This document shows, in pieces, positions 1 to 64,000 of a DNA stretch of 64,000 bases. The position numbers and the translations under genes are program-made. Below the pieces are notes generated by a model. That model saw nothing but the letters and a program-made list of their open reading frames with translations, had not been told where the DNA came from and made no database searches. The stretch's first letter is position 1. Each line of letters opens with the position of its first letter. The DNA is taken from positions 115,722 to 179,721 of the forward strand of contig NIVC01002372.1 in NCBI GenBank assembly GCA_002269645.1, given 5' to 3'. This DNA comes from Macrostomum lignano (taxonomy: Eukaryota).

Positions 1-159
1 GTCGAAAAGACGTAGATTGGACTTTGACTGAAGCCAGAAACTGAGCAAACAAAAAAGTGGTCAGAGACACAATTGACTGCTGTTTTTTTTCTCTGAACTC
101 TGCTCGATTTTTCTGTATTCGTCCCTTCCTTAATGCTTTTGTTTGGCTGTAATAAATTC

Positions 160-440
160 CCCAGATTGGTGCCCTTTAATTCCAGATTGGCGCCATTTAA
201 TTCCCCAGTTTGGTGCCATTTAATTCCCTACTTCGGTGCTATTTAGTTCCCTAGTTTGGCGCCATTTAATCCCCCAATTTGGCCCTATTTAATTCCCTAT
301 TTTGGCGCCATTTAATATTCCCCCCCCCCAGTTTGGCGCCAACAAATTTTCTGGTTTGGTGCCATTTAATTCGCCGTTTAGCGCCATATAATGCTTCAGT
401 TTAGCGCCATTTAATGCCATCCGTTTGGCGCCATTCAGTT
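160..440. repeat. Degenerate ~21-22 bp minisatellite (core TTTGGCGCCATTTAATTCCC)
   Basis: About a dozen imperfect copies of (t)ttggcgccatttaat with C-rich spacers. Confidence 0.75.
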
Positions 441-1051
441 TAACAGATAAGCCTACTGTTCCAGGAAAAGTTTTTAAACCTGTTTACCAATACTTACTTG
501 TATCGATAGAAAATGATTTTTTTCTGACACATTTTCTGAAAGCATAAGCTTTTGCTGCAATGTACTTTTAGCAAAGTTTTGCCTATAGAAATGGTCAACA
601 TCCTGTATGGGCTGTAAAAAAGATTAATTTGTTGCATATTACGAGCGTAATCATTATAATGTATAGAAATGCCTTATTCCGTTGGGTATCCTCCAATCCT
701 TACTATGTACATGGATTTTGTTTGCTAGTAACAGTACATTAAGGCAGTACATACATGTAAAGGCAAATTACTTTATTCAAGTTTATATGCTGTAGATTTT
801 ACACTGTATATTGTCGTTGTTTAGAACGATAGTCACAATTTGACTATAAATTTCTTTTTTGTTTCAGTTTTTTTTTCAATTTGTTTCAACTTTTTTGTGT
901 TTTTGATGATTAATTTTGATGATTTTTCTGTTTTGAGCTGCAAATAAATACCAAATAAAAATTGAATTCACAGTCTTAATTATTTATCATTCATGTTGTT
1001 AATTAAAAGATCCAGTGAAGAATAACCATTAAATCAGTATTAGCCACAGCA

Positions 1052-1237
1052 ACAGAACTGGTCTCGGCCATAGACAACAAAAGCCAATCAAAGCCACTGA
1101 CACAGAACTGCTCTCGGCCATAGACAACAAAAGCCAATCAAAGCCACTGACACAGAACTGCTCTCGGCCATAGACAACAAAAGCCAATCAAAGCCACTGA
1201 CACAGAACTGCTCTCGGCCATAGACAATAAAGCTAAT
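1052..1237. repeat. 50-bp tandem repeat, ~3.7 copies
   Basis: acagaactgctctcggccatagacaacaaaagccaatcaaagccactgac recurs with period 50 (copies near 1051, 1101, 1151, 1201). Confidence 0.95.
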
Positions 1238-1526
1238 AAAGGGGCACAGGGAGTGACGATCAGAAGGTCAGGTCCGCTGTAAATCATGTCTGGGATTTTC
1301 GATTTCGTTGGATTTATCATCACTAGCTGGATTTGAGGATTTTTTTCAAAAAAACCTACATGTACTTAACATCCAAAAAACCAAAACATACATTTATTGC
1401 TGAAAATAATCAGCTGCATCAGTTCTTGCTACTCAAATTGCAAGTGATTATTAATATGACAAGCATGATGAGTTTCCGCATTTGATTTCGAGCCAAGGAC
1501 TCAAGCTTACTTTTTCTATAAATGAA

Positions 1527-1708
1527 GGTTGTAGCCTATTGGTTAGAGCGTCGGACTCGCGACTTGAAGGTCGGGGGTTCGATTCTGTCCTTAAGCAAGA
1601 CACTTAACTCTGCATTGCTTCAGTTCACCCAGCTGTAAAATGGGTGCCAGCATTAGCTGGGGTAATTGAGGGTGTGTGTGGCGACCCCCCCCCCCAGTCC
1701 TAGGACTG
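1527..1708 (+). mobile_element. tRNA-derived CORE-type SINE (family 1), copy 1
   Basis: A-box TAGCCTATTGG and B-box GTTCGATTC, then gtccttaagcaagacacttaactctgcattgcttcagttcacccagctgtaaaatggg, which resembles the MIR/CORE domain. Homologous copies near 12066 and 22087. Confidence 0.8.
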
Positions 1709-2096
1709 TACTTGGTGTTATCAATTATAATTTATTATTATTCACGTAAATTTCGTTTAGATGAGTGCATGATGTTCAAATTTAAATCGAAATGAGATCA
1801 CTCGGCCGTCATTTGTTCTGTTAGGGCGGTCCAGCAGTCCGAGGTTCTTTCCTGACCGCCTGAAGCTACAGCGTTGTTCTAGGCAGTGGTCCTGACCGTC
1901 CTGGACCGTGACAACGCTGAGACCCATGCAAAACTGAAGTATACAAGGATGCTACACGGCCGATTTCCTAGGAGTAAGCTGGATGCTGATAGAGAACGAA
2001 TATGTCTATATAGCTAGTGCAATTAGATCCACGTAAAAGTTCTACGGGAACATCATGAGTCGTTATTCTGATCGAAATTACAAACCTTTTGAAACT

Positions 2097-2400
2097 GCAA
2101 CAACAACAACAGAATACGCAGGTTAGCGTCACAGGGCGCGCTTCAAGGCCAGGTCGTGGATGAACGCCATGCCGCCGGCCGAATCCGGGGCGCCGGCGTC
2201 AGCCAGCAGGCAGTCGATGAAACGCCGAGTGCGCGCCTGTCCCCGCCGGTAGGGTGCCTGCAGCGTCAGCAGCAGCACCTCCTGCACCCACCGGCTCTGG
2301 GCAGTCCGACTCGGCGCGGATGATGTGGCCTGCCAGCTGGAGTCGCCGACGCCGCAGCAGGTCGCTTGGACGGACCAGGCCGGCGCGGCGATACAAAGCC
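2097..2400 (-). mobile_element. 5'-truncated RTE-like non-LTR retrotransposon 3' end
   Basis: Minus strand reads LYRRAGLVRPSDLLRRRRLQLAGHIIRAES..(frameshift)..LLLTLQAPYRRGQAR..ALKRAL*, matching the RTE RT C-terminal RRL.LAGH..R motif, followed by a (TTG)n tail. Confidence 0.75.
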
Positions 2401-3227
2401 GATCTTTAGCATCTTCAGCATGAAACTTCAATATGATGTAAAGAATCTAGCTATCTATTCAAATAAATCTGTTATGTTTTCTCGGTTAATTTCCATGCTT
2501 ACATGAATAAAGTTCGAAGAAAAGTGGACTGCGGTGGAGATTAGCCACACCTGTAGATTTAAGTTTTTTTCTAAAAAAATCGAATGACATGAAGTAGGCT
2601 TTCACCATAGACAAATTGGACTACGAAAATTAACCTTAAATGCACATAAGGCATTGAATCAGATGACCTTTCGCCAGAAATTTGTGTTGCTGCTGGTGGG
2701 TCTATGGTCGTATGTAGCTACGATGTATAGCTTTTGTCGGGCTCTATGGAACAGTGGGCATGCAAAAGGAAAGGGCTATAGAATTTTATGGCTTGAATTA
2801 ACCTTCGAAAGCAAGCCATAGACAACCCGATTTGTCATGCACTGGAACGATGAGCCAGAATAGAAGGAACGATTTGAATTTTATTTGAGGAAAGAATAAA
2901 AAAACTGAATCAATAAAGCCTACTTTGTCACAGATTGAAAGCATCAAAATTTACAAAAACCAACTCTCAAAACTGATGTCGCTGCAGAGTCTGCTAGTGC
3001 TAAATGGCAGCTTCGAACCTGCAGTCTTGTTTTTTTTAGAATCTTGACCACATTCGGTGAACATTGAATCGGATACTCTTACACAACCCTTCGTCGACAG
3101 TCTAAGGCGGCGACGATGTGCTGTCGATCATGTACAGAAATTTAAATAGAGCTTAAATCCGTTCCGTTTCGCATGCCCACTGTTCCACATAGCACGACAG
3201 AAGCAATATTTGATCAACTTTGATAAC

Positions 3228-3730
3228 AAGGAATATTGCACTTGATAAACCAAGGATTATTGCACTCGATAAGCCAAGGATTATTGCACTAGATTAGAAA
3301 GGGCTATTGCACTAGCTGAGACATCGATTTTTGGACTTGATGAGTAAAGGATTATTGCACTAGCTGAGAAGCTGATTATTGCGCTGTCTAAAAAAGAGAT
3401 TATTGCGCTCACTGAGACGTGGATTGTTGCACAACCTGAGAAAGCGATTATTGCATTAGCGGAGGTAACATTTGCACTAGCTACTTGCTGTCTCGCGTAT
3501 GCTTGCTATCTGGAGGATGCTTGCTCTCGAGGGGGGATACTTGCTATTTTGGAGGGGGGTACTGGCTACATGTATGGGATTCTTTCTATCCAGGGATGCT
3601 TGCTATTTAGGGATTCTTGCTATCTGCAGGATGCTTGCTGTCTGGGGTGATGCTTGCTATGAGCATTAGAGGATGCTTGCTATCTGCGGTTGTTTACTTT
3701 TGGAGGGGGGTGCTTGCTGTCTTGGGAATA
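3228..3730. repeat. Two adjacent degenerate minisatellites (GGATTATTGCACTAG-type ~25 bp, then GGATGCTTGCTATCT-type)
   Basis: Repeated attattgcac cores at 3228-3480 and repeated gatgcttgcta/tgcttgct cores at 3500-3730. Confidence 0.65.
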
Positions 3731-4252
3731 TTTTCCATTTAGGGGAAGCTATATTTCGTTGTCTGTTTGTTAATTTTAGAGAAAAAAGTGATTCTTTCAA
3801 TTTTTAAACATCTTTGTCCGTGACAATTTTACCCGAATACAAGCTAAGGTGATTTTTAAAAGTGAAGAAGGAATTGGTGTTTAAGAAAATTTGCTTTTTT
3901 ATTGTTTTCCATGAACTATTTTTGCTCCTTTCTTATTGGGCGCCCCGAAGGGGGGCCGCGCTAGATTGCTAGTTTGAACTAAACACGCATGCGTTCACTT
4001 GCTTCATACACAACTTTAGGCCCTTAGAAGAAGGATAGGAACAAGCCAATTTTACTTTAAAAGATAAAAACAAAACAATTTGTCTGACTTAGCGTATTTT
4101 AAGGCAATAAAGCATTTAATAACATTTCCAAAATTTTAAAATGTTGTAAAACATTGAAATGTTTGTAACGATTTAGCAAACTTCAATCCTTAATAAAACT
4201 TCAATATCTTAACGATTCCCATGTAAATCGGAATGTTTATGTATGTTTGAAC

Positions 4253-4790
4253 GGGAGTACGACGTTTGCTTGCGGAATTTTGCCTGCCGAACTTTGCTTG
4301 CCGAACTTTTCTTGCAGGAAATTTGCTTGCAGGAATTTTGCTTGCCGAAGTTTGCTTGGAGGAACTTTGCCTGCCGAACTTTGAGTATCCGAGCGTTGGG
4401 TATCCTTACGAGTCATGATATGTAGCAATTCACAGATCGGTGGTACAGTCTTTTGCAAAAAATCTATTCTGTACAGTTCACTGCCTAAATCATTAGATAT
4501 GTGCATTGTTCGAAATCGTGTTTAATTTTTTGTTGAAAATATATTCATAGTAAAAAACTAAATTATTCCATTTCTGCGTTAGGGCTTTTCAAATCCGCCA
4601 TATCCTCATACAAAATCATAACACTATAGGCGACTTCCACGAATCTTAGAAAATGAAAATTAGAAATACACAAGAGCTCAAAAATAGGTTCTTTGGGAGC
4701 AAGAAAACTTTGGCTGGCAAACCTCGGCAGGCAAAGTTCGGCAAGCAAAGTTCGGCAAGCAAACTTCTCGCAAGCAAATTTCATAGACCC
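4253..4790. mobile_element. Non-autonomous foldback-like DNA transposon with subterminal 14-15 bp repeats
   Basis: Imperfect TIRs GGGAGTACGACGTTTGCTTGCG / GGGTCTATGAAATTTGCTTGCG (right end reverse-complemented). Tandem ttgcYtgccgaact units lie in opposite orientation on each arm. Flanks GTTTGAAC / GTTTAAAC fit an 8-bp TSD with one mismatch. Confidence 0.7.
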
Positions 4791-5220
4791 GTTTAAACAT
4801 TTCACAAGCAGAAATATTTCTGTTTTGTCTGAGAAAAAAAGCATTTTGTTTAGCTGTTTTTTTCAAAAGAAGTACTTTAGCGAAAGATACAGCGCTGTTA
4901 TTCAATTCAGTTGAGTGATAATAGTTGTCTATCTGAATTCTGCTTATGCAAACTTGCATAGCGCTTATATACAGCAAGTTTTCTTATCAAGTTGCACAAC
5001 CATATCTTCTAGAAGACCTGGCGGCAGCCGAATATGTAGTTCAGTGGCCTAGATTTTAGCCCGAGTCTGCCCAAACCATGCACTGATAAGGATAAGACAA
5101 CTCCACTGACATTCGTGATTTTAATAGCAAATCGCGAACCGTTTGCAATCTGCCAAGCGCTTCGACTTTGTTATGGTATTTCTCAGCTGGTGCTAACTAG
5201 GAAATTTTTCAGTGCCAGAC

Positions 5221-8200
5221 ATGCAGCAGCTGGCCAGAATCAGCCGTAAGTCGCTGTCGCAGACACCGGCGGTGCTACTTCGCAGCCTGTCGTCATCTGC
5301 TCCCCAGGTGCCGCAGCCGCAGCGCAACCCGGAGGTGAAATTCAACAAACTCTTCATCAACAACGAATGGGTTGACGCCGTCTCCGGTAAGACTTTCCCG
5401 ACGGTGAACCCAAGCACCGGTCAGGTGATCGCGGAGGTGGCCGAGGGTGACAAGGCCGATATCGACCGGGCTGTGGTCGCGGCTAGCGAGGCCTTCCGTC
5501 TGGGCTCTCCGTGGCGCAGGATGGACGCTTCGGGACGAGGTGTCCTGCTGAACCGGCTGGCTGACCTGATGGAGCGGGACAAGGTCTACTTGGCGGTGAG
5601 TCTGTTATAGCAAGAAGCTAAAAGCAGTGAAGAACTCAAAATTTAGAGTCGCCATCACAAAAGATTCCGTCTGTGGTCGCCACTTTTGAGAGTGCAGGTG
5701 AAGCCTCTCAATCTTGCGAGTGACGCAAATTAGCTGCAGCGTCTATCGCCTGGCCAACCATTTTGATATTAAAAAATGCTTGAGAAAAACAATGGAAACC
5801 GGGCAGAAGCATCAATCCATCCAGTCTTCGCCCTCCGCTCTTCCCAATCCCTCCTCACCCAGCCCAACTCTGCGTCGCGTGGCGCAAAGTTGCGTCACTC
5901 AAAAGTCAATACTGAACAAGAATTTATTGGGCACTGTCAAAGGTGGCGCGCGACTTTTTAATGTTGTTGAGTATATTTCATAAACTAAACCAAAAAGTAC
6001 ACAATATAGTAAGGAGAGAGAGGAGAGAGGAGAGAGAGAGAGAGAGAGTCACCCTCAGTGCCAACTCAAAGCACCCTGAGTTGCTGTTCCCCCCCACCGC
6101 TAGCAAGCTGCACATTCAAAATAGGCTTGTATGATTTAAGGTGTCGCTTGGTTTTCCCTATGTAGGCAACGCTCTGATCACCATAGCAACGGAATTGATA
6201 GGCAACATCTGCCTTGAGGGGAAGAGGCACAATTCTAACTTAAGTCTGCTAGCAAACCGACCAAGTCTTTGAGAAGATCGATCTTCTGAAAGATCTTATT
6301 GAAATCTTGAAAGAATTATTTGAGAAGATTCTTATATTGTGATTAAAGGTAATTCAGTAAACAAGATATGATGATGAAAGCATTTACCCAGCTTCCGCCG
6401 GATGTCTGTCATATCAAAAGCACAACTGACGCATCCTTTTCGTTCCTTTAAACAACAGTCCTGCAATTTTTAATGCTTCAATTGGTGGCTTACTTCTTAC
6501 TTTTTTCTTGGATTGTCCAGGGTTTAAGTATAAAATCCTCAACCCAATTCCTTTATAAGATTTTATTAATCCTCATTATACTCGTTGTGTTCAATCAAAT
6601 TTAGTCAAAGTCACCACATTGCAGTCGCTTGAATCTCTCGACAATGGCAAGCCGTATACAAATTCATTTCTGGCTGATGTTGAATTGAGCATCAAATGCT
6701 ACCGGTGAGTTTTTCAGTTAGTAGTATAATGCGAAAGTCTCTATTTTCAGGAGCTTTTACAGTTTATTATATGCGCTTACTTTATTTTACTTTAATATTA
6801 GCAAGTAAAAGGCGGCTGTACATGAGCGTGAGCGTGAGCGTGAGCGTGAGCGTGAGCGTGAGCGTGAGCGTGAGCGTGAGCGTGAGCGTGAGCGTGTGTA
6901 TGAGTTTGTATGAGTGTGTATGAGTGTGTATGAGTGTGTATGAGTGTGTATGAGTGTGTATGAGTGTGTATGCGTGTATGAGTGTGTATGAGTGTGTATG
7001 AGTGTGTATGAGTGTGTATGAGTGTGTATGAGTGTGTATGAGTGTTAGCAGAATGGAGTTAGCAGAATGGAGTTAGCAGAATGGGAAGAACATCTTCGAG
7101 TCACAGTCATCTCATATTGATCGAATCCTAAGGTACTACGCTGGCTGGGCCAACAAAAACCACGGCAAGACGATCCCAATTGACGGCGAGGGATTCTGCT
7201 TCACTCGTCACGAGCCCGTTGGAGTTTGCGGCCAAATCATCCCGTGGAATTTCCCCCTGCTGATGCAGGCCTGGAAGCTGGGCCCGGCGCTCAGCATGGG
7301 CAACACCGTGGTGATGAAGACGGCTGAGCAGACACCGCTGACTGGGAACTACATAGCCCAGCTGACCAAGGAGGCTGGTTTCCCCCCGGGCGTGGTTAAT
7401 ATTGTGTCGGGATTCGGGCCTACGGCGGGAGCTGCTCTAGCCAAGCATAACGATGTAGATAAGGTGATTTGATAGCTGCTCTGTCTCGCCGTTGTCACGT
7501 ATTCTTTGCGATGCTTTTGGTTCCGTACCCTCTAAAGCAAGTATTGCTTAGTCTGACATCGATTAGCAAGTTATTTAGCATTCTCGACTGTCAACACAAT
7601 ATATAGTTTTTTTAACAAATGCAGTACAGCAGTTATTATTGCTCAAACTAAGCCGTTTATTATTCATATTCGAGGCAAGGGCGGTGTGCACCATGGCGAA
7701 TTTTAAGCGATATCACCATTCAACCGGCGAGAGGCATAACTGCTCATTCCGCCAACTCCTCTGAGAATGCACACACCGTCGAAATTTCACAATATCGAAA
7801 TACACTGGAGAGATACATATAGGAGACCCCGCGAGCCCGGAATTTTGGGTTTATGAAATTTCTAGCTTATGAAAGACAGTGTCTTTCGACGTTGTGAAAT
7901 TTGGGTTCGGGAAACGGACCCCGCCGAGATTATTCCAATTTAGCCTCAAATTAATGTGACTGCAATTGGAATCGAGCCTGGGCCGCTGGCACATCACAGC
8001 GCCGCGCTAGACCACTGGACTACGGCCCCTCAAACTCAACCATAGAATAACTGCATAGTTATCCTGCATATGCATTTCGTCCTTTATATAAGGCTTTTTT
8101 AACCCGGCCGGCACATTCTCCCTCAGATTGCCTTCACTGGCAGCACCGAGGTCGGTCGGCTCATTCCCCAGTACGCCGGCCAGAGCAACCTGAAGCGCAT

Positions 8201-10077
8201 CACCCTCGAACTCGGCGGCAAGAGTCCAAATGTAATCTTCGCCGACGCCGATCTTGAGTACGCAGTTGAGAAGTCGCACTTTGCACTGTTCTTCAACCAG
8301 GGCCAGTGCTGCACCGCCGGCAGCAGGACATTCGTTGAAGAGTCCATCTACGACAAGTTCGTCGAGATGAGCGTCGAACGAGCCAAAAAGCGCTCAGTTG
8401 GCGATCCGTTCGACTTCAACACGGAGCAGGGACCGCAGATTGACAACGAACAGATGAGCAAGATCTTGGAACTCATCGATAGCGGCAAAAGTCAGGGCGC
8501 CAAGCTGCTCACCGGAGGCGGCAGGCACGGCGATGCCGGGTTCTTTGTCCAGCCGACCGTGTTCTCTGACGTTAAGGTTAGAGTAGTACATGTAGACTGC
8601 TTGAATAGCAATAAAGTCATAGGGTGTTGCTACGGTGTCAGTAAGACTAGGCGTTGATGATGTCACTTGAACCTCGATACAGTAACACGTTGGTGACTCT
8701 TAGCTTGTGGGCAATACTAAAGTGCCTTAGCTAGCTGTATTGAATACGAATGCATGCACTGATACTATTGCCCTTTCAAATACTTCAGGACGAGATGCGA
8801 ATCGCTCAGGAGGAGATCTTCGGCCCCGTAATGCAGATTCTCAAGTTCAAGTCTACAGACGAGCTGCTTGAACGCGCCAACAGGACAATGTACGGCCTAG
8901 CGGCTGGAGTGTTTACACGCGATCTAGACAAGGCGATGCACGTCATGCAGGTGTGAAAGTGACACCTTCTGATGAGCTTATAATGGATCCTAAGAGATGG
9001 AAGTCTCCGTGTATGCAGTGATTTGAGTTTAGAGTTGATGAGAGTGTAATAAGGTAGAGTAGAGATTCGATTAAGGTAGATTAAAGTTAAATGGATCCCA
9101 GTAGAATACAAGCAGAGTATGGCATATTTTGTATGAGTACGTCAGGGATAACTAAAGTAAAACAAAATAGAAAAAAATCTTTAAAAATACTAGATTTAAG
9201 TAGACTAAACTAGGCCTAAAAAACGAGCAGGTAAAACTAGAATCTCATTTTAATCTCCGATTAAAACGTACCCGTTAAAACGTAAAACGTTTTTTATTAA
9301 TTAAAAATTACTAATTTTAAGAGCCTGACAATGCCTGACGCGAGGCGAAACATGTCGCATAAAAAATGATAGCGCTTACCTTCTTAATTCTACGATTTTA
9401 TAACTGACGTGACGCGCGTCTGACGTGACTTGACAACATTCGCCTCTTCGTAGCGTTTGAGTCGTTAAAAAGTCACGAGAGTTGCCCCAGAGTCACTAGA
9501 GTTATTTGCAATGAATCTTTAGCAATTCTTGTCATGGTAACGTTTTCAACTGGATCATCATTACCAGGTCCGTAGACACTATGGCCATTGGTGCACCCAT
9601 TTTCGACAGCGACTCCTTCGAGAAGATCTGGTGATAATGAGAAATCCTCGCCATCTCCTTCGATCCAAGGCTATCCAGCTGCACAATCCTGTCTTCACTC
9701 CATTCCTTCAGATTGTCACCTTGCGGCCTGCCTTTCCCGCATCATCACTCAACACCACCTTCAACCACAGCCTTTAGCACTCCATCAATTCTCACAACAC
9801 GCCTGAATAAGCGGAATTTCCTTTCTAGTTAAACTTAAATGTCATTGAATTCATGACACTAAAATTGTTCGTTTAAACAATAGAACTCCGTTTAATCATC
9901 ATGCAGGGCCTTCGCGCCGGCACGGTGTGGATCAACGACTACGACTACTTCGATGCTGGGGCTCCGTTCGGCGGCTTCAAAATGTCCGGCAGCGGCCGCG
10001 AGCTCGGCGAATACGGCCTGCAGGCCTACACGGAGGTCAAGACAGTCACCATGCGGGTGCCGCAGAAGAACAGCTAG
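5221..10077 (+). CDS. ALDH2: Aldehyde dehydrogenase, mitochondrial class 2 type; 6 coding exons, 522 aa
   Basis: Exons 5221-5595, 6625-6704, 7133-7463, 8127-8576, 8789-8950, 9907-10077 join in frame (1569 nt) with GT-AG introns. Motifs: [31 protein letters not shown] (catalytic Glu), [11 protein letters not shown] (catalytic Cys), [24 protein letters not shown]. Arg/Ser-rich N-terminus resembles a transit peptide. Confidence 0.95.
6013..6048. repeat. (GA)n microsatellite in ALDH intron 1
   Basis: ggagagagaggagagaggagagagagagagagagag. Confidence 0.9.
6823..7045. repeat. Compound microsatellite (GAGCGT)n followed by (TGAGTGTGTA)n in ALDH intron 2
   Basis: About 12 hexamer copies, then about 14 decamer copies. 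Confidence 0.95.
7670..7775 (+). repeat. Unclassified dispersed repeat (family X), copy 1
   Basis: cgaggcaaggg..caaccggcgagaggcataactgctcattccgcc is homologous to minus-strand copies at ~21915-22070 and ~56205-56355. Confidence 0.7.
7785..7902. repeat. Small inverted-repeat element (MITE-like), ~26-bp arms
   Basis: aaatttcacaatatcgaaatacactg versus reverse complement of cagtgtctttcgacgttgtgaaattt. Confidence 0.55.
7920..8027 (-). mobile_element. tRNA-derived SINE (family 2), intronic copy
   Basis: Reverse complement ggccgtagtccagtggtctagcgc..cccaggctcgattccaattgcagtcacattaatttgaggc has A/B-box-like motifs and matches the plus-strand copy at 21718. Confidence 0.7.
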
Positions 10078-10697
10078 CTAGAAAACAAACTGAGCTGTGA
10101 CTTGAAATTTCAACTGTCAGACTATTTTCATCACTGTGTACGAATACTACAGCAGTAAACCTCTCGATACCTGGTGAATTTTTTGCCAAATTAAAACAAT
10201 TAATGTATTCATTCAATTTCATATTGATAAAATAAATTACTCTGGGAAAGCTATCAAGTTATAATCTTATTTAGTGCGGTTACAGGCAAAAAATATTCTG
10301 ATCACACGTCTTTAACTGTATTTAGCCTCCTTTTACGCCAGATGTACGAGTATGCCTACGCTCGTAATCGCTCTTTTATTGGCGTTTTAAACGAGTATTC
10401 ACAAATTTTATTAATATTAGTTAACGCGATACTATACCTCTGAATTGTCTTTATAAGTGAAAAGTTCAAAAAATGACCCAGTTTACTTTCTGAAATAACT
10501 TCCTTGTCAGTAAGCTTAACAGGCGGAAAAATTGATAATAACTGACGAGAATCAATAACAATGTATAGTTTGATGTTGAACCTGTTTTAATTTGGAAACA
10601 TACGTAGACAGTAGCATTATTTTTTTAAGTTCATTCACAGTTCTGTTTCCCCAAGTGTTAAGTTCCATCGGCCAACTTTTGTCACACCTTTGTTTTT

Positions 10698-11681
10698 TCA
10701 CCATGTCGCCTCAAAAGCCAGATGAAGAATAGACTGGTGCTCTGAAGACTCCAGCATCTCCGAACACTCACCTACAGTCTTGTCGTCTTCTTCTCGTACA
10801 GATTGAGCTGAGTCAGTTATATCTGACGCTGAGCCTTCTACTTCAAGTAGTATTTCAGTTGCAGAAGCGTCAGTCGAGACGTTTGGTTCTGCATCTTGTT
10901 GTTTGAACGAGTCAGAACGATAAGTTCTTGGACGGGGCACTGGAGGAGAATTCGAAGCCGGCTTTGTATGCATTTCAGCAGTTGATGAAGCTTCTGGCGA
11001 GTCGGCGCTGGAGTCTTCTTGTGCGGACAATGAGCCAAAGGTTCTTGGACGAGGCACCGGAAGAGGAGCTGGAGGTAGCGTCTGCAGCTCTGTCGGCTCG
11101 GATGGCATCATCATGCTGAAATCTGGTGGCAGCGTATTCAACCTTCTGTCGCGTCCCCGCTGGCCAGCTTCCTTCAACTGCTTCAGCTTTCGCTGGTAGC
11201 GATCCGCGAGTTGTTCAGCCTCTGCCAGGCGCAGGACCAGCTCCTTCTGGTCTCGCCGCGACTCTCGCAGCCGAGCTTTCGCCTGCATGAGCTCCTGCTG
11301 ATGCGCTACAAGATCGTTCAACATTGCTTCAGCGTGAGATTCAGAGTCGTTTTTGCTCTCTTTGAGCTCCGCAATGCTTCTGTTAGCTTGTTTTGTCTCC
11401 TCTTTAGCGGCATTCTTATCTGCTTGAAGTTGTTCAAGTTGCGCCTTAAGATAAGCCAGCTCGTCCTTCTCTGTGCAGTCTGATGAGGCAAAGAAAATCT
11501 TAGTCAGGTCGGTGGTCACATCGGAAATGCTGCGACGGCACTGGGCGCACACCGGCCGCTGTTCAAGCCACGGCAGGGCGCACTCCTGGTGAAACACGTG
11601 ACCGCAGGGCAGCGCCACGCATTCGATGCTTGAGTCGGCATCGTCCAGTCGGTTTAGACAGATTGGGCAGATTAGAGGCAT
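10698..11681 (-). CDS. Intronless RING-H2 (C3H2C3) + coiled-coil protein, TRAIP/NOPO-like E3 ubiquitin ligase, 327 aa
   Basis: CPIC..LPCGHVFHQEC..W..CAQC RING, then TKIFF, a heptad-rich helix and an acidic/Pro-rich tail with two PVPRPR motifs. Confidence 0.85.
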   Translation of the reverse strand: MPLICPICLNRLDDADSSIECVALPCGHVFHQECALPWLEQRPVCAQCRRSISDVTTDLTKIFFASSDCTEKDELAYLKAQLEQLQADKNAAKEETKQANRSIAELKESKNDSESHAEAMLNDLVAHQQELMQAKARLRESRRDQKELVLRLAEAEQLADRYQRKLKQLKEAGQRGRDRRLNTLPPDFSMMMPSEPTELQTLPPAPLPVPRPRTFGSLSAQEDSSADSPEASSTAEMHTKPASNSPPVPRPRTYRSDSFKQQDAEPNVSTDASATEILLEVEGSASDITDSAQSVREEDDKTVGECSEMLESSEHQSILHLAFEATW

Positions 11682-12065
11682 TTTTAGGTCAAGTTAAGTA
11701 AGTAGGCAGCTTGGAAATTTTGCTTTTGTGTTTATGTCTATCCTTTTTATATCGCTTCGTGTTTACGTCTATCATACCGTTTTATAAAGCGAGTGACAGT
11801 ATCCCAGATTCCACACTCGCCTTTCCAACTCAGCGGCACAATGTACGCAGATAAAGCAAACAAGACAGAATTTCGAACAATAGAAAGCTCAGGAGTAAGT
11901 GCTCAAAATAAGAGGAGATGTTCGCAAGTTTAATGCTCCAGTATCTAACTGACACGAAAGCAGAGCTTCGACCTCATTGATATAAAAATTAGTTAAATAT
12001 ACTTACAGTCTTTAATGCCTGAAATATTCATGTAGCTTATTTGTGCTATGGCTATAGGCGGGGGG

Positions 12066-12224
12066 GGGTTAAAGCCTAGTGGTCAGAGCGTCGGACTCAC
12101 GTCTTGAAGGTCGGGGGCTCGATTCCCTGATCCCACAAGAACAATTTGTGTCCTTGAGCAAGACACAACTCTGTATTGCTTCAGTTCACTCAGCTGTAAA
12201 ATGGGTGCCAACATTAGCTGGGTA
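12066..12224 (+). mobile_element. CORE-type SINE (family 1), copy 2, 3'-truncated
   Basis: Same tRNA head and CORE-like segment as 1527-1708. Confidence 0.8.
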
Positions 12225-12336
12225 GGGGCCACCCAATCTCCGATGTAAATTAAAGAGGCAACCATGTTCGACGATTGACTGGAGCTTAACTTTTGTCACC
12301 TCTTGGACATTGCATTCCAGTCCTAGGAGACAGTAG

Positions 12337-12455
12337 TAGGGGCCCACCAAAAGACAAAGGAAGCCATCAAGAGACAGGGGCGCCCACCAAGAGACAGGGG
12401 CGTCCACTAAGAGTCAGGGGCGCCAACAAAAAGACAGGGGGCGCCCACCAAGGGC
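12337..12455. repeat. Degenerate ~21-bp tandem repeat (agagacaggggcgcccacca)
   Basis: About 5-6 imperfect copies. Confidence 0.7.
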
Positions 12456-13252
12456 TGAAAATATCCCTCGGGAAAGATCTACATCGTATGTAAAGTAAGG
12501 AATTGATGGGTTGCATTTTAATACCAGGGACAAGGAAATTATGGTAAAAATCTTGATTTTTAATTGCATTTGCATCTATTTACTCAGCCTATAGGCTACG
12601 AAAATTTGATTAACAGCTAAAAAACAAACACAAACGTCCGAAAAAATGTACTATACTCTATCAGTTTAATAGTACATTTGGGTGCTTCCCTATACCAGCG
12701 TATGGGATGGAAGACGAAAATCCGCAGAATCAGATGATGGATTTGTCGTGGATTTATAGCGTCCTACTTCACTTTTTAATGGCTATAGGCATGTAGAGTT
12801 CAAGAAATTCTATTAGGACATTCAAACGATGTCAATATTACTTGCTGCAGATTTTCGAAAGTAGTAAAATATGTAAATATATATTTATACTTGGTATAAA
12901 TACTTAGAATAAATATATAGAAATTCAACGTAAGATCTATTTTGAGACTTAATGAACTGCAGGGCTGTACATTTTACATCTACAGAATACTGTCTATCCA
13001 AGCACCCGGCTCTGAGGAGAGGCAAAAGAGCAGGTGAAAGAGAGCATTTTCTGCAATGAAAGAGAATTCTATTTTGTACACTAGCTATCTGTACAGTACT
13101 TGCGATAGCGAAGCCTTGTCCTTAACCCAACAACGCCAGCAGACAGATAGCAATGCAAATTTTTCTATTTAGTCCTGCCATTTGGCACAAACGGACAAGC
13201 ACCATGAGCTGCTGCGAAGTTTCTTTGGCATAATTAAATTACAGGCAACAAA

Positions 13253-14569
13253 ATGACCTCCGTGATTTGTGTAATCTGTCTAGAAGGCGAGAACACCGAA
13301 TGGTCGACTCTGCCATGCGGCCACGTGTTTCACAAGGCTTGCCTGGAACAGTGGCTCAACCAGGACGCCTCCTGCCCGCACTGCAAGCGTCGCCTGCTGC
13401 ATTCACGAGGCGCCGCTATGCGGATCTACTTTGCCAGCGAGAACGATCGGGAACAGTTACGGAACCAGAGTGAGGCCGCAACGTCGGTTGATGAAGAACG
13501 CGACCAGCTCAGGGAGATGCTGTTCATGGAGTCGCAGGAGAGGCAGGTGGCTCTGAACCAAGCTCACGATAGCGAGAAAACCATTGCTAAGCTTCGAGAC
13601 GAAAGGAATCGCGAAGCGCAACAGCTGCATCAGTTCTCAATCGACTACGAGAACCTCCAAATGCTGATGATCAACAAGGACGAGCAGATAAAGGAGGCAA
13701 AGCGTCTGACTGCTCTGCAACAGAGGGAGAGCCAAGAGCTAATCAGCCAGCTGCAGATTGCTAATCAGTCGCTGAACGAGAACTCTGCCCAACTCAACCA
13801 AAGACTGCGCTCAGCTGAACAAAAAAACAGCGAACTTCGAGTACAGCTCGACTCGCTTCAAGCAGCTGGAAATTCTTCTGCATCGAGACTGCAGGCGAAG
13901 CAAGAGAATCTGGAACTTCAGGTGGCAGAGCTGCAGTCATCCGTAGAGTTTTACAAGCTCCAGCTGGAGTCGAAGCAGCGCGACAGACAGATGGAAGCAA
14001 CTCAGCTCAGGGAAGAATTAGAAAATCTCAAAGCCACCTATTCGCGCCTGCGAACTACGGCTAACGAAGAAATTAACGCACTGAAGCAACGTAACGCTTC
14101 CGCAGAAGTTACCATCACGGATTCGAATGCCAGGGTTCGTGCTGCAGATGAAAGATTTGAACGATTGGAGCGTGAGAACACGGCTCTGAGGAATCGTTTG
14201 CAGACGCAGGAGCTGCAGATGCAGAGACTGCAAGCTGGCGAAGATCAACCAGCTGGTGCAGTCGGCTGGATCGAGCCGCCACCGACATACGAGCAACCGG
14301 ATGTAGTAGCAGCAACTGACGAGGGTCAAGACAACTTCTCTGGCTTTCCCGTATTTACGCGAGTTGAAAACAACTGGGAGCAGAAGCAACGCCAACCGCA
14401 GTCGAGTAGAGCCATTCAGAGAAGTACTCCAAATCTGCAACGAGCCGTTCAAGAAGAGGAGGGTGCAGAACATGTTTATTACGCCTCACCGACCGATGGT
14501 GCCAGAGCTGCAGACCGTGCAGTCAGGAAGGCAAAAGCGAAGAACAGCCGAAAGTGCAGACAAATGTAA
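13253..14569 (+). CDS. Intronless RING-H2 + long coiled-coil protein, TRAIP-like E3 ubiquitin ligase, 438 aa
   Basis: CVIC..LPCGHVFHKAC..W..CPHC RING, then MRIYF, a long Q/E/L-rich coiled coil and a tail with PPTY. Candidate AATAAA at 14704-14709. Confidence 0.88.
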   Translation: MTSVICVICLEGENTEWSTLPCGHVFHKACLEQWLNQDASCPHCKRRLLHSRGAAMRIYFASENDREQLRNQSEAATSVDEERDQLREMLFMESQERQVALNQAHDSEKTIAKLRDERNREAQQLHQFSIDYENLQMLMINKDEQIKEAKRLTALQQRESQELISQLQIANQSLNENSAQLNQRLRSAEQKNSELRVQLDSLQAAGNSSASRLQAKQENLELQVAELQSSVEFYKLQLESKQRDRQMEATQLREELENLKATYSRLRTTANEEINALKQRNASAEVTITDSNARVRAADERFERLERENTALRNRLQTQELQMQRLQAGEDQPAGAVGWIEPPPTYEQPDVVAATDEGQDNFSGFPVFTRVENNWEQKQRQPQSSRAIQRSTPNLQRAVQEEEGAEHVYYASPTDGARAADRAVRKAKAKNSRKCRQM

Positions 14570-14724
14570 GGGGGTATGGAGCCACGCAATCATCACCTGA
14601 AGAAGACCAATCATTTAGTTTAAAAGTAATTGCTTATTTATATAGTTAATAGTGTCCAAACTGTGCATATTTATAATTGTTTCTATAGTAAATAATACTG
14701 CGAAATAAATAATGCGGTATTTTT

Positions 14725-15335
14725 GGCTACCGGACATTTGCCCTCCGGCATTTGCCCTCCGGACATTTGCCCTCCGGCATTTCCCCTCCGGACATTTGCC
14801 CTCGAGGACATTTGCCCTCCGGGACATTTCCCCTCCGGACATTTGCCCTCCGGACATTTCCCCTCGGGGACATTTGCCCTCGGGGACATTTGCCCTCCGG
14901 ACATTTGCCCTCCGGACATTTCCCCTCTGGAAAAGTACAGGTAAGGCTGGGGATAGGGTAGGGCGCGGGTATATATTGCTTACTAGAAAAGGATGAGTTG
15001 TTGGCTGGAGAAGAACCTGATGGATGCAAGAGGCGGGAGGATGAGGTTGGTGCTGGAGGAACGACGGGTGGGTACAGGAGGAGGTGAGGTGAGTAATGTG
15101 CGAGGGGGTAAATTTGCAGAGGGCAAATGTGCGGAGGGGAAATGTCCGGAGGGCAAATGTCCGGAGGGCAAATGTCCCCGAGGGCAAATGTCCCCGAGGG
15201 GAAATGTCCGGAGGGCAAATGTCCGGAGGGGAAATGTCCCGGAGGGCAAATGTCCGGAGGGCAAACGCCGCCGAGGGGAAGTGCCGGAGGGCAAGTGCCG
15301 GAGGGGAAGTGCCGGAGGGCAAATGTCCGGAAGCG
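14725..15335. mobile_element. Foldback (FB/MULE-like) non-autonomous element with 15-bp subrepeats and 9-bp TSD
   Basis: Arms are tandem ggacatttgccctcc units in inverted orientation. Termini GGCTACCGGACATTTG / CGCTTCCGGACATTTG (right end reverse-complemented). Perfect TSD GGTATTTTT at 14716-14724 and 15336-15344. Confidence 0.88.
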
Positions 15336-15885
15336 GGTATTTTTATTATACTTGTATAGCCTGTTTAAGATTACAGGTGTGTGAAGACGAATTATTTTAA
15401 CCCTAAACTCCAGGGGCAGGGCAGCTCAGCGTTAAACGCGTCTGACTGTTTTAGGAATTAGGAATCGAAATTAGGAATTTCATGACGTTTAAAAAATTAA
15501 ATAAAGAAAACAAAGCTCAAGTCTCTGTGAAGTTCTACAAAGTAATAACGTCGCATTTCAATTATGGATTGCTTCAAAGAGTTTTAGTAACGCCGTGGTT
15601 TTTCACTATCGTCATAACCAGCTCGTACATGCATTGTAGTTCGGTGTAGATCAAAAAAGCAAAATTTGTGTAGCATATGCGCTTTACAAGCAGCTGTGTA
15701 AATATTGACATAATGCCAAAGCTCAAAGTGAAACTGCACGAGCCAGGAAATTAATCTTCCATTGAGTAGAAAATCTTTTAACGGCAGGAATCCAGGATGC
15801 TGGATGAACGTATAAAAAGGAATAAACTTTGTTTCACTTGGCTGGCAGAAGTAACTGTTATAAGCAAAGCTTCATCACCCTGAAA

Positions 15886-16620
15886 ATGAGCAAGGATAAA
15901 ATGTATTGGATCATCTTCACAGCACTACAGCTGCTTCCACTACCAGCGCTGTCATGCCCGAGTCCATACCGACTCGAGGCTGGAAAATGTGTGTTCGTGA
16001 GCACAGATCAAACTCACAGCTGGTGCTCAGCTAACCAACACTGCGAGTCGATCGGAGGCGAGCTCATCAACTCCTACAGCTCCATAAAGCTGCTAGGAGA
16101 CATGCCCAGTCTTGACTGCGGCTGCTTTCTCTGGCTCGGCATCTCCGACATGGCTGACGAGAGGACAAAGGACGAATCCGGTTGGGGAATAATTAAGGAT
16201 CGAGGAATTTTGCCATCCAACGGTTCTCTATGGCTGCCGGGGGACCCAAACAATAAGGGAGGCGTTCAAGATTGCGTCTCAACGGCAAAACATTCTGCTC
16301 AGCTTGTAGACCTGCAGTGCTCATCGTCGAGAGGCTTCGCCTGCGAGTTCTCTCCGTCGCAGCCTCTGCCCAGCGCTCCGTGGAAGCGAACTCCGTTCAA
16401 GCGCTCGAGCTACAATCCCAGCGATGAGTACTGCTTCAACGAGCTGATGCAGGTGAAGACTGCGATGCACTGCGTTGCTGCGGCTATGCGAAAGGGAAAC
16501 AGCCGACACGTGCTGTATAACAGAAAGCTTGGAGCCTGCCGCCTGCTGCTGTTCACCGACGCTCAGGTCGAGGAGGAGATCGAGAGGAGTGCCGACTGGG
16601 TCAAGTACAGCCTGTACTAA
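15886..16620 (+). CDS. Secreted C-type lectin domain protein with C-terminal PAN/Apple-like segment, 244 aa, intronless
   Basis: Signal peptide (MYWIIFTALQLLPLPALS) and CTLD with CPSPY..KC, A..HC..GG.L, WLGISD, WLPGDPNN, DCV, VDLQC..FACE. The tail has a C..C..YN....C.L pattern. Start may be 15886 or 15901. Confidence 0.85.
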   Translation: MSKDKMYWIIFTALQLLPLPALSCPSPYRLEAGKCVFVSTDQTHSWCSANQHCESIGGELINSYSSIKLLGDMPSLDCGCFLWLGISDMADERTKDESGWGIIKDRGILPSNGSLWLPGDPNNKGGVQDCVSTAKHSAQLVDLQCSSSRGFACEFSPSQPLPSAPWKRTPFKRSSYNPSDEYCFNELMQVKTAMHCVAAAMRKGNSRHVLYNRKLGACRLLLFTDAQVEEEIERSADWVKYSLY

Positions 16621-16843
16621 TTCACAGAAGTGTTGATCCACAATCGCACCGGACATTACGCTGTCACTAATGCACTGTCCTTAAGTTTAGCGATCACCCG
16701 GCCTTTTGGTCGCGAAATGAACAATAATTGCAAAGAGTTCAAGTAAATAACTGAAACTGTGCATTGCCAAGTTCCGGAGTGGTATCGTAATATTCCTTTT
16801 AAAATTTGTTTTGTTTACACTATTTTAGTTTAGACTATTTATA

Positions 16844-17760
16844 TAGGATTTTTCGTTTGATTTCATAAAATTGTCATTTGATTTCGTCCATAGAAGTTGG
16901 CAGCGCGGCCATAGAGTCCATGGAAATAAAGTGCGCTGTTTTCCGATTGAATTCATAACTTTGCCACTTCATTTCGACATACTCAGTAGAAAGGCAACAG
17001 AAAAGTCGATGCGCTTGTCCAGTACAGAAAAACTGTTAAAAACAGAAAGCTGTGTATTTAAGTCACATGAGGAAGTAGGCAGTTGCAACAGTGAAATCAG
17101 TTATGTCCGCCAAAGTTAATGCTCGTTCGCTGCAACAAGCTACAAATTTCACATTATCTGCTGCTCATTGATGCACAGGGGCAGAAACCGCATCACATGT
17201 CGTTCCCAGGCAAGGCACTTCCCGGCGGAAATTTCCTCTCGTGCAACGCAGCCGCAGCGGAAAAGCATCATGAGTCTCCACTGCGTTAGGTTGATGCCAT
17301 CAGGCGGATAGCTAAGTTCCTGTTGAAGCTCAGGTGTTGCTAGCTGGCGTTTAAGCGAAGCCTTGAGACAACTGTGTGCCTGCTCCGCGGCGTTAAGAAA
17401 TGGAGAGTACGGTGGCAGAGTTCGCAGTTGAATACGATTGGCCGCGTTTATACGTTTCCAATGGACGCGTATGCAGCCATTTTTAGGCACACAAGGAAGG
17501 TGACTGTTGCCCAAGAAGAGGACACGTTCATATAGGCTTTTCATTTCTATGAGAGGTTTGGCCATAGATATTCACCTACTGATATCCCAGCCCCCTCTGG
17601 CAGTGTTGAGTCACTCCGCGCGTCAAGTCGAAATGAAGTGGCAAAGTTATGAATTCAATCGGAAACAGCGCACTTTATTGCCATAGACTCTATGGCCGCG
17701 CTGCCAACTTCTATGGACGAAATCAAATGACAATTTTATGAAATCAAACGAAAAATCCTA
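16844..17760 (-). mobile_element. Internally deleted Tc1/mariner (IS630-Tc1-mariner) element with ~135-bp TIRs and TA TSD
   Basis: TIRs 16844-16978 and 17627-17760 are near-perfect reverse complements, with TA at 16842-16843 and 17761-17762. Confidence 0.88.
17149..17565 (-). pseudogene. C-terminal fragment of a DD..E Tc1/IS630-family transposase
   Basis: LRTLPPYSPFLNAAEQAHSCLK matches the LPPYSPDLNPIE motif. No DNA-binding domain or first catalytic Asp region is present. Confidence 0.8.
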
Positions 17761-19774
17761 TATTAGTTTTAGTGTCGTCGAACGAAAATTTGACACAACA
17801 CTAGCTATGTCGTATTAACCGCATGGGTGTAGTTAAGCAAATTAAAATCAATATATATCGATCACGATTTGTCCAACCCACCAGTACCTTGAAATAAAAG
17901 CAATATATGAGCTCGATTTATTGTAAGATGGGCTCTAATAGTTTTTTGTAAAAAATCGGTTCCAAAAAACAAGACTCTCGAACACAATCACGGAATGGAA
18001 TCCATCAAGTATGTGCTCTACAAAAGTCCCTGTGACTGGGAACCCCTGTAACCAATTACTCCAGATCCGGTTGTTGATAACTGAGTAAATTTACTCAAAA
18101 TAATTTTATCGATAGACCTGGATGAACTGGCGAGGGTGGGCAGCGGAAATTGCGTCTTTTGTCGGTAAAGCAACTTTGATACTATGAAACTTTGTTTATT
18201 AGCTTTTGCTGCTTGTTCCTGAGAAATGTTGGAGTGGAAAAAAAGCGATTCACTTCTAAAGGCACTCAGCCAACATCACATCGCATCAGTTTTTTTTAAA
18301 TGGGTATTTGAACCAACTCTAAAAGCGACTGACAAACACGGAGCACTAGCAAATATCGCCATTTTTAAAGGCCGCTTTGGTGAAGTTTATTTCTGTATGT
18401 TATTGAACCTGCGAGTTGGTATTTTAAATTCGTTCTTATAAAAAAGTGCAATAATTCATGCAAAATAACCACGTAAGCCATAAAAACATAGCAAAAGCTG
18501 ACTTGGAGAAAGTTTCCTAAACCTATTGGCGGGTACGGGCTAAAGGCTAAAACTCCTAAGACTTGGTAAACACGCATAACTGGTTGTAATATATGGGCAA
18601 TCACTGGAGGCAAGCGCGAGATCCCAGATCCTAATGCTATCGCAGAACTAGAATGGCGTTATGAAGGGCAAGTAGGAAGAAGCAGCCGATGTTAAATGTC
18701 AAAAAAACAAGTACAGTAGAATAGCATAGAAAAGGAATGCACATGACCCCTCAGCAACGTGGTCATGCAGTGCATCTGAGCAAATCAAACTTAAAACGAT
18801 GCTTTTGAACGAGCATTCTACTTTTTGCCTTGATCTGCACGTTTCTGTCTTCGTTGAAGAGCTCTAAATCAGTCCAGAGGCTCCATTACGCTCGTTCACC
18901 AAGCAATACTGCCAATTGATTGTAGATTAGCGCAACAATTATTGCATGTAGATGTTCATAAGCTTAAGCGCATAAGCGCTTATTATGAATCTCCAAGATT
19001 AATCGGTTCAGTACGTATTTGAAATCGCTTTTGATCGTAGCTCACATTCACAGACATGGGTTGGCCAAGTGCAGGATAAATATTTCGTTTCCATTTGTTT
19101 AAACGGCGAGAACTATAGACTAAGGCCTGCTCTTCAGACCAAAATAATAATCAAACTGAAATAACTTCCGCTTGACATCCATATACGAGTACTTATCATA
19201 CATGTTATTCGGCTCTCTTCCGGTCCCCGGTTGTTAACTTTGCCCTTATTTTAAACAAACCGACACATCAATAAAATTCCGATCCAGCTAAATTTTGGGC
19301 AAAGCAGAATTATATCTGGGATTCGTATAAGGGGGACCGTTACTTGCACAGCCTCCGAAAACTATAAGGTCTTTTTAGACTTTTTGACTACTGCCTTTGT
19401 CGTTTATCATTTTAAAACGTAAGGCTTCTGGAACAAGTGTCTATACCACCGTCTGGAAATCAGGTTTTCGTAGATTGGCAAACCTTTTGTACGCTCGTAC
19501 TTTCAGGCGAGCATAATTTTTTTATTCACGTAAACATTTGCCTGCTTGGTGTGTCCTTTTTCGAAAATCGAAATAATCAATTTAGAGAAAAAACTCAATA
19601 ATACGAGCGAATGAGTGGCTATACCATTATTTAACGTTATTTTGTTAGAAACTTTATACTTTCAAAAAACTTTGCAGCAAGCTGTTGCAATGAAATAAGT
19701 GAATGCAATTATTTATCGGCCGACACATTCATGATGTTTGTCTGTCTATTTTTGTGGCGTCTGAAAAGTGCTAC

Positions 19775-20126
19775 TGAGGTGCTGTTAGCGGTGCTGTTGA
19801 GGATGCTGTCGATGATGCTGTTGAGGATGCTGTTGAGGGTGCTGTTGAGGGTGCTGTTGAGGGTGCTGCCGATGATGCTGTTGAGGATGCTGTTGAGGGT
19901 GCTGTTGAGGGTGCTGCCGATGATGCTGTTGAGGATGCTGTTGAGGGTGCTGTTGAGGGTGCTGTTGAGGGTGCTGCCGATGATGCTGTTGAGGATGCTG
20001 TTGAGGGTGCTGTTGAGGGTGCTGCCGATGATGCTGTTGAGGATGCTGTTGAGGGTGCTGTTGAGGGTGCTGCCGATGATGCTGTTGAGGATGCTGTTGA
20101 GGATGCTGGTGAAGGTGCTGTTGAGT
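19775..20126. repeat. 12-bp-unit tandem repeat (ggtgctgttgag / gatgctgttgag / gtgctgccgatg)
   Basis: About 29 units. The minus strand can read as Ser/Thr/Ala/Pro repeats (see findings). Confidence 0.92.
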
Positions 20127-20255
20127 GATTATCCTAAAGGCAACGACTGGTTTTTAGGAATTTAGGAAATTTTTTTAAGATACTAATACATTGGAGTTAA
20201 TATTCATTTTGCCTATTTATATTTCAGATTAGACAAGTCCTCAAATCAGTGTACA

Positions 20256-21615
20256 ATGCGATCTGCTCTGAGGGAGGTGACCGCATCGAGCTCAGCCCAC
20301 GGCATCAGCAGGGCAGCCGACTCCAAGGAGAAGCCGGTACGGGTGATGTGGATCCTGCTCTTTCTAGTCTTCTTGGCCATGTTTCTAAACGGAGGCGTCA
20401 GTCTAGTGCTGAAGCTGTGGGGAGGCAAGCTGACGAAGGACTTCCACCTGGATCAGGCGTCGTTTGTGTTCCCAGATCTCTACAATTCTGTCCCAGCATT
20501 CCCTACTCTGGCAGCTATCCGTTCACCCTTACAAAAGACGAGGCCCAAGAACTAATTCTAATTAAGAGAGATAGAATTTGATTACGTAAAGAAGATGGGT
20601 ATTCCAAATGAAATTTTTAACGCTTTTAAAAAGGCAAAGCAGATGCAATCGGGGCTGCCATTTCATTTTACCAAAAGTATCGATTGCACAGGAAAGATGA
20701 AGCTGTACTAAGAGCATCGGTTATCAGTGATAATATCCTGCTCCTTTGTCGAGCTCGAACCGTTTTACACTCCCGAAAACCTACTCTGCTACAAGGCAGA
20801 CCTTACCGATGTGCACAAAAATGGGCTCTTGAACCTGAATAGCATTTTAGAGATCTGGCTATCTACCGATCCATATTTTTCGGATTTCAACTTCACTGGA
20901 GAGCCGGTACAGCCTTTCACAGATACAAATGGCAACTCAATACCGTTTCTGATGTGGCATTTCTGATGTGGATGTGATGTGACAGTATAAAGACTTTATA
21001 CAGTCAAAATATCTCAGAAAAGTCCAGCTCATTCACGGAAGGTTATAATGATATGGAAGCAGTTGCAAAAATCGAGAAAAATGCAACCGAGTATTGCAAG
21101 TACAGAATTCCGAGTTCGTTCCTAAAGTACTCTGCAATCTATTCATTTGGCAAGTGGCCAAGCATTGGAAGCTCTACGGACAAGTTTTTTTGAGTTGTTC
21201 AGCGCCGCGGCTGTTAAGAGAAGACAACAAGCTTGTCAACATTGCAAAGCAGATTCAAGGCCGAAATCATTCGACTCATCTAGAGAGCCTATTCAGATCC
21301 TACATATCTGAGTCACTTCTCAGAATTCGATTCTCAACTGCGTCTATATTTTCGCCTTAAACTGTGCTCACCTGGTCCTACACGTTCACTGACTTTCTAG
21401 CGGACACTGGCGGAATCCTAGGCTTGTACATCGGGTGCAGTTTGCTCACTCTGTGCGAGCTGCTCGAGCTGGTGTACGTTCTGGTCAAGTATGCGATCCA
21501 ACGGAAGACTAATAAAAATAGTGCCACTAGTGGCGAACCTGGAGAGGGTGATGGGGCCGAAGACAAGGATGCTGAAGTTCGAAAACAGGAATTAGAGCTT
21601 AAAGCTGATGTGTAG
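20256..21615 (+). pseudogene. Intronless DEG/ENaC (amiloride-sensitive sodium channel family) pseudogene, copy 1
   Basis: Pre-TM1 AHG motif, TM1, FPDLYFCP-like segment, KWPS, and TM2 DFLADTGGILGLYIGCSLLTLCELLE. Disrupted by a frameshift at ~20484, in-frame TAA at 20709-20711 and 21358-21360, and further shifts. Confidence 0.85.
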
Positions 21616-21717
21616 TTATTTTAGTAAGCTCACGACGCACAGACTATTTTTATTATTTATTTTTTTTTCATTAAATCTCCACTATCTAGGCTAACCCCCC
21701 CCCGAAGGGGGTCCGTA

Positions 21718-21900
21718 CTCCGTAGCCCAGCGGCCTAGCGCATCTGCTCTGGTGTGCAAGCGACCCAGGCTCGATTCCAAGTGCAGTCACATTAATTTGG
21801 GGCTGAATTGGAATCTCGGCTTGGCTCTGCTCGTGCAATTAACGGCCTTGACAGCCAACCCCCCAAGGCGCAGTGAAGTGTACATGCCTAACGATAAATA
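21718..21900 (+). mobile_element. tRNA-derived SINE (family 2)
   Basis: TAGCCCAGCGG A-box and GCTCGATTC B-box-like motifs. Homologous to 7920-8027. Confidence 0.7.
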
Positions 21901-21914
21901 AAGTTAGGGCCGCT

Positions 21915-22070
21915 GTACACTCCTGTGTGAGTGTGTGCCTGCGTACGTATCCGCGCGCTTGTATGCCTGCTCAGGGGAGTCGGCGGAATGGGCAGTAATG
22001 CCTCTCGCCGGTTGTGTGCCTATGTCGCTTAAAGTGCACCAGGGTGCACACAACCAACCCCCTGCCTCTA
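21915..22070 (-). repeat. Unclassified dispersed repeat (family X), copy 2
   Basis: Plus strand gtcggcggaatgggcagtaatgcctctcgccggttg matches copies at 7670 and 56205. Confidence 0.7.
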
Positions 22071-22086
22071 ATAACCCCCCCCCCAA

Positions 22087-22404
22087 GGGAGCCTCGGTTA
22101 GAGCGTCGGACTCACGACTTGAAGTTCGGGGGTTCGATTCCCGGATCACACTTGAAACAATGTGTCCTTGAGCAAGATACTCAATTCTGCATTGCTTCAG
22201 TTCACACAGCTGTAAAAATGGGTGCCAGCATTAGCTGGGGTAATTGAGGGTTTGTGTGGCGACCCCCAGTCCTTAGATGGAACAGCCGTACGCAGCCTTC
22301 AGATGCGCCGCGCAATAGCTGCGGCTGGCTGTCGGCTGCACATCTGGCCCAATAGGGGCAAATCTCTCTCTATCTATCTATCTATCTATCTATTCTTCTA
22401 TCTA
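22087..22404 (+). mobile_element. CORE-type SINE (family 1), copy 3 with (TCTA)n tail
   Basis: tRNA head, CORE-like segment, 3' body and a tctatctatcta tail that directly abuts the Helitron-like array. Confidence 0.8.
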
Positions 22405-24854
22405 TCTTAATACTAAAACTGGTGCGTTGTTTGTCTGTATGTATGTCAGTTCGATAACTCCTCCTAGAATACTTGCAACTCAGCGTTGAAACTTATATGG
22501 GAAAACTGCAAATTTTCCGAGGATGGCTTTAGGCTATTTTAATCTTTCATTTTCAATTTTTAAGATCCCTAAAAAAGCAGAAAATGGCGGTCTTGACCTT
22601 TAATAATCTTAATTGTCCCCTCTTTCTGCTTGGAGCTGAAAATTTGCATCAATTTTAGTGATTGCGCCATAAAATTTTTCTATCTTGGCAGTGTATTTTC
22701 TCTCAAGTGGGGGGATGGTCGCGTTCTCAGTGGCTGCGTGTGTACACTTGAACCCTGGCTCACTGACTGACTTTATAGACAATTGCGCAACTATTTGTGT
22801 TCTGTTTTTTAACAGGAAGCCCTGTGTATTTTTTGCACAGTGAAATTCAGTGCATTTTAATGCATAAACTTGCGAGCATCTTTAGCAGGCAGTGAACGTA
22901 CACTCGATATTTCAATGCTTAAAATCAGAAAGTTTCAAACACTAACTGTTGCTCGAGTTTTGAACTTAGAGAGGAGAGACTTATATTGCTGGAAAGATCT
23001 TGCTGCAATGAGTTCGGGGATATAAGTTTTTTGCTTTAAATATGAAAATTAAATTCACAGCATTCAAGAAAAGATTTTCATACTTTTAGCTTTCTGCAAA
23101 GATTGTGCTCATTTTGGAGTTCAATGGGGGTTCGACCGACCCCCCAATAGTTGGTGGGGGGGAGTTCAATTTCTAGCTGCACTGCGTATTGGAAGGGGGG
23201 TCGGTTGCTGTGTATTTGAGGGTTGATTTAGATTGCGCAATCTTTTTGTTAACTTTAACTGAGGCTGATACTGACTGCCTGAGAAATAAGTTGCGCAATT
23301 TAATTGGTTCAATGTTTTTACGGCGCCTTTCAACACGCAGCTGTCAACCCTAACCCTAACCCTAACCAATGAATTCTGAGAGCTGGGCTATTTGACGTAG
23401 AAATTTCGATTTAGTCCAGTTTCACGGAGAGGATTTCTATTTCGCGGAGAATATTTCGATGGTGTTCAGTTTCACGGAGAGGATTTCGATAGTGTTCAGT
23501 TTCACGGAGACGATTTCTGTTGCGCGGAGAGGTGTTGGAAAATGGGATTCCGCTGATGGAGTTCAGGGAATGGAATTCCGCTGATTGGAGTTCTTCCCCT
23601 TTCTTCTCCGAAGGAGGAGTTGGCCTCGTCTTAATACTAAAGTTGGTGCGTTGTTTGTCTGTGTGTGTGTGTGTTTGTTGGATAACTCCTCCTAGAATAC
23701 TTGCAAGTCAGCGTTGAAACTTATATGGGAAAACTGCAAATTTTCCGAGGATGGCTTTAGGCTATTTTAATCTTTCATTTTCAATTTTTAAGATCCCTAA
23801 AAAAGCAGAAAATGGCGGTCTTGACCTTTGATAATCTTAATTGTCCCCTCTTTCTGCTTGGAGCTGAAAATTTGCATCAATTTTAGTGATTGCGCCATAA
23901 AATTTTTCTATCTTGGCAGTGTATTTTCTCTCAAGTGGGGGGATGGTCGCGTTCTCAGTGGCTGCGTGTGTACACTTGAACCCTGGCTCACTGACTGACT
24001 TTATAGACAATTGCGCAACTATTTGTGTTCTGTTTTTTAACAGGAAGCCCTGTGTATTTTTTGCACAGTGAAATTCAGTGCATTTTAATGCATAAACTTG
24101 CGAGCATCTTTAGCAGGCAGTGAACGTACACTCGATATTTCAATGCTTAAAATCAGAAAGTTTCAACACTAACTGTTGCTCGAGTTTTGAACTTAGAGAG
24201 GAGAGACTTATATTGCTGGAAAGATCTTGCTGCAATGAGTTCGGGGATATAAGTTTTTTGCTTTAAATATGAAAATTAAATTCACAGCATTCAAGAAAAG
24301 ATTTTCATACTTTTAGCTTTCTGCAAAGATTGTGCTCATTTTGGAGTTCAATGGGGGTTCGACCGACCCCCCAATAGTTGGTGGGGGGGGTTCAATTTCT
24401 AGCTGCACTGCGTATTGGAAGGGGGGTCGGTTGCTGTGTATTTGAGGGTTGATTTAGATTGCGCAATCTTTTTGTTAACTTTAACTGAGGCTGATACTGA
24501 CTGCCTGAGAAATAAGTTGCGCAATTTAATTGGTTCAATGTTTTTACGGCGCCTTTCAACACGCAGCTGTCAACCCTAACCCTAACCCTAACCAATGAAT
24601 TCTGAGAGCTGGGCTATTTGACGTAGAAATTTCGATTTAGTCCAGTTTCACGGAGAGGATTTCTATTTCGCGGAGAATATTTCGATGGTGTTCAGTTTCA
24701 CGGAGAGGATTTCGATAGTGTTCAGTTTCACGGAGACGATTTCTGTTGCGCGGAGAGGTGTTGGAAAATGGGATTCCGCTTATGGAGTTCAGGGAATGGA
24801 ATTCCGCTGATTGGAGTTCTTCCCCTTTCTTCTCCGAAGGAGGAGTTGGCCTCG
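22405..24854 (+). mobile_element. Helitron-like subfamily A, two near-identical ~1.22-kb units without GA tract
   Basis: Units 22405-23628 and 23629-24854; 5' tcttaatactaaa, 3' ggaggagttggcctcg. Confidence 0.85.
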
Positions 24855-27800
24855 TATATACTAAAGTTGACGTGTTGTTTGTCTGTATGTCTGTCTGTGT
24901 GTCTGTCATTTCGACAACTCCTCCTTGAATAGTGCCAACTCAGCGTTGAAACTTATATGGGAAGATTGGAAATTATCCGAGGTCGGCTATAGGCTATTTT
25001 AATTCTGAAATTTTAATTTCTAAGATCCTCAAAAAAGCAGAAAACGGCGGTCTTGACCTTTGATAATCTTAATTGTCCCCTCTTTCTGCTTGGAGCTGAA
25101 AATTTGCATGAATTTTTAGTGATTGCGCCACAACTTTTCCCTATCTCTGCAGTGTATTTTCTCTCCAGTGGGGGATGGGGCGTTCTAAATGGCTGCATGT
25201 GTACAATCGGACCCTGGCTCACCGGCTGACTTTATAGACAATTGCGCAAACATTTGTGTTCTAATTTTCAATAGGCAGCCCTGTGATTTTGTTGAACCTT
25301 GAAATTCAATGCATAAACTTGCGGGCCTCTTTAGCAGGCAGTGAACGTACAATTGATATTTCAATGCTTTAAATCAGAAAGTTTCAAACGCAAACTGTTG
25401 CTCGAGTTTTTAACTTTGAGAGAAAAAATTAATATTGCTGGAAAGAACTTGCAAAGCTGATTTCAGGGATATAAATTGTTTGCTTTAAATATGAAAAGAA
25501 AAAGCACAGCATTGAAAAAACTATTTCCATACTTTTAACTTTCTGCAAAAATTGTACTCAGTTTTGCGAGACGTAATAGATAAAGTTGGGGGGAGAGTTC
25601 AACTTCTCACTGCTGCTGTGTATTGGAGGGTTGATTTAGATTGCGCAATGTTTTTCTTAACTTTAACTGAGACTGATACTGACTGACTGAGAAATCGGTT
25701 GCGCAATCAATTGATTCAATTGGTTAAATTTTTTATTTGAACACGCAGCTGTGTGTAGCTTTAACCCTAACCCTAACCCTAACAATAACTCTAACCAATG
25801 AATCCTGATATTTATTTTTTTTGACGGAGAAAATTTCGATTGAGTCCAGTTTAAAAGAGAGAATTTCGATGGTTTTCAGTTTCACGGAAAGAATTTCGAA
25901 GGAGTCCAGTTTCACGGAGAGGATTTCGATGGTTTTCAGTTGCACGGACAGGATTTCTGCTTCGCGGAGAGGATCTTGATGGATTTGGCATCTTCAATCA
26001 GTCAGAGAAAAGAGTAAAGAGAAGAATGAAAGCAGAAGAGAGATGAGATGATAGAAAACAGAGTAGAAATAAGTGGAGATATTAGACATGACAGATTGGA
26101 GAGAAGAGGGGATTTAGGCGGGAACGAAGAGGGAGAGAGAAGAAAAGAGGAGAGAGGAGAGAAAATAGATTAGGGATAAGAGCGTACAGAGAAAATAGAA
26201 GAGAGGGGAGAGTAGAGGAGAAAGAAAGAGTGAGATGAGGGGATGAGGGATGAGAGAGGAGGGAGACAGGAGAGACAAGAAAGGAGAAAAGAGGGGAGAA
26301 AGGAGAAAGGAGAGAGTAGAGACGAAGGACCAGTTAGAAGATATAAATACGGTAGTAGAGATGAGAGGAGAGATAGGAGAGAGAAGCGAGAGAAGAAGCG
26401 AGAGGAGAAGAGAAAGAGGAGAGAGGAGAGAGATGAAATAGATAAGAGAGTTAAGAGAGGAAAAAAGTGAGGAGAGGAGAGATGAGAGATGCGATAAAAA
26501 GAGATGAGTGAGAACATAAGAGAGAAGAGAGAAGAGATTAGAGAAGAGAGGGGAGAAGATAAAAGGAGCAAGGGGAGGAGAAAAGAGAGAATGGAGAGGA
26601 TAGAAAAGAGAGAAGAGAAGAGACAGGGAAAAGTGGAAAGGAGGAAAGAAAGATTGGAGACAAGTAAGTGGAGTGTGAGAGCGTATATGAGATATGAGAA
26701 ATGAGAGCAGAGAGGAAAGAAAAGAGAAGAGAGAGAGGGTTAAGAGAGACGATAGATAAGTGAATAGGGATGACATATAAAAGAGGAGAGAAGAGGGAGA
26801 GATAAGAGAGAAGAGAGAAGACAGGAGACAGAAGTGAAGAGGAGAGATATGAGAGAAGAGAGGAGACAAGAGACAGGAGAGGGTACAGACGAAAGACGAG
26901 GGAGAAAACATAAATAAGGGAGTACGGGTAGAGATGAGATGAGAGAGAGGAGAGAGAAGAGAGTCACGATAATAGCGAAGAGAGGAGAGAGGAGATATGA
27001 GAGATGTGAGAGTCTTTGAGCTATGGTCTTTGAAAGATTTTGTAAAGAATTTGGAGACGATTTGGAAGATGGGATTCAAGACATGGAATTTCAGTTGATG
27101 GATATTTCAGGGAATAGAATTCCGGTGATGGGAGTTCTTCCCCTTTCTCCTCCGAAGGAGGAGTTCCACTCGTCTATATATACTAAAGTTGACGCGTTGT
27201 TTGTCTGTCTGTCTGTGTGTCTGTCTGTCATTTCGACAACTCCTCCTTGAATAGTGGCAACTCAGCGTTGAAACTTATATGGGAAGATTGGAAATTATCC
27301 GAGGTCGGCTATAGGCTATTTTAATTCTGAAATTTTAATTTCTAAGATCCTCAAAAAAGCAGAAAACGGCGGTCTTGACCTTTGATAATCTTAATTGTCC
27401 CCTCTTTCTGCTTGGAGCTGAAAATTTGCATGAATTTCAAGTGATTGCGCCACAACTTTTCCCTATCTCTGCAGTGTATTTTCTCTCCAGTGGGGGGATG
27501 GGGCGTTCTAAATGGCTGCATGTGTACAATCGGACCCTGGCTCACCGGCTGACTTTATAGACAATTGCGCAAAGATTTGTGTTCTAATTTTCAATAGGCA
27601 GCCCTGTGTTTTGTTGAACCTTGAAATTCAATGCATAAACTTGCGGGCCTCTTTAGCAGGCAGTGAACGTACAATTGATATTTCAATGCTTTAAATCAGA
27701 AAGTTTCAAACGCAAACTGTTGCTCGAGTTTTTAACTTCGAGAGAAAAAATTAATATTGCTAGAAAGAACTTGCAAAGCTGATTTCAGGGATATAAATTG

Positions 27801-30800
27801 TTTGCTTTAAATATGAAAAGAAAAAGCACAGCATTGAAAAAACTATTTCCATACTTTTAACTTTCTGCAAAAATCGTACTCAGTTTTGCGAGACGTAATA
27901 GATAAAGTTGGGGGGAGAGTTCAAATTCTCACTGCTGCTGTGTATTGGAGGGTTGATTTAGATTGCGCAATGTTTTTGTTAACTTTAACTGAGACTGATA
28001 CTGACTGACTGAGAAATCGGTTGCGCAATCAATTGATTCAATTGGTTCAATTTTTTATTTGAACACGCAGCTGTGTGTAGCTTTAACCCTAACCCTAACC
28101 CTAACAATAACCCTAACCAATGAATCCTGATATTTATTTTTTTGACGGAGAAAATTTCGATTGAGTCCAGTTTAAAAGAGAGAATTTCGATGGTTTTCAG
28201 TTGCACGGACAGGATTTCTGCTTCGCGGAGAGGATCTTGATGGATTTGGCATCTTCAATCAGTCAGAGAAAAGAGTAAAGAGAAGAATGAAAGCAGAAGA
28301 GAGATGAGATGATAGAAAACAGAGTAGAAATAAGTGGAGATATTAGACATGACAGATTGGAGAGAAGAGGGGATTTAGGCGGGAACGAAGAGGGAGAGAG
28401 TAGAAAAGAGGAGAGAGGAGAGAAAATAGATTAGGGATAAGAGCGTACAGAGAAAATAGAAGAGAGGGGAGAGTAGAGGAGAAAGAAAGAGTGAGATGAG
28501 GGGATGAGGGATGAGAGAGGAGGGGAGACAGGAGAGACAAGAAAGGAGAAAAGAGGGGAGAAAGGAGAAAGGAGAGAGTAGAGACGAAGGACCAGTTAGA
28601 AGATATAAATACGGTAGTAGAGATGAGAGGAGAGATAGGAGAGAGAAGCGAGAGAAGAAGCGAGAGGAGAAGAGAAAGAGGAGAGAGGAGAGAGATGAAA
28701 TAGATAAGAGAGTTAAGAGAGGAAAAAAGTGAGGAGAGGAGAGATGAGAGATGCGATAAAAAGAGATGAGTGAGAACATAAGAGAGAAGAGAGAAGAGAT
28801 TAGAGAAGAGAGGGGAGAAGATAAAAGGAGCAAGGGGAGGAGAAAAGAGAGAATGGAGAGGATAGAAAAGAGAGAAGAGAAGAGACAGGGAAAAGTGGAA
28901 AGGAGGAAAGAAAGATTGGAGACAAGTAAGTGGAGTGTGAGAGCGTATATGAGATATGAGAAATGAGAGCAGAGAGGAAAGAAAAGAGAAGAGAGAGAGG
29001 GTTAAGAGAGACGATAGATAAGTGAATAGGGATGACATATAAAAGAGGAGAGAAGAGGGAGAGATAAGAGAGAAGAGAGAAGACAGGAGACAGAAGTGAA
29101 GAGGAGAGATATGAGAGAAGAGAGGAGACAAGAGACAGGAGAGGGTACAGACGAAAGACGAGGGATAAAACATAAATAAGGGAGTACGGGTAGAGATGAG
29201 ATGAGACAGAGGAGAGAGAAGAGAGTCACGATAATAGCGAATAGAAGAGAGAGGAGATATGAGAGACGTGAGAGTCTTTGAGCTATGGTCTTTCAAAGAT
29301 TTTGTAAAGAATTTGGAGACGATTTGGAAGATGGGATTCAAGTGGAGTTTCAGCTGATGGATTTCAGGGAATGGAATTCCGGTGATGGGAGTTCTTCCCC
29401 TTTCTCCTCCGAAGGAGGAGTTCCACTCTATATACTAAAGTTGACGTGTTGTTTGTCTGTCTGTCTGTCTGTGTGTCTGTCATTTCGACAACTCCTCCTT
29501 GAATAGTGCCAACTCAGCGTTGAAACTTATATGGGAAGATTGGAAATTATCCGAGGTCGGCTATAGGCTATTTTAATTCTGAAATTTTAATTTCTAAGAT
29601 CCTCAAAAAAGCAGAAAACGGCGGTCTTGACCTTTGATAATCTTAATTGTCCCCTCTTTCTGCTTGGAGCTGAAAATTTGCATGAATTTCAAGTGATTGC
29701 GCCACAACTTTTCCCTATCTATGCAGTGTATTTTCTTTCCAGTGGGGGTGGGAGCGTTCTCAGTGGCTGCGTGTGTACACTTGGACCCTGGCTCACTGGC
29801 TGACTGTATAGATAATTGCGCAATGATATGGCTACTGATAAGTTTTCCTGCCTTTCAATGGGCAGTCCTGTGTATTTGTTGGACATTGAAATTTAATGCA
29901 TCAACTTGCAAGCAGGCAGTGAACGTACACTCGATACTTCAATGCTATAAATCAGACAGTTTCAAACGCTAACTGTTCCTCGAGTTTTAAACTTTGAAAG
30001 AAGAGACTTATATTGCTGGAAAGATCTTGCAACGCTGAGTTCGGGGATATAAATTGTTTGCTTTAAATATAAAGACTAAAAGCACAGCATACAAAAACTA
30101 TTTCCATACTTTTAGCTTTCTGCAAAGATTGTACTCATTTTTAGTTCAATGCCCCCAACACCCGGGTTCAATTTCTAACTGCCACTGCGTATTGAAAAGG
30201 GGCCGGTCTCTGTGTACTGGAGGGTTGATTTAAATTGCGCAATCTTTTTGTTCACTTTACCTGAGACTGATACTGACTGACTTTGAAATCGGTTGCGCTA
30301 TCAATTGATTCAATTGGCTCAATTTTTTATTTAAACACGCAGCTGTGTGTAGCTCTAACCCTAACCCTAACCCTAACAATAACCCTAACCAATGAATCCT
30401 AATATTTTATTCTTTTTGACGGAGAAAATTTCGATTGAGTCCAGTTTTAAAGAGATAATTTCGATGGTTTTCAGTTTCACGGAGAGGATTTCTGTTTCGC
30501 GGAGAGGATTTCAATGGTTTTCAGTTTCACGGAGAGGATTTCTGCTTCGCGGAGAGGATCTTGATAGATTTGGCATCTTCAATCAGTCATAAAAGAGAGT
30601 AAAGAGAAGATCGAAAAGAGAAGAGACATGAGATGGTATAAAACAAAGTAGAAATGAGTGGATAGATTAGACATGACCGATGGAAGAGAAGAGGGGAGTA
30701 AGGCGGAAACGAAGAGGGAGAGAGAAGAGAAGAGGAGAGAGGAGAGAAAATAGATTAGGGATAAAAGCGTACAGAGAAAATAGAAGAGAGGGGAGAGTAG

Positions 30801-31859
30801 ATAGCGGAATGGGCGCCCGCGCCTTCCCGCTGTGTCCCCTCCGGGACAGCCCTGCAGCTAAGGGGAGAGTAGAGGAGAAAGAAAGAGTGAGATGAGGGGA
30901 TGAGGGATGAGAGAGGAGAGGAGACAGGAGAGACAAGAAAAGAGAGGAGGGAGAAAGGAGAAAGGAGAGAGTAGAGACGAAGGACCAGTTAGAAGATATA
31001 AATACGGTAGTAGAGATGAGAGGAGAGATAGGAGAGAGAAGCGAGAGAAGAAGCGAGAGGAGAAGAGAAAGAGGAGAGAGGAGAGAGATGAAATAGATAA
31101 GAGAGTTAAGAGAGGAAAGTAGTGAGGAGAGGAGAGATGAGAGATGCGATGATAAGAGATGAGTGAGAACATAAGAGAGAAGAGAGAAGAGATTAGAGAA
31201 GAGAGGGGAGAAGATAAAAGGAGCAAGGGGAGGAGAAAAGAGAGAATGGAGAGGATAGAAAAGAGAGAAGAGAAGAGACAGGGAAAAGTGGAAAGGAGGA
31301 AAGAAAGATTGGAGACAAGTAAGTGGAGTGTGAGAGCGTATATGAGATATGAGAAATGAGAGCAGAGAGGAAAGAAAAGAGAAGAGAGAGAGGGTTAAGA
31401 GAGACGATAGATAAGTGAATAGGGATGACATATAAAAGAGGAGAGAAGAGGGAGAGATAAGAGAGAAGAGAGAAGACAGGAGACAGAAGTGAAGAGGAGA
31501 GATATGAGAGAAGAGAGGAGACAAGAGACAGGAGAGGGTACAGACGAAAGACGAGGGAGAAAACATAAATAAGGGAGTACGGGTAGAGATGAGATGAGAG
31601 AGAGGAGAGAGAAGAGAGTCACGATAATAGCACAGAGTGGAGAGAGTAGATATGAGAGACGTGAGAGTCTTTGAGCTATGGTCTTTGAAAGGTTTTGTAA
31701 AGAATTTGGAGACGATTTGGAAGATAGGGTTCAAGACATGGAATTTCAGTTGATGGATATTTCAGGGAATAGAATTCCGGTGATGGGAGTTCTTCCCCTT
31801 TCTCCTCCGAAGGAGGAGTTCCACTCTATATACTAAAGTTGACGTGTTGTTTGTCTGTC

Positions 31860-31896
<37 letters not shown>

Positions 31897-34800
31897 GTGT
31901 CATTTCGACAACTCCTCCTTGAATTGTGGCAACTCAGCGTTGAAACTTATATGGGAAGATTGGAAATTATCCGAGGTCGGCTATAGGCTATTTTAATTCT
32001 AAAATTTTTATTTCTAAGATCCTCAAAAAAGCAGAAAACGGCGGTCTTGACCTTTGATAATCTTAATTGTCCCCTCTTTCTGCTTGGAGCTGAAAATTTG
32101 CATGAATTTCAAGTGATTGCGCCACAACTTTTCCCTATCTCTGTAGTGTATTTTCTTTCCAGTGGGGGTGGGAGCGTTCTCAGTGGCTGCGTGTGTACAC
32201 TTGGACCCTGGCTCACTGGCTGACTGTATAGATAATTGCGCAATGATATGGCTACTGATAAGTTTTCCTGCCTTTCAATGGGCAGTCCTGTGTATTTGTT
32301 GGACATTGAAATTCAATGCATCAACTTGCAAGCAGGCAGTGAACGTACACTCGATACTTCAATGCTATAAATCAGACAGTTTCAAACGCTAACTGTTCCT
32401 CGAGTTTTAAACTTTGAAAGAAGAGACTTATATTGCTGGAAAGATCTTGCAACGCTGAGTTCGGGGATATAAATTGTTTGCTTTAAATATGAAAAGAAAA
32501 AGCACAGCATTTGAAAAACTATTTCCATACTTTTAACTTTTTGCAAATATTGTACTCAGTTTTGCGAGACGAAATAGATAAAGTTGGGGGGAGGGTTCAA
32601 CTTCTCACTACTGCTGTGGATTGGAGGGTTGATTTATATTGCGCAATGTTTTTGTTAACTTTAACTGAGACTGATACTGACTGACTGTGAAATCGGTTGC
32701 GACATCAATTTGTTTCATTATCTGTGCCTTTTAATAGGCTGCCCTGTGTAATAGCCGGCCTGTGTAATGAATGAATAAACTTGCGAGCCTCTTTGGCAGG
32801 CAGTGAACGTACACTCGATATTTCAATGCTTTAAAACGGGAACTTTCAAACGCTAACTGCTCTTCGAGTTCTAAACTTTAAGAGAAGAGACTTATACTGC
32901 TGAAAAGATCTTGCAACGCTGAGTTCGAGGATATAAATTGTTTGCTTTAAATATAAAGACTAAAAGCACAGCATACAAAAACTATTTCCATACTTTTAGC
33001 TTTCTGCAAAGATTGTACTCATTTTTAGTTCAATGCCCCCAACACCCGGGTTCAATTTCTAACTGCCACTGCGTATTGAAAAGGGGCCGGTCTCTGTGTA
33101 CTGGAGGGTTGATTTAAATTGCGCAATCTTTTTGTTCACTTTACCTGAGACTGATACTGACTGACTTTGAAATCGGTTGCGCTATCAATTGATTCAATTG
33201 GCTCAATTTTTTATTTAAACACGCAGCTGTGTGTAGCTCTAACCCTAACCCTAACCCTAACAATAACCCTAACCAATGAATCCTAATATTTTATTCTTTT
33301 TGACGGAGAAAATTTCGATTGAGTCCAGTTTTAAAGAGATAATTTCGATGGTTTTCAGTTTCACGGAGAGGATTTCTGTTTCGCGGAGAGGATTTCAATG
33401 GTTTTCAGTTTCACGGAGAGGATTTCTGCTTCGCGGAGAGGATCTTGATAGATTTGGCATCTTCAATCAGTCATAAAAGAGAGTAAAGAGAAGATCGAAA
33501 AGAGAAGAGACATGAGATGGTATAAAACAGAGTAGAAATGAGTGGATAGATTAGACATGACCGATGGAAGAGAAGAGGGGAGTAAGGCGGAAACGAAGAG
33601 GGAGAGAGAAGAGAAGAGGAGAGAGGAGATGAGAGGGGAGATATGAGATAGCAGAGGGAGACAAGAGAGATAATAGGAAAGAGAATAGATGACGGATAAG
33701 AGCGTACAGAGGAAATAGAAGAGAGGGGAGAGTAGAGGAGAAAGAAAGAGTGAGATGAGGGAAGAGATATGAGAGAGGAGATATGAGAGACGTGAGAGTC
33801 TTTGAGCTATGGTCTTTCAAAGGTTTTGTAAAGAATTTGGAGACTATTTGGAAGATGGGATTCAAGTCATGGAGTTTCAGCTGATGGATTTCAGGGAATG
33901 GAATTCCGGTGATGGGAGTTCTTCCCCTTTCTCCTCCGAAGGAGGAGTTCCACTCGTATATACTAAAGTTGACGTGTTGTTTGTCTGTCTGTCTGTGTGT
34001 CTGTCTGTCATTTCGACAACTCCTCCTTGAATAGTGGCAACTCAGCGTTGAAACTTATATGGGAAGATTGGAAATTATCCGAGGTCGGCTATAGGCTATT
34101 TTAATTCTGAAATTTTAATTTCTAAAATCCTCAAAAAAGCAGAAAACTGCTTTTTTGACCCCCAATGACCTTCTTTTGCCACTCTGCCTGGGGCTTCAGC
34201 CAGTTTGTAAAAATAGCCACCCCAACCTCCGCCCGCGGGCCGCTGTGTATTGAGGGGTGGTGGGTGCGCGTGTTCTGCGTTCAATGCAAATAAAACCCCC
34301 CGCGAGTTGAGGGGTTGAGTTAATTTTAATGATTCCCCCGGAACGGGGGGGTTGGGCTTGGACTGAGTGTACATAGCTGTTGTAAACAGATAGAACTGTA
34401 CCGAGATTCAATTGGTTTTATTATCGGCCCTGTGTATTAGCTGGGCAGTGAAATTCAATGAATAAACTTGCGAGCTTCTCTAGCAAGCAGTCAGGAAATC
34501 GGTAAATTTTAAACGCTAACTGTTCCTCGAGTTTTAAACTTTGAGAGGAGAAACTTATATTGCTGGAAAGATCTTGCAACGCTGAGTTCGGGGATATAAG
34601 TTGTTTGCTTTAAATATGAAAAGAAAAAGCACAGCATTTGAAAAACTATTTCCATACTTTTAACTTGCTGCAAAGATTGTACTCAGTTTTGCGAGACGTA
34701 ATAGATAAAGTTGGGGGAGGGTTCAACTTCTCACTGCTGCTGTGTATTGGAGGGTTGATTTAGATTGCGCAATGTTTTTGTTAACTTTAACTGAGACTGA

Positions 34801-37800
34801 TACTGACTGACTGTGAAATCGGTTGCGCCATCAATTTGTTTTATTATCTGTGCCTTTCAATAGGCTGCCCTGTGTAATAGCCGGCCGGTGTAATTAATGA
34901 ATAAACTTGCGAGCCTCTTTGGCAGGCAGTGAACGTACACTCGATATTTCAATGCTTTAAAACGGGAACTTTCAAAGGCTAACTGCTCTTCGAGTTCTAA
35001 ACTTTAAGAGAAGAGACTTATACTGCTGAAAAGATCTTGCAACGCTGAGTTCAAGGATATAAATTGTTTGCTTTAAATATAAAGACTAAAAGCACAGCAT
35101 AAAAAAACTATTTCCATACTTTTAGCTTTCTGCAAAGATTGTACTCATTTTTAGTTCAATGCTCCCAACAGTTGGGGGTTCAATTTCTAACTGCCACTGC
35201 GTATTGAAAAGGGGTCGGTCTCTGTGTACTGGAGGGTTGATTTAAATTGCGCAATCTTTTTGTTAACTTTAACTGAGACTGATACTGACTGACTGAGAAA
35301 TCGGTTGCGCAATCAATTGATTCAATTGTTTCAATTTTTTTATTTGGACACGCAGCTGTGTGTAGCTCTAACCCTAACCCTAACCCTAACAATAACCCTA
35401 TCCAGTGAATCATGATATTTTATTCTTTTTGACGGAGAAAATTTCGATTGAGTCCAGTTTTAAAGAGAGAATTTCGATGGTTTTCAGTTTCACGGACAGG
35501 ATTTCTGTTTCGCGGAGAGGATTTCGATGGTTTTCAGTTTCACGGAGAGGATTTCGATGGTTTTCAGTTGCACAGACTGCTTCGCGGAGAGGATCTTGAT
35601 GGATTTGGCATCTTCAATCAGTTAGAGAAGAGAGTAAAGAGAAGAATGAAAAGAGAAGAGAGATAAGATGATAGACAACAGCGTAGAAATGAGTGGAGAG
35701 ATTAATCATGACAGATGGGAGAGAAAAGGGGAGTAAGGCGGGGACGAAGGAGAGAGAAGAGAAGAGGAGAGAGGAGATGAGAGGGGAGATATGAGATAGC
35801 AAACGGAGACAAGAGAGATGAGAGGAGAGAGAGGAGAGAGGAGAGAGATGAAAGATCAGAGATGAGAGAGTGTAGAGAGGAAAGTAGTGAGGAGAGGAGA
35901 GATGAGAGATGCGATAAAAAGAGATGAGTGAGAACATAAGAGAGAAGAGATTAGAGATTAGAGAAGAGAGGGGAGAAGATGAAAGGAGCAAGGAGAGGAG
36001 AAAAGAGACAATGGAGAGGATAGAAAAGAGAGAAGAGAAGAGACAGGGGATAGTGGAAAGGAGGAAAGAAAGATGGGAGAAAGGAAATTAGAGTGTGAGA
36101 GCGTATATGAGATATGAGAAATGAGAGCAGAGAGGAGAGAAAAGAGAATAGTGAGAGAGGGTTAAGAAAGACGATAGATAAGTAAGGAGAGATGACATAT
36201 GAGAGAGGATAGATTCGAGATTAGAGAAGAGATGAGGGGAGATGAGAGGAGAGAAGAGAGAATGGAGATGAGAGAAAAGAGAGGAGAGGAGACAGGTGAT
36301 GCAGTAGAAAGTAGGGAAGAAAGATGGTAGATAAGAAAGGAGAGGACGAGAGCGTATAAGAGATACGAGAAATGAGAGCAGAGAGAAGAGAGAAAAGGGA
36401 AGAGAGAAAGTAGAGCGGAGACAATAGATAAGTGAGTAGAGATGAAATATGAGAGAGGAGAGAAAAGGGGAGAGATAAGAGAGAAGATAGGAGAGTAGAG
36501 AGGAGAGGGTACAGACGAAAGACGAGGGAGAAGAGATAAATAAGGGAGTAGAGATGAGAAAAGAGAGAGAAGAGATAAGCGAGAAGAGTAGGAATAGAGG
36601 AGAGAGAGAAGCGAGAAGAGTAGGAATAGAGGAGAGAGAGAAGCGAGAGAAGGGAGAGAGGAGGGAGAAGAGAGATGAAAGATCAGAGATGAGAGAGATG
36701 AAAGTGTAGAGAGGAGTAATTAGTGAGGAGAAAGAAGAGAGTAAAAATAAAAATCAGAGCGCAGGGCGCAAGAGATGAGAGATGGGAGTTGATAGATTGT
36801 AGAGGATTTGGAGATGATTTGAAAGATGGGATTCAATTCATGGAATTTCAGCTGATAGGAGTTCTCCCCCTTCAGAATTCCGGTGATGGGAGTTTTCTTC
36901 CCCTTCTCCTCCGAAGGAGGAGTTCCACTCGTCTATATATACTAAAGTTGACGCGTTGTTTGTCTGTCTGTATGTCTGTCTGTATGTCTGTCTGTATGTC
37001 TGTCTGTCATTTCGACAACTCCTCCTTGAATAGTGCCAACTCAGCGTTGAAACTTATATGGGAAGATTGGAAATTATCCGAGGTCGGCTATAGGCTATTT
37101 TAATTCTGAAATTTTAATTTCTAAGATCCTCAAAAAAGCAGAAAACGGCGGTCTTGACCTTTGATAATCTTAATTGTCCCCTCTTTCTGCTTGGAGCTGA
37201 AAATCTGCATGAATTTTAAGTGATTGCGCCATAAAATTTTGCTAACTTGGCAGTGTTTTTTCTCTCCAGTGGGGGGATAGGAGCGTTCTCAGTGGCGGCG
37301 TGTGTACACTTGGACCCTAGCTAACTGGCGGACAGTGAAATTCAATGCATCAATTTGCGAGCCTCTCTAGCAGGCAGTGAACGTACACTCGATATTTCAA
37401 TGCTTTAAATCAGAAAGTTTCAAATGCTAACTGTTGCTCGATTTTTGAACTTTGAGAGGAGAGACTTATATTGCTGGAAAGATCTTGCAACGCTGAGTTC
37501 AGGGATATAAGTTGTTTGCTTTAACTGTAAAAATTAAAAGCACAGCATTCAAAAAACGATTTTATTACTTTTACTTTTAACTTGCTGCAAAGATTGTACT
37601 TATTTTTGCGATAGGTCAGAGATAAATTTGGGGGGTTCAATTGCTAATTGCCACTGCGTAGTGGAAGGCGGTCGGGCGCTGTGTATTGGAGGGTTGATTT
37701 AGATTGCGCAATGTTTTTCTTAACTTTAACTGAGACTGATACTGACTGACTGTGAAATCGGTTGCACCATCAATTTGTTTTATTATCTGTGCCTTTCAAT

Positions 37801-40800
37801 AGGCTGCCCTGTGTAATAGCCAGCCTGTGTAATGAATGAATAAATTTGCGAGCCTCTTTGGAAGGCAGTGAACGTACACGCGATATTTCAATGCCTTAAA
37901 ACGGGAACTTTCAAACGCTAACTGCTCTTCGAGTTCTAAACTTTAAGAGAAGATACTTATACTGCTGAAAAGATCTTGCAACGCTGAGTTCGAGGATATA
38001 AATTGTTTGCTATAAATGTAAAGACTAAAAGAGCAGCATCAAAAAAACTATTTCCATACTTTTAGCTTTATGCAAAGATTGTACTCATTTTTTGGTTCAA
38101 TGCCCCCAACAGTTCGGCGTTCAATTTCTAACTGCTACTGCGTATTGAAAAGAGGTCGGTCTCTGTGTACTGGAGGGTTGATTTAGATTGCGCAATCTTT
38201 TTGTTAACTTTAACTGAGACTGATACTGACTGACTGAGAAATCGGTTGCGCAATCAATTGATTCAATTGGTTCAATTTTTATTTGAACACGCAGCTGTGT
38301 TGCTTTAACCCTAACCCTAACCCTAACAATAACCCTAACCAATGAATCCTGATATTTATTTTTTTTGACGGAGAAAATTTCGATTGAGTCCAGTTTAAAA
38401 GAGAGAATTTCGATGGTTTTCAGTTGCACGGACAGGATTTCTGCTTCGCGGAGAGGATCTTGATGGATTTGGCATCTTCAATCAGTCAGAGAAAAGAGTA
38501 AAGAGAAGAATGAAAGCAGGAGAGAGATGAGATGATAGAAAACAGAGTAGAAATAAGTGGAGATATTAGACATGACAGATTGGAGAGAAGAGGGGATTTA
38601 GGCGGGAACGAAGAGGGAGAGAGTAGAAAAGAGGAGAGAGGAGAGAAAATAGATTAGGGATAAGAGCGTACAGAGAAAATAGAAGAGAGGGGAGAGTAGA
38701 GGAGAAAGAAAGAGTGAGATGAGGGGATGAGGGATGAGAGAGGAGGGGAGACAGGAGAGACAAGAAAGGAGAAAAGAGGGGAGAAAGGAGAAAGGAGAGA
38801 GTAGAGACGAAGGACCAGTTAGAAGATATAAATACGGTAGTAGAGATGAGAGGAGAGATAGGAGAGAGAAGCGAGAGAAGAAGCGAGAGGAGAAGAGAAA
38901 GAGGAGAGAGGAGAGAGATGAAATAGATAAGAGAGTTAAGAGAGGAAAAAGTGAGGAGAGGAGAGATGAGAGATGCGATAAAAAGAGATGAGTGAGAACA
39001 TAAGAGAGAAGAGAGAAGAGATTAGAGAAGAGAGGGGAGAAGATAAAAGGAGCAAGGGGAGGAGAAAAGAGAGAATGGAGAGGATAGAAAAGAGAGAAGA
39101 GAAGAGACAGGGAAAAGTGGAAAGGAGGAAAGAAAGATTGGAGACAAGTAAGTGGAGTGTGAGAGCGTATATGAGATATGAGAAATGAGAGCAGAGAGGA
39201 AAGAAAAGAGAAGAGAGAGAGGGTTAAGAGAGACGATAGATAAGTGAATAGGGATGACATATAAAAGAGGAGAGAAGAGGGAGAGATAAGAGAGAAGAGA
39301 GAAGACAGGAGACAGAAGTGAAGAGGAGAGATATGAGAGAAGAGAGGAGACAAGAGACAGGAGAGGGTACAGACGAAAGACGAGGGATAAAACATAAATA
39401 AGGGAGTACGGGTAGAGATGAGATGAGACAGAGGAGAGAGAAGAGAGTCACGATAATAGCGAATAGAAGAGAGAGGAGATATGAGAGACGTGAGAGTCTT
39501 TGAGCTATGGTCTTTCAAAGATTTTGTAAAGAATTTGGAGACGATTTGGAAGATGGGATTCAAGTGGAGTTTCAGCTGATGGATTTCAGGGAATGGAATT
39601 CCGGTGATGGGAGTTCTTCCCCTTTCTCCTCCGAAGGAGGAGTTCAACTCTATATACTAAAGTTGACGTGTTGTTTGTCTGTCTGTCTGTCTGTGTGTCT
39701 GTCATTTCGACAACTCCTCCTTGAATAGTGCCAACTCAGCGTTGAAACTTATATGGGAAGATTGGAAATTATCCGAGGTCGGCTATAGGCTATTTTAATT
39801 CTGAAATTTTAATTTCTAAGATCCTCAAAAAAGCAGAAAACGGCGGTCTTGACCTTTGATAATCTTAATTGTCCCCTCTTTCTGCTTGGAGCTGAAAATT
39901 TGCATGAATTTCAAGTGATTGCGCCACAACTTTTCCCTATCTATGCAGTGTATTTTCTTTCCAGTGGGGGGTGGGAGCGTTCTCAGTGGCTGCGTGTGTA
40001 CACTTGGACCCTGGCTCACTGGCTGACTGTATAGATAATTGCGCAATGATATGGCTACTGATAAGTTTTCCTGCCTTTCAATGGGCAGTCCTGTGTATTT
40101 GTTGGACATTGAAATTCAATGCATCAACTTGCAAGCAGGCAGTGAACGTACACTCGATACTTCAATGCTATAAATCAGACAGTTTCAAACGCTAACTGTT
40201 CCTCGAGTTTTAAACTTTGAAAGAAGAGACTTATATTGCTGGAAAGATCTTGCAACGCTGAGTTCGGGGATATAAATTGTTTGCTTTAAATATAAAGACT
40301 AAAAGCACAGCATACAAAAACTATTTCCATACTTTTAGCTTTCTGCAAAGATTGTACTCATTTTTAGTTCAATGCCCCCAACACCCGGGTTCAATTTCTA
40401 ACTGCCACTGCGTATTGAAAAGGGGCCGGTCTCTGTGTACTGGAGGGTTGATTTAAATTGCGCAATCTTTTTGTTCACTTTACCTGAGACTGATACTGAC
40501 TGACTTTGAAATCGGTTGCGCTATCAATTGATTCAATTGGCTCAATTTTTTATTTAAACACGCAGCTGTGTGTAGCTCTAACCCTAACCCTAACCCTAAC
40601 AATAACCCTAACCAATGAATCCTAATATTTTATTCTTTTTGACGGAGAAAATTTCGATTGAGTCCAGTTTTAAAGAGATAATTTCGATGGTTTTCAGTTT
40701 CACGGAGAGGATTTCTGTTTCGCGGAGAGGATTTCAATGGTTTTCAGTTTCACGGAGAGGATTTCTGCTTCGCGGAGAGGATCTTGATAGATTTGGCATC

Positions 40801-43800
40801 TTCAATCAGTCATAAAAGAGAGTAAAGAGAAGATCGAAAAGAGAAGAGACATGAGATGGTATAAAACAGAGTAGAAATGAGTGGATAGATTAGACATGAC
40901 CGATGGAAGAGAAGAGGGGAGTAAGGCGGAAACGAAGAGGGAGAGAGAAGAGAAGAGGAGAGAGGAGATGAGAGGGGAGATATGAGATAGCAGAGGGAGA
41001 CAAGAGAGATAATAGGAAAGAGAATAGATGACGGATAAGAGCGTACAGAGGAAATAGAAGAGAGGGGAGAGTAGAGGAGAAAGAAAGAGTGAGATGAGGG
41101 AAGAGATATGAGAGAGGAGATATGAGAGACGTGAGAGTCTTTGAGCTATGGTCTTTGAAAGGTTTTGTAAAGAATTTGGAGAGATGATAGGAGAGAGAAT
41201 AGAGATGAGGGATAAGAGCGTACAGGGGAAATAGATGAGAGGGGAGAGTAGAGAAGAAAGAAAGAGTGAGATGAAGGATGAGGATGAGGGAGGAGAGGGG
41301 AGAGAGAAGAGAGGAGAAAAGAGGGGAGAAATGAGACAGGAGAGAGTAGAGACGAAAGACCAGGGAGAAGATATAAATAAGGGAGTAGGGGTAGAGATGA
41401 GAGGAGAGAGAGGAGAGAGAAGAGAGTCACGATAATAGCGAAGAGAGGAGAGAGGAGATATGAGAGACGTGAGAGTCTTTGAGCTATGGTCTTTCAAAAT
41501 TTTGTAAAGAATTTGGAGACGATTTGGAAGATGGGATTCAAGTCATGGAGTTTCAGCTGATGGATTTCAGGGAATGGAGTTCCGGTGATGGGAGTTCTTC
41601 CCCTTTCTCCTCCGAAGGAGGAGTTCCACTCGTATATACTAAAGTTGACGCGTTGTTTGTCTGTCTGTATGTCTGTCTGTATGTCTGTCTGTCATTTCGA
41701 CAACTCCTCCTTGAATAGTGCCAACTCAGCGTTGAAACTTATATGGGAAGATTGGAAATTATCCGAGGTCGGCTATAGGCTATTTTAATTCTGAAATTTT
41801 AATTTCTAAGATCCTCAAAAAAGCAGAAAACGGCGGTCTTGACCTTTGATAATCTTAATTGTCCCCTCTTTCTGCTTGGAGCTGAAAAAATGCACGAATT
41901 TTTAGTGATTGCGCCACAACTTTTCCCTATCTCTGTAGTGTATTTTCTTTCCAGTGGGGGTTGGGAGCGTTCTCAGTGGCTGCGTGTGTACACTTGGACC
42001 CTGGCTCACTGGCTGACTGTATAGATAATTGCGCAATGATATGGCTACTGATAAGTTTTCCTGCCTTTCAATGGGCAGCCCTGTGTATTTGTTGGACATT
42101 GAAATTCAATGCATCAACTTGCAAGCAGGCAGTCAACGTACACTCGATACTTCAATGCAATAAATCAGACAGTTTTAAACGCTAACTGTTCCTCGAGTTT
42201 TAAACTTTGATAGGAGAAACTGATATTGCTGGAAAGATCTTGCAACGCTGAGTTCGGGGATATAAGTTGTTTGCTTTAAATATGAAAAGAAAAAGCACAG
42301 CATTTGAAAAACTATTTCCATACTTTTAACTTGCTGCAAAGATTGTACTCAGTTTTGCGAGACGTAATAGATAAAGCTGGGGGGAGGGTTCAACTTCTCA
42401 CTGCTGCTGTGTATTGGAGGGTTGATTTAGATTGCGCAATGCTTTTGTTAACTTTAACTGAGACTGATACTGACTGACTGTGAAATCGGTTGCGCAATGA
42501 ATTGATTCAATTAGTTCAATCAGTTGTCTTTTAACACGATGCTGTGCGTAGTTCTAACCCTAACCCTAACCCTAACCAATGAATCCGGAGAGTTAAGTTG
42601 TTTGACGGAAAAAATTCGATTAAGTCCAGTTTAGCGGAGACGATTTCAATGTTTTAATTTTGACGGAGAGGATTTCTGTTTCGTGGAGAGGATTTCGATG
42701 GTGTTCAGTTTCACGGAGAGGATTTCGATGGTTTTCAGTTGTACGGACAGGATTTTTCTGCTTCGCGGAGAGGATCTTGATGGATTTGGCATCTTCAATC
42801 AGTCAGAGAAGAGAGTAAAGAGAAGAATGAAAAGAGAAGAGAGATGAGATGATAGAAAACAGAGTAGAAATGAGACGAGAGATTAGACATGACAGATGGG
42901 AGAGAAGAGGGGAGTAAGGCGGGAACGAAGGAGAGAGAAAAGAAGAGGAGAGAGGAGACGAGAGGGGAGATATGAGATAGCAGAGGGTGACAAGAGAGAT
43001 GATAGGAAAGAGAATAGAGATGAGGGATAAGAGCGTACAGAGGTAATAGAAAAGAGGGGAGAGTAGAGGAGAAAGAAGGAGTGAGATGAGGGATGAGAGA
43101 TGAGAGAGGAGGGGAGAGAGAAAAGAGGAGAAAAGAGGGGAGAAATGAGACAGGAGAGAGTAGAGACGAAAGACCAGGTAGAAGATATAAAAAAGGTAGT
43201 ATAGATGAGAGGAGAGAGAGGAGATAGAGAAGCGAGAGGAGAAGAGAGAGAAGAGAGAGGAAAGAGATGAAAGATCAGAGATAAGAGAGTTAGGAGAAGA
43301 AAAGTAGTGAGGAGAGGAGAGATGAGAGATGCGATGAGAAAAGAGATGAGTGAGAACATAAGAGAGAAGAGATTAGAGATTAGAGAAGAGAGGGGAGAAG
43401 ATGAAAGGAGAAAGGAGAGGAGAGAAGAGAGAATGGAGAGGATAGAAAAGAGAGAAGAGAAGAGACAGGGGATAGTGGTAAGGAGGAAAGAAAGATGGGA
43501 GACAAGAAAGTAGAGTGTGAGAGCGTATATGAGATATGAGAAATGAGAAGCAGATAGGAGAGAAAAGAGAAGAGAGAGAGGGTTAAGAGAGACGATAGAT
43601 AAGTAAGGAGAGATGACATATGAGAGAGGAGAGAAGAGGGAGAGATAAGAGAGAAGAGAGGAGACAGGAGACAGAAGTGAAGAGGAGAGATATGAGAGAA
43701 GAGAGGAGACAAGAGACAGGAGAGGGTACAAACGAAAGACGAGGGAGAAGAGATAAATAAGGGAGTAGGGGTAGAGATGAGATGAGAGAGAGGAGAGAGA

Positions 43801-46283
43801 AGAGAGTCACGATAATAGCGAAGAGAGGAGAGAGGAGATACGAGAGACGTAAGAGTCTTTGAGCTATGGTCTTTGAAAGGTTTGTAAAGAATTTGGAGAC
43901 GATTTGGAAGATAGGGTTCAAGACATGGAATTTCAGTTGATGGATATTTCAGGGAATGGAATTCCGGTGATGGGAGTTCTTCCCCTTTCTCCTCCGAAGG
44001 AGGAGTTCCACTTCGTACATATACTAAAGTTCACGTGTTGTTTGTCTGTCTGTCATTTCGACAACTCCTCCTTGAATAGTGCCAACTCAGCGTTGAAACT
44101 TATATGGGAAGATTGGAAATTATCCGAGGTCGGCTATAGGCTATTTTAATTCTGAAATTTTAATTTCTAAGATCCTCAAAAAGCAGAAAACTTGAATCTT
44201 GACCTTTGATAATCTTAATTGTCCCCTCTTTCTGCTTGGAGCTGAAAAATGCATGAATTTTTTGTGATTGCGCCACAACTTTTCCCTATCTCTGTAGTGT
44301 ATTTTCTTTCCAGTGGGGGGTGGAGCGTTCTCAGTGGCTGCGTGTGTACACTTGGACCCTGGCTCACTGGCTGACTGTATAGATAATTGCGCAATGATAT
44401 AGCTACTGATAAGTTTTCCTGCCTTTCAATGGGCAGCCCTGTGTATTTGTTGGACATTGAAATTCAATGCATCAACTTGCAAGCAGGCAGTGAATGTACA
44501 CTCGATACTTCAATGCTATAAATCAGACAGCTTTAAACGCTAACTATTCCTCGAGTTTTAAACTTTGATAGGAGAAACTTATATTGTTGGAAAGATCTTG
44601 CAACGCTGAGTTCGGGGATGTAAGTTGTTTGCTTTAAATATGAAAAGAAAAAGCACAGCATTTAAAAAACTATTTCCATACTTTTAACTTTTTGCAAAAA
44701 TTGTACTCAGTTTTGCGAGACGTAATAGATAAAGTTAGGGGAGGGTTCAACTTCTCACTGCTGCTGTGTATTAGAGGGTTGATTTAGATTGCGCAATGTT
44801 TTTGTTAACTTTAACTGAGACTGATACTGACTGACTGTGAAATCGGTTGCGCAATGAATTGATTCAATTAGTTCAATATTTTTATCAGTGCCTTTTAACA
44901 CGAAGCTGTGTGTAGTTCTAACCCTAACCCTAACCCTAACCCTAGCCAATGAATCCGGAGAGTTGAGTTGTTTGACGGAAAAAAATTCGATTAAGTCCAG
45001 TTTAGCGGAGACGATTTCAATGTTTTAATTTTGACGGAGAGGATTTCTGTTTCGTGGAGATAATTTATGATTAATTTCTGTTTAATGGAGACGATTTTAA
45101 TGGATTTAAGTTTGAAGGAGAGGATTTCGAAGGAGTCCAGTTTCACGGAGAGGATTTCGATGGTTTTCATTTGCACCGACAGGATTTCTGCTTCGCGCAG
45201 AGGATTTTGATGGATTTTGCATCTTCAGTCAGTCAGAGAAGAGAGTAAAGAGAAGAGCGAAAAGAGAAGAGAAATGAGATGATAGAAAAGAGAGTAGAAA
45301 TTAGAGAGGAGAGATGACAGATAGGAGAGAAGAGGGGAGTGATGCGGGAATGAAGAGGGGGACAGAATAGAAGAGGAGAGAGGAGATGAGATGGGAGATA
45401 TGAGATAGCAGAGAGGAGACAAGATGGATGAGAAGAGAGAGAAGAGAGACGGGATAGGAGCGTACAGGGGAAATAGAAGAGAAGAGAGAGTAAAGGAGAA
45501 AGAAAGAATGAGATGAAGGATGAGAGATAAGAGAGGAGGGGAGAGAGAAGAGAGGAGAAAAGAGGGGAGAAAGGAGACAGGAGAGGGTACAGACGACAGA
45601 CCAGGGAGAAGATATAAATAAGGTAGTAGAAATGAGAGGAGAAAGAAGCGAAAGGAGTAGAGAGAGAGGAGAGAGATGAAAGATCAGAGATGAGAGAGTT
45701 AAGAGAGGAAAGTAGTGAGGAGAGGAGAGGAGAGATTAGAGATGCGATGAGAAGAGATGAGTGAGAACATAAGAGAGAAGAGATTAGAGATTAGAGAAGA
45801 AAGGGGAGAAGATGAAAGGAGCAACGAAGGGAGAATATAGAGATAAGATAAGTTGATAGATAAGTGAGTAGAGATGACATATGAGAGAGGAGGGAAGAGG
45901 GAGAGATAAGAGAGAAGAGAGGAGACAGGAGACAGAAGTGAAGAGGAGAGATGAGAGAAGAGAGGAGACAAGAGACAGGAGAAGGTACAGACGAAAGACG
46001 AGGGACAAGAAATAAATAAGGGAGTAGGGATAGAGATGAGATGAGAGAGAGGAGAGAGAAGAGAGAGAAGAGAGTCACGATAATAGCGAAGAGAGGAGAG
46101 AGGAGATATGAGAGACGTGAGAGTCTTTGAGCCATGGTCTTTGAAAAGTTTTGTAAAGAATTTGGAGACGATTTGGAAGATAGGGTTCAAGACATGGAAT
46201 TTCAGTTGATGGATATTACAGGGAATGGAATTCCGGTGATGGGAGTTCTTCCCCTTTCTCCTCCGAAGGAGGAGTTCCACTCG
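24855..46283 (+). mobile_element. Helitron-like subfamily B, nine ~2.0-3.0 kb units with GA-rich tract
   Basis: 5' (tc)tatatactaaagttgacg..(gtct)n..catttcgacaactcctcc and 3' ctcctccgaaggaggagttccactc(g). Shared central modules, (TAACCC)n, 30-bp subrepeats and a polypurine tract. Confidence 0.85.
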
Positions 46284-49200
46284 TCTTATATCTAAAGCTG
46301 AGTGGGTCGATCGACCGGCCGGGTTTAACGCGTATCTCCTCCTAGACGGCTGGCAACTCAAATGCGGGACTTACATATATCAATTCAAAATTTTCCTACG
46401 CAACAAATAGGCTATTTTAATGTTGAAAAATTAAAAGTCAAGTCCGTTAAAAAAGCAAAAAACTGTTTTCTTAACCTTCTTTGGCCACTTTGCCTCTCCA
46501 GTGGCATTATTGTAAAAACAACCACCCCAACCTCCCCCGCAGGTCGCTGTGTATTGGAGGGGTGGTTGATGCGTGTTCTGGGTTCAATGCTAATAAAACC
46601 CCCGCGTGTTGGGGGGTTCAGTTAAATTTAATGCTTCCCTCCAGAACGGAGGGTTGGTTTGGGCTGAGTGTACATAGCAATGTACATTGTAAACAGATAG
46701 ATAGGACTGTGTCGAGATTCAATTGGTTTTACTATCGGCGCCTTTCAAAAGGCAGCCTGTCTGTATATTAGCTGGGCAGTGAAATTCAATGAATAAACAG
46801 CAGGCAGGTGAATGTACACTCGATACTTAACGCTTTGAACCGGGAAGTTCAGACGTTAACTGTTCCTTTTTTTAACTTTGAGAGGAGAGACTTATATTGC
46901 TGGAAGGATCTTGCAACGCTGAATTCGGGGATTTAAGTTATTTGCTTTAAATATGAAAACAAAAAGCACAGCATTGAAAAAACGATTCCATACTTTTAAA
47001 ATTTCTGCCAAGATTGTAGTTGGGGGGGGGGGGTTGAGTACACAAATTCAGGCCAGCTATCATTTGAGTAAATTCAGTAATGGAGGAGGCTGGTAACAAA
47101 TTTCAATTGGTTTGATTATCGGCGCTTTCAGTCCGTCAGATAAGAGAGTAAAGAGAAGAGAGATTTCAAGGAGAAGAGAGGATAGAAAGATGATAGAAAG
47201 ACAGTAGATATGAGAGATAAGAGATTAAAGACGACAGAGCCAGAGGGGAGAGAAGAGGGGAGTGAGGCGGGAATGATGAAGAGGGAGAGCGAAGAGAAGA
47301 GAAAGTAGAGGGAAGAAAGGAGGGGAGAGAGGAAAATGAGAGAGCAAAGGAGGGAGGAAAGATGGGAGGAGAGAGGAGGGATAAGATAGTACAGAGGAGA
47401 GAGAAGAGAGAGGAGAGATGAGACAGGAGACGGTAGAGAGAAGAGGGGAAAGATGAGAGATGAAGAGGGAGAGGGTAAGAGAGAAAATAGGAGTATGAGA
47501 ATTGAGAGCAGAGAGGAGAGACGAGAGAGAAAAAAGAGGAGAGAGAGAGGACAGGGTAGAGGAGAGGCGATAGATAAGCGAGTAGAGATGAGAGATGAGA
47601 GAGAAGAGGAGAGATAGAGAGAATTGAGAGAAGACAGGAGAGAAGAGATAGAGAGAAGAGGGGAGAGAGCGAAGCGAGAAGAGAAGGGAGAGAAGAGAGA
47701 GATGAAAAAACAAATGAGAGAGCAAAAGGGGAAAGATGAGAGAATAGAGATGAGAAAATAGAGATGAGAGCGTAGAGGGGAGAGATGAGAGATGGGAGGT
47801 GATTGATAAGAAAGTAAGAGTAGAGATGAGAGAGGAGATGGAGAGCAGGAAGCAGAAAGAAGAGATTAGATAAAGGAGCAAAGAGGAGAGAGGCGACAGG
47901 AGAGAGTCTCAGTCTGGACGATGGCAGTCAATTTTTGTAAACAGGGAAAACATGCTATGATATTTCAGAGGTTTTATGGAGGATTTGGAAGATTTGGAAG
48001 ATTTTTTGACGTATACCCAGACAAGTAAAAATCATATTTTTATAGACTTCAGTTTCATAGTCTTGATTGACTGAAATTTGATAGAGATAGTATTTTTTTA
48101 AATCGATGGATTGTAGCTTGAAGGAGGATGATACAAGCTAGATTGCAGTTTAACGGAGAGGATTTTGATGATAGCTGTTTCATGGAGAGGATGAAATGGT
48201 TAAATTGAAAGGGAATAGAGAAAAGAGAAAAGGCTAGAGTAGATAAAAGATTAGATGAAAGAGAACATGAAAAGAGAGAATTAAAAGGGACAGATTAGAG
48301 AAAAGAAAAAAAGAGAATACAGGCGAGAGAAGAGATGAAGGAATTGAGAGGAGAGAGGAGAGTGGTAAGAGAGGAGAAAGAGGAGACAGAGGGAGTAGAG
48401 CCAAAAGACGAGAGAGAAGAGATAAATTAGTAGAGATGAGGGGAGAGAGAGGAGAGAGAAGCAAGAGGATAAGGGAGAGAGGAGAGGGGAGAAAGTAGAG
48501 AGATGAGAGAGCAGAGAGGAGATAAAGGAGAGGAGAGAGAAGAGATAAAAGAGGAGAGAGGAAAAAGTTGAGAGGAGAAAGTAGTGAGGAGAGATAAGAG
48601 AGTAGACATGAGAAATGATAGATAAGCGAGGAGATGAGAGCAGAGAGGAGATAGGAGAGATTAGAGATGAGAGAGCAGAGAGGAGATAGGAGAGATTAGA
48701 GATGAGAGAGCAAAGAGGAGAGAGGAGACAGACGAGAGTCTCAGTCTGGACGATGGCAGGCAGTCAATTTTTGCACACAGGTAAAACAACATGGTTTTTG
48801 GGAGGTTAATAGAGGATTTGGAGAGGATTTGGACGATGAGATTCGTGTCATTGGATTCAGCTGATGGATTTCAGGGAATGAAATTCTGGCGATGGGAGTT
48901 CTATCCCCTTACTCCGCCAACGGAGGAGTTGGCCTCGTCTTCTTATATCTAAAGCTGAGTGGATCGATCGACCGGCCGGGTTTAACGCGTATCTCCTCCT
49001 AGACGGCTGGCAACTCAAATGCGGGACTTATATATATCAATCCAGAATTTTCCTACGCAACAAATAGGCTATTTTAATGTTGAAATTTCCAAAATTAAGT
49101 CAGTTAAAAAAGCAGAAAACTGTTTTCTTAACCTTCTTTGGCCACTTTGCCTCTCCAGTGGAGGGGTAGTGGCATAATTGTAAAAACAACCACCCCAACC

Positions 49201-51241
49201 TCCTCCCGCGGGTCGCTGTGTTTTGGAGGGGTGGGTGACGCGTGTTCTGGGTTCAATGCTAATAAAACCCCCGCGTGTTGGGGGTGAAGTAAAATTTAAT
49301 GATTCCCCCCGGCCCGGAATAGGGGGGGTTGGTTTGGGCTGAGTGTACATAGCAATGTACTGTGTAAACAGATAGATAAGGACTGTGTCGAGATTCAATT
49401 GGTTTTATTATCGGCGTCTTTCAAGACTGTGTATTTAGCTGGGCAGCTAATTCAATGAATAAACTTGCGAGCCTCTTACTAGCTAGCAGGCAGTGAATGT
49501 ACACTCGATAGATACTTCAATGCTTTAAATCGGGAAGTTTAAACGCTAACTGTTCCTCGAGTTTTAAGCTTTGAGAGGAGAGAATTTATATTGCTGGAAA
49601 GATCTTGCAACGCTGAGTTTGGGGATATAAGTTATTTGCTTTAAATATGAAAACAAAAAGCACAGCATTGAAAAAACGATTTCCATACTTTTAAACTTTC
49701 TGCCAAGATTGTACTTGGAGGGGGGGTTGCGTACAGAAATTCAAGCCAGCTGTCATTTGAGTAATTTCAGTAATGGAGGAGGCGGGTGACAAATTTCAAT
49801 TGGTTTAATTATATCGGTGCTTTCAGTCCGTCGACGAAAGAGGGGAGAGAAGAGGGGAGTGAGGCAGGAATGATGAAGAGGGAAAGTGAAGAGAAGAGAA
49901 TGTAGAGGGAAGAAAGGAGGGGAGAGGAAAATGAGAGAGCAAAGGAGGGAGGAAAGATGGGAGGAGAGAGGAGGGATAAGAGAGTACAGAGGAGATAGAA
50001 GAGAGAGGAGAGATGAGACAGGAGACGGTAGAGAGGAGAGGGGAAAGATGAGAGAATAGAGATGAGAAAATAGAGAGCGCAGAGAGGAGAGATGAGAGAT
50101 AGGAGGTGATTGATAAGAAAGTAAGAGTAGAGAGGAGAGAGAAGATGAGAGCAGAGAGAAGAGATTAGATAAAGGAGCAAAGAGGAGAGAGGAGACAGGA
50201 GAGAGTCTCAGTCTGGACGATGGCAGTCAATTTTTGCAAACAGGGAAAACATGCTATGATATATCAGAGGTTTTATGGAGGATTTTTTAAATTTTTTGAC
50301 GTATACCTAGACAAGTAAAAAGCATATTTTTATAGACTTCAGTTTCATAGTCTTGAGTGACTGAAATTTGATAGAGATAATATTTTTTAAATTGATGGAT
50401 TGTAGCTTGAAGGAGATGATACACGCTGGATTGCATTTAACGAAAATGATTTTGATGATATCTGTTTCATGGAGAGGATGAAATGGCTAAATGAAAGGGA
50501 ATAGAGAAAAGAGAAAAGGAAAGAGTAGATAAATAATTAGATGAAAGAGAACATGAAAAGAGAGAATCAAAAGGGACAAATTAAAGAAAAGAAAAAGAGA
50601 ATAAAGGCGAGAGAAGAGATGAGGGAATTGAGAGGAGAGAGGAGAAGGGGTAAGAGAGGAGAAAGAGGAGACAGGAGGGAGTAGAGCCAAAAGACGAGAG
50701 AGAAGAGATAAATGAGTAGAGATGAGGGGAGAGAGAGGAGAGAGAAGCGAGAGGATAAGGGAGAAAGGAGAGGGGAGAAAGTGGAGAGATGAGAGAGCAG
50801 AGAGGAGATAAAGGAGAGGAGAGAGAAGAGATAAAAGAGGAGAGAGGAAAAAGTAGAGAGGAGAAAGTAGTGAGGAGAAAGAAGAGAGTAGATATGAGAG
50901 CGCAGAAAGGAGAGATAAGAGAGTAGAGATGAGAGATGAGAGATGAGATGAGAAATGATTGATAAACGAGCAGATGAGAGCAGAGAGGAGATAGGAGAGA
51001 TTAGAGATGAGAGAGCAAAGAGGAGAGAGGGACAGACGAGAGTCTCAGTCTGGACAATGGCAGGCAGTCAATTTTTGCTAACAGGTAAAACAACATGGTT
51101 TTTGGGAGGTTAATAGAGGATTTGGAGAGGATTTGGACGATGGGATTCGTGTCATTGGATTTAGCTGATGGATTTCAGGGAATGAAATTCTGGCGATGGG
51201 AGTTCTATCCCCTTACTCCGCCAACGGAGGAGTTGGCCTCG
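46284..51241 (+). mobile_element. Helitron-like subfamily C, two more diverged units with doubled GA tract
   Basis: Units 46284-48937 and 48938-51241; 5' tcttatatctaaagctgagtgg, 3' actccgccaacggaggagttggcctcg. Confidence 0.8.
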
Positions 51242-51360
51242 TATTATTATTATTATTATTATTATTAATTTTAATATTATTATAATAGTAATTATTATTA
51301 GTAGCTAGCTTTATTGTTGTAGTTAATATTATTATTATTATTATTATTTTATTTTATTAG
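51242..51360. repeat. (ATT)n-rich microsatellite flanking the array
   Basis: tattattattatt runs immediately after the terminal CTCG. Confidence 0.9.
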
Positions 51361-52829
51361 CAATAGCAAATACATGACTAAAATCGCTGTAATGTCTGTG
51401 CAATAGTTTAACATTTATGCTTCATTCTTTCTGCGATCCTACGCTTTGTTCTAACAAGCTAACTGGTGTCAACGTCTGGCTTGAAGCTTTATTGAAATTC
51501 GAAATTTCTGTTTAGAAGCTAAACGTCAACTTCCAGCAACTTGCGCATTTTTGACGGATCACAGCCGACTATAAAATATCCCTAAAACTTCGTTAGCGAG
51601 TGTTATATTTAGCTTTGTTTCCATGGCGATTTTTTAACAAGCTTATTGGAAAGCATATTTACTAATCCGATATCATTAATACGATAATAGTAATAGTACG
51701 TAATAGTAAAAAGCCGCTATTGAGTCTTACATATTATTAAGTATTTTTGTAGTACAGACAGCTCTGTTTATAGCCACTTTACGTTTTTTTGCTTTAGTTT
51801 TAAAAGCTACGAGGCACCACACTCGGCTTTCTTAGAAATAAGCTGAAGGCCAGTAAGGAACTTACGCTCGCTCGTACATTTTATACAGAATTTACAGCCA
51901 TGACTTACCATGTTTTACCATAGACAACTAAGAAATCTTCTGCAGTAGCCAATCGATGCGACTGGGGGCTTCGCGAAGCAAAATAGCACCCCAGATTTAC
52001 GGCGGACGGGAAATACGTGGTTTTACGCGACCGAAGTTGTCTATGGCAAAACCCGATTTAGTACTAAGCATTCTCAGTTTTGCACAGAGACAAATATATA
52101 TATATATTACTGGCCTGCAGCTAAGAACATCGAATAAGGCGGACTTTTACTTCAGTTTTCCATGCTTCTACGTATAGCTACTGCTGCGGTCACGCATGAT
52201 GATATTTCTTTGCCGAACACAAAGTTTAAGTACCTATTTACTTATTCAAAGGCTACTTAATTTTGTCGACTTTCGCGCGTGCATGCTGGAGATTCGTTGT
52301 TTTCTATAGTCACGCCGCTTAATCACAAATGACTAACCAATATACTAACACGTATTACTAAAGTAGATATATCATATTACGCAAACATACGCTCGTATGA
52401 CGCAACTAAGTTTTTCATCTTAAGTTAATCTCCTCGATTCGTCAGAGCAGCGTAATTTGCATGTATTCAGGAGACAAACGCACTTGAACTTTAATTTAAA
52501 TTAGAGTCAGCTTGAAAATACACTAGCTTAAAAGTTACTATTAACCAAATGAACAATATTTCCGTCATTCGAGCGTATAGTGAGCCGAACAGATCCGAAT
52601 TCTCGATTGGCGTCGCATCCTTAAATAATTTGCCTCGTTGTAAACTTATTGAAGGAAGGTTTCTTTCGACCCTGATGAGGCCATTGTCATAGCAAACATT
52701 ATGTGAGGGTACCGTATGATGACGCAGCTTATAGCGCTTGTGATGGCCTTGAGTCATGAGACCACTTCAATGTGGCGCTCTGAGCACCCTTTATGGTCCA
52801 GGGCTGCGACAAATTTTAGTTGGCCGCAG

Positions 52830-53140
52830 AAACAAATAGAATAAGCTCTGGACGTCTCCTATCACCGGCTGCTGCGCAACGCTCCCGGATGCTGCTACTA
52901 CCCAGAGCTGCTCGAAAACGCCGCCCCTGAGCACCACCCTGAGCCCTGAGCTGACTGGCCCTGATGGGCCACTGCCTCCGTAGCCATTGTCATGGAATGG
53001 CCACGTAGCCATGGAAGCCACGCCTTCCTTCTGGCCACCCTGATGCTGCACTACCCAACTGAGCCCCTGCGCCGAGAACAAGCCCCACCATCCTGCGGGC
53101 CACACTGACGAAGGACCTGCTAAACATCTCGGCCTGACCC
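52830..53140 (+). mobile_element. Degenerate RTE-like LINE RT C-terminal remnant
   Basis: GC-rich island reading ALDVSYHRLLRNA (cf. RTE LD..Y.RLLR.A) and LATLMLHYPTEPLRREQA, similar to LLLTLQAPYRRGQA in the element at 2097-2400. Several frameshifts. Confidence 0.4.
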
Positions 53141-53494
53141 CCCTTAACCACCACTGACTGTTCAGCCTGTTCAAAAAACACTGGAAATTTAACGCTACTG
53201 TATTTTTAGTCAATTTTTTATTCATAGATAAGCTTTCACACATTTGGCTATCACCAAAATGGCTTCCGATTGTACATGCACGCTTGTATAAACCAACATT
53301 CCAAAGCCAGTCTTATTTTAAGCTTATTGTTCCTCATTCGCGTCTTGGATAAATATCAAAAGAATTTAAACAGCTCAGGTACATGTACCGGTAGCTTATG
53401 AGGTTAACAACAAAATATTTTGATGAAGATTTTGATTGAATTGGTCAAGCACAAGTTGCATGTATTCGAATAATAGTTCTGTGCAGATAATACA

Positions 53495-53718
53495 CTTCAA
53501 TTAGACAATATAGACTTCAATTAGACAATCTAAACTCCAATTAGACACCATTGAATTCAATTGGACACCATAGGCTCCAATTAGGCACCATAGACTCCAA
53601 TTAGGCACCATAGACTCCAATTAGACACCATAGCCTCCAATTAGACACTCTAAACTCCAATTAGACACCATTGAATTCAATTAGACAATCTAGACTCCAG
53701 TTGAGCATTCTAGACTCC
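53495..53718. repeat. Degenerate 20-bp minisatellite (caattagacaccatagactc)
   Basis: About 11 copies with period 20. Confidence 0.85.
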
Positions 53719-53778
53719 CTCATAATTTCATTTAACCTAATCATCAGGTGCGTTGAGCGTCCGGACAGCACGTAGATC

Positions 53779-55231
53779 ATGCCCAATGCCTTAGTGAACG
53801 CCATCGCATCCAGCTCGGCCCATATGGCATCAGTCGAGCAGCTGCCACCAAAGCCAAGCCACTACGCCTAATTTGGACAGTGCTGTTTGTCGTATTTCTG
53901 GCATTCTTCCTCAAGAGTGGCATCAGTTTCATGATAAAGCTGCAAGAGAACAAGCTGACAAAGATTTTCACCTGGATCAGGTGCCTTTTCTATTTCCAGA
54001 TTTGTACTTCTGTCCAAGTAATCCGTATTCAGGCAGCTACCCGTTTCTGCTATCAAAGGCGGAAGCAGAGATCTTAAATGACAAAATTAACAAGCTTATT
54101 CTGCAGTATGAAAAACTATACTTATTTACAAATTTTTCCAGCCGGGACAGTGTAGACATCAGGTCATTCTTTAATTGTTCAAAATGCGTTTCCATTTTAG
54201 CTGGCAGCCGAGTAATTGACCCGTCGCAAAGAACAGGCTATACTCAAGGCATGGATGATCAGCAACTATCTGAAATATGACATCCCGTTAGAGTTATTTT
54301 ACAATCCGGAGAACCTAATTTGCGTCAGAGTTAATCAGATTTACCGACAAACTAAAACAAGAAATGATGTCTTCCAGTAGCGTTATGAAATTTTCGCTAT
54401 CCACAGATCCTTACTTCACTGACTTGAATTTCACTGGCAGTCCATATTCATCCGATTGTTGACAATAAAAAAGGATCAGTACGGAGCTAAAGATGTCAGG
54501 CTGTATGATGGTAATTGTCCCACCCGGGACTTATCCGTCACTGAAGTTTGAGAAGAAAGTACACATGGCTCCTGGCAAATGCTTGTATTCTAATAGAGCT
54601 GCAGTTGGAAGAGAATGCTTGTAGTGAGGACCTGCACAGGACTCAATACCTTCAATGCATTGAAAACCATCCCCAGTTGGATTCAGGAACCCAATGACTC
54701 ATAGGTCTGAGTACTACAACTACAGCAGTTCCGCTTGCTACTACTCGTATCTGCATAGAAGTGCTCTACAACGGAAAATGCTCTGCCAAATGTCCTTATC
54801 GCCCAGCCTGTGGAAGTACCGCGTCATTGGCCCCGCTGTTACAACTCAACAAAATGACTGAATCTTCTATAGCACAATTTAGAAGTTCTATCAGAAGTAC
54901 GCAGTCCACGGAGCAATTCCGCAGGAGAATACCATGCTAATATCCGCAGTACAGTGCTCGCTACTCATTCTCTAAATGGCCAAGCATTGGAAGCGCTACA
55001 GAGCACTATTTTGCCACCGCGGTTGCACTATGACAATGAGACGGCGACGGCAAATCTGGTCAGTATCGCCCGAAGTTTGAAAACAAAAGGCTCTGTTGCT
55101 TCGATGATGTCGCCTCAGGTTGTACTTACTGGTCTTACACGTTCACTGACTTTCTAGCCGACACTGGCGCACACATCGGGTGCAGTGTGCTCACTCTGTG
55201 CGAGCTGCTCGAGCTGGTGTACTCGATCTAA
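53779..55231 (+). pseudogene. Intronless DEG/ENaC pseudogene, copy 2 (paralog of 20256-21615)
   Basis: MPNALVNAIASSSAH/GISRAA..TM1..KDFHLDQVPFLFPDLYFCPSNPYSGSYPF aligns with copy 1. The TM2 region DFLADTG..IGCSVLTLCELLELVY has a deletion, and there are many frameshifts. Confidence 0.8.
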
Positions 55232-56204
55232 TAGAGCGTTTACTCATTAAAGCATGCTCGAGACGCACGTTTTCGAGAGACGAGCCAACAGAACTGAAGT
55301 GCAGTTGTCAATCAGATTTAAAAATCAGATTTAAAAGATTTTAAAAAATGACTAAGATTTTTTTTGCTTTTTGTTTTCGCAATGAACATGGTCAATATGA
55401 GTTGCAACTTTGTTGAGGTGAAGGCCACATGGACCGAAAGCAATGCAGTTCCCAGTAAATTAGATATGCGGGTAGCACCAATCAGTCGGTATCAGAAATC
55501 ATTTAAAATAATATGCTAGACATGTTTTTTTGTGCAGTTTGATCCCAGAGTAGATTGGAAGCGGTAAAAAATAAATAGTTCTGCTGACACTGACGTATCA
55601 CATATCAAGACAAAAGCGTACAAATGTATTATACATGTACTAGTAAGCATGTGTACTTTCTAGGGATTCAATAATTAAAGTAGTACATGTACCATGTACA
55701 CTGTACATGTACATGTACATTCAGCGGTTGCTCGGATCCGCTGCATGCTCGGATTGGATGGGTTGGATTAGCTTAATCCTGCGCATATAGGATTACGGCG
55801 CGGTGTGCCACACGTATATCATGTAATCTAGCTCTAGAGATGTACATACATTGCACACGTATCTTTCTTATTCTGGCCCTTGGGCTTGTTTTACCCTTTG
55901 TTTTCTTAATATGCAAATAATACTTTGCTTTTTGAAGTACTATATATAAATACGAGGACATGATGCAATTCTATATTGTTCCCCGAACTGACAATTGCAT
56001 CTGAATGTACGATCGAAATGTTTTAAAGTTTCAATGAAAATTCCGAAATGGAATTTTCCTGTCTTGACAAAACTATATACCCCCATTTGTCACGCAATCA
56101 ACGCCTTTGAGGCCGTCAACCCAAGGCACAGAGAAGTGTACTATAACATGTACATGTACTGCTGTAGATATGTACATGTCAACGCAACAATAGTTAGAAC
56201 TGCT

Positions 56205-56355
56205 GCACACTAGCTCCTATGTGAGACTGTGTACGTATTTGCACGCTTGTGTTTCTGCTTAGGATAAAGTCGGCGGAATGGGCAGTAGCTGCCTCTCACC
56301 GCGGTTGTTTGATATATCTCACTTGCGCCATTTGTGAACACAGCCCTTGCCTCGA
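56205..56355 (-). repeat. Unclassified dispersed repeat (family X), copy 3
   Basis: gtcggcggaatgggcagtagctgcctctcacc..cccttgcctcga matches the other two copies. Confidence 0.65.
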
Positions 56356-56389
56356 ACTAAAAATAAAACTAATACACTGCCTCAATTTC

Positions 56390-58940
56390 CCCAAGTAAAA
56401 AAGATCCGACTTTTTAACGTTCAGAAAACGTTTTCGGCAAAACACTTTTAACGTTCTCGAAACGTTCTCGTGCAAACGTTCAAAACACGTTCAGAATGTC
56501 CCAACAAAAAACGTTCTGAAAGCGTTTACTCGAAACGTTTTAATTTAGACGAACTGACAACGATCTGAAACGTTTTCCTTAAAACGGTTTGATTTAAACG
56601 AACTTTAAACGTTTGTATGCAGCTTTCTTAGACAACTTTGCCGAAAGTTGAGGATTTAATGACACAAAAATTTAAAGAATTAAGTCATCTTGAAATAACA
56701 GCTCCTTACAGAATGTTTGAATGTTTAAAGATAAGCATAGGCTTGTGACTGCACTAAAGGACAAAGAAACTGGTCGCATTATTGAGCTTCAAGTTTATTT
56801 TATTAAAATTTCATTTGCAAATTTTGTAATGCTTGTGAAGTAAGGCATAAAAACTTTTGAGCTATTGCGCAGCTGCAGATAATAAATTCGGGTTGCTATA
56901 ATGCTTAGAAAAGTATATCACAGTGATAAATAAGCTGTGACAAACATGAAATGCACAAATAAAATGCATATTATTATTAAAAATGGTTTTCATGCACCGA
57001 ATTGGGTCTTCTTTGTGCTTTAACACCACCTTTGGAACACTTTTCTTTCGTTTAACTCTGCAAAGAAAAGCAGAAACCATGAAAGGCAGTTTTTTCTTGC
57101 CAGTCATTGAAACCATGGCCGACAGTGAGAGCAGCCTGTGCAGGATTTGATGGGCTCGATAGACCACTTCTTGAATGCTGTTGCGAGCTGCAACTCCTGG
57201 AAAGAAATGAAAATACTGTGTGATAATAGGGAAAAGCATTCAGTACAATGGCACTTGCAAAAGCTTAGCTTTGAAACTGAATAAAAAGATAATATTGTTG
57301 GTAGGAGGCAGCGCCAGACACTTTTTAAGTTAATATTAGGTCTGATTACAAAAACAATGTTATTAAAGTGCTCTTAGAAGGCTTTAAACAAAATGACAAC
57401 ACTGTAAGGGCTAAGAGCTGCCTTTGATTTTTGCATTGGAATTATGAATACGAGTAAAATAGGATTAAAGTGAAAAATATAAACTCAGAAGCACTTACCA
57501 GTTTTCACATCAATAAGCATTGTATAAAGATGTAGAATGAGCTACTGAAGAAGAGGCATATAGCAGGTCAATGGGGAGCTTGGCTGGCAGCAGGCAATTT
57601 TTTGGTAGTAGGCCTATAATTGCCATAATAGTCTGCTTTATCATTTTCTTGTACAATAGCAAATAACCAAAAGCTCCTTTAGGACAATCTTTTTAAAGGC
57701 TGAAATAGAAAGCAATTACCAAAGATATATGAAGAATAAGGGCCTATACATTTTAGCACCATGCAAACAAATAAATAGGCTTAGCCTTAGGCTAAATAAA
57801 CTTAGAAATTGACTAGAAAAGGTCAAACAAGGGCTTATATTAAGTAAATTTGGATTTTATTAAAATTAGTTTACTATAAAGTTAGGCTAAGTTAAGTAAT
57901 TTATTGCTTTAAATTTAATAACAAAAACTACACTAGAATAGAATAATTTAATTAGCATAGTCTATAATTACCTATAGACCTAGTAAACCAACAAGTAATA
58001 ATAATAATAAGTGATCTAAAAGACAACATAGTATTTAAAATAAAATATTGCTAAATACAATAAAAGCCAAAAGGTCATCCATATAAGAATAGTAATATTA
58101 GCATATAGCAATGGCAATGCCAATATGGGTAAGTCTGATTTAATTATAAAGTTATTAATTATTAATTAGCCCCTTTGGTTAGGAACAAAATAATGGCAAC
58201 CTTGTGTTGGTTTCCTGCTTAGACTGCTACAAAAAAGTAGTCAGACCCAAGGGGCCAAGGCCTAATAACAATGAAAAACAGCAATGCATTTGCACTATGC
58301 CTATGCCCTATGGCTATGCCAATGGGCTATGGCCATGGGTATGTGGAAATATAAAATATTATTAATATTGGTCTATAAAACTTAATTAAGTATACAAGTA
58401 GAGACCTATATAATGCCTCTGTCTATTACGCCTCTTAGTCTGGTCTGATCTAGCGGCTAGCCTAGACTTAACTCTAAAAAAAGCTAAGTTGTAGGCCTAT
58501 ACAGCATTACAGGTAATACAGAAACATATAGTTGAAAAATAGCAAATTTGGCATCATTTACGATCCATACCAATACAAAATCAATATTTACAAGCTAGGT
58601 GACTCTTAAAACTATAGTCAGCCGAAGTTGGCGAGCGAATATGTTTTAAAAACGTGCAGTCAGCCATATTTATTTTTAGGAGCTATAACAAAATTCACAC
58701 GAAGGCTTTCAAAAAGAAGAGAGAAAAAGCTTAAAAAAGTAACAAACCTCCACTGAAGAAGTTTTTTAGACTTTAATAGTGATAAAACTATAAAAGAGAG
58801 GCAAGTAAAAAGTATGTGAAAAGTGATGTTAAAAATTTCCCGTTGTATACGTTCAAAAACCGTTAGTTTGACGTCTTTAGAAAAACGTTTTCTTTAAGTC
58901 AAAGCAGAAAACGTTCGTGAAACGTCACGTTTTACTTGGG
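56390..58940. mobile_element. Non-autonomous CMC/EnSpm (CACTA-like) DNA transposon, 2551 bp
   Basis: 11-bp TIR CCCAAGTAAAA..TTTTACTTGGG, 2-bp TSD TC on both sides (56388-56389, 58941-58942), and dense subterminal AACGTT repeats at both ends. Confidence 0.7.
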
Positions 58941-59734
58941 TCGTGTCTTGTTAAGATAGTTTATTTAAAGAAAAACTACCATAGGCTTCACATACTTAAG
59001 TCATCCTTGATGAAAACCGTCGGCGTGAAACGGTGGGGGTTCTTCAGCTGTACAGTGGATTAACTGTCCGATGTCCGACTTTTTAACGACATAACAAATT
59101 TAACAAGTAAATCGAACATTTTCATTAGTATCTGTAAATAAACTATACAAACCAGATACGAAGTACTAGAAGGTGATTTTAAACTTAGCTTTAAAGATTG
59201 AAACTTAAAGTATTTTTTTACTACATTTTGAATGAATATATACCTTGGTTATTTAACGAAACACGTGGTGGGCAACCGTACAGTGACCGTATCAACTTTT
59301 TCTCTACTTCGGGTTTCTTGTTTATTCTTCCTATTTCTAGGTCATATTTTCTTTAGCCGCGATTAGTAAGAGGAGATAGAAAATTTTACAAGTTTAGAGC
59401 CTGATCGGGGCTTGGTATAAATCAGGAATTCATTCAACCAACTTTATCAGATCAGTGTATAGCCATAGGTTATAGGTAGGCCCCCCCCCCCTAGACAACC
59501 AAGGCTTTTAAATACAATTTACAGAATTTCAGTTTGGTTCGACATAGGCTTAGATAGTCTAGAAATACCAGCACAAAGGTCACAGCCCTCGCTGTCTTTA
59601 AATTCAACTAACACAAACGCTTGTGTGTTGCATAGAGTAGGCTAGTTCATATAGCTTCTAGTATTGCAGGTTTTACTTTAATTTTCTTCATAATCGTACA
59701 TAGTAGGCCTAGGCCCTAATTTTGAGTTTAAAAT

Positions 59735-62700
59735 ATGGAAAATGTGTGTTCATCCTGCAGCAAGGCTGTGTATTCTATGGAGCTTTTAAAGTGTATGGAT
59801 CAGGTAATTATGCAATTACAAATTCCTTAATTTGGTTCTTTGTAGTCTGTTTCAATAGAGTCCATAGTTATAGTCTTGATACAAGGTACTGGCTCTTGCA
59901 TTAGGCCTATATAATCTCCTTATTGTCCCTTTATTTGTTAATTTTTGTTAGTTTTTCTTTTTTATACTTATAATACATTATTTAACATAACTTCATAAAT
60001 AAGATCAAGGTAGGCCTGGCCACCTAGTTTTATTCTAGATTGAAAAGGCAGTGCTTATTTAGCTGGCACTGGTCAAATAAACCTATCACTATTTAGCTAG
60101 CAGTCTGGCCTATTACTGGTCAAATTAATAAGATTTTTTCTTTATAAATTTATCTTTATAAATCTGGTTGCACCACTAATAGGCACATTTGATACTAAAA
60201 AAACAGAATAAAAAAAACAATTTTATTATAATTTGATGCATTTTTAAAAAGTCCTATTCCACTATATAGTTAGCCCTATCAATGTACATTTTTACCTCTG
60301 TTGTTGGCCAGCTCCATCATTTCACCTTCACTGCCAGTTCCCCTATTTCTAGACAGTTTGAACTGATATGCAATTTGTCTAGACTTTGTAAAAAGCCACT
60401 TACTCAGTTCATGTCTTATTACTCATTTGTCATTAAAATTGACAATTGAAAGAAGTAGCCTAACTCCCCATTTTCAGTAGACACAACTTTTGTGGACCAA
60501 AAAATTAAGTTACCATAAAGGCATGGGCCAGATTATAATATTAAAGACTAGTGGTCGGACAATATTGAATTTTCAAGATTTTCGAGATTCGAGATTGGCC
60601 TCTTCAAGATATTCGAGATTTGATCGAGATTCGAGACATATAGTGGAACTGGTGGTAGGTCTATTAGACAAGCTCCCGGGATCCCAAGAACCATCTCCGA
60701 AGGCACAGGATTCAAAATGTTAAATAAAATTTTGCCAACCCAGTAAAACAAAGTATTGCTAACCATCATCAGCAAACAAAAATACAACTCATTGAAATAA
60801 CCGGATTACACATTAAATATTTCCATGTGGATACGAGGTACCTAACTGACAAACTAGCGAGACAAAAGAAACCATCAATGTCACATGTTGAGTGTTGATC
60901 TTGGACATCAACTTCAAGTAGCCGATGAATTGCTGAAACATTAATTGTTTAAAGCAGAAATGCATTACATTACAAATAAATTGAAAATAGTAAATATATT
61001 GTTCAAAACAGCGCGCATTCTCTAATGCAAGCCATGACCATCGGCATCTGTATGCTATATATAAACTATACATTCTTCGTAACATGCAAAATTTAAACAA
61101 AATATTGACATTGACACCATCAGGCTCTATGATATGATGCTGCATGCTTCTCATAGATCGAAATGTTTTTTCAAACATTAATTTTTATCTCAAATCTCGA
61201 CATTTTTTTTCGAGATTGTGAAGTTGAGATCAAGATTTGAGAAAACCCCAAGATCTCAGATCTCAAGATCGAGATCGAGATCTCATCTGACCCCTAATAA
61301 AGACAAAGGAAGCTTGCAGGCCACATAAAAAGTCTTTGAGGGCCAGATCTAGCCTAATAGCCAGAGGTTATAGACCTTTGCTATAGTATAATATTTTTGA
61401 GATTACTAGAGACTTATTTAAAAAAAGTTAGAGATAATTATTGGAAAACAACTAGCTATGGCTATGACTATTATAGTTAGCAGAATATAGATATGCTACA
61501 AGAAAAAATAGTTAAATGGCTAGGGTCTATGGAATTTATATATATATTTATATATATATATATATTTATATTTATATTTATATTTTTTTATATTTACAAG
61601 GTTTGTTCCAGAAATAGTGGGAAAAACTAGTATAGAGACTGATTGTGATTTCGAATATGATGCAACTTGTATCATAAGTAGAAAAAATCCAATGATTGTT
61701 TTGCTTTTTAAATGGGGTAAAAATGCCAATTCATTAAAAAGTTATGCCTATAATTAAAACAAGGGGTAGGGGGTAGAGTTACACCAAGTTGAAGGGTCTG
61801 CAAAGTCAGTCACACAGCATTGCCATTGCCCTTGACTGATGACTTTTCGACAAAGTCACCCCTCAGCCTGTAGCCTACAGCTGTTCTGCTTCTTCTTCAG
61901 ATTAGCTCCTGCTTTTTTGAGGGCTTGTGTGCTCTTTTGTTTCTCTTCAACTTCTTTGTTTGCTTCTGTTTTCAAATGGATGGTTCTGACTAAGCATCAA
62001 AAGTTTAGTCTATGACCAGCATAGTAGGCTCAACTTGGTATAACTCTACCCCCTACCCCTTGTTCTAATTATAGGAATAACTTTTAATGAATTGACATTT
62101 TTACCCCAATTACAAAGCAAAACAACCATTGGATTTTTTCTACTTATGACGCAAGTTGCATCAAATTTGAATATCACAGTCAGCTTCTATACTGGTTTTT
62201 ATATCTATTATTAGTAAAATGGATTAGTAAAATATCCATTATATTCCATTATTAGTAAAAATCCATTAATCTAAAGAATTACATATGTAATTAGTTAGTT
62301 AAGATGTATTGTCATTAGGAGAAACAATTTAATATCTAAAAGTACACAATCAAAACTTTGATATAAATCGGAGATATGAAATTATATATAGTTTAACTTG
62401 TTTTCCTAAATCTTGAAAATCAATATTTCAATTATGACATAAAATTTGTTTACTACTACTTATCATCTGTATTTAACTACTATATGCATTTCAAAACCTT
62501 ACTAGAAAAAAGGATTGAATATTGTACTTTTATTATTTTTATTTTGTATGTTTTAGGCATGGCACAGAACCTGCTTCAAATGCCAGACATGTGGCACCAC
62601 ACTCAACATCAATAATTACAAGGCCTATGACAAAAGGCCATACTGCAAAGTGTATGCATGTTTTATCTATAATTTCGTTTCATTTTTATGTTAACTCTCA

Positions 62701-62827
62701 ATTTCATTCTTATATTAGTGGATTTCTTTTTTATTTTAGGCATTACCCAGAGTCAAAGGCATATACCTTTGTCACTGACAACCAGGAAATTCGGAGAGTG
62801 AAGCAGAATACTGCTGTTATTAGCTCT
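59735..62827 (+). CDS. LASP1: LASP-type LIM and nebulin-repeat protein, first three coding exons (gene continues beyond window)
   Basis: Exons 59735-59803 (69 nt), 62557-62651 (95 nt) and 62740-62827 (88 nt) give MENVCSSCSKAVYSMELLKCMDQAWHRTCFKCQTCGTTLNINNYKAYDKRPYCKVHYPESKAYTFVTDNQEIRRVKQNTAVISS. LIM spacing is exact and a nebulin-repeat start follows, with GT-AG introns. Confidence 0.9.
60549..61296. mobile_element. hAT-like non-autonomous element in LASP intron 1
   Basis: Termini TAGTGGTCGGA / TAGGGGTCAGA (right end reverse-complemented), flanks TTAAAGAC / ATAAAGAC (8-bp TSD, 1 mismatch), and subterminal CGAGAT repeats. Confidence 0.7.
61613..62205. repeat. Long inverted repeat (~175-bp arms, ~230-bp spacer), probable MITE
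   Basis: 61613-61793 is the imperfect reverse complement of 62026-62205. Confidence 0.75.
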
Positions 62828-63029
62828 GTGAGTGGGACCTGGTGTTAATTTTTTATCTATTTTTGAGCATAATACCATGCCGATACTTAAGGACTAGCCA
62901 CAGATACAAAATATTTAGGCTATTTAGGCCACAGGTATTTAGTATCTGTGGGACTAGCTGACTTATCCAAATCCTTAGTTGCTAGGCCATCGCTACCCTC
63001 TCAGATCCTTAGGCGCTGGAAGCCCCCCC

Positions 63030-63950
63030 CCTCCAGATCGTCAGTTGCTGGGCCAGCCTCCCAGATCGTCAGTTTTTGGGCCAGCCTCCCAGATCGTCAG
63101 TTTTTGGGCCAGCCTCCCAGATCGTCAGTTTTTGGACCAGCCTCCCAGATCCTCAGTTACTGGGCCAGCCTCCCAGATCCTCAGTTACTGGGCCAGCCTC
63201 CCAGATCCTCAGTTGCTGGGCCAGCCTCCCAGATCCTCAGTTGCTGGGCCAGCCTCCCAGATCCTCAGTTACTGGGACAGCCTCCCAGATCCTCAGTTGC
63301 TGGGCCAGCCTCCCAGATCCTCAGTTGCTGGGCAGCCAGCTCCCAGATCCTCAGTTGCTGGGCCAGCCAGCCTCCCAGATCCTCAGTTGCTAGCCAGCCT
63401 CCCAGATCCTCAGTTGCTGGGCCAGCCTCCCAGATCCTCAGTTGCTGGGCCAGCCTCCCAGATCCTCAGTTGCTGGGCCAGCCTCCCAGATCCTCAGTTG
63501 CTGGGCCAGCCTCCCAGATCCTCAGTTGCTGGGCCAGCCAGCCTCCCAGATCCTCAGTTGCTAGCCAGCCTCCCAGATCCTCAGTTGCTGGGCCAGCCTC
63601 CCAGATCCTCAGTTGCTGGGCCAGCCTCCCAGATCCTCAGTTGCTGGGCCAGCCTCTCAGATCCTCAGTTTTGGGCCAGCCTCCAGATCCTCAGTTGCTG
63701 GGCCAGCCTCCCAGATCCTCAGTTTGGGCAGCCTCCCAGATCCTCAGTTGCTGGGCCAGCCTCCCAGATCCTCAGTTGCTGGGCCAGCCTCCCAGATCCT
63801 CAGTTGCTGGGCCAGCCTCCCAGATCCTCAGTTACTGGGCCAGCCTCCCAGATCCTCAGTTGCTGGGCCAGCTCATAGATCCTCAGTTTTGGGCCAGCCT
63901 CCCAGATCCTCAGTTACTGGGCCAGCCTCCCAGATCCTCAGTTACTGGCA
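63030..63950. repeat. 28-bp minisatellite (gggccagcctcccagatcctcagttgct), ~33 copies, in LASP intron 3
   Basis: Clear period 28 with point variants and short indels. Confidence 0.95.
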
Positions 63951-64000
63951 GCTCCTGAAATCCTATATTTAAGACGCTACTTAGAACTTAAGAGCCTAGT

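Follow-up and report, generated by a model that had tools for sequence, protein, structure and literature searches.

The window analysed here, a stretch of DNA of 64,000 nucleotides from the Macrostomum lignano contig NIVC01002372.1, contains a large block of units of Helitron type, all in one orientation. Its features are given below; here and throughout, a slash between bases, motifs or coordinates marks the point at which two sequences are joined.

22363-51241, plus strand: 28,879-bp inserted block in which 13 non-autonomous units of Helitron type lie head to tail; the empty site is present in a paralogue
22363-22404, plus strand: leader of 42 nt, rich in TCT(A or T) and beginning TCTCTCTCTATCTATCTA…, at the outermost 5' end, upstream of the A-type core start TCTTAATAC
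22405-23628 (A1) and 23629-24854 (A2), plus strand: A-type units, 99.6-100% identical to each other, with the junction CTCG/TCTTAATAC
24829-24845: 3' hairpin of A2, equivalent to that of B9
24846-24870, plus strand: heterologous junction 1 (24854/24855), A2 end TTGGCCTCG and B1 start TATATACTAAAGTTG
24855-46283, plus strand: units B1 to B9, ending at 27172, 29428, 31826, 33956, 36931, 39650, 41632, 44015 and 46283
27938-30745, plus strand: block from position 766 of B2 to position 1317 of B3, with a duplicate at 38163-40968 (position 1232 of B6 to position 1318 of B7), 99.6% identity
46258-46274, plus strand: 3' subterminal hairpin of B9, CTCCTCC-GAA-GGAGGAG, with a 7-bp stem that ends 9 nt before the CTCG terminus
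46275-46300, plus strand: heterologous junction 2 (46283/46284), B9 end TTCCACTCG and C1 start TCTTATATCTAAAGCTG
46284-48937 (C1) and 48938-51241 (C2), plus strand: C-type units, with the junction CTCG/TCTTCTTATATC
51216-51232: 3' hairpin of C2, equivalent to that of B9, in the variant form CTCCG-CCAA-CGGAG

The outer boundaries follow from a comparison with the paralogous contig NIVC01000222.1, which carries the empty site (L002, 18971/18972). The joined flanks of the window match this site at 119 of 120 nt; the empty copy reads …GGGGCAAA/TATTATT…, and the window reads …GGGGCAAA, then the insert (TCTCTC…CCTCG), then TATTATT…. The block begins with 5'-TC and ends with CTCG-3'; it lies between a host A (22362) and a host T (51242), with no target-site duplication around its 28,879 bp, and the boundary is ambiguous by 1 nt, since the insert and the 3' flank both begin with T. 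Because the paralogous contig carries the empty site, we read the whole 13-unit array as an insertion at one host A/T. The polarity of the event (insertion, as opposed to precise loss) is suggested by this one paralogue; a third copy (L003, NIVC01002449.1) stops 247 bp before the insertion site and gives no polarity. Divergence between the flank and the empty-site copy is ~1.2% (substitutions 0.6-1.8%). The 42-nt leader is missing from the empty site and is thus part of the insertion, so that the true extent of the feature (22363-51241) exceeds the interval 24835-46300 originally proposed. Elsewhere in the window (~35 kb) and in the paralogous loci L002 and L003 (~21 kb each), no solo copies of the unit family were found.

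Alignment of all 13 starts and all 13 ends divides the units into at least three subfamilies: A (two units of 1.2 kb), B (nine units of 2.0-3.0 kb) and C (two units of 2.3-2.65 kb). The B units contain internal tandem repeats and are purine-rich on the plus strand. Relationships among units were taken from tile-wise best matches and terminal-region distances, because global alignment of whole units is distorted by these repeats. Divergence between subfamilies is 13-47%, and the interiors of the C units are nearly unalignable with those of A and B. The heterogeneity exceeds three types: B1 to B9 are mosaics in which several B lineages are mixed. Aberrant among them are B5, which has a C-like segment and whose 3' end is divergent, and B6 in its 5' part; B6 also has an A-like segment. 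Neighbouring units can also be far apart: C1 and C2 show 6-9% divergence along most of their length (~9% in the 5' regions), B8 and B9 by 2.5-5%, B5 and the 5' part of B6 diverge more, and many adjacent units differ by 3-9% or cannot be aligned. Because these values exceed the ~1.2% divergence of the flank, at least nine unit lineages are older than the insertion, and even the seemingly homogeneous junctions join non-sister copies. Therefore, neither one rolling circle nor divergence in situ can explain the units; divergence of the array edges in place is ruled out by subfamily distances far above that of the flank. The original prediction, that one circle cannot yield such a mixed array, is borne out by neighbours that belong to different subfamilies or are too diverged.

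The original prediction also placed precise fusions of different subfamilies at 24854/24855 and 46283/46284. The sequences across these points are GGAGGAGTTGGCCTCG/TATATACTAAAGTTGACGTG and GGAGGAGTTCCACTCG/TCTTATATCTAAAGCTGAG, respectively, and a test of diagnostic sites confirmed that both junctions are precise and heterologous. The test is not circular, as the sites were defined from other units only. Over its final 170 nt, unit A2 shows the A state at 66 of 66 diagnostic sites, of which the nearest lies 4 nt before the end, and B1 carries the B state at all 15 sites in its first 150 nt (the nearest 1 nt after the first base). At the second junction, the B state is found in B9 at 41 of 42 sites (the nearest 4 nt from the end) and the C state in C1 at 65 of 72 (the nearest 8 nt after the first base). 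Given the positions of the nearest diagnostic sites, the switch between subfamilies around the end of CTCG is confined to ~6 nt at A2/B1 and ~12 nt at B9/C1. For a unit of ~2.3 kb, we calculate the chance of a random breakpoint at such a place as ~0.3-0.5% for each junction and ~1e-5 for both. At each of the two points, the 3' terminus is followed at once by the 5' T of another element. No host A intervenes there, nor does one separate CTCG from the next start at any of the 12 internal junctions. Further exact junctions join diverged lineages elsewhere in the array. The heterologous junctions are real, and they look transposase-made.

The junctions are not uniform in detail. At 24855, B1 starts with TATATAC; it has no 5'-TC and does not have the TCTA that is seen at B1/B2 and B5/B6, and it is identical to the starts at the B/B junctions B4/B5 and B7/B8. 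The start of C1 at 46284 is 3 nt shorter than the start at C1/C2 (TCTTCTTATATC), and degenerate junctions (CTC/TAT, CTTCG/TACAT) occur in the array. Common to all units are terminal signals of ~16 nt at the 5' end (a module …ATAYYTAAAG) and of ~60 nt at the 3' end, with the hairpin and CTCG (GGGAATGRAATTCYG…GGAGGAGTTNNNCTCG). These motifs are kept, although B and C differ by ~47% in the 5' regions compared; this is the pattern expected for sequences that a transposase would recognise.

Comparison with canonical Helitron1-type elements shows agreement at the host site, the outer 5' end and the hairpin. The host insertion is at A/T without target-site duplication, and the outer end (22363) starts with TC; among the 12 internal starts, five have TC and seven have TAT or TACAT, B1 being among the latter. 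A GC-rich hairpin, canonically ~10-12 nt from the 3' end, is formed in B by CTCCTCC and GGAGGAG, 9 nt from the terminus; A has a T.G form, and in C the stem is re-registered and 5 bp long. The 3' terminus, canonically CTRR, reads CTCG in 10 of the 13 units, while three have CTC and one has CTTCG, so that the third base is C and not a purine; it should be noted that ends other than CTAG, such as CTTG, have been recorded for Helraiser and maize (PMC4778049). Terminal inverted repeats were not found; when the first 60 nt were compared with the last 250 nt, inverted matches reached 6-7 nt at most. A Helitron2 or Helentron identity is ruled out, as there are no asymmetric terminal inverted repeats and the host site is A/T, not T/T. 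Replitrons have short direct repeats at or near both termini as their hallmark (10.1101/2022.12.15.520654), and this identity is ruled out because no direct repeat is common to the starting terminus, TCT…ATACTAAAG, and the closing one, …GGAGGAGTTNNNCTCG. An ordinary satellite is ruled out as well, since both switches occur at phase 0 within 6-12 nt and the array has A/T boundaries of Helitron type.

A search of the window for a RepHel gene or ORF found none. The long ORFs that the units contain lack a Pfam match and are low-complexity artefacts of the purine-rich strand. One ORF on the minus strand spans the B9/C1 junction; a search of the protein collection with it returned 0 matches, the query itself being absent, so that such ORFs are not in the collection. 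A DNA pattern scan of metagenome and viral contig collections with the conserved 3' module gave 0 matches, and a search with the channel-like ORF downstream returned no match; two ORFs of the window to the right of the array had no entry.

Unequal exchange acts in the array as a secondary process. The 2.8-kb block shared by B2-B3 and B6-B7 is an in-array segmental duplication or the result of unequal crossover, with breakpoints within units. B4 and B6 are hybrids, and the grouping of units by their 5' ends conflicts with that by their 3' ends. True crossover hybrids exist in the array, and their breakpoints lie in the interiors of units.

The best explanation of the mixed array, which we consider about as likely to be right as wrong, is that an HUH/RepHel transposase repeatedly joined element ends at resident termini in one A/T site, with local duplications following later. 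The non-autonomous rolling-circle units would all be mobilised via their common terminal signals, and the joins between units would be made by the transposase and not by homologous recombination. Since such an enzyme would nick its own elements precisely behind CTCG and precisely in front of their 5' end, resident termini and head-to-tail junctions would represent ready-made cleavage sites, at which an incoming element, or a block nicked from a circle or a tandem donor, could be ligated. Repeated joining at one locus would place the end of one lineage against the start of another without any host base in between, and later in-array duplication and unequal crossover would reshuffle and amplify some of the units. 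We infer both the serial joining at the locus and the use of resident ends as transposase targets. The 5'-TC start, the hairpin 9 nt from CTCG, the lack of terminal inverted repeats, the clean A/T insertion, the confinement of the switches to 6 and 12 nt around the nick site, the terminal motifs kept between B and C, the unit lineages older than the insertion, the internal junctions free of a host A and the maize precedent described below are all in favour of stacking by a transposase. Helraiser is known to form circles with precise RTS-LTS junctions, and its transposase cuts the plus strand of this junction exactly at the junction point (PMC4778049; PMC5876387). Conversely, at least eight independent joins within ~1.2% flank divergence would require very strong end-targeting, and solo copies are missing from the sequence covered; a polarity drawn from one paralogue and a window that has no RepHel gene also weigh against it. 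The adjacency of old nearest relatives (C1/C2, B8/B9) fits an old array that may have moved as a block. In addition, seven of the 12 internal starts, that of B1 included, are TC-less, and because the canonical 5'-TC is missing these units did not arise as canonical monomer insertions.

The last two observations are also consistent with arrival in one step, which we regard as an unlikely, although plausible, alternative. A mixed array or a shorter precursor would have formed elsewhere, either as a chromosomal stack or as a hetero-multimeric circle or concatemer produced by Rep-mediated strand switching at nick sites, and would have entered the A/T site as a single composite, by transfer from the outer 5' end to the last CTCG; only the recent blocks of 99-100% identity would have been made here. 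The single clean A/T site, the 5'-TC…CTCG-3' outline over the whole 28.9 kb, units much older than the flank divergence and old nearest relatives that lie side by side, as in a long-lived array, are all in line with this possibility. The TC-less starts (CTCG/TAT) and the degenerate junctions may terminate poorly, and read-through of the 3' end is documented for Helraiser (PMC4778049). However, many apparently intact terminators with hairpin and CTCG would have to be read through in succession, and the origin of the heterologous junctions would merely be shifted to another place or molecule. A different variant was put forward in the original prediction, in which the CTCG/T boundary at a resident 3' end is preferred (a G/T target) and the array grew rightward, with A first, then B, then C. 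This version is compatible with the junction sequences; the enzyme naturally nicks past the 3' terminal tetranucleotide (PMC4778049), and maize lines with no more than the upstream element favour GT insertion at the resident 3' end, barring precise excision (PMC2267711). However, canonical A/T insertion between the host A and a resident 5' T gives identical CTCG/T junctions with leftward growth (C first, A last), which also fits C1/C2 as the most diverged pair and A1/A2 as the least, and nothing in the locus gives the direction of growth. Thus, of the original prediction, the precise heterologous junctions and the exclusion of one circle stand, whereas a G/T preference at resident 3' ends is not shown, since other readings lead to these junctions too, and we consider it doubtful.

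Two further explanations are recombination and an error of assembly. Recombination only, in which the A, B and C domains result from unequal crossover, gene conversion, end-joining between arrays or divergence of the edges in situ and no transposase acts at the heterologous junctions, could draw on the clear unequal exchange in the array (the 2.8-kb block at 99.6%, the B4 and B6 hybrids and the conflict between 5' and 3' groupings). The breakpoints of such exchange lie inside units, but both switches are located inside CTCG(T), a stretch of 4-5 nt common to all units, and so crossover inside units, which the original prediction had named as a scenario against itself, is rejected for both junctions. 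Moreover, the interiors of B and C are essentially unalignable, and subfamily divergence of 13-47% is far above the ~1.2% accumulated by the flank since the split from the empty site; the sequence comparisons therefore leave this explanation disfavoured and very improbable. An error of assembly, by which separate A, B and C arrays were fused by a long-read assembler, deserves mention because the region is a tandem array, lies close to the end of its contig and belongs to a neopolyploid genome rich in repeats. We judge it to be just as improbable, as the sequence common to the two sides of a junction is far too short for a false overlap, the units are diverged enough to be assembled, and both outer boundaries match one empty site to the base.

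The closest precedent is in the maize r1 region, where two different Helitrons, No.1 and No.2, follow each other head to tail and meet at what was called "a novel G/T junction" (Du et al. 2008, BMC Genomics 9:51, PMC2267711). These elements are joined as CTAG/TC, and lines with none, one or both of them exist; the authors interpreted them as consecutive insertions, not tandem repeats, and weighed insertion into GT at the resident 3' end against insertion into an AT that the host A makes up with the resident 5' T (PMC2267711). The high novelty originally assigned to the M. lignano locus is not upheld, as the same junction and both of its readings were already reported there. In both cases the 3' terminal tetranucleotide abuts the next 5' T in a G/T junction without a host A. 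The maize pair consists of two elements, whereas here 13 units of at least three subfamilies and at least nine old lineages occupy one site; the flatworm units are non-autonomous and filled with repeats, end in CTCG and not CTAG, and mostly have internal starts without TC. Presence/absence polymorphism among inbred lines is available for maize, compared to one empty paralogue for M. lignano.

Homogeneous tandem Helitron arrays in a bat (Pritham & Feschotte 2007) and in plant centromeres (Xiong et al. 2016) have been read as concatemers of one element and attributed to rolling-circle replication or circular intermediates. The M. lignano array resembles them, and Helraiser circles, in its head-to-tail arrangement, where nothing separates a 5' end from the 3' end before it, but its neighbours are of different subfamilies or too diverged for one circle. 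Three tandem copies are also known for FoHeli-type Helitrons of Metarhizium acridum (Chellapan et al. 2016, PMC5148889); these are of Helitron2 type and of one family, and have asymmetric terminal inverted repeats that the M. lignano units do not have. In the part of its description on which we draw, rice Mothra is a non-coding element of 1.2-2.7 kb packed with tandem-repeat blocks; it begins with TC, and its 3' hairpin lies ~13 nt before the terminus. It shares with our units the non-autonomous, repeat-filled structure, the TC start and the 3' hairpin; in that same part, it is a high-copy family that ends in CTAG, and mixed stacks are not mentioned (PMC4683698).

Re-use of an HUH nick site as a joining point has parallels outside eukaryotes. 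Rep-mediated switching at nick sites occurs in rolling-circle plasmids and geminiviruses, and IS200/IS605 elements insert 3' of a tetranucleotide that also borders the left end of a resident element; such re-use yields hybrid molecules or tandem copies whose point of fusion is exactly the nick site. These systems are prokaryotic or viral, and the likeness would be one of mechanism by analogy only.

The M. lignano stack adds a well-documented case to a phenomenon that was first described in maize. The origin of tandem Helitron arrays is still debated, the choice being between concatemers from one circle and insertion beside a resident copy. The locus is an unusually rich natural record, with at least nine old lineages joined at the nick site in one verified A/T insertion, a pattern that is hard to derive from a single rolling circle. 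The evidence for stacking covers one locus. A broader possibility, which we hold only tentatively and think somewhat less probable than its opposite, is that resident termini and junctions are strongly preferred integration sites, that arrays act as self-reinforcing landing pads collecting successive subfamilies at one harmless site, and that most copies of these families reside in mixed stacks. If mixed stacks are the rule across the M. lignano genome, HUH transposases would be shown to re-use resident ends as targets, and the origin of chimeric Helitrons (with the 5' end of one family and the 3' end of another) and of Helitron-derived satellites would be explained.

Motif search and self-BLAST resolved one unbroken head-to-tail array of 13 Helitron-type units on the + strand, which includes both mixed-subfamily junctions; the rest of the window contained no additional unit copies. 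The units fall into three subfamilies, numbered in their order along the array:

A1, A2: about 1.2 kb each, +
B1 to B9: 2.0-3.0 kb each, +
C1, C2: 2.65 and 2.3 kb, +

All units end in a subterminal hairpin (CTCCTCC-GAA-GGAGGAG in B, a T.G variant of this form in A, and CTCCG-CCAA-CGGAG in C) followed by TTNNNCTCG, and begin with a short TCT-rich linker that leads into ATACTAAAG in A and B and into ATATCTAAAG in C. Their + strand is strongly purine-rich (GC skew of +0.4 to +0.5 and AT skew of about +0.25 inside units, 25000-51200), and they contain internal tandem repeats, e.g., an 82-nt period at 42627-42783 and (GAGAGGA)n at 48346-48728. Together, this strand asymmetry and these repeats generate spurious long S/L/F-rich minus-strand ORFs, which had no Pfam match and are low-complexity artefacts. 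The ORFs of the units had no match in the protein collection, and DNA scans for the units in the available collections were negative. No gene for RepHel, the HUH-type Helitron transposase, was found in the window; thus, the units are non-autonomous.

The insertion was delimited using paralogous loci. A RING-finger gene, recorded on NCBI contig NIVC01002372.1 of Macrostomum lignano assembly Mlig_3_7 (GCA_002269645.1), lies at 13253-14569 of the window, which (115722-179721) extends to the contig end; other contigs encode two near-identical paralogues or alleles of the protein. At L002 (NIVC01000222.1), the locus of one of these, collinearity with the window extends across both flanks of the array, which is wholly missing there. 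The empty site reads …CCCAATAGGGGCAAA/TATTATTATT… and the occupied site …CCCAATAGGGGCAAA[TCTCTCTCTATC … GGAGTTGGCCTCG]TATTATTATT…; when the window flanks were joined by script, 119 of the 120 bases agreed with L002. This comparison defines the inserted block as 22363-51241 (28,879 bp), starting with 5'-TC and ending with CTCG-3', flanked by host A and host T, with neither a target-site duplication nor terminal inverted repeats at the block. Its anatomy is that of a canonical Helitron insertion, save for the terminal CTCG instead of CTRR. The first 42 nt, a TCT(A/T)-rich leader ahead of the A-type core start, belong to the insertion. This leader, at the far 5' end of the array (22363-22404), reiterates the terminal TCT(A/T) motif (TC TC TC TCTA x6 …), and internal junctions have 0, 1 or 2 copies of this 3-4-nt motif; the variation points to slippage, or to repeated rounds of nicking and religation, at the 5' terminus.

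The third paralogous copy, L003 (NIVC01002449.1), ends 247 bp before the insertion site; the empty site is known from L002. The three copies are mosaics of one another: of 1398 sites upstream of the RING gene, 1 separates L002 from L003 and the window is about 2.8% off; at the gene's 3' end, L003 lies nearer the window and groups with it. The mosaic structure, at 8600-11500 of the three loci, points to gene conversion or recombination among the subgenome copies, and because of it parsimony is what gives the empty site its polarity. Other features of the region are as follows:

14730-14931 and 15119-15331: 15-nt repeat, (CCGGACATTTGCCCT)n, in two arrays of opposite orientation just 3' of the RING-finger gene, jointly a long imperfect palindrome
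17149-17565, - strand: remnant of a DDE_3 (Tc1/mariner-type) transposase ORF, weak Pfam match (E = 3e-4)
19778-20125 (L003 18470-18990): 12-nt minisatellite, (GGTGCTGTTGAG)n, length-polymorphic between paralogous contigs
20257-21615 (L003 19120-20816): reading frame upstream of the insertion site with a hydrophobic stretch at its end, our guess from its translation being a putative ion-channel-like protein; compared with L003, a few hundred bp are deleted within the window copy
~53800-54300: downstream sequence related to that frame, neither of the two being in the protein collection
21650-22362: region in which a dispersed repeat meets a (TAT)n microsatellite exactly where the stack is inserted; related repeat copies at ~1527-1689 and ~11900; no tRNA gene called by ARAGORN
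51951-52873: ~920 bp missing from L002 (…CTGCAGTAGCC/…/TGCGCAACGC…), no obvious transposon ends
63033-63948: 28-nt tandem repeat, ~33 copies, reaching ~50 nt from the contig end, probably the reason the assembly stops

The mixed joins lie exactly where the original prediction placed them, at 24854/24855 (…GGAGGAGTTGGCCTCG/TATATACTAAAGTTGACGTG…) and 46283/46284 (…GGAGGAGTTCCACTCG/TCTTATATCTAAAGCTGAG…). Diagnostic positions were defined from other units only and then applied to the four junction units.

Own-subfamily states at diagnostic sites of the junction units
A2, last 170 nt: 66/66 sites, nearest 4 nt from the end
B1, first 150 nt: 15/15 sites, nearest 1 nt after the first base
B9, last 170 nt: 41/42 sites, nearest 4 nt from the end
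C1, first 150 nt: 65/72 sites, nearest 8 nt after the first base

These scores limit the subfamily switches to about 6 and 12 nt, essentially the common CTCG(T). By simple arithmetic, the chance of two independent breakpoints, each in a 6-12-nt window of a ~2.3-kb unit, is ~1e-5. The breakpoints of genuine crossover products in the array fall within units: a 2.8-kb block (27938-30745) is 99.6% identical to a second copy at 38163-40968, the first ~1.2 kb of B6 represent a distinct lineage and its remainder is identical to B2, and B4 is a B3/B7-B5 mosaic. Crossovers are therefore visible to the method, and neither subfamily switch is of this type. A crossover in the 12-nt ATACTAAAGTTG common to A and B predicts the A linker (TCTTA), whereas the B linker (TAT) was found. 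Since the switches lie in CTCG(T) and the crossovers of the array are unit-internal, crossover within units, which the original prediction had named as its own refutation, is ruled out for both junctions. The subfamilies themselves are mosaics: B5 (33957-36931) has a ~370-nt segment nearer C (~78%) than B, its 3' end differs from that of other B units by 20%, and in the 5' part of B6 (36932-38160) segment B6:308-560 is nearest the A subfamily (87-92%).

Internal junctions of the array
CTCG/TCTTA: A1/A2
CTCG/TAT: A2/B1, B4/B5, B7/B8
CTCG/TCTATAT: B1/B2, B5/B6
CTC/TAT: B2/B3, B3/B4, B6/B7
CTTCG/TACAT: B8/B9
CTCG/TCTTAT: B9/C1
CTCG/TCTTCTTAT: C1/C2

A host A between unit end and following start was seen at 0 of the 12. 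The B start at A2/B1 is without 5'-TC and matches the starts at two B/B junctions. Such a start would have been released by a nick after an upstream CTCG, i.e., from a tandem or circular donor, and B1 would be unlike a canonical monomer.

Between the window and the empty-site copy, substitutions in the flanks amount to 0.6-1.8%, and unit pairs within this range can be duplications made at this locus.

Divergence of units relative to the flank range
A1/A2: 0-0.4%, within
B1/B2: ~1%, within
B3/B7, 5' 1.3 kb: within
B2/B6, 3' 1.4 kb: within
B3/B4/B7, internal parts: within
C1/C2: 6-9% over most of the length, beyond
B8/B9: 2.5-5%, beyond

In the 5' region, A and B are ~13% different and B and C ~47%, likewise beyond the flank range, as are B5 and the 5' part of B6 with their C-like and A-like segments. 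Judged by sequence divergence, at least nine unit lineages must predate arrival at this locus; thus, several homogeneous-looking junctions also join non-sister copies. Given the divergence of the units, and its comparison with the flanks, neither repeated rolling of one circle nor in-situ divergence can account for the array. The argument that a single circle yields only homogeneous repeats holds, an array with at least nine older lineages being beyond one circle.

It is known that Helraiser, an experimentally studied Helitron, forms circles with 5'-TC joined directly to the 3' tetranucleotide, that its double-stranded circles are active donors for which one nick is sufficient, and that purified transposase cleaves this junction on its plus strand, precisely where the two ends meet (PMC4778049; PMC5876387). 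These results make resident termini and junctions the best substrates of the enzyme. We give roughly even chances to a model of repeated ligation at this locus, in which nicks would be made at the termini of resident copies, incoming elements or blocks would be ligated there repeatedly, and the array would afterwards be reshaped by unequal exchange. Entry could be between resident CTCG and host T (the G/T targeting originally proposed), between host A and the T that opens a resident element (the canonical route), or into an internal junction; all three predict one identical junction, and the sequence gives no side.

The main rival, a pre-formed composite that came in once, is less likely: it agrees with one clean site, with old units and with old relatives being adjacent; however, many terminators would have to be bypassed, and the origin of the mixed junctions would merely be moved elsewhere. 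Recombination alone, which does operate within units of this array, is very improbable as the source of the stack, and a misassembled contig is equally improbable.

Homogeneous Helitron arrays are already known in bats and plants, and Chellapan et al. 2016 described three tandem copies of a FoHeli-type Helitron in Metarhizium acridum (PMC5148889). In maize, Du et al. 2008 described lines with none, one or both of two different Helitrons joined head to tail in a G/T junction, took them for consecutive insertions and gave two readings, insertion into GT at the 3' end, or into AT at the 5' end plus excision (PMC2267711). The view of the stack as the most novel candidate system is therefore not sustained, mixed joins with both readings having been described in maize. 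No earlier account of Helitrons in M. lignano was found; the M. lignano stack is an unusually elaborate new example of an already known phenomenon, not a new system.

What the first reader, a model, noticed from the sequence alone, without database searches (positions are those of the whole stretch)
22405..51241. 29-kb head-to-tail concatemer of non-autonomous Helitron-like elements
Thirteen units are joined 3' end to 5' start with no spacer or TSD, and the whole block sits in a single A|T site. The junction CTCG|TC is what a circular rolling-circle intermediate would contain. Tandem Helitrons are known from plants and Drosophila. This locus shows a transposon turning into a 1.2-3 kb-monomer macrosatellite, with CTCG instead of the canonical CTRR end.
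Basis: partly seen in the sequence, partly recalled or inferred. Interest (0 to 1): 0.85.

Follow-up and report, generated by a model that had tools for sequence, protein, structure and literature searches.

The report
Tandem Helitron-like transposon array, flatworm
One copy of a Macrostomum lignano (flatworm) locus carries a 28.9-kb block of 13 head-to-tail copies of a non-coding, Helitron-like rolling-circle transposon that is cleanly absent from a sister copy of the locus; this is a well-documented example of a structure already known from bats, silkworm, flies and plants, not a new kind of element.

Summary
The array is real. The window is M. lignano contig NIVC01002372.1. It holds 13 direct units of 1.2-3.0 kb, each ending in ...GGAGGAGTT(GGC/CCA)CTCG and starting with TC(T)TATA..CTAAAG. 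A roughly 99%-identical sister copy of the locus (NIVC01000222.1) has an exact empty site, ...GGGGCAAA|T(ATT)8. So the whole block lies between one A and one T, has no target-site duplication, starts with TC and ends with CTCG. These are canonical Helitron hallmarks except for the last tetranucleotide.

The block starts at 22363, not 22405, because the (TC)n(TATC)n leader is part of the insertion. Only 5 of 12 internal junctions read CTCG|TC; the others lack 4-5 nt.

The units fall into three subfamilies and are mostly 85-97% identical, whereas the flanks differ from the empty copy by about 1%. A fresh rolling-circle concatemer of a single circle is therefore excluded. Most likely a pre-formed, heterogeneous array moved as one composite Helitron and then gained a few local duplications (98-99.8% pairs).

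No autonomous RepHel partner or dispersed solo copy could be reached with these tools. Tandem Helitron arrays are already known, so this is a new member of a known kind, of moderate interest.

The parts
22363..51241 (+). Whole inserted block (28,879 bp): 42-nt leader plus 13 head-to-tail units. It is flanked by host A (22362) and host T (51242), has no TSD, starts with TC and ends with CTCG.
   Evidence: The empty site in L002 (NIVC01000222.1) reads ...CCCAATAGGGGCAAA|T(ATT)8AATTTT. The window has the same flanks around 22363-51241.
22363..22404 (+). 5' leader TCTCTCTC(TATC)n...TATCTA. This pyrimidine microsatellite is absent from the empty site, so it is part of the insertion. It is probably a slippage expansion of the TCT(A/T) 5' terminus.
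22405..24854 (+). Units U1 (22405-23628) and U2 (23629-24854). Subfamily A, 1.2 kb, without the GA-rich module. They are 99.2% identical to each other (substitutions only).
24855..46283 (+). Units U3-U11, subfamily B. Boundaries: 24855, 27173, 29429, 31827, 33957, 36932, 39651, 41633, 44016, ending at 46283. Lengths are 2.0-3.0 kb. Modules in order: 5' terminus, (TGTC)n, CTCCTCCTTGAA box, about 0.8 kb of unique sequence, (CCCTAA)3, 30-bp minisatellite, GA-rich tract of 0.3-1.1 kb, 3' terminus. U6-U8 carry an internal partial duplication of about 0.5 kb. The 5' part of U7 is C-like.
46284..51241 (+). Units U12 (46284-48937) and U13 (48938-51241). Subfamily C, with 5' terminus TCT(TCT)TATATCTAAAGCTGAG and no (CCCTAA)n. 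The last 88 nt are 84% identical to subfamily A.
27147..27163 (+). Representative 3' palindrome of subfamily B, CTCCTCC-GAA-GGAGGAG (17 nt), 9 nt upstream of the unit end ...TTCCACTCG.
   Evidence: dG -6.3 kcal/mol, z = -1.67, 7 of 200 shuffles fold as well. The same motif occurs in U3-U11.
51216..51229 (+). 3' hairpin of the outermost unit (subfamily C), CTCCG-CCAA-CGGAG, 12 nt upstream of the block end ...GAGTTGGCCTCG.
   Evidence: dG -5.2 to -5.8 kcal/mol, z = -1.69.
22096..22362 (+). Host target context: the 3' part of a tRNA-derived SINE-like repeat. The block sits exactly between the SINE body (...GGGGCAAA) and its T(ATT)8 tail (51242-51266).
   Evidence: One search shows homology to 1541-1689 and 12081-12222. 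One search gives an Rfam tRNA hit at 12065-12135. One search shows the intact body plus tail in L002.

Best explanation
The block is a tandem array of non-autonomous Helitron-type (rolling-circle) transposons in Macrostomum lignano.

Shown:
- Thirteen complete units are joined 3' end to 5' end.
- The block is present in one copy of the locus and exactly absent from a roughly 99%-identical sister copy.
- It lies between a host A and T, has no target-site duplication and no terminal inverted repeats, starts with 5'-TC and ends with CTCG.
- A short palindrome lies 9-12 nt upstream of the 3' end.

Inferred mechanism (about 0.5 probability, given that it is a Helitron array). The array already existed elsewhere as a heterogeneous tandem of related elements. 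It was copied to this site as one composite Helitron. A RepHel transposase supplied in trans nicked at the outermost 5' TC and unwound the plus strand. It ran through the 12 internal 3' ends, which have weak 5-7 bp hairpins and a non-canonical CTCG, and terminated at the last one. The strand was pasted into the A|T at the tail of a SINE.

After arrival, unequal exchange added a few units. Candidates are U1/U2, U3/U4 and the 2.8-kb U4-5/U8-9 segment, all 98-99.8% identical. Slippage expanded the TC/TATC leader.

The array has no coding capacity. It acts as a mobile seed of a 1.2-3 kb macrosatellite.
For: Array structure and termini.

Empty site: L002 18971|18972 reads ...GGGGCAAA|T(ATT)8, against window 22362|22363...51241|51242, with (ATT)8 identical on both. 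There is no TSD beyond one ambiguous T.

No TIRs: read directly from the sequence.

Palindrome near the 3' end.

No protein, Rfam or tRNA content in the array.

Definition of canonical Helitrons (5' TC, 3' CTRR, a 16-20 nt palindrome about 11 bp from the end, A|T target, no TSD): PMC4067079.

Support for en-bloc arrival:
- Substitution identity of the flanks to the empty copy is 99.2% (left, 938 bp) and 98.2% (right, 709 bp), with a background of 98.5-99.5%.
- Unit 5' regions are 85-95% identical for most pairs, and junction-centred segments 84-97%.
- Only three pairs or segments reach 98% or more.
- Read-through of Helitron 3' ends occurs in about 12% of Helraiser events, and in 36% or more without the hairpin. 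Alternative ends such as CTTG are used (PMC4778049).
Against: - The 3' tetranucleotide CTCG violates CTRR.
- The hairpins are short and not statistically compelling on their own (z about -1.7). In subfamily A the stem has a mismatch and is not the predicted fold.
- Seven of 12 internal junctions lack the 5' TC, and three lack the 3' G.
- No RepHel gene, solo copy or donor array could be examined, because no tool reaches the rest of this genome by DNA.
- En-bloc transposition needs 12 successive terminator bypasses.
- The three copies of the locus are mosaics of each other. Gene conversion could therefore have homogenised the flanks and made the insertion look younger than it is.
Confidence: 0.75

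Rival explanations
1. In-situ accretion. Separate elements of the three subfamilies inserted one after another at this locus. Each used the A|T that every Helitron regenerates at its own 5' boundary (host A plus the T of TC). Unequal crossing-over multiplied the units over a long period. The empty sister copy then reflects an old presence/absence polymorphism with homogenised flanks, or a precise loss.
For: The 5' boundary A|TC is a valid Helitron target, read directly from the sequence. Helitrons lying directly next to one another are reported in bat and maize (PMC4067079). Age shows a left-to-right polarity, as expected if new units enter at the 5' edge: A pair 99.2%, B units 90-99.8%, C pair 88-91%. 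The locus copies are mosaics, so gene conversion does occur here.
Against: All 13 units have one orientation, although A|T is symmetric. The flanks right up to the breakpoints are only 0.8-1.8% diverged from the empty copy, while units differ by 3-15%. Ten or more same-site insertions within that time, or a perfectly precise 28.9-kb loss, would be needed.
Confidence: 0.2
2. One circular Helitron intermediate was replicated by a rolling circle into a multimer, and the concatemer integrated here.
For: Helraiser makes circles with a precise 3'-end/5'-TC junction (PMC4778049). Five junctions read CTCG|TC.
Against: A concatemer of one circle would be homogeneous at birth. Here there are three subfamilies, most pairs are 85-97% identical, there are four junction types, and unit lengths range from 1.2 to 3.0 kb. 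The flanks are only about 1% diverged from the empty site.
Confidence: 0.04
3. Not a Helitron. A complex satellite was amplified as extrachromosomal circles and re-inserted at a break by end joining, or was integrated by a tyrosine-recombinase (Crypton-like) route.
For: There is no TSD, and only a 1-nt overlap (T) at the junctions. The 3' end is non-canonical and the hairpin weak. No transposase has been identified.
Against: The block holds an integer number of units, with both outer ends in the phase of the internal junctions. It starts with 5' TC next to a host A, and its 3' end abuts a host T. There is a palindrome 9-12 nt from the end. The termini are conserved between subfamilies whose interiors are 65-80% identical.
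Confidence: 0.04
4. Assembly artefact. The array, or its unit count, was produced by mis-joining PacBio reads from dispersed copies.
For: The assembly is a Canu PacBio draft of a highly repetitive, partly triplicated genome (PMC5730564). Segments of 2.8 kb at 99.6% identity could be collapsed or expanded. The contig ends in a satellite 12.7 kb downstream.
Against: Both flanks continue colinearly with the sister contig exactly at the block ends. The units are individually distinguishable, most pairs being below 97% identical.
Confidence: 0.03

Closest known systems
Canonical (Helitron1-type) non-autonomous Helitrons
   Same: 5' TC. Insertion between A and T. No TSD and no TIRs. A roughly 17-nt palindrome about 10 nt upstream of the 3' end. 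An AT-rich target. Non-coding derivatives whose termini are conserved and whose interiors vary.
   Different: The 3' end is CTCG rather than CTRR. It resembles the CTTG variant used by maize Helitrons and by Helraiser (PMC4778049). The hairpin is only 5-7 bp. The autonomous partner is unknown.
Tandem Helitron arrays of Myotis lucifugus, Bombyx mori and maize, and rolling-circle-amplified centromeric Helitron arrays of plants (Xiong, Dooner & Du 2016, as summarised in PMC12628747, PMC4067079 and PMC5876387)
   Same: Head-to-tail Helitron copies with direct 3'-5' junctions, attributed to bypass of the termination signal. A transposon becoming a long-monomer tandem repeat.
   Different: The plant arrays mostly consist of truncated units, with many 5' ends and a single 3' end. 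Here every unit keeps both ends, three diverged subfamilies are mixed, and an empty paralogous site shows the whole array as one insertion.
Helentron / HINE / DINE-1 elements and their satellites (DINE-TR1 in Drosophila virilis; Cg170-bearing elements in Crassostrea gigas)
   Same: A microsatellite close to the 5' end, central tandem repeats, a short 3' stem-loop, and a 10-11 nt complement between a 5' subterminal box (AACTCCTCCTT) and the 3' hairpin arm. Helentron-derived repeats often turn into satellites.
   Different: Helentrons insert into TT and carry terminal T runs (PMC4067079). The empty site here is AAAT|ATT, so only A|T or T|A is possible. The 5' box lies 50-86 nt inside the element, not at its terminus.
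IS91-family bacterial rolling-circle insertion sequences
   Same: No TSD. One-ended transposition or terminator bypass can carry adjacent DNA and produce multimers.
   Different: IS91 elements are prokaryotic, with different end sequences and a tetranucleotide target. The resemblance is mechanistic only.

Membership tests
Canonical Helitron | 5' terminus TC | tested here: met
   The block starts TCTCTC... at 22363, next to host A. Five of 12 internal unit starts are TC. The other seven lack it.
Canonical Helitron | 3' terminus CTRR | tested here: not met
   The outer end and 8 of 12 internal ends are CTCG. Three are CTC(T) and one is CTTCG. The third position is a pyrimidine, as in the CTTG variant reported for maize and Helraiser (PMC4778049).
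Canonical Helitron | 16-20 nt palindrome about 11 nt upstream of the 3' end | tested here: inconclusive
   Subfamily B has a 17-nt palindrome 9 nt from the end (dG -6.3, z -1.67). Subfamily C has a 5-bp stem 12 nt from the end. In subfamily A the stem has one mismatch and is not the minimum-energy fold.
Canonical Helitron | Insertion between A and T without target-site duplication | tested here: met
   The empty site in NIVC01000222.1 is GGGGCAAA|TATTATT. The filled site is GGGGCAAA[TC...CTCG]TATTATT.
Canonical Helitron | No terminal inverted repeats | tested here: met
   The 5' 30 nt and the reverse complement of the 3' 30 nt share nothing. There is only a 10-11 nt subterminal complement.
Canonical Helitron | Mobilised by a Rep/helicase (RepHel) protein; an autonomous element with the same termini exists in the genome | not testable with these tools
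   There is no RepHel in the window's long ORFs outside the array. The GenBank annotation excluded transcripts overlapping repeats (PMC5730564). No tool searches this genome by DNA.
Canonical Helitron | Dispersed copies with the same boundaries | not testable with these tools
   There are none in the window flanks, and the 5'-terminus motif is absent from L003. L002 shows no match to the array in BLAST against the window. The metagenome scan for the 3' end found nothing.
Helentron / HINE | Insertion within a TT dinucleotide, with T runs at the element boundaries | tested here: not met
   The empty site AAAT|ATT has no TT at the breakpoint.
Helentron / HINE | Subterminal inverted repeats of 11 bp or more, plus a 3' stem-loop | tested here: inconclusive
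   AACTCCTCCTT (50-86 nt from the 5' end) is complementary to AAGGAGGAGTT in the 3' hairpin arm in subfamilies A and B. Only 7 nt match in subfamily C.
Tandem Helitron array (termination-bypass type) | Direct 3'-end to 5'-end junctions without intervening host DNA, all in one orientation | tested here: met
   There are 12 junctions with no spacer, all on the + strand.

The most novel reading that the evidence does not exclude
A complete tandem array of about 20-29 kb, made of ten or more already-diverged Helitron units from three subfamilies, transposed as a single composite element into a new A|T site. It did so by running through a dozen weak internal terminators. On this reading, Helitron arrays are themselves mobile and can seed ready-made macrosatellites at new loci in a recently duplicated flatworm genome where the family may still be active.
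Probability: 0.4. Interest if true: 0.55.

Novelty: new member of a known kind. Interest (0 to 1): 0.4.

Why it matters
Helitrons have not been described in Macrostomum lignano, a transgenic regeneration model whose genome is more than half repeats, 15% of it simple and tandem (PMC5730564). This locus gives a clean filled-versus-empty pair for a whole Helitron array. That is direct evidence that such arrays arrive, or leave, as units bounded by one 5' TC and one 3' end. It offers a tractable case for testing terminator read-through, the CTYG class of 3' ends, and how transposons seed long-monomer satellites. It does not change the current picture of Helitron biology.

Tried and rejected
1. Coding capacity. 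ORFs in the units are low-complexity reverse-strand artefacts of the GA-rich tract. The 349-aa ORF has no homologue among 5.8 billion proteins.

2. Structured RNA or tRNA cargo. There is none in the array.

3. Helentron/HINE classification. Considered because of the 5' microsatellite, the central repeats and an 11-nt subterminal complement. Rejected because the empty site has no TT.

4. Shared imprecise junction types as proof of block duplication. Rejected, because junction type does not track the similarity of the surrounding sequence. For example, J3 (CTCG|TC...) and J4 (CTC|TA...) are 97.9% alike. The 4-5 nt losses in the TCTA/TA run look recurrent.

5. Compensatory change in the 3' hairpin between subfamilies. 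Only the left arm and loop differ and the pairing register shifts, so this is not true covariation.

6. Third locus copy (NIVC01002449.1). The fetched stretch ends about 240 bp short of the site, so its state is unknown.

7. Literature on Helitrons or satellites in Macrostomum. Nothing relevant was found.

8. Metagenome scan for the 3' terminus. No hits.

9. A RepHel search with a made-up consensus probe was not run. The GenBank annotation of this genome excluded repeat-overlapping transcripts, so a costly search was unlikely to reach the partner element.
Full report
**Source of the window.** The RING-finger gene at 13253-14569 is annotated only on NCBI assembly GCA_002269645.1, contig NIVC01002372.1, which is 179,721 bp long. 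That accession is the Mlig_3_7 assembly of the flatworm Macrostomum lignano, line DV1. It is a Canu assembly of 130x PacBio reads polished with Illumina data (PMC5730564). From the offsets, the window corresponds to about 115,722-179,721 of the contig, so the window ends at the contig end.

**The observation.**
- Self-BLAST of the window shows a dense set of direct matches, and no inverted ones, from 22405 to 51250.
- The plus strand there is strongly purine-rich, with GC skew of 0.2-0.54.
- Searching for the proposed termini finds the 3' motif GAAGGAGGAGTT(GGC/CCA)CTCG, or a close variant, 13 times, each followed at once by a 5' motif.
- This gives 13 units: U1 22405-23628, U2 -24854, U3 -27172, U4 -29428, U5 -31826, U6 -33956, U7 -36931, U8 -39650, U9 -41632, U10 -44015, U11 -46283, U12 -48937, U13 -51241. 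Lengths are 1.2-3.0 kb.
- No copy of the unit lies elsewhere in the window.
- The units have no credible coding capacity and no Rfam or tRNA matches.

**Anatomy of a unit.** The modules occur in this order:
- a 5' terminus TC(TA)nTAC-TAAAGTTGACG;
- a (TGTC)n/(TG)n microsatellite;
- a conserved box AACTCCTCCTTGAATAG;
- about 0.8 kb of unique sequence;
- (CCCTAA)3, which is the telomere repeat and is present in U1-U11 only;
- 4-7 copies of a 30-bp minisatellite (TTTCACGGAGAGGATTTCGATGGTGTTCAG);
- a GA-rich tract of 0.3-1.1 kb, absent from U1-U2;
- about 90 nt of conserved 3' sequence ending in a short palindrome and ...CTCG.

There are three subfamilies. A is U1-2. B is U3-11. C is U12-13, with a different 5' terminus, TCTTATATCTAAAGCTGAG. 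The first 130 nt of U7 are B-like and the next 600 nt C-like. U6-U8 carry an internal partial duplication of about 0.5 kb.

**The decisive result: an empty site.** The neighbouring RING gene has two 90%-cluster siblings in the same assembly. One lies on NIVC01000222.1 (locus L002), which is colinear with the window on both sides of the array. L002 18044-18996 matches window 21425-22394, and L002 18972-19679 matches window 51242-51950.

Read base by base:
- L002 has ...CATCTGGCCCAATAGGGGCAAA|T(ATT)8AATTTTAAT.
- The window has the same left sequence up to A22362, then TCTCTCTCTATC...GGAGTTGGCCTCG (22363-51241), then T(ATT)8AATTTTAAT.

From this:
- The entire block is one presence/absence difference.
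- It lies between an A and a T. There is one ambiguous T, so T|A cannot be excluded, but TT can.
- It has no target-site duplication.
- It starts with TC and ends with CTCG.
- The target is the junction between the body and the (ATT)n tail of a tRNA-derived SINE-like repeat.

**Helitron features.** Canonical Helitrons are defined by 5' TC, 3' CTRR, a 16-20 nt palindrome about 11 bp from the 3' end, insertion between A and T, and no TSD (PMC4067079).
- Met here: TC, A|T, no TSD, and no TIRs.
- Partly met: the palindrome. Subfamily B has CTCCTCC-GAA-GGAGGAG 9 nt from the end (dG -6.3 kcal/mol, z -1.67). Subfamily C has a 5-bp stem. Subfamily A has a mismatch.
- Not met: CTRR. The end is CTCG. 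This is comparable to the CTTG ends used by maize Helitrons and by Helraiser when it picks alternative terminators (PMC4778049).
- Helentron/HINE membership is excluded by the target, which has no TT. The 5' microsatellite, the central repeats and an 11-nt complement between the 5' box and the 3' hairpin arm do recall DINE-1-like elements (PMC4067079).

**Junctions.** Only J1, J3, J7, J11 and J12 read CTCG|TC. J2, J6 and J9 read CTCG|TATATAC. J4, J5 and J8 read CTC|TATATAC. J10 reads CTTCG|TACATATAC. The last three types can be derived from CTCG|TCTATATATAC by 4-5 nt losses in the TCTA/TA run. Junction type does not follow the similarity of the surrounding sequence, so these losses look recurrent.

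**Age structure.**
- Substitution identity between the window and the empty copy is 99.2% in the 938 bp left of the site and 98.2% in the 709 bp right of it. It is 98.5-99.5% over 15 kb further out.
- The unique 5' regions of the units are 85-95% identical for most pairs. Only U1/U2 (99.2%), U3/U4 (98.1%) and U5/U9 (99.8%) are close.
- Junction-centred 450-nt segments are 84-97.9% identical, apart from J4/J8 at 99.8%.
- A 2.8-kb segment spanning U4-5 is 99.6% identical to one spanning U8-9.
- On a rough clock, only those few duplications can be younger than the filled/empty split. Roughly ten unit lineages are older.

**What this means for mechanism.**
It is contradicted.
- The most economical reading is that a heterogeneous array already existed elsewhere and was copied here as a single composite Helitron.
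- The RepHel would have started at the outermost TC and passed 12 internal 3' ends. Read-through of an intact Helraiser end occurs in about 12% of events, and in 36% or more when the hairpin is removed (PMC4778049). The hairpins here are weak.
- The strand was then inserted into the A|T, followed by a few local duplications and slippage of the leader.
- I give this about 0.5, conditional on the Helitron reading.

**The main rival (about 0.2 overall).** Stepwise accretion at the locus through the A|TC target that each Helitron regenerates at its 5' boundary, plus unequal exchange.
- For it: the left-to-right age polarity (A pair 99.2%, C pair 88-91%), and reports of Helitrons abutting one another in bat and maize (PMC4067079).
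- Against it: it needs ten or more same-orientation insertions at one dinucleotide within about 1% divergence. Otherwise it needs homogenised flanks or a perfectly precise loss in the sister copy.
- The three locus copies are indeed mosaics of each other, so flank homogenisation cannot be dismissed.

**Other rivals.**
- Re-insertion of satellite circles by end joining, or a Crypton-like route, does not explain the integer number of units or the TC/A|T/palindrome combination.
- An assembly artefact is unlikely, because both flanks continue colinearly with the sister contig exactly at the block ends and most units are distinguishable. The exact unit count still needs read support.

**What could not be done.** No tool reaches the rest of the M. 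lignano genome by nucleotide search. The GenBank annotation excluded repeat-overlapping transcripts (PMC5730564). So dispersed solo copies, a donor array and the autonomous RepHel partner remain untested. The third locus copy (NIVC01002449.1) was fetched, but the stretch ends about 240 bp short of the site. A metagenome scan for the 3' end found nothing. The literature has nothing on Helitrons in this species.

**Comparison and novelty.** Head-to-tail Helitron junctions and tandem Helitron arrays are documented in Myotis, Bombyx, maize and many other plants. Helitron/Helentron-derived satellites are documented in Drosophila and oysters. These arrays are generally attributed to bypass of the terminator or to rolling-circle amplification (PMC4067079, PMC5876387, PMC12628747). 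This locus is a new member of that kind.

Its particular merits are:
- full-length units of three subfamilies in one array;
- a CTCG end;
- a clean empty site showing that the whole array behaves as one insertion;
- occurrence in a flatworm model where the family is undescribed.

Interest is moderate (0.4).

Noticed in passing
window 22096-22362 plus 51242-51266; also 1541-1689 and 12081-12222: There are copies of a tRNA-derived SINE-like repeat (Rfam tRNA hit at 12065-12135, 29.1 bits). The Helitron block is inserted exactly between the body of one copy and its (ATT)8 tail. The copy at 12081-12222 is truncated in the window relative to L002 and L003.
   Followed up: partly
window 1-22362 and 51242-54669 versus L002 (NIVC01000222.1) and L003 (NIVC01002449.1): The locus (ALDH2-like gene, two RING genes, C-type lectin) is present three times in the assembly at about 98-99.5% identity. 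The pattern of shared variants is mosaic: L003 agrees with L002 in some stretches and with the window in others. This suggests recombination or gene conversion between homeologues or haplotypes of this partly triplicated genome.
   Followed up: partly
window 14730-14931 and 15119-15331: Two arrays of a 15-bp repeat (CCGGACATTTGCCCT, about 13-14 copies each) lie in inverted orientation about 190 bp apart. Together they form a large palindromic minisatellite just downstream of the RING gene.
   Followed up: no
window 62967-63964 (contig end): A satellite with a period of about 28 bp (88-93% identity between copies) runs to within 36 bp of the end of the window, which is also the end of the contig. 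The assembly probably broke in this satellite. L003 carries an unrelated 28-bp satellite (TTCACAGACATGGGTTGGTCCTCACA, at least 1.2 kb, L003 16500-17710; the stretch read starts inside it) that the window lacks.
   Followed up: no
window 19778-20125: A 12-bp repeat (GGTGCTGTTGAG, 29 copies) lies inside an ORF (19731-20165) encoding (LLRV/MLLR)n. Its length differs between the locus copies.
   Followed up: no
window 51951-52871: A stretch of about 920 bp is present in the window and absent from L002. The breakpoint is ...CTGCAGTAGCC|TGCGCAACGC, and the insert ends ...GGCTGC. It has no Helitron-like ends. It is another young indel or TE insertion 0.7 kb from the array.
   Followed up: partly
window 20996-21425 versus L002 17868-18044 and L003 19100-20820: The intron-poor gene upstream of the array has a possible paralogous first exon at 53873-54280, judged by eye from a shared KDFHLDQ...PDLY motif; no alignment was run. 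This gene is rearranged or partly deleted differently in the window and in L002, compared with the longer version in L003. It is not among the called genes and has no Pfam hit for the downstream paralogue.
   Followed up: no
window 17149-17565 (-): A remnant of a DDE_3 (Tc1/IS630-like) transposase ORF (Pfam E = 3e-4, below the gathering score).
   Followed up: partly
window 10698-11681 (-) and 13253-14569 (+): Two single-exon genes encoding a RING finger plus coiled coil lie in divergent orientation. The second has no homologues outside M. lignano in a search of 5.8 billion proteins.
   Followed up: partly
each of U1-U11, e.g. window 23348-23365, 25765-25782, 44922-44939: Every A- and B-type unit carries exactly (CCCTAA)3, the C-strand of the TTAGGG telomere repeat, just upstream of the 30-bp minisatellite. 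The C-type units lack it. Its significance is unknown; it could be captured telomeric sequence or a protein-binding site.
   Followed up: partly
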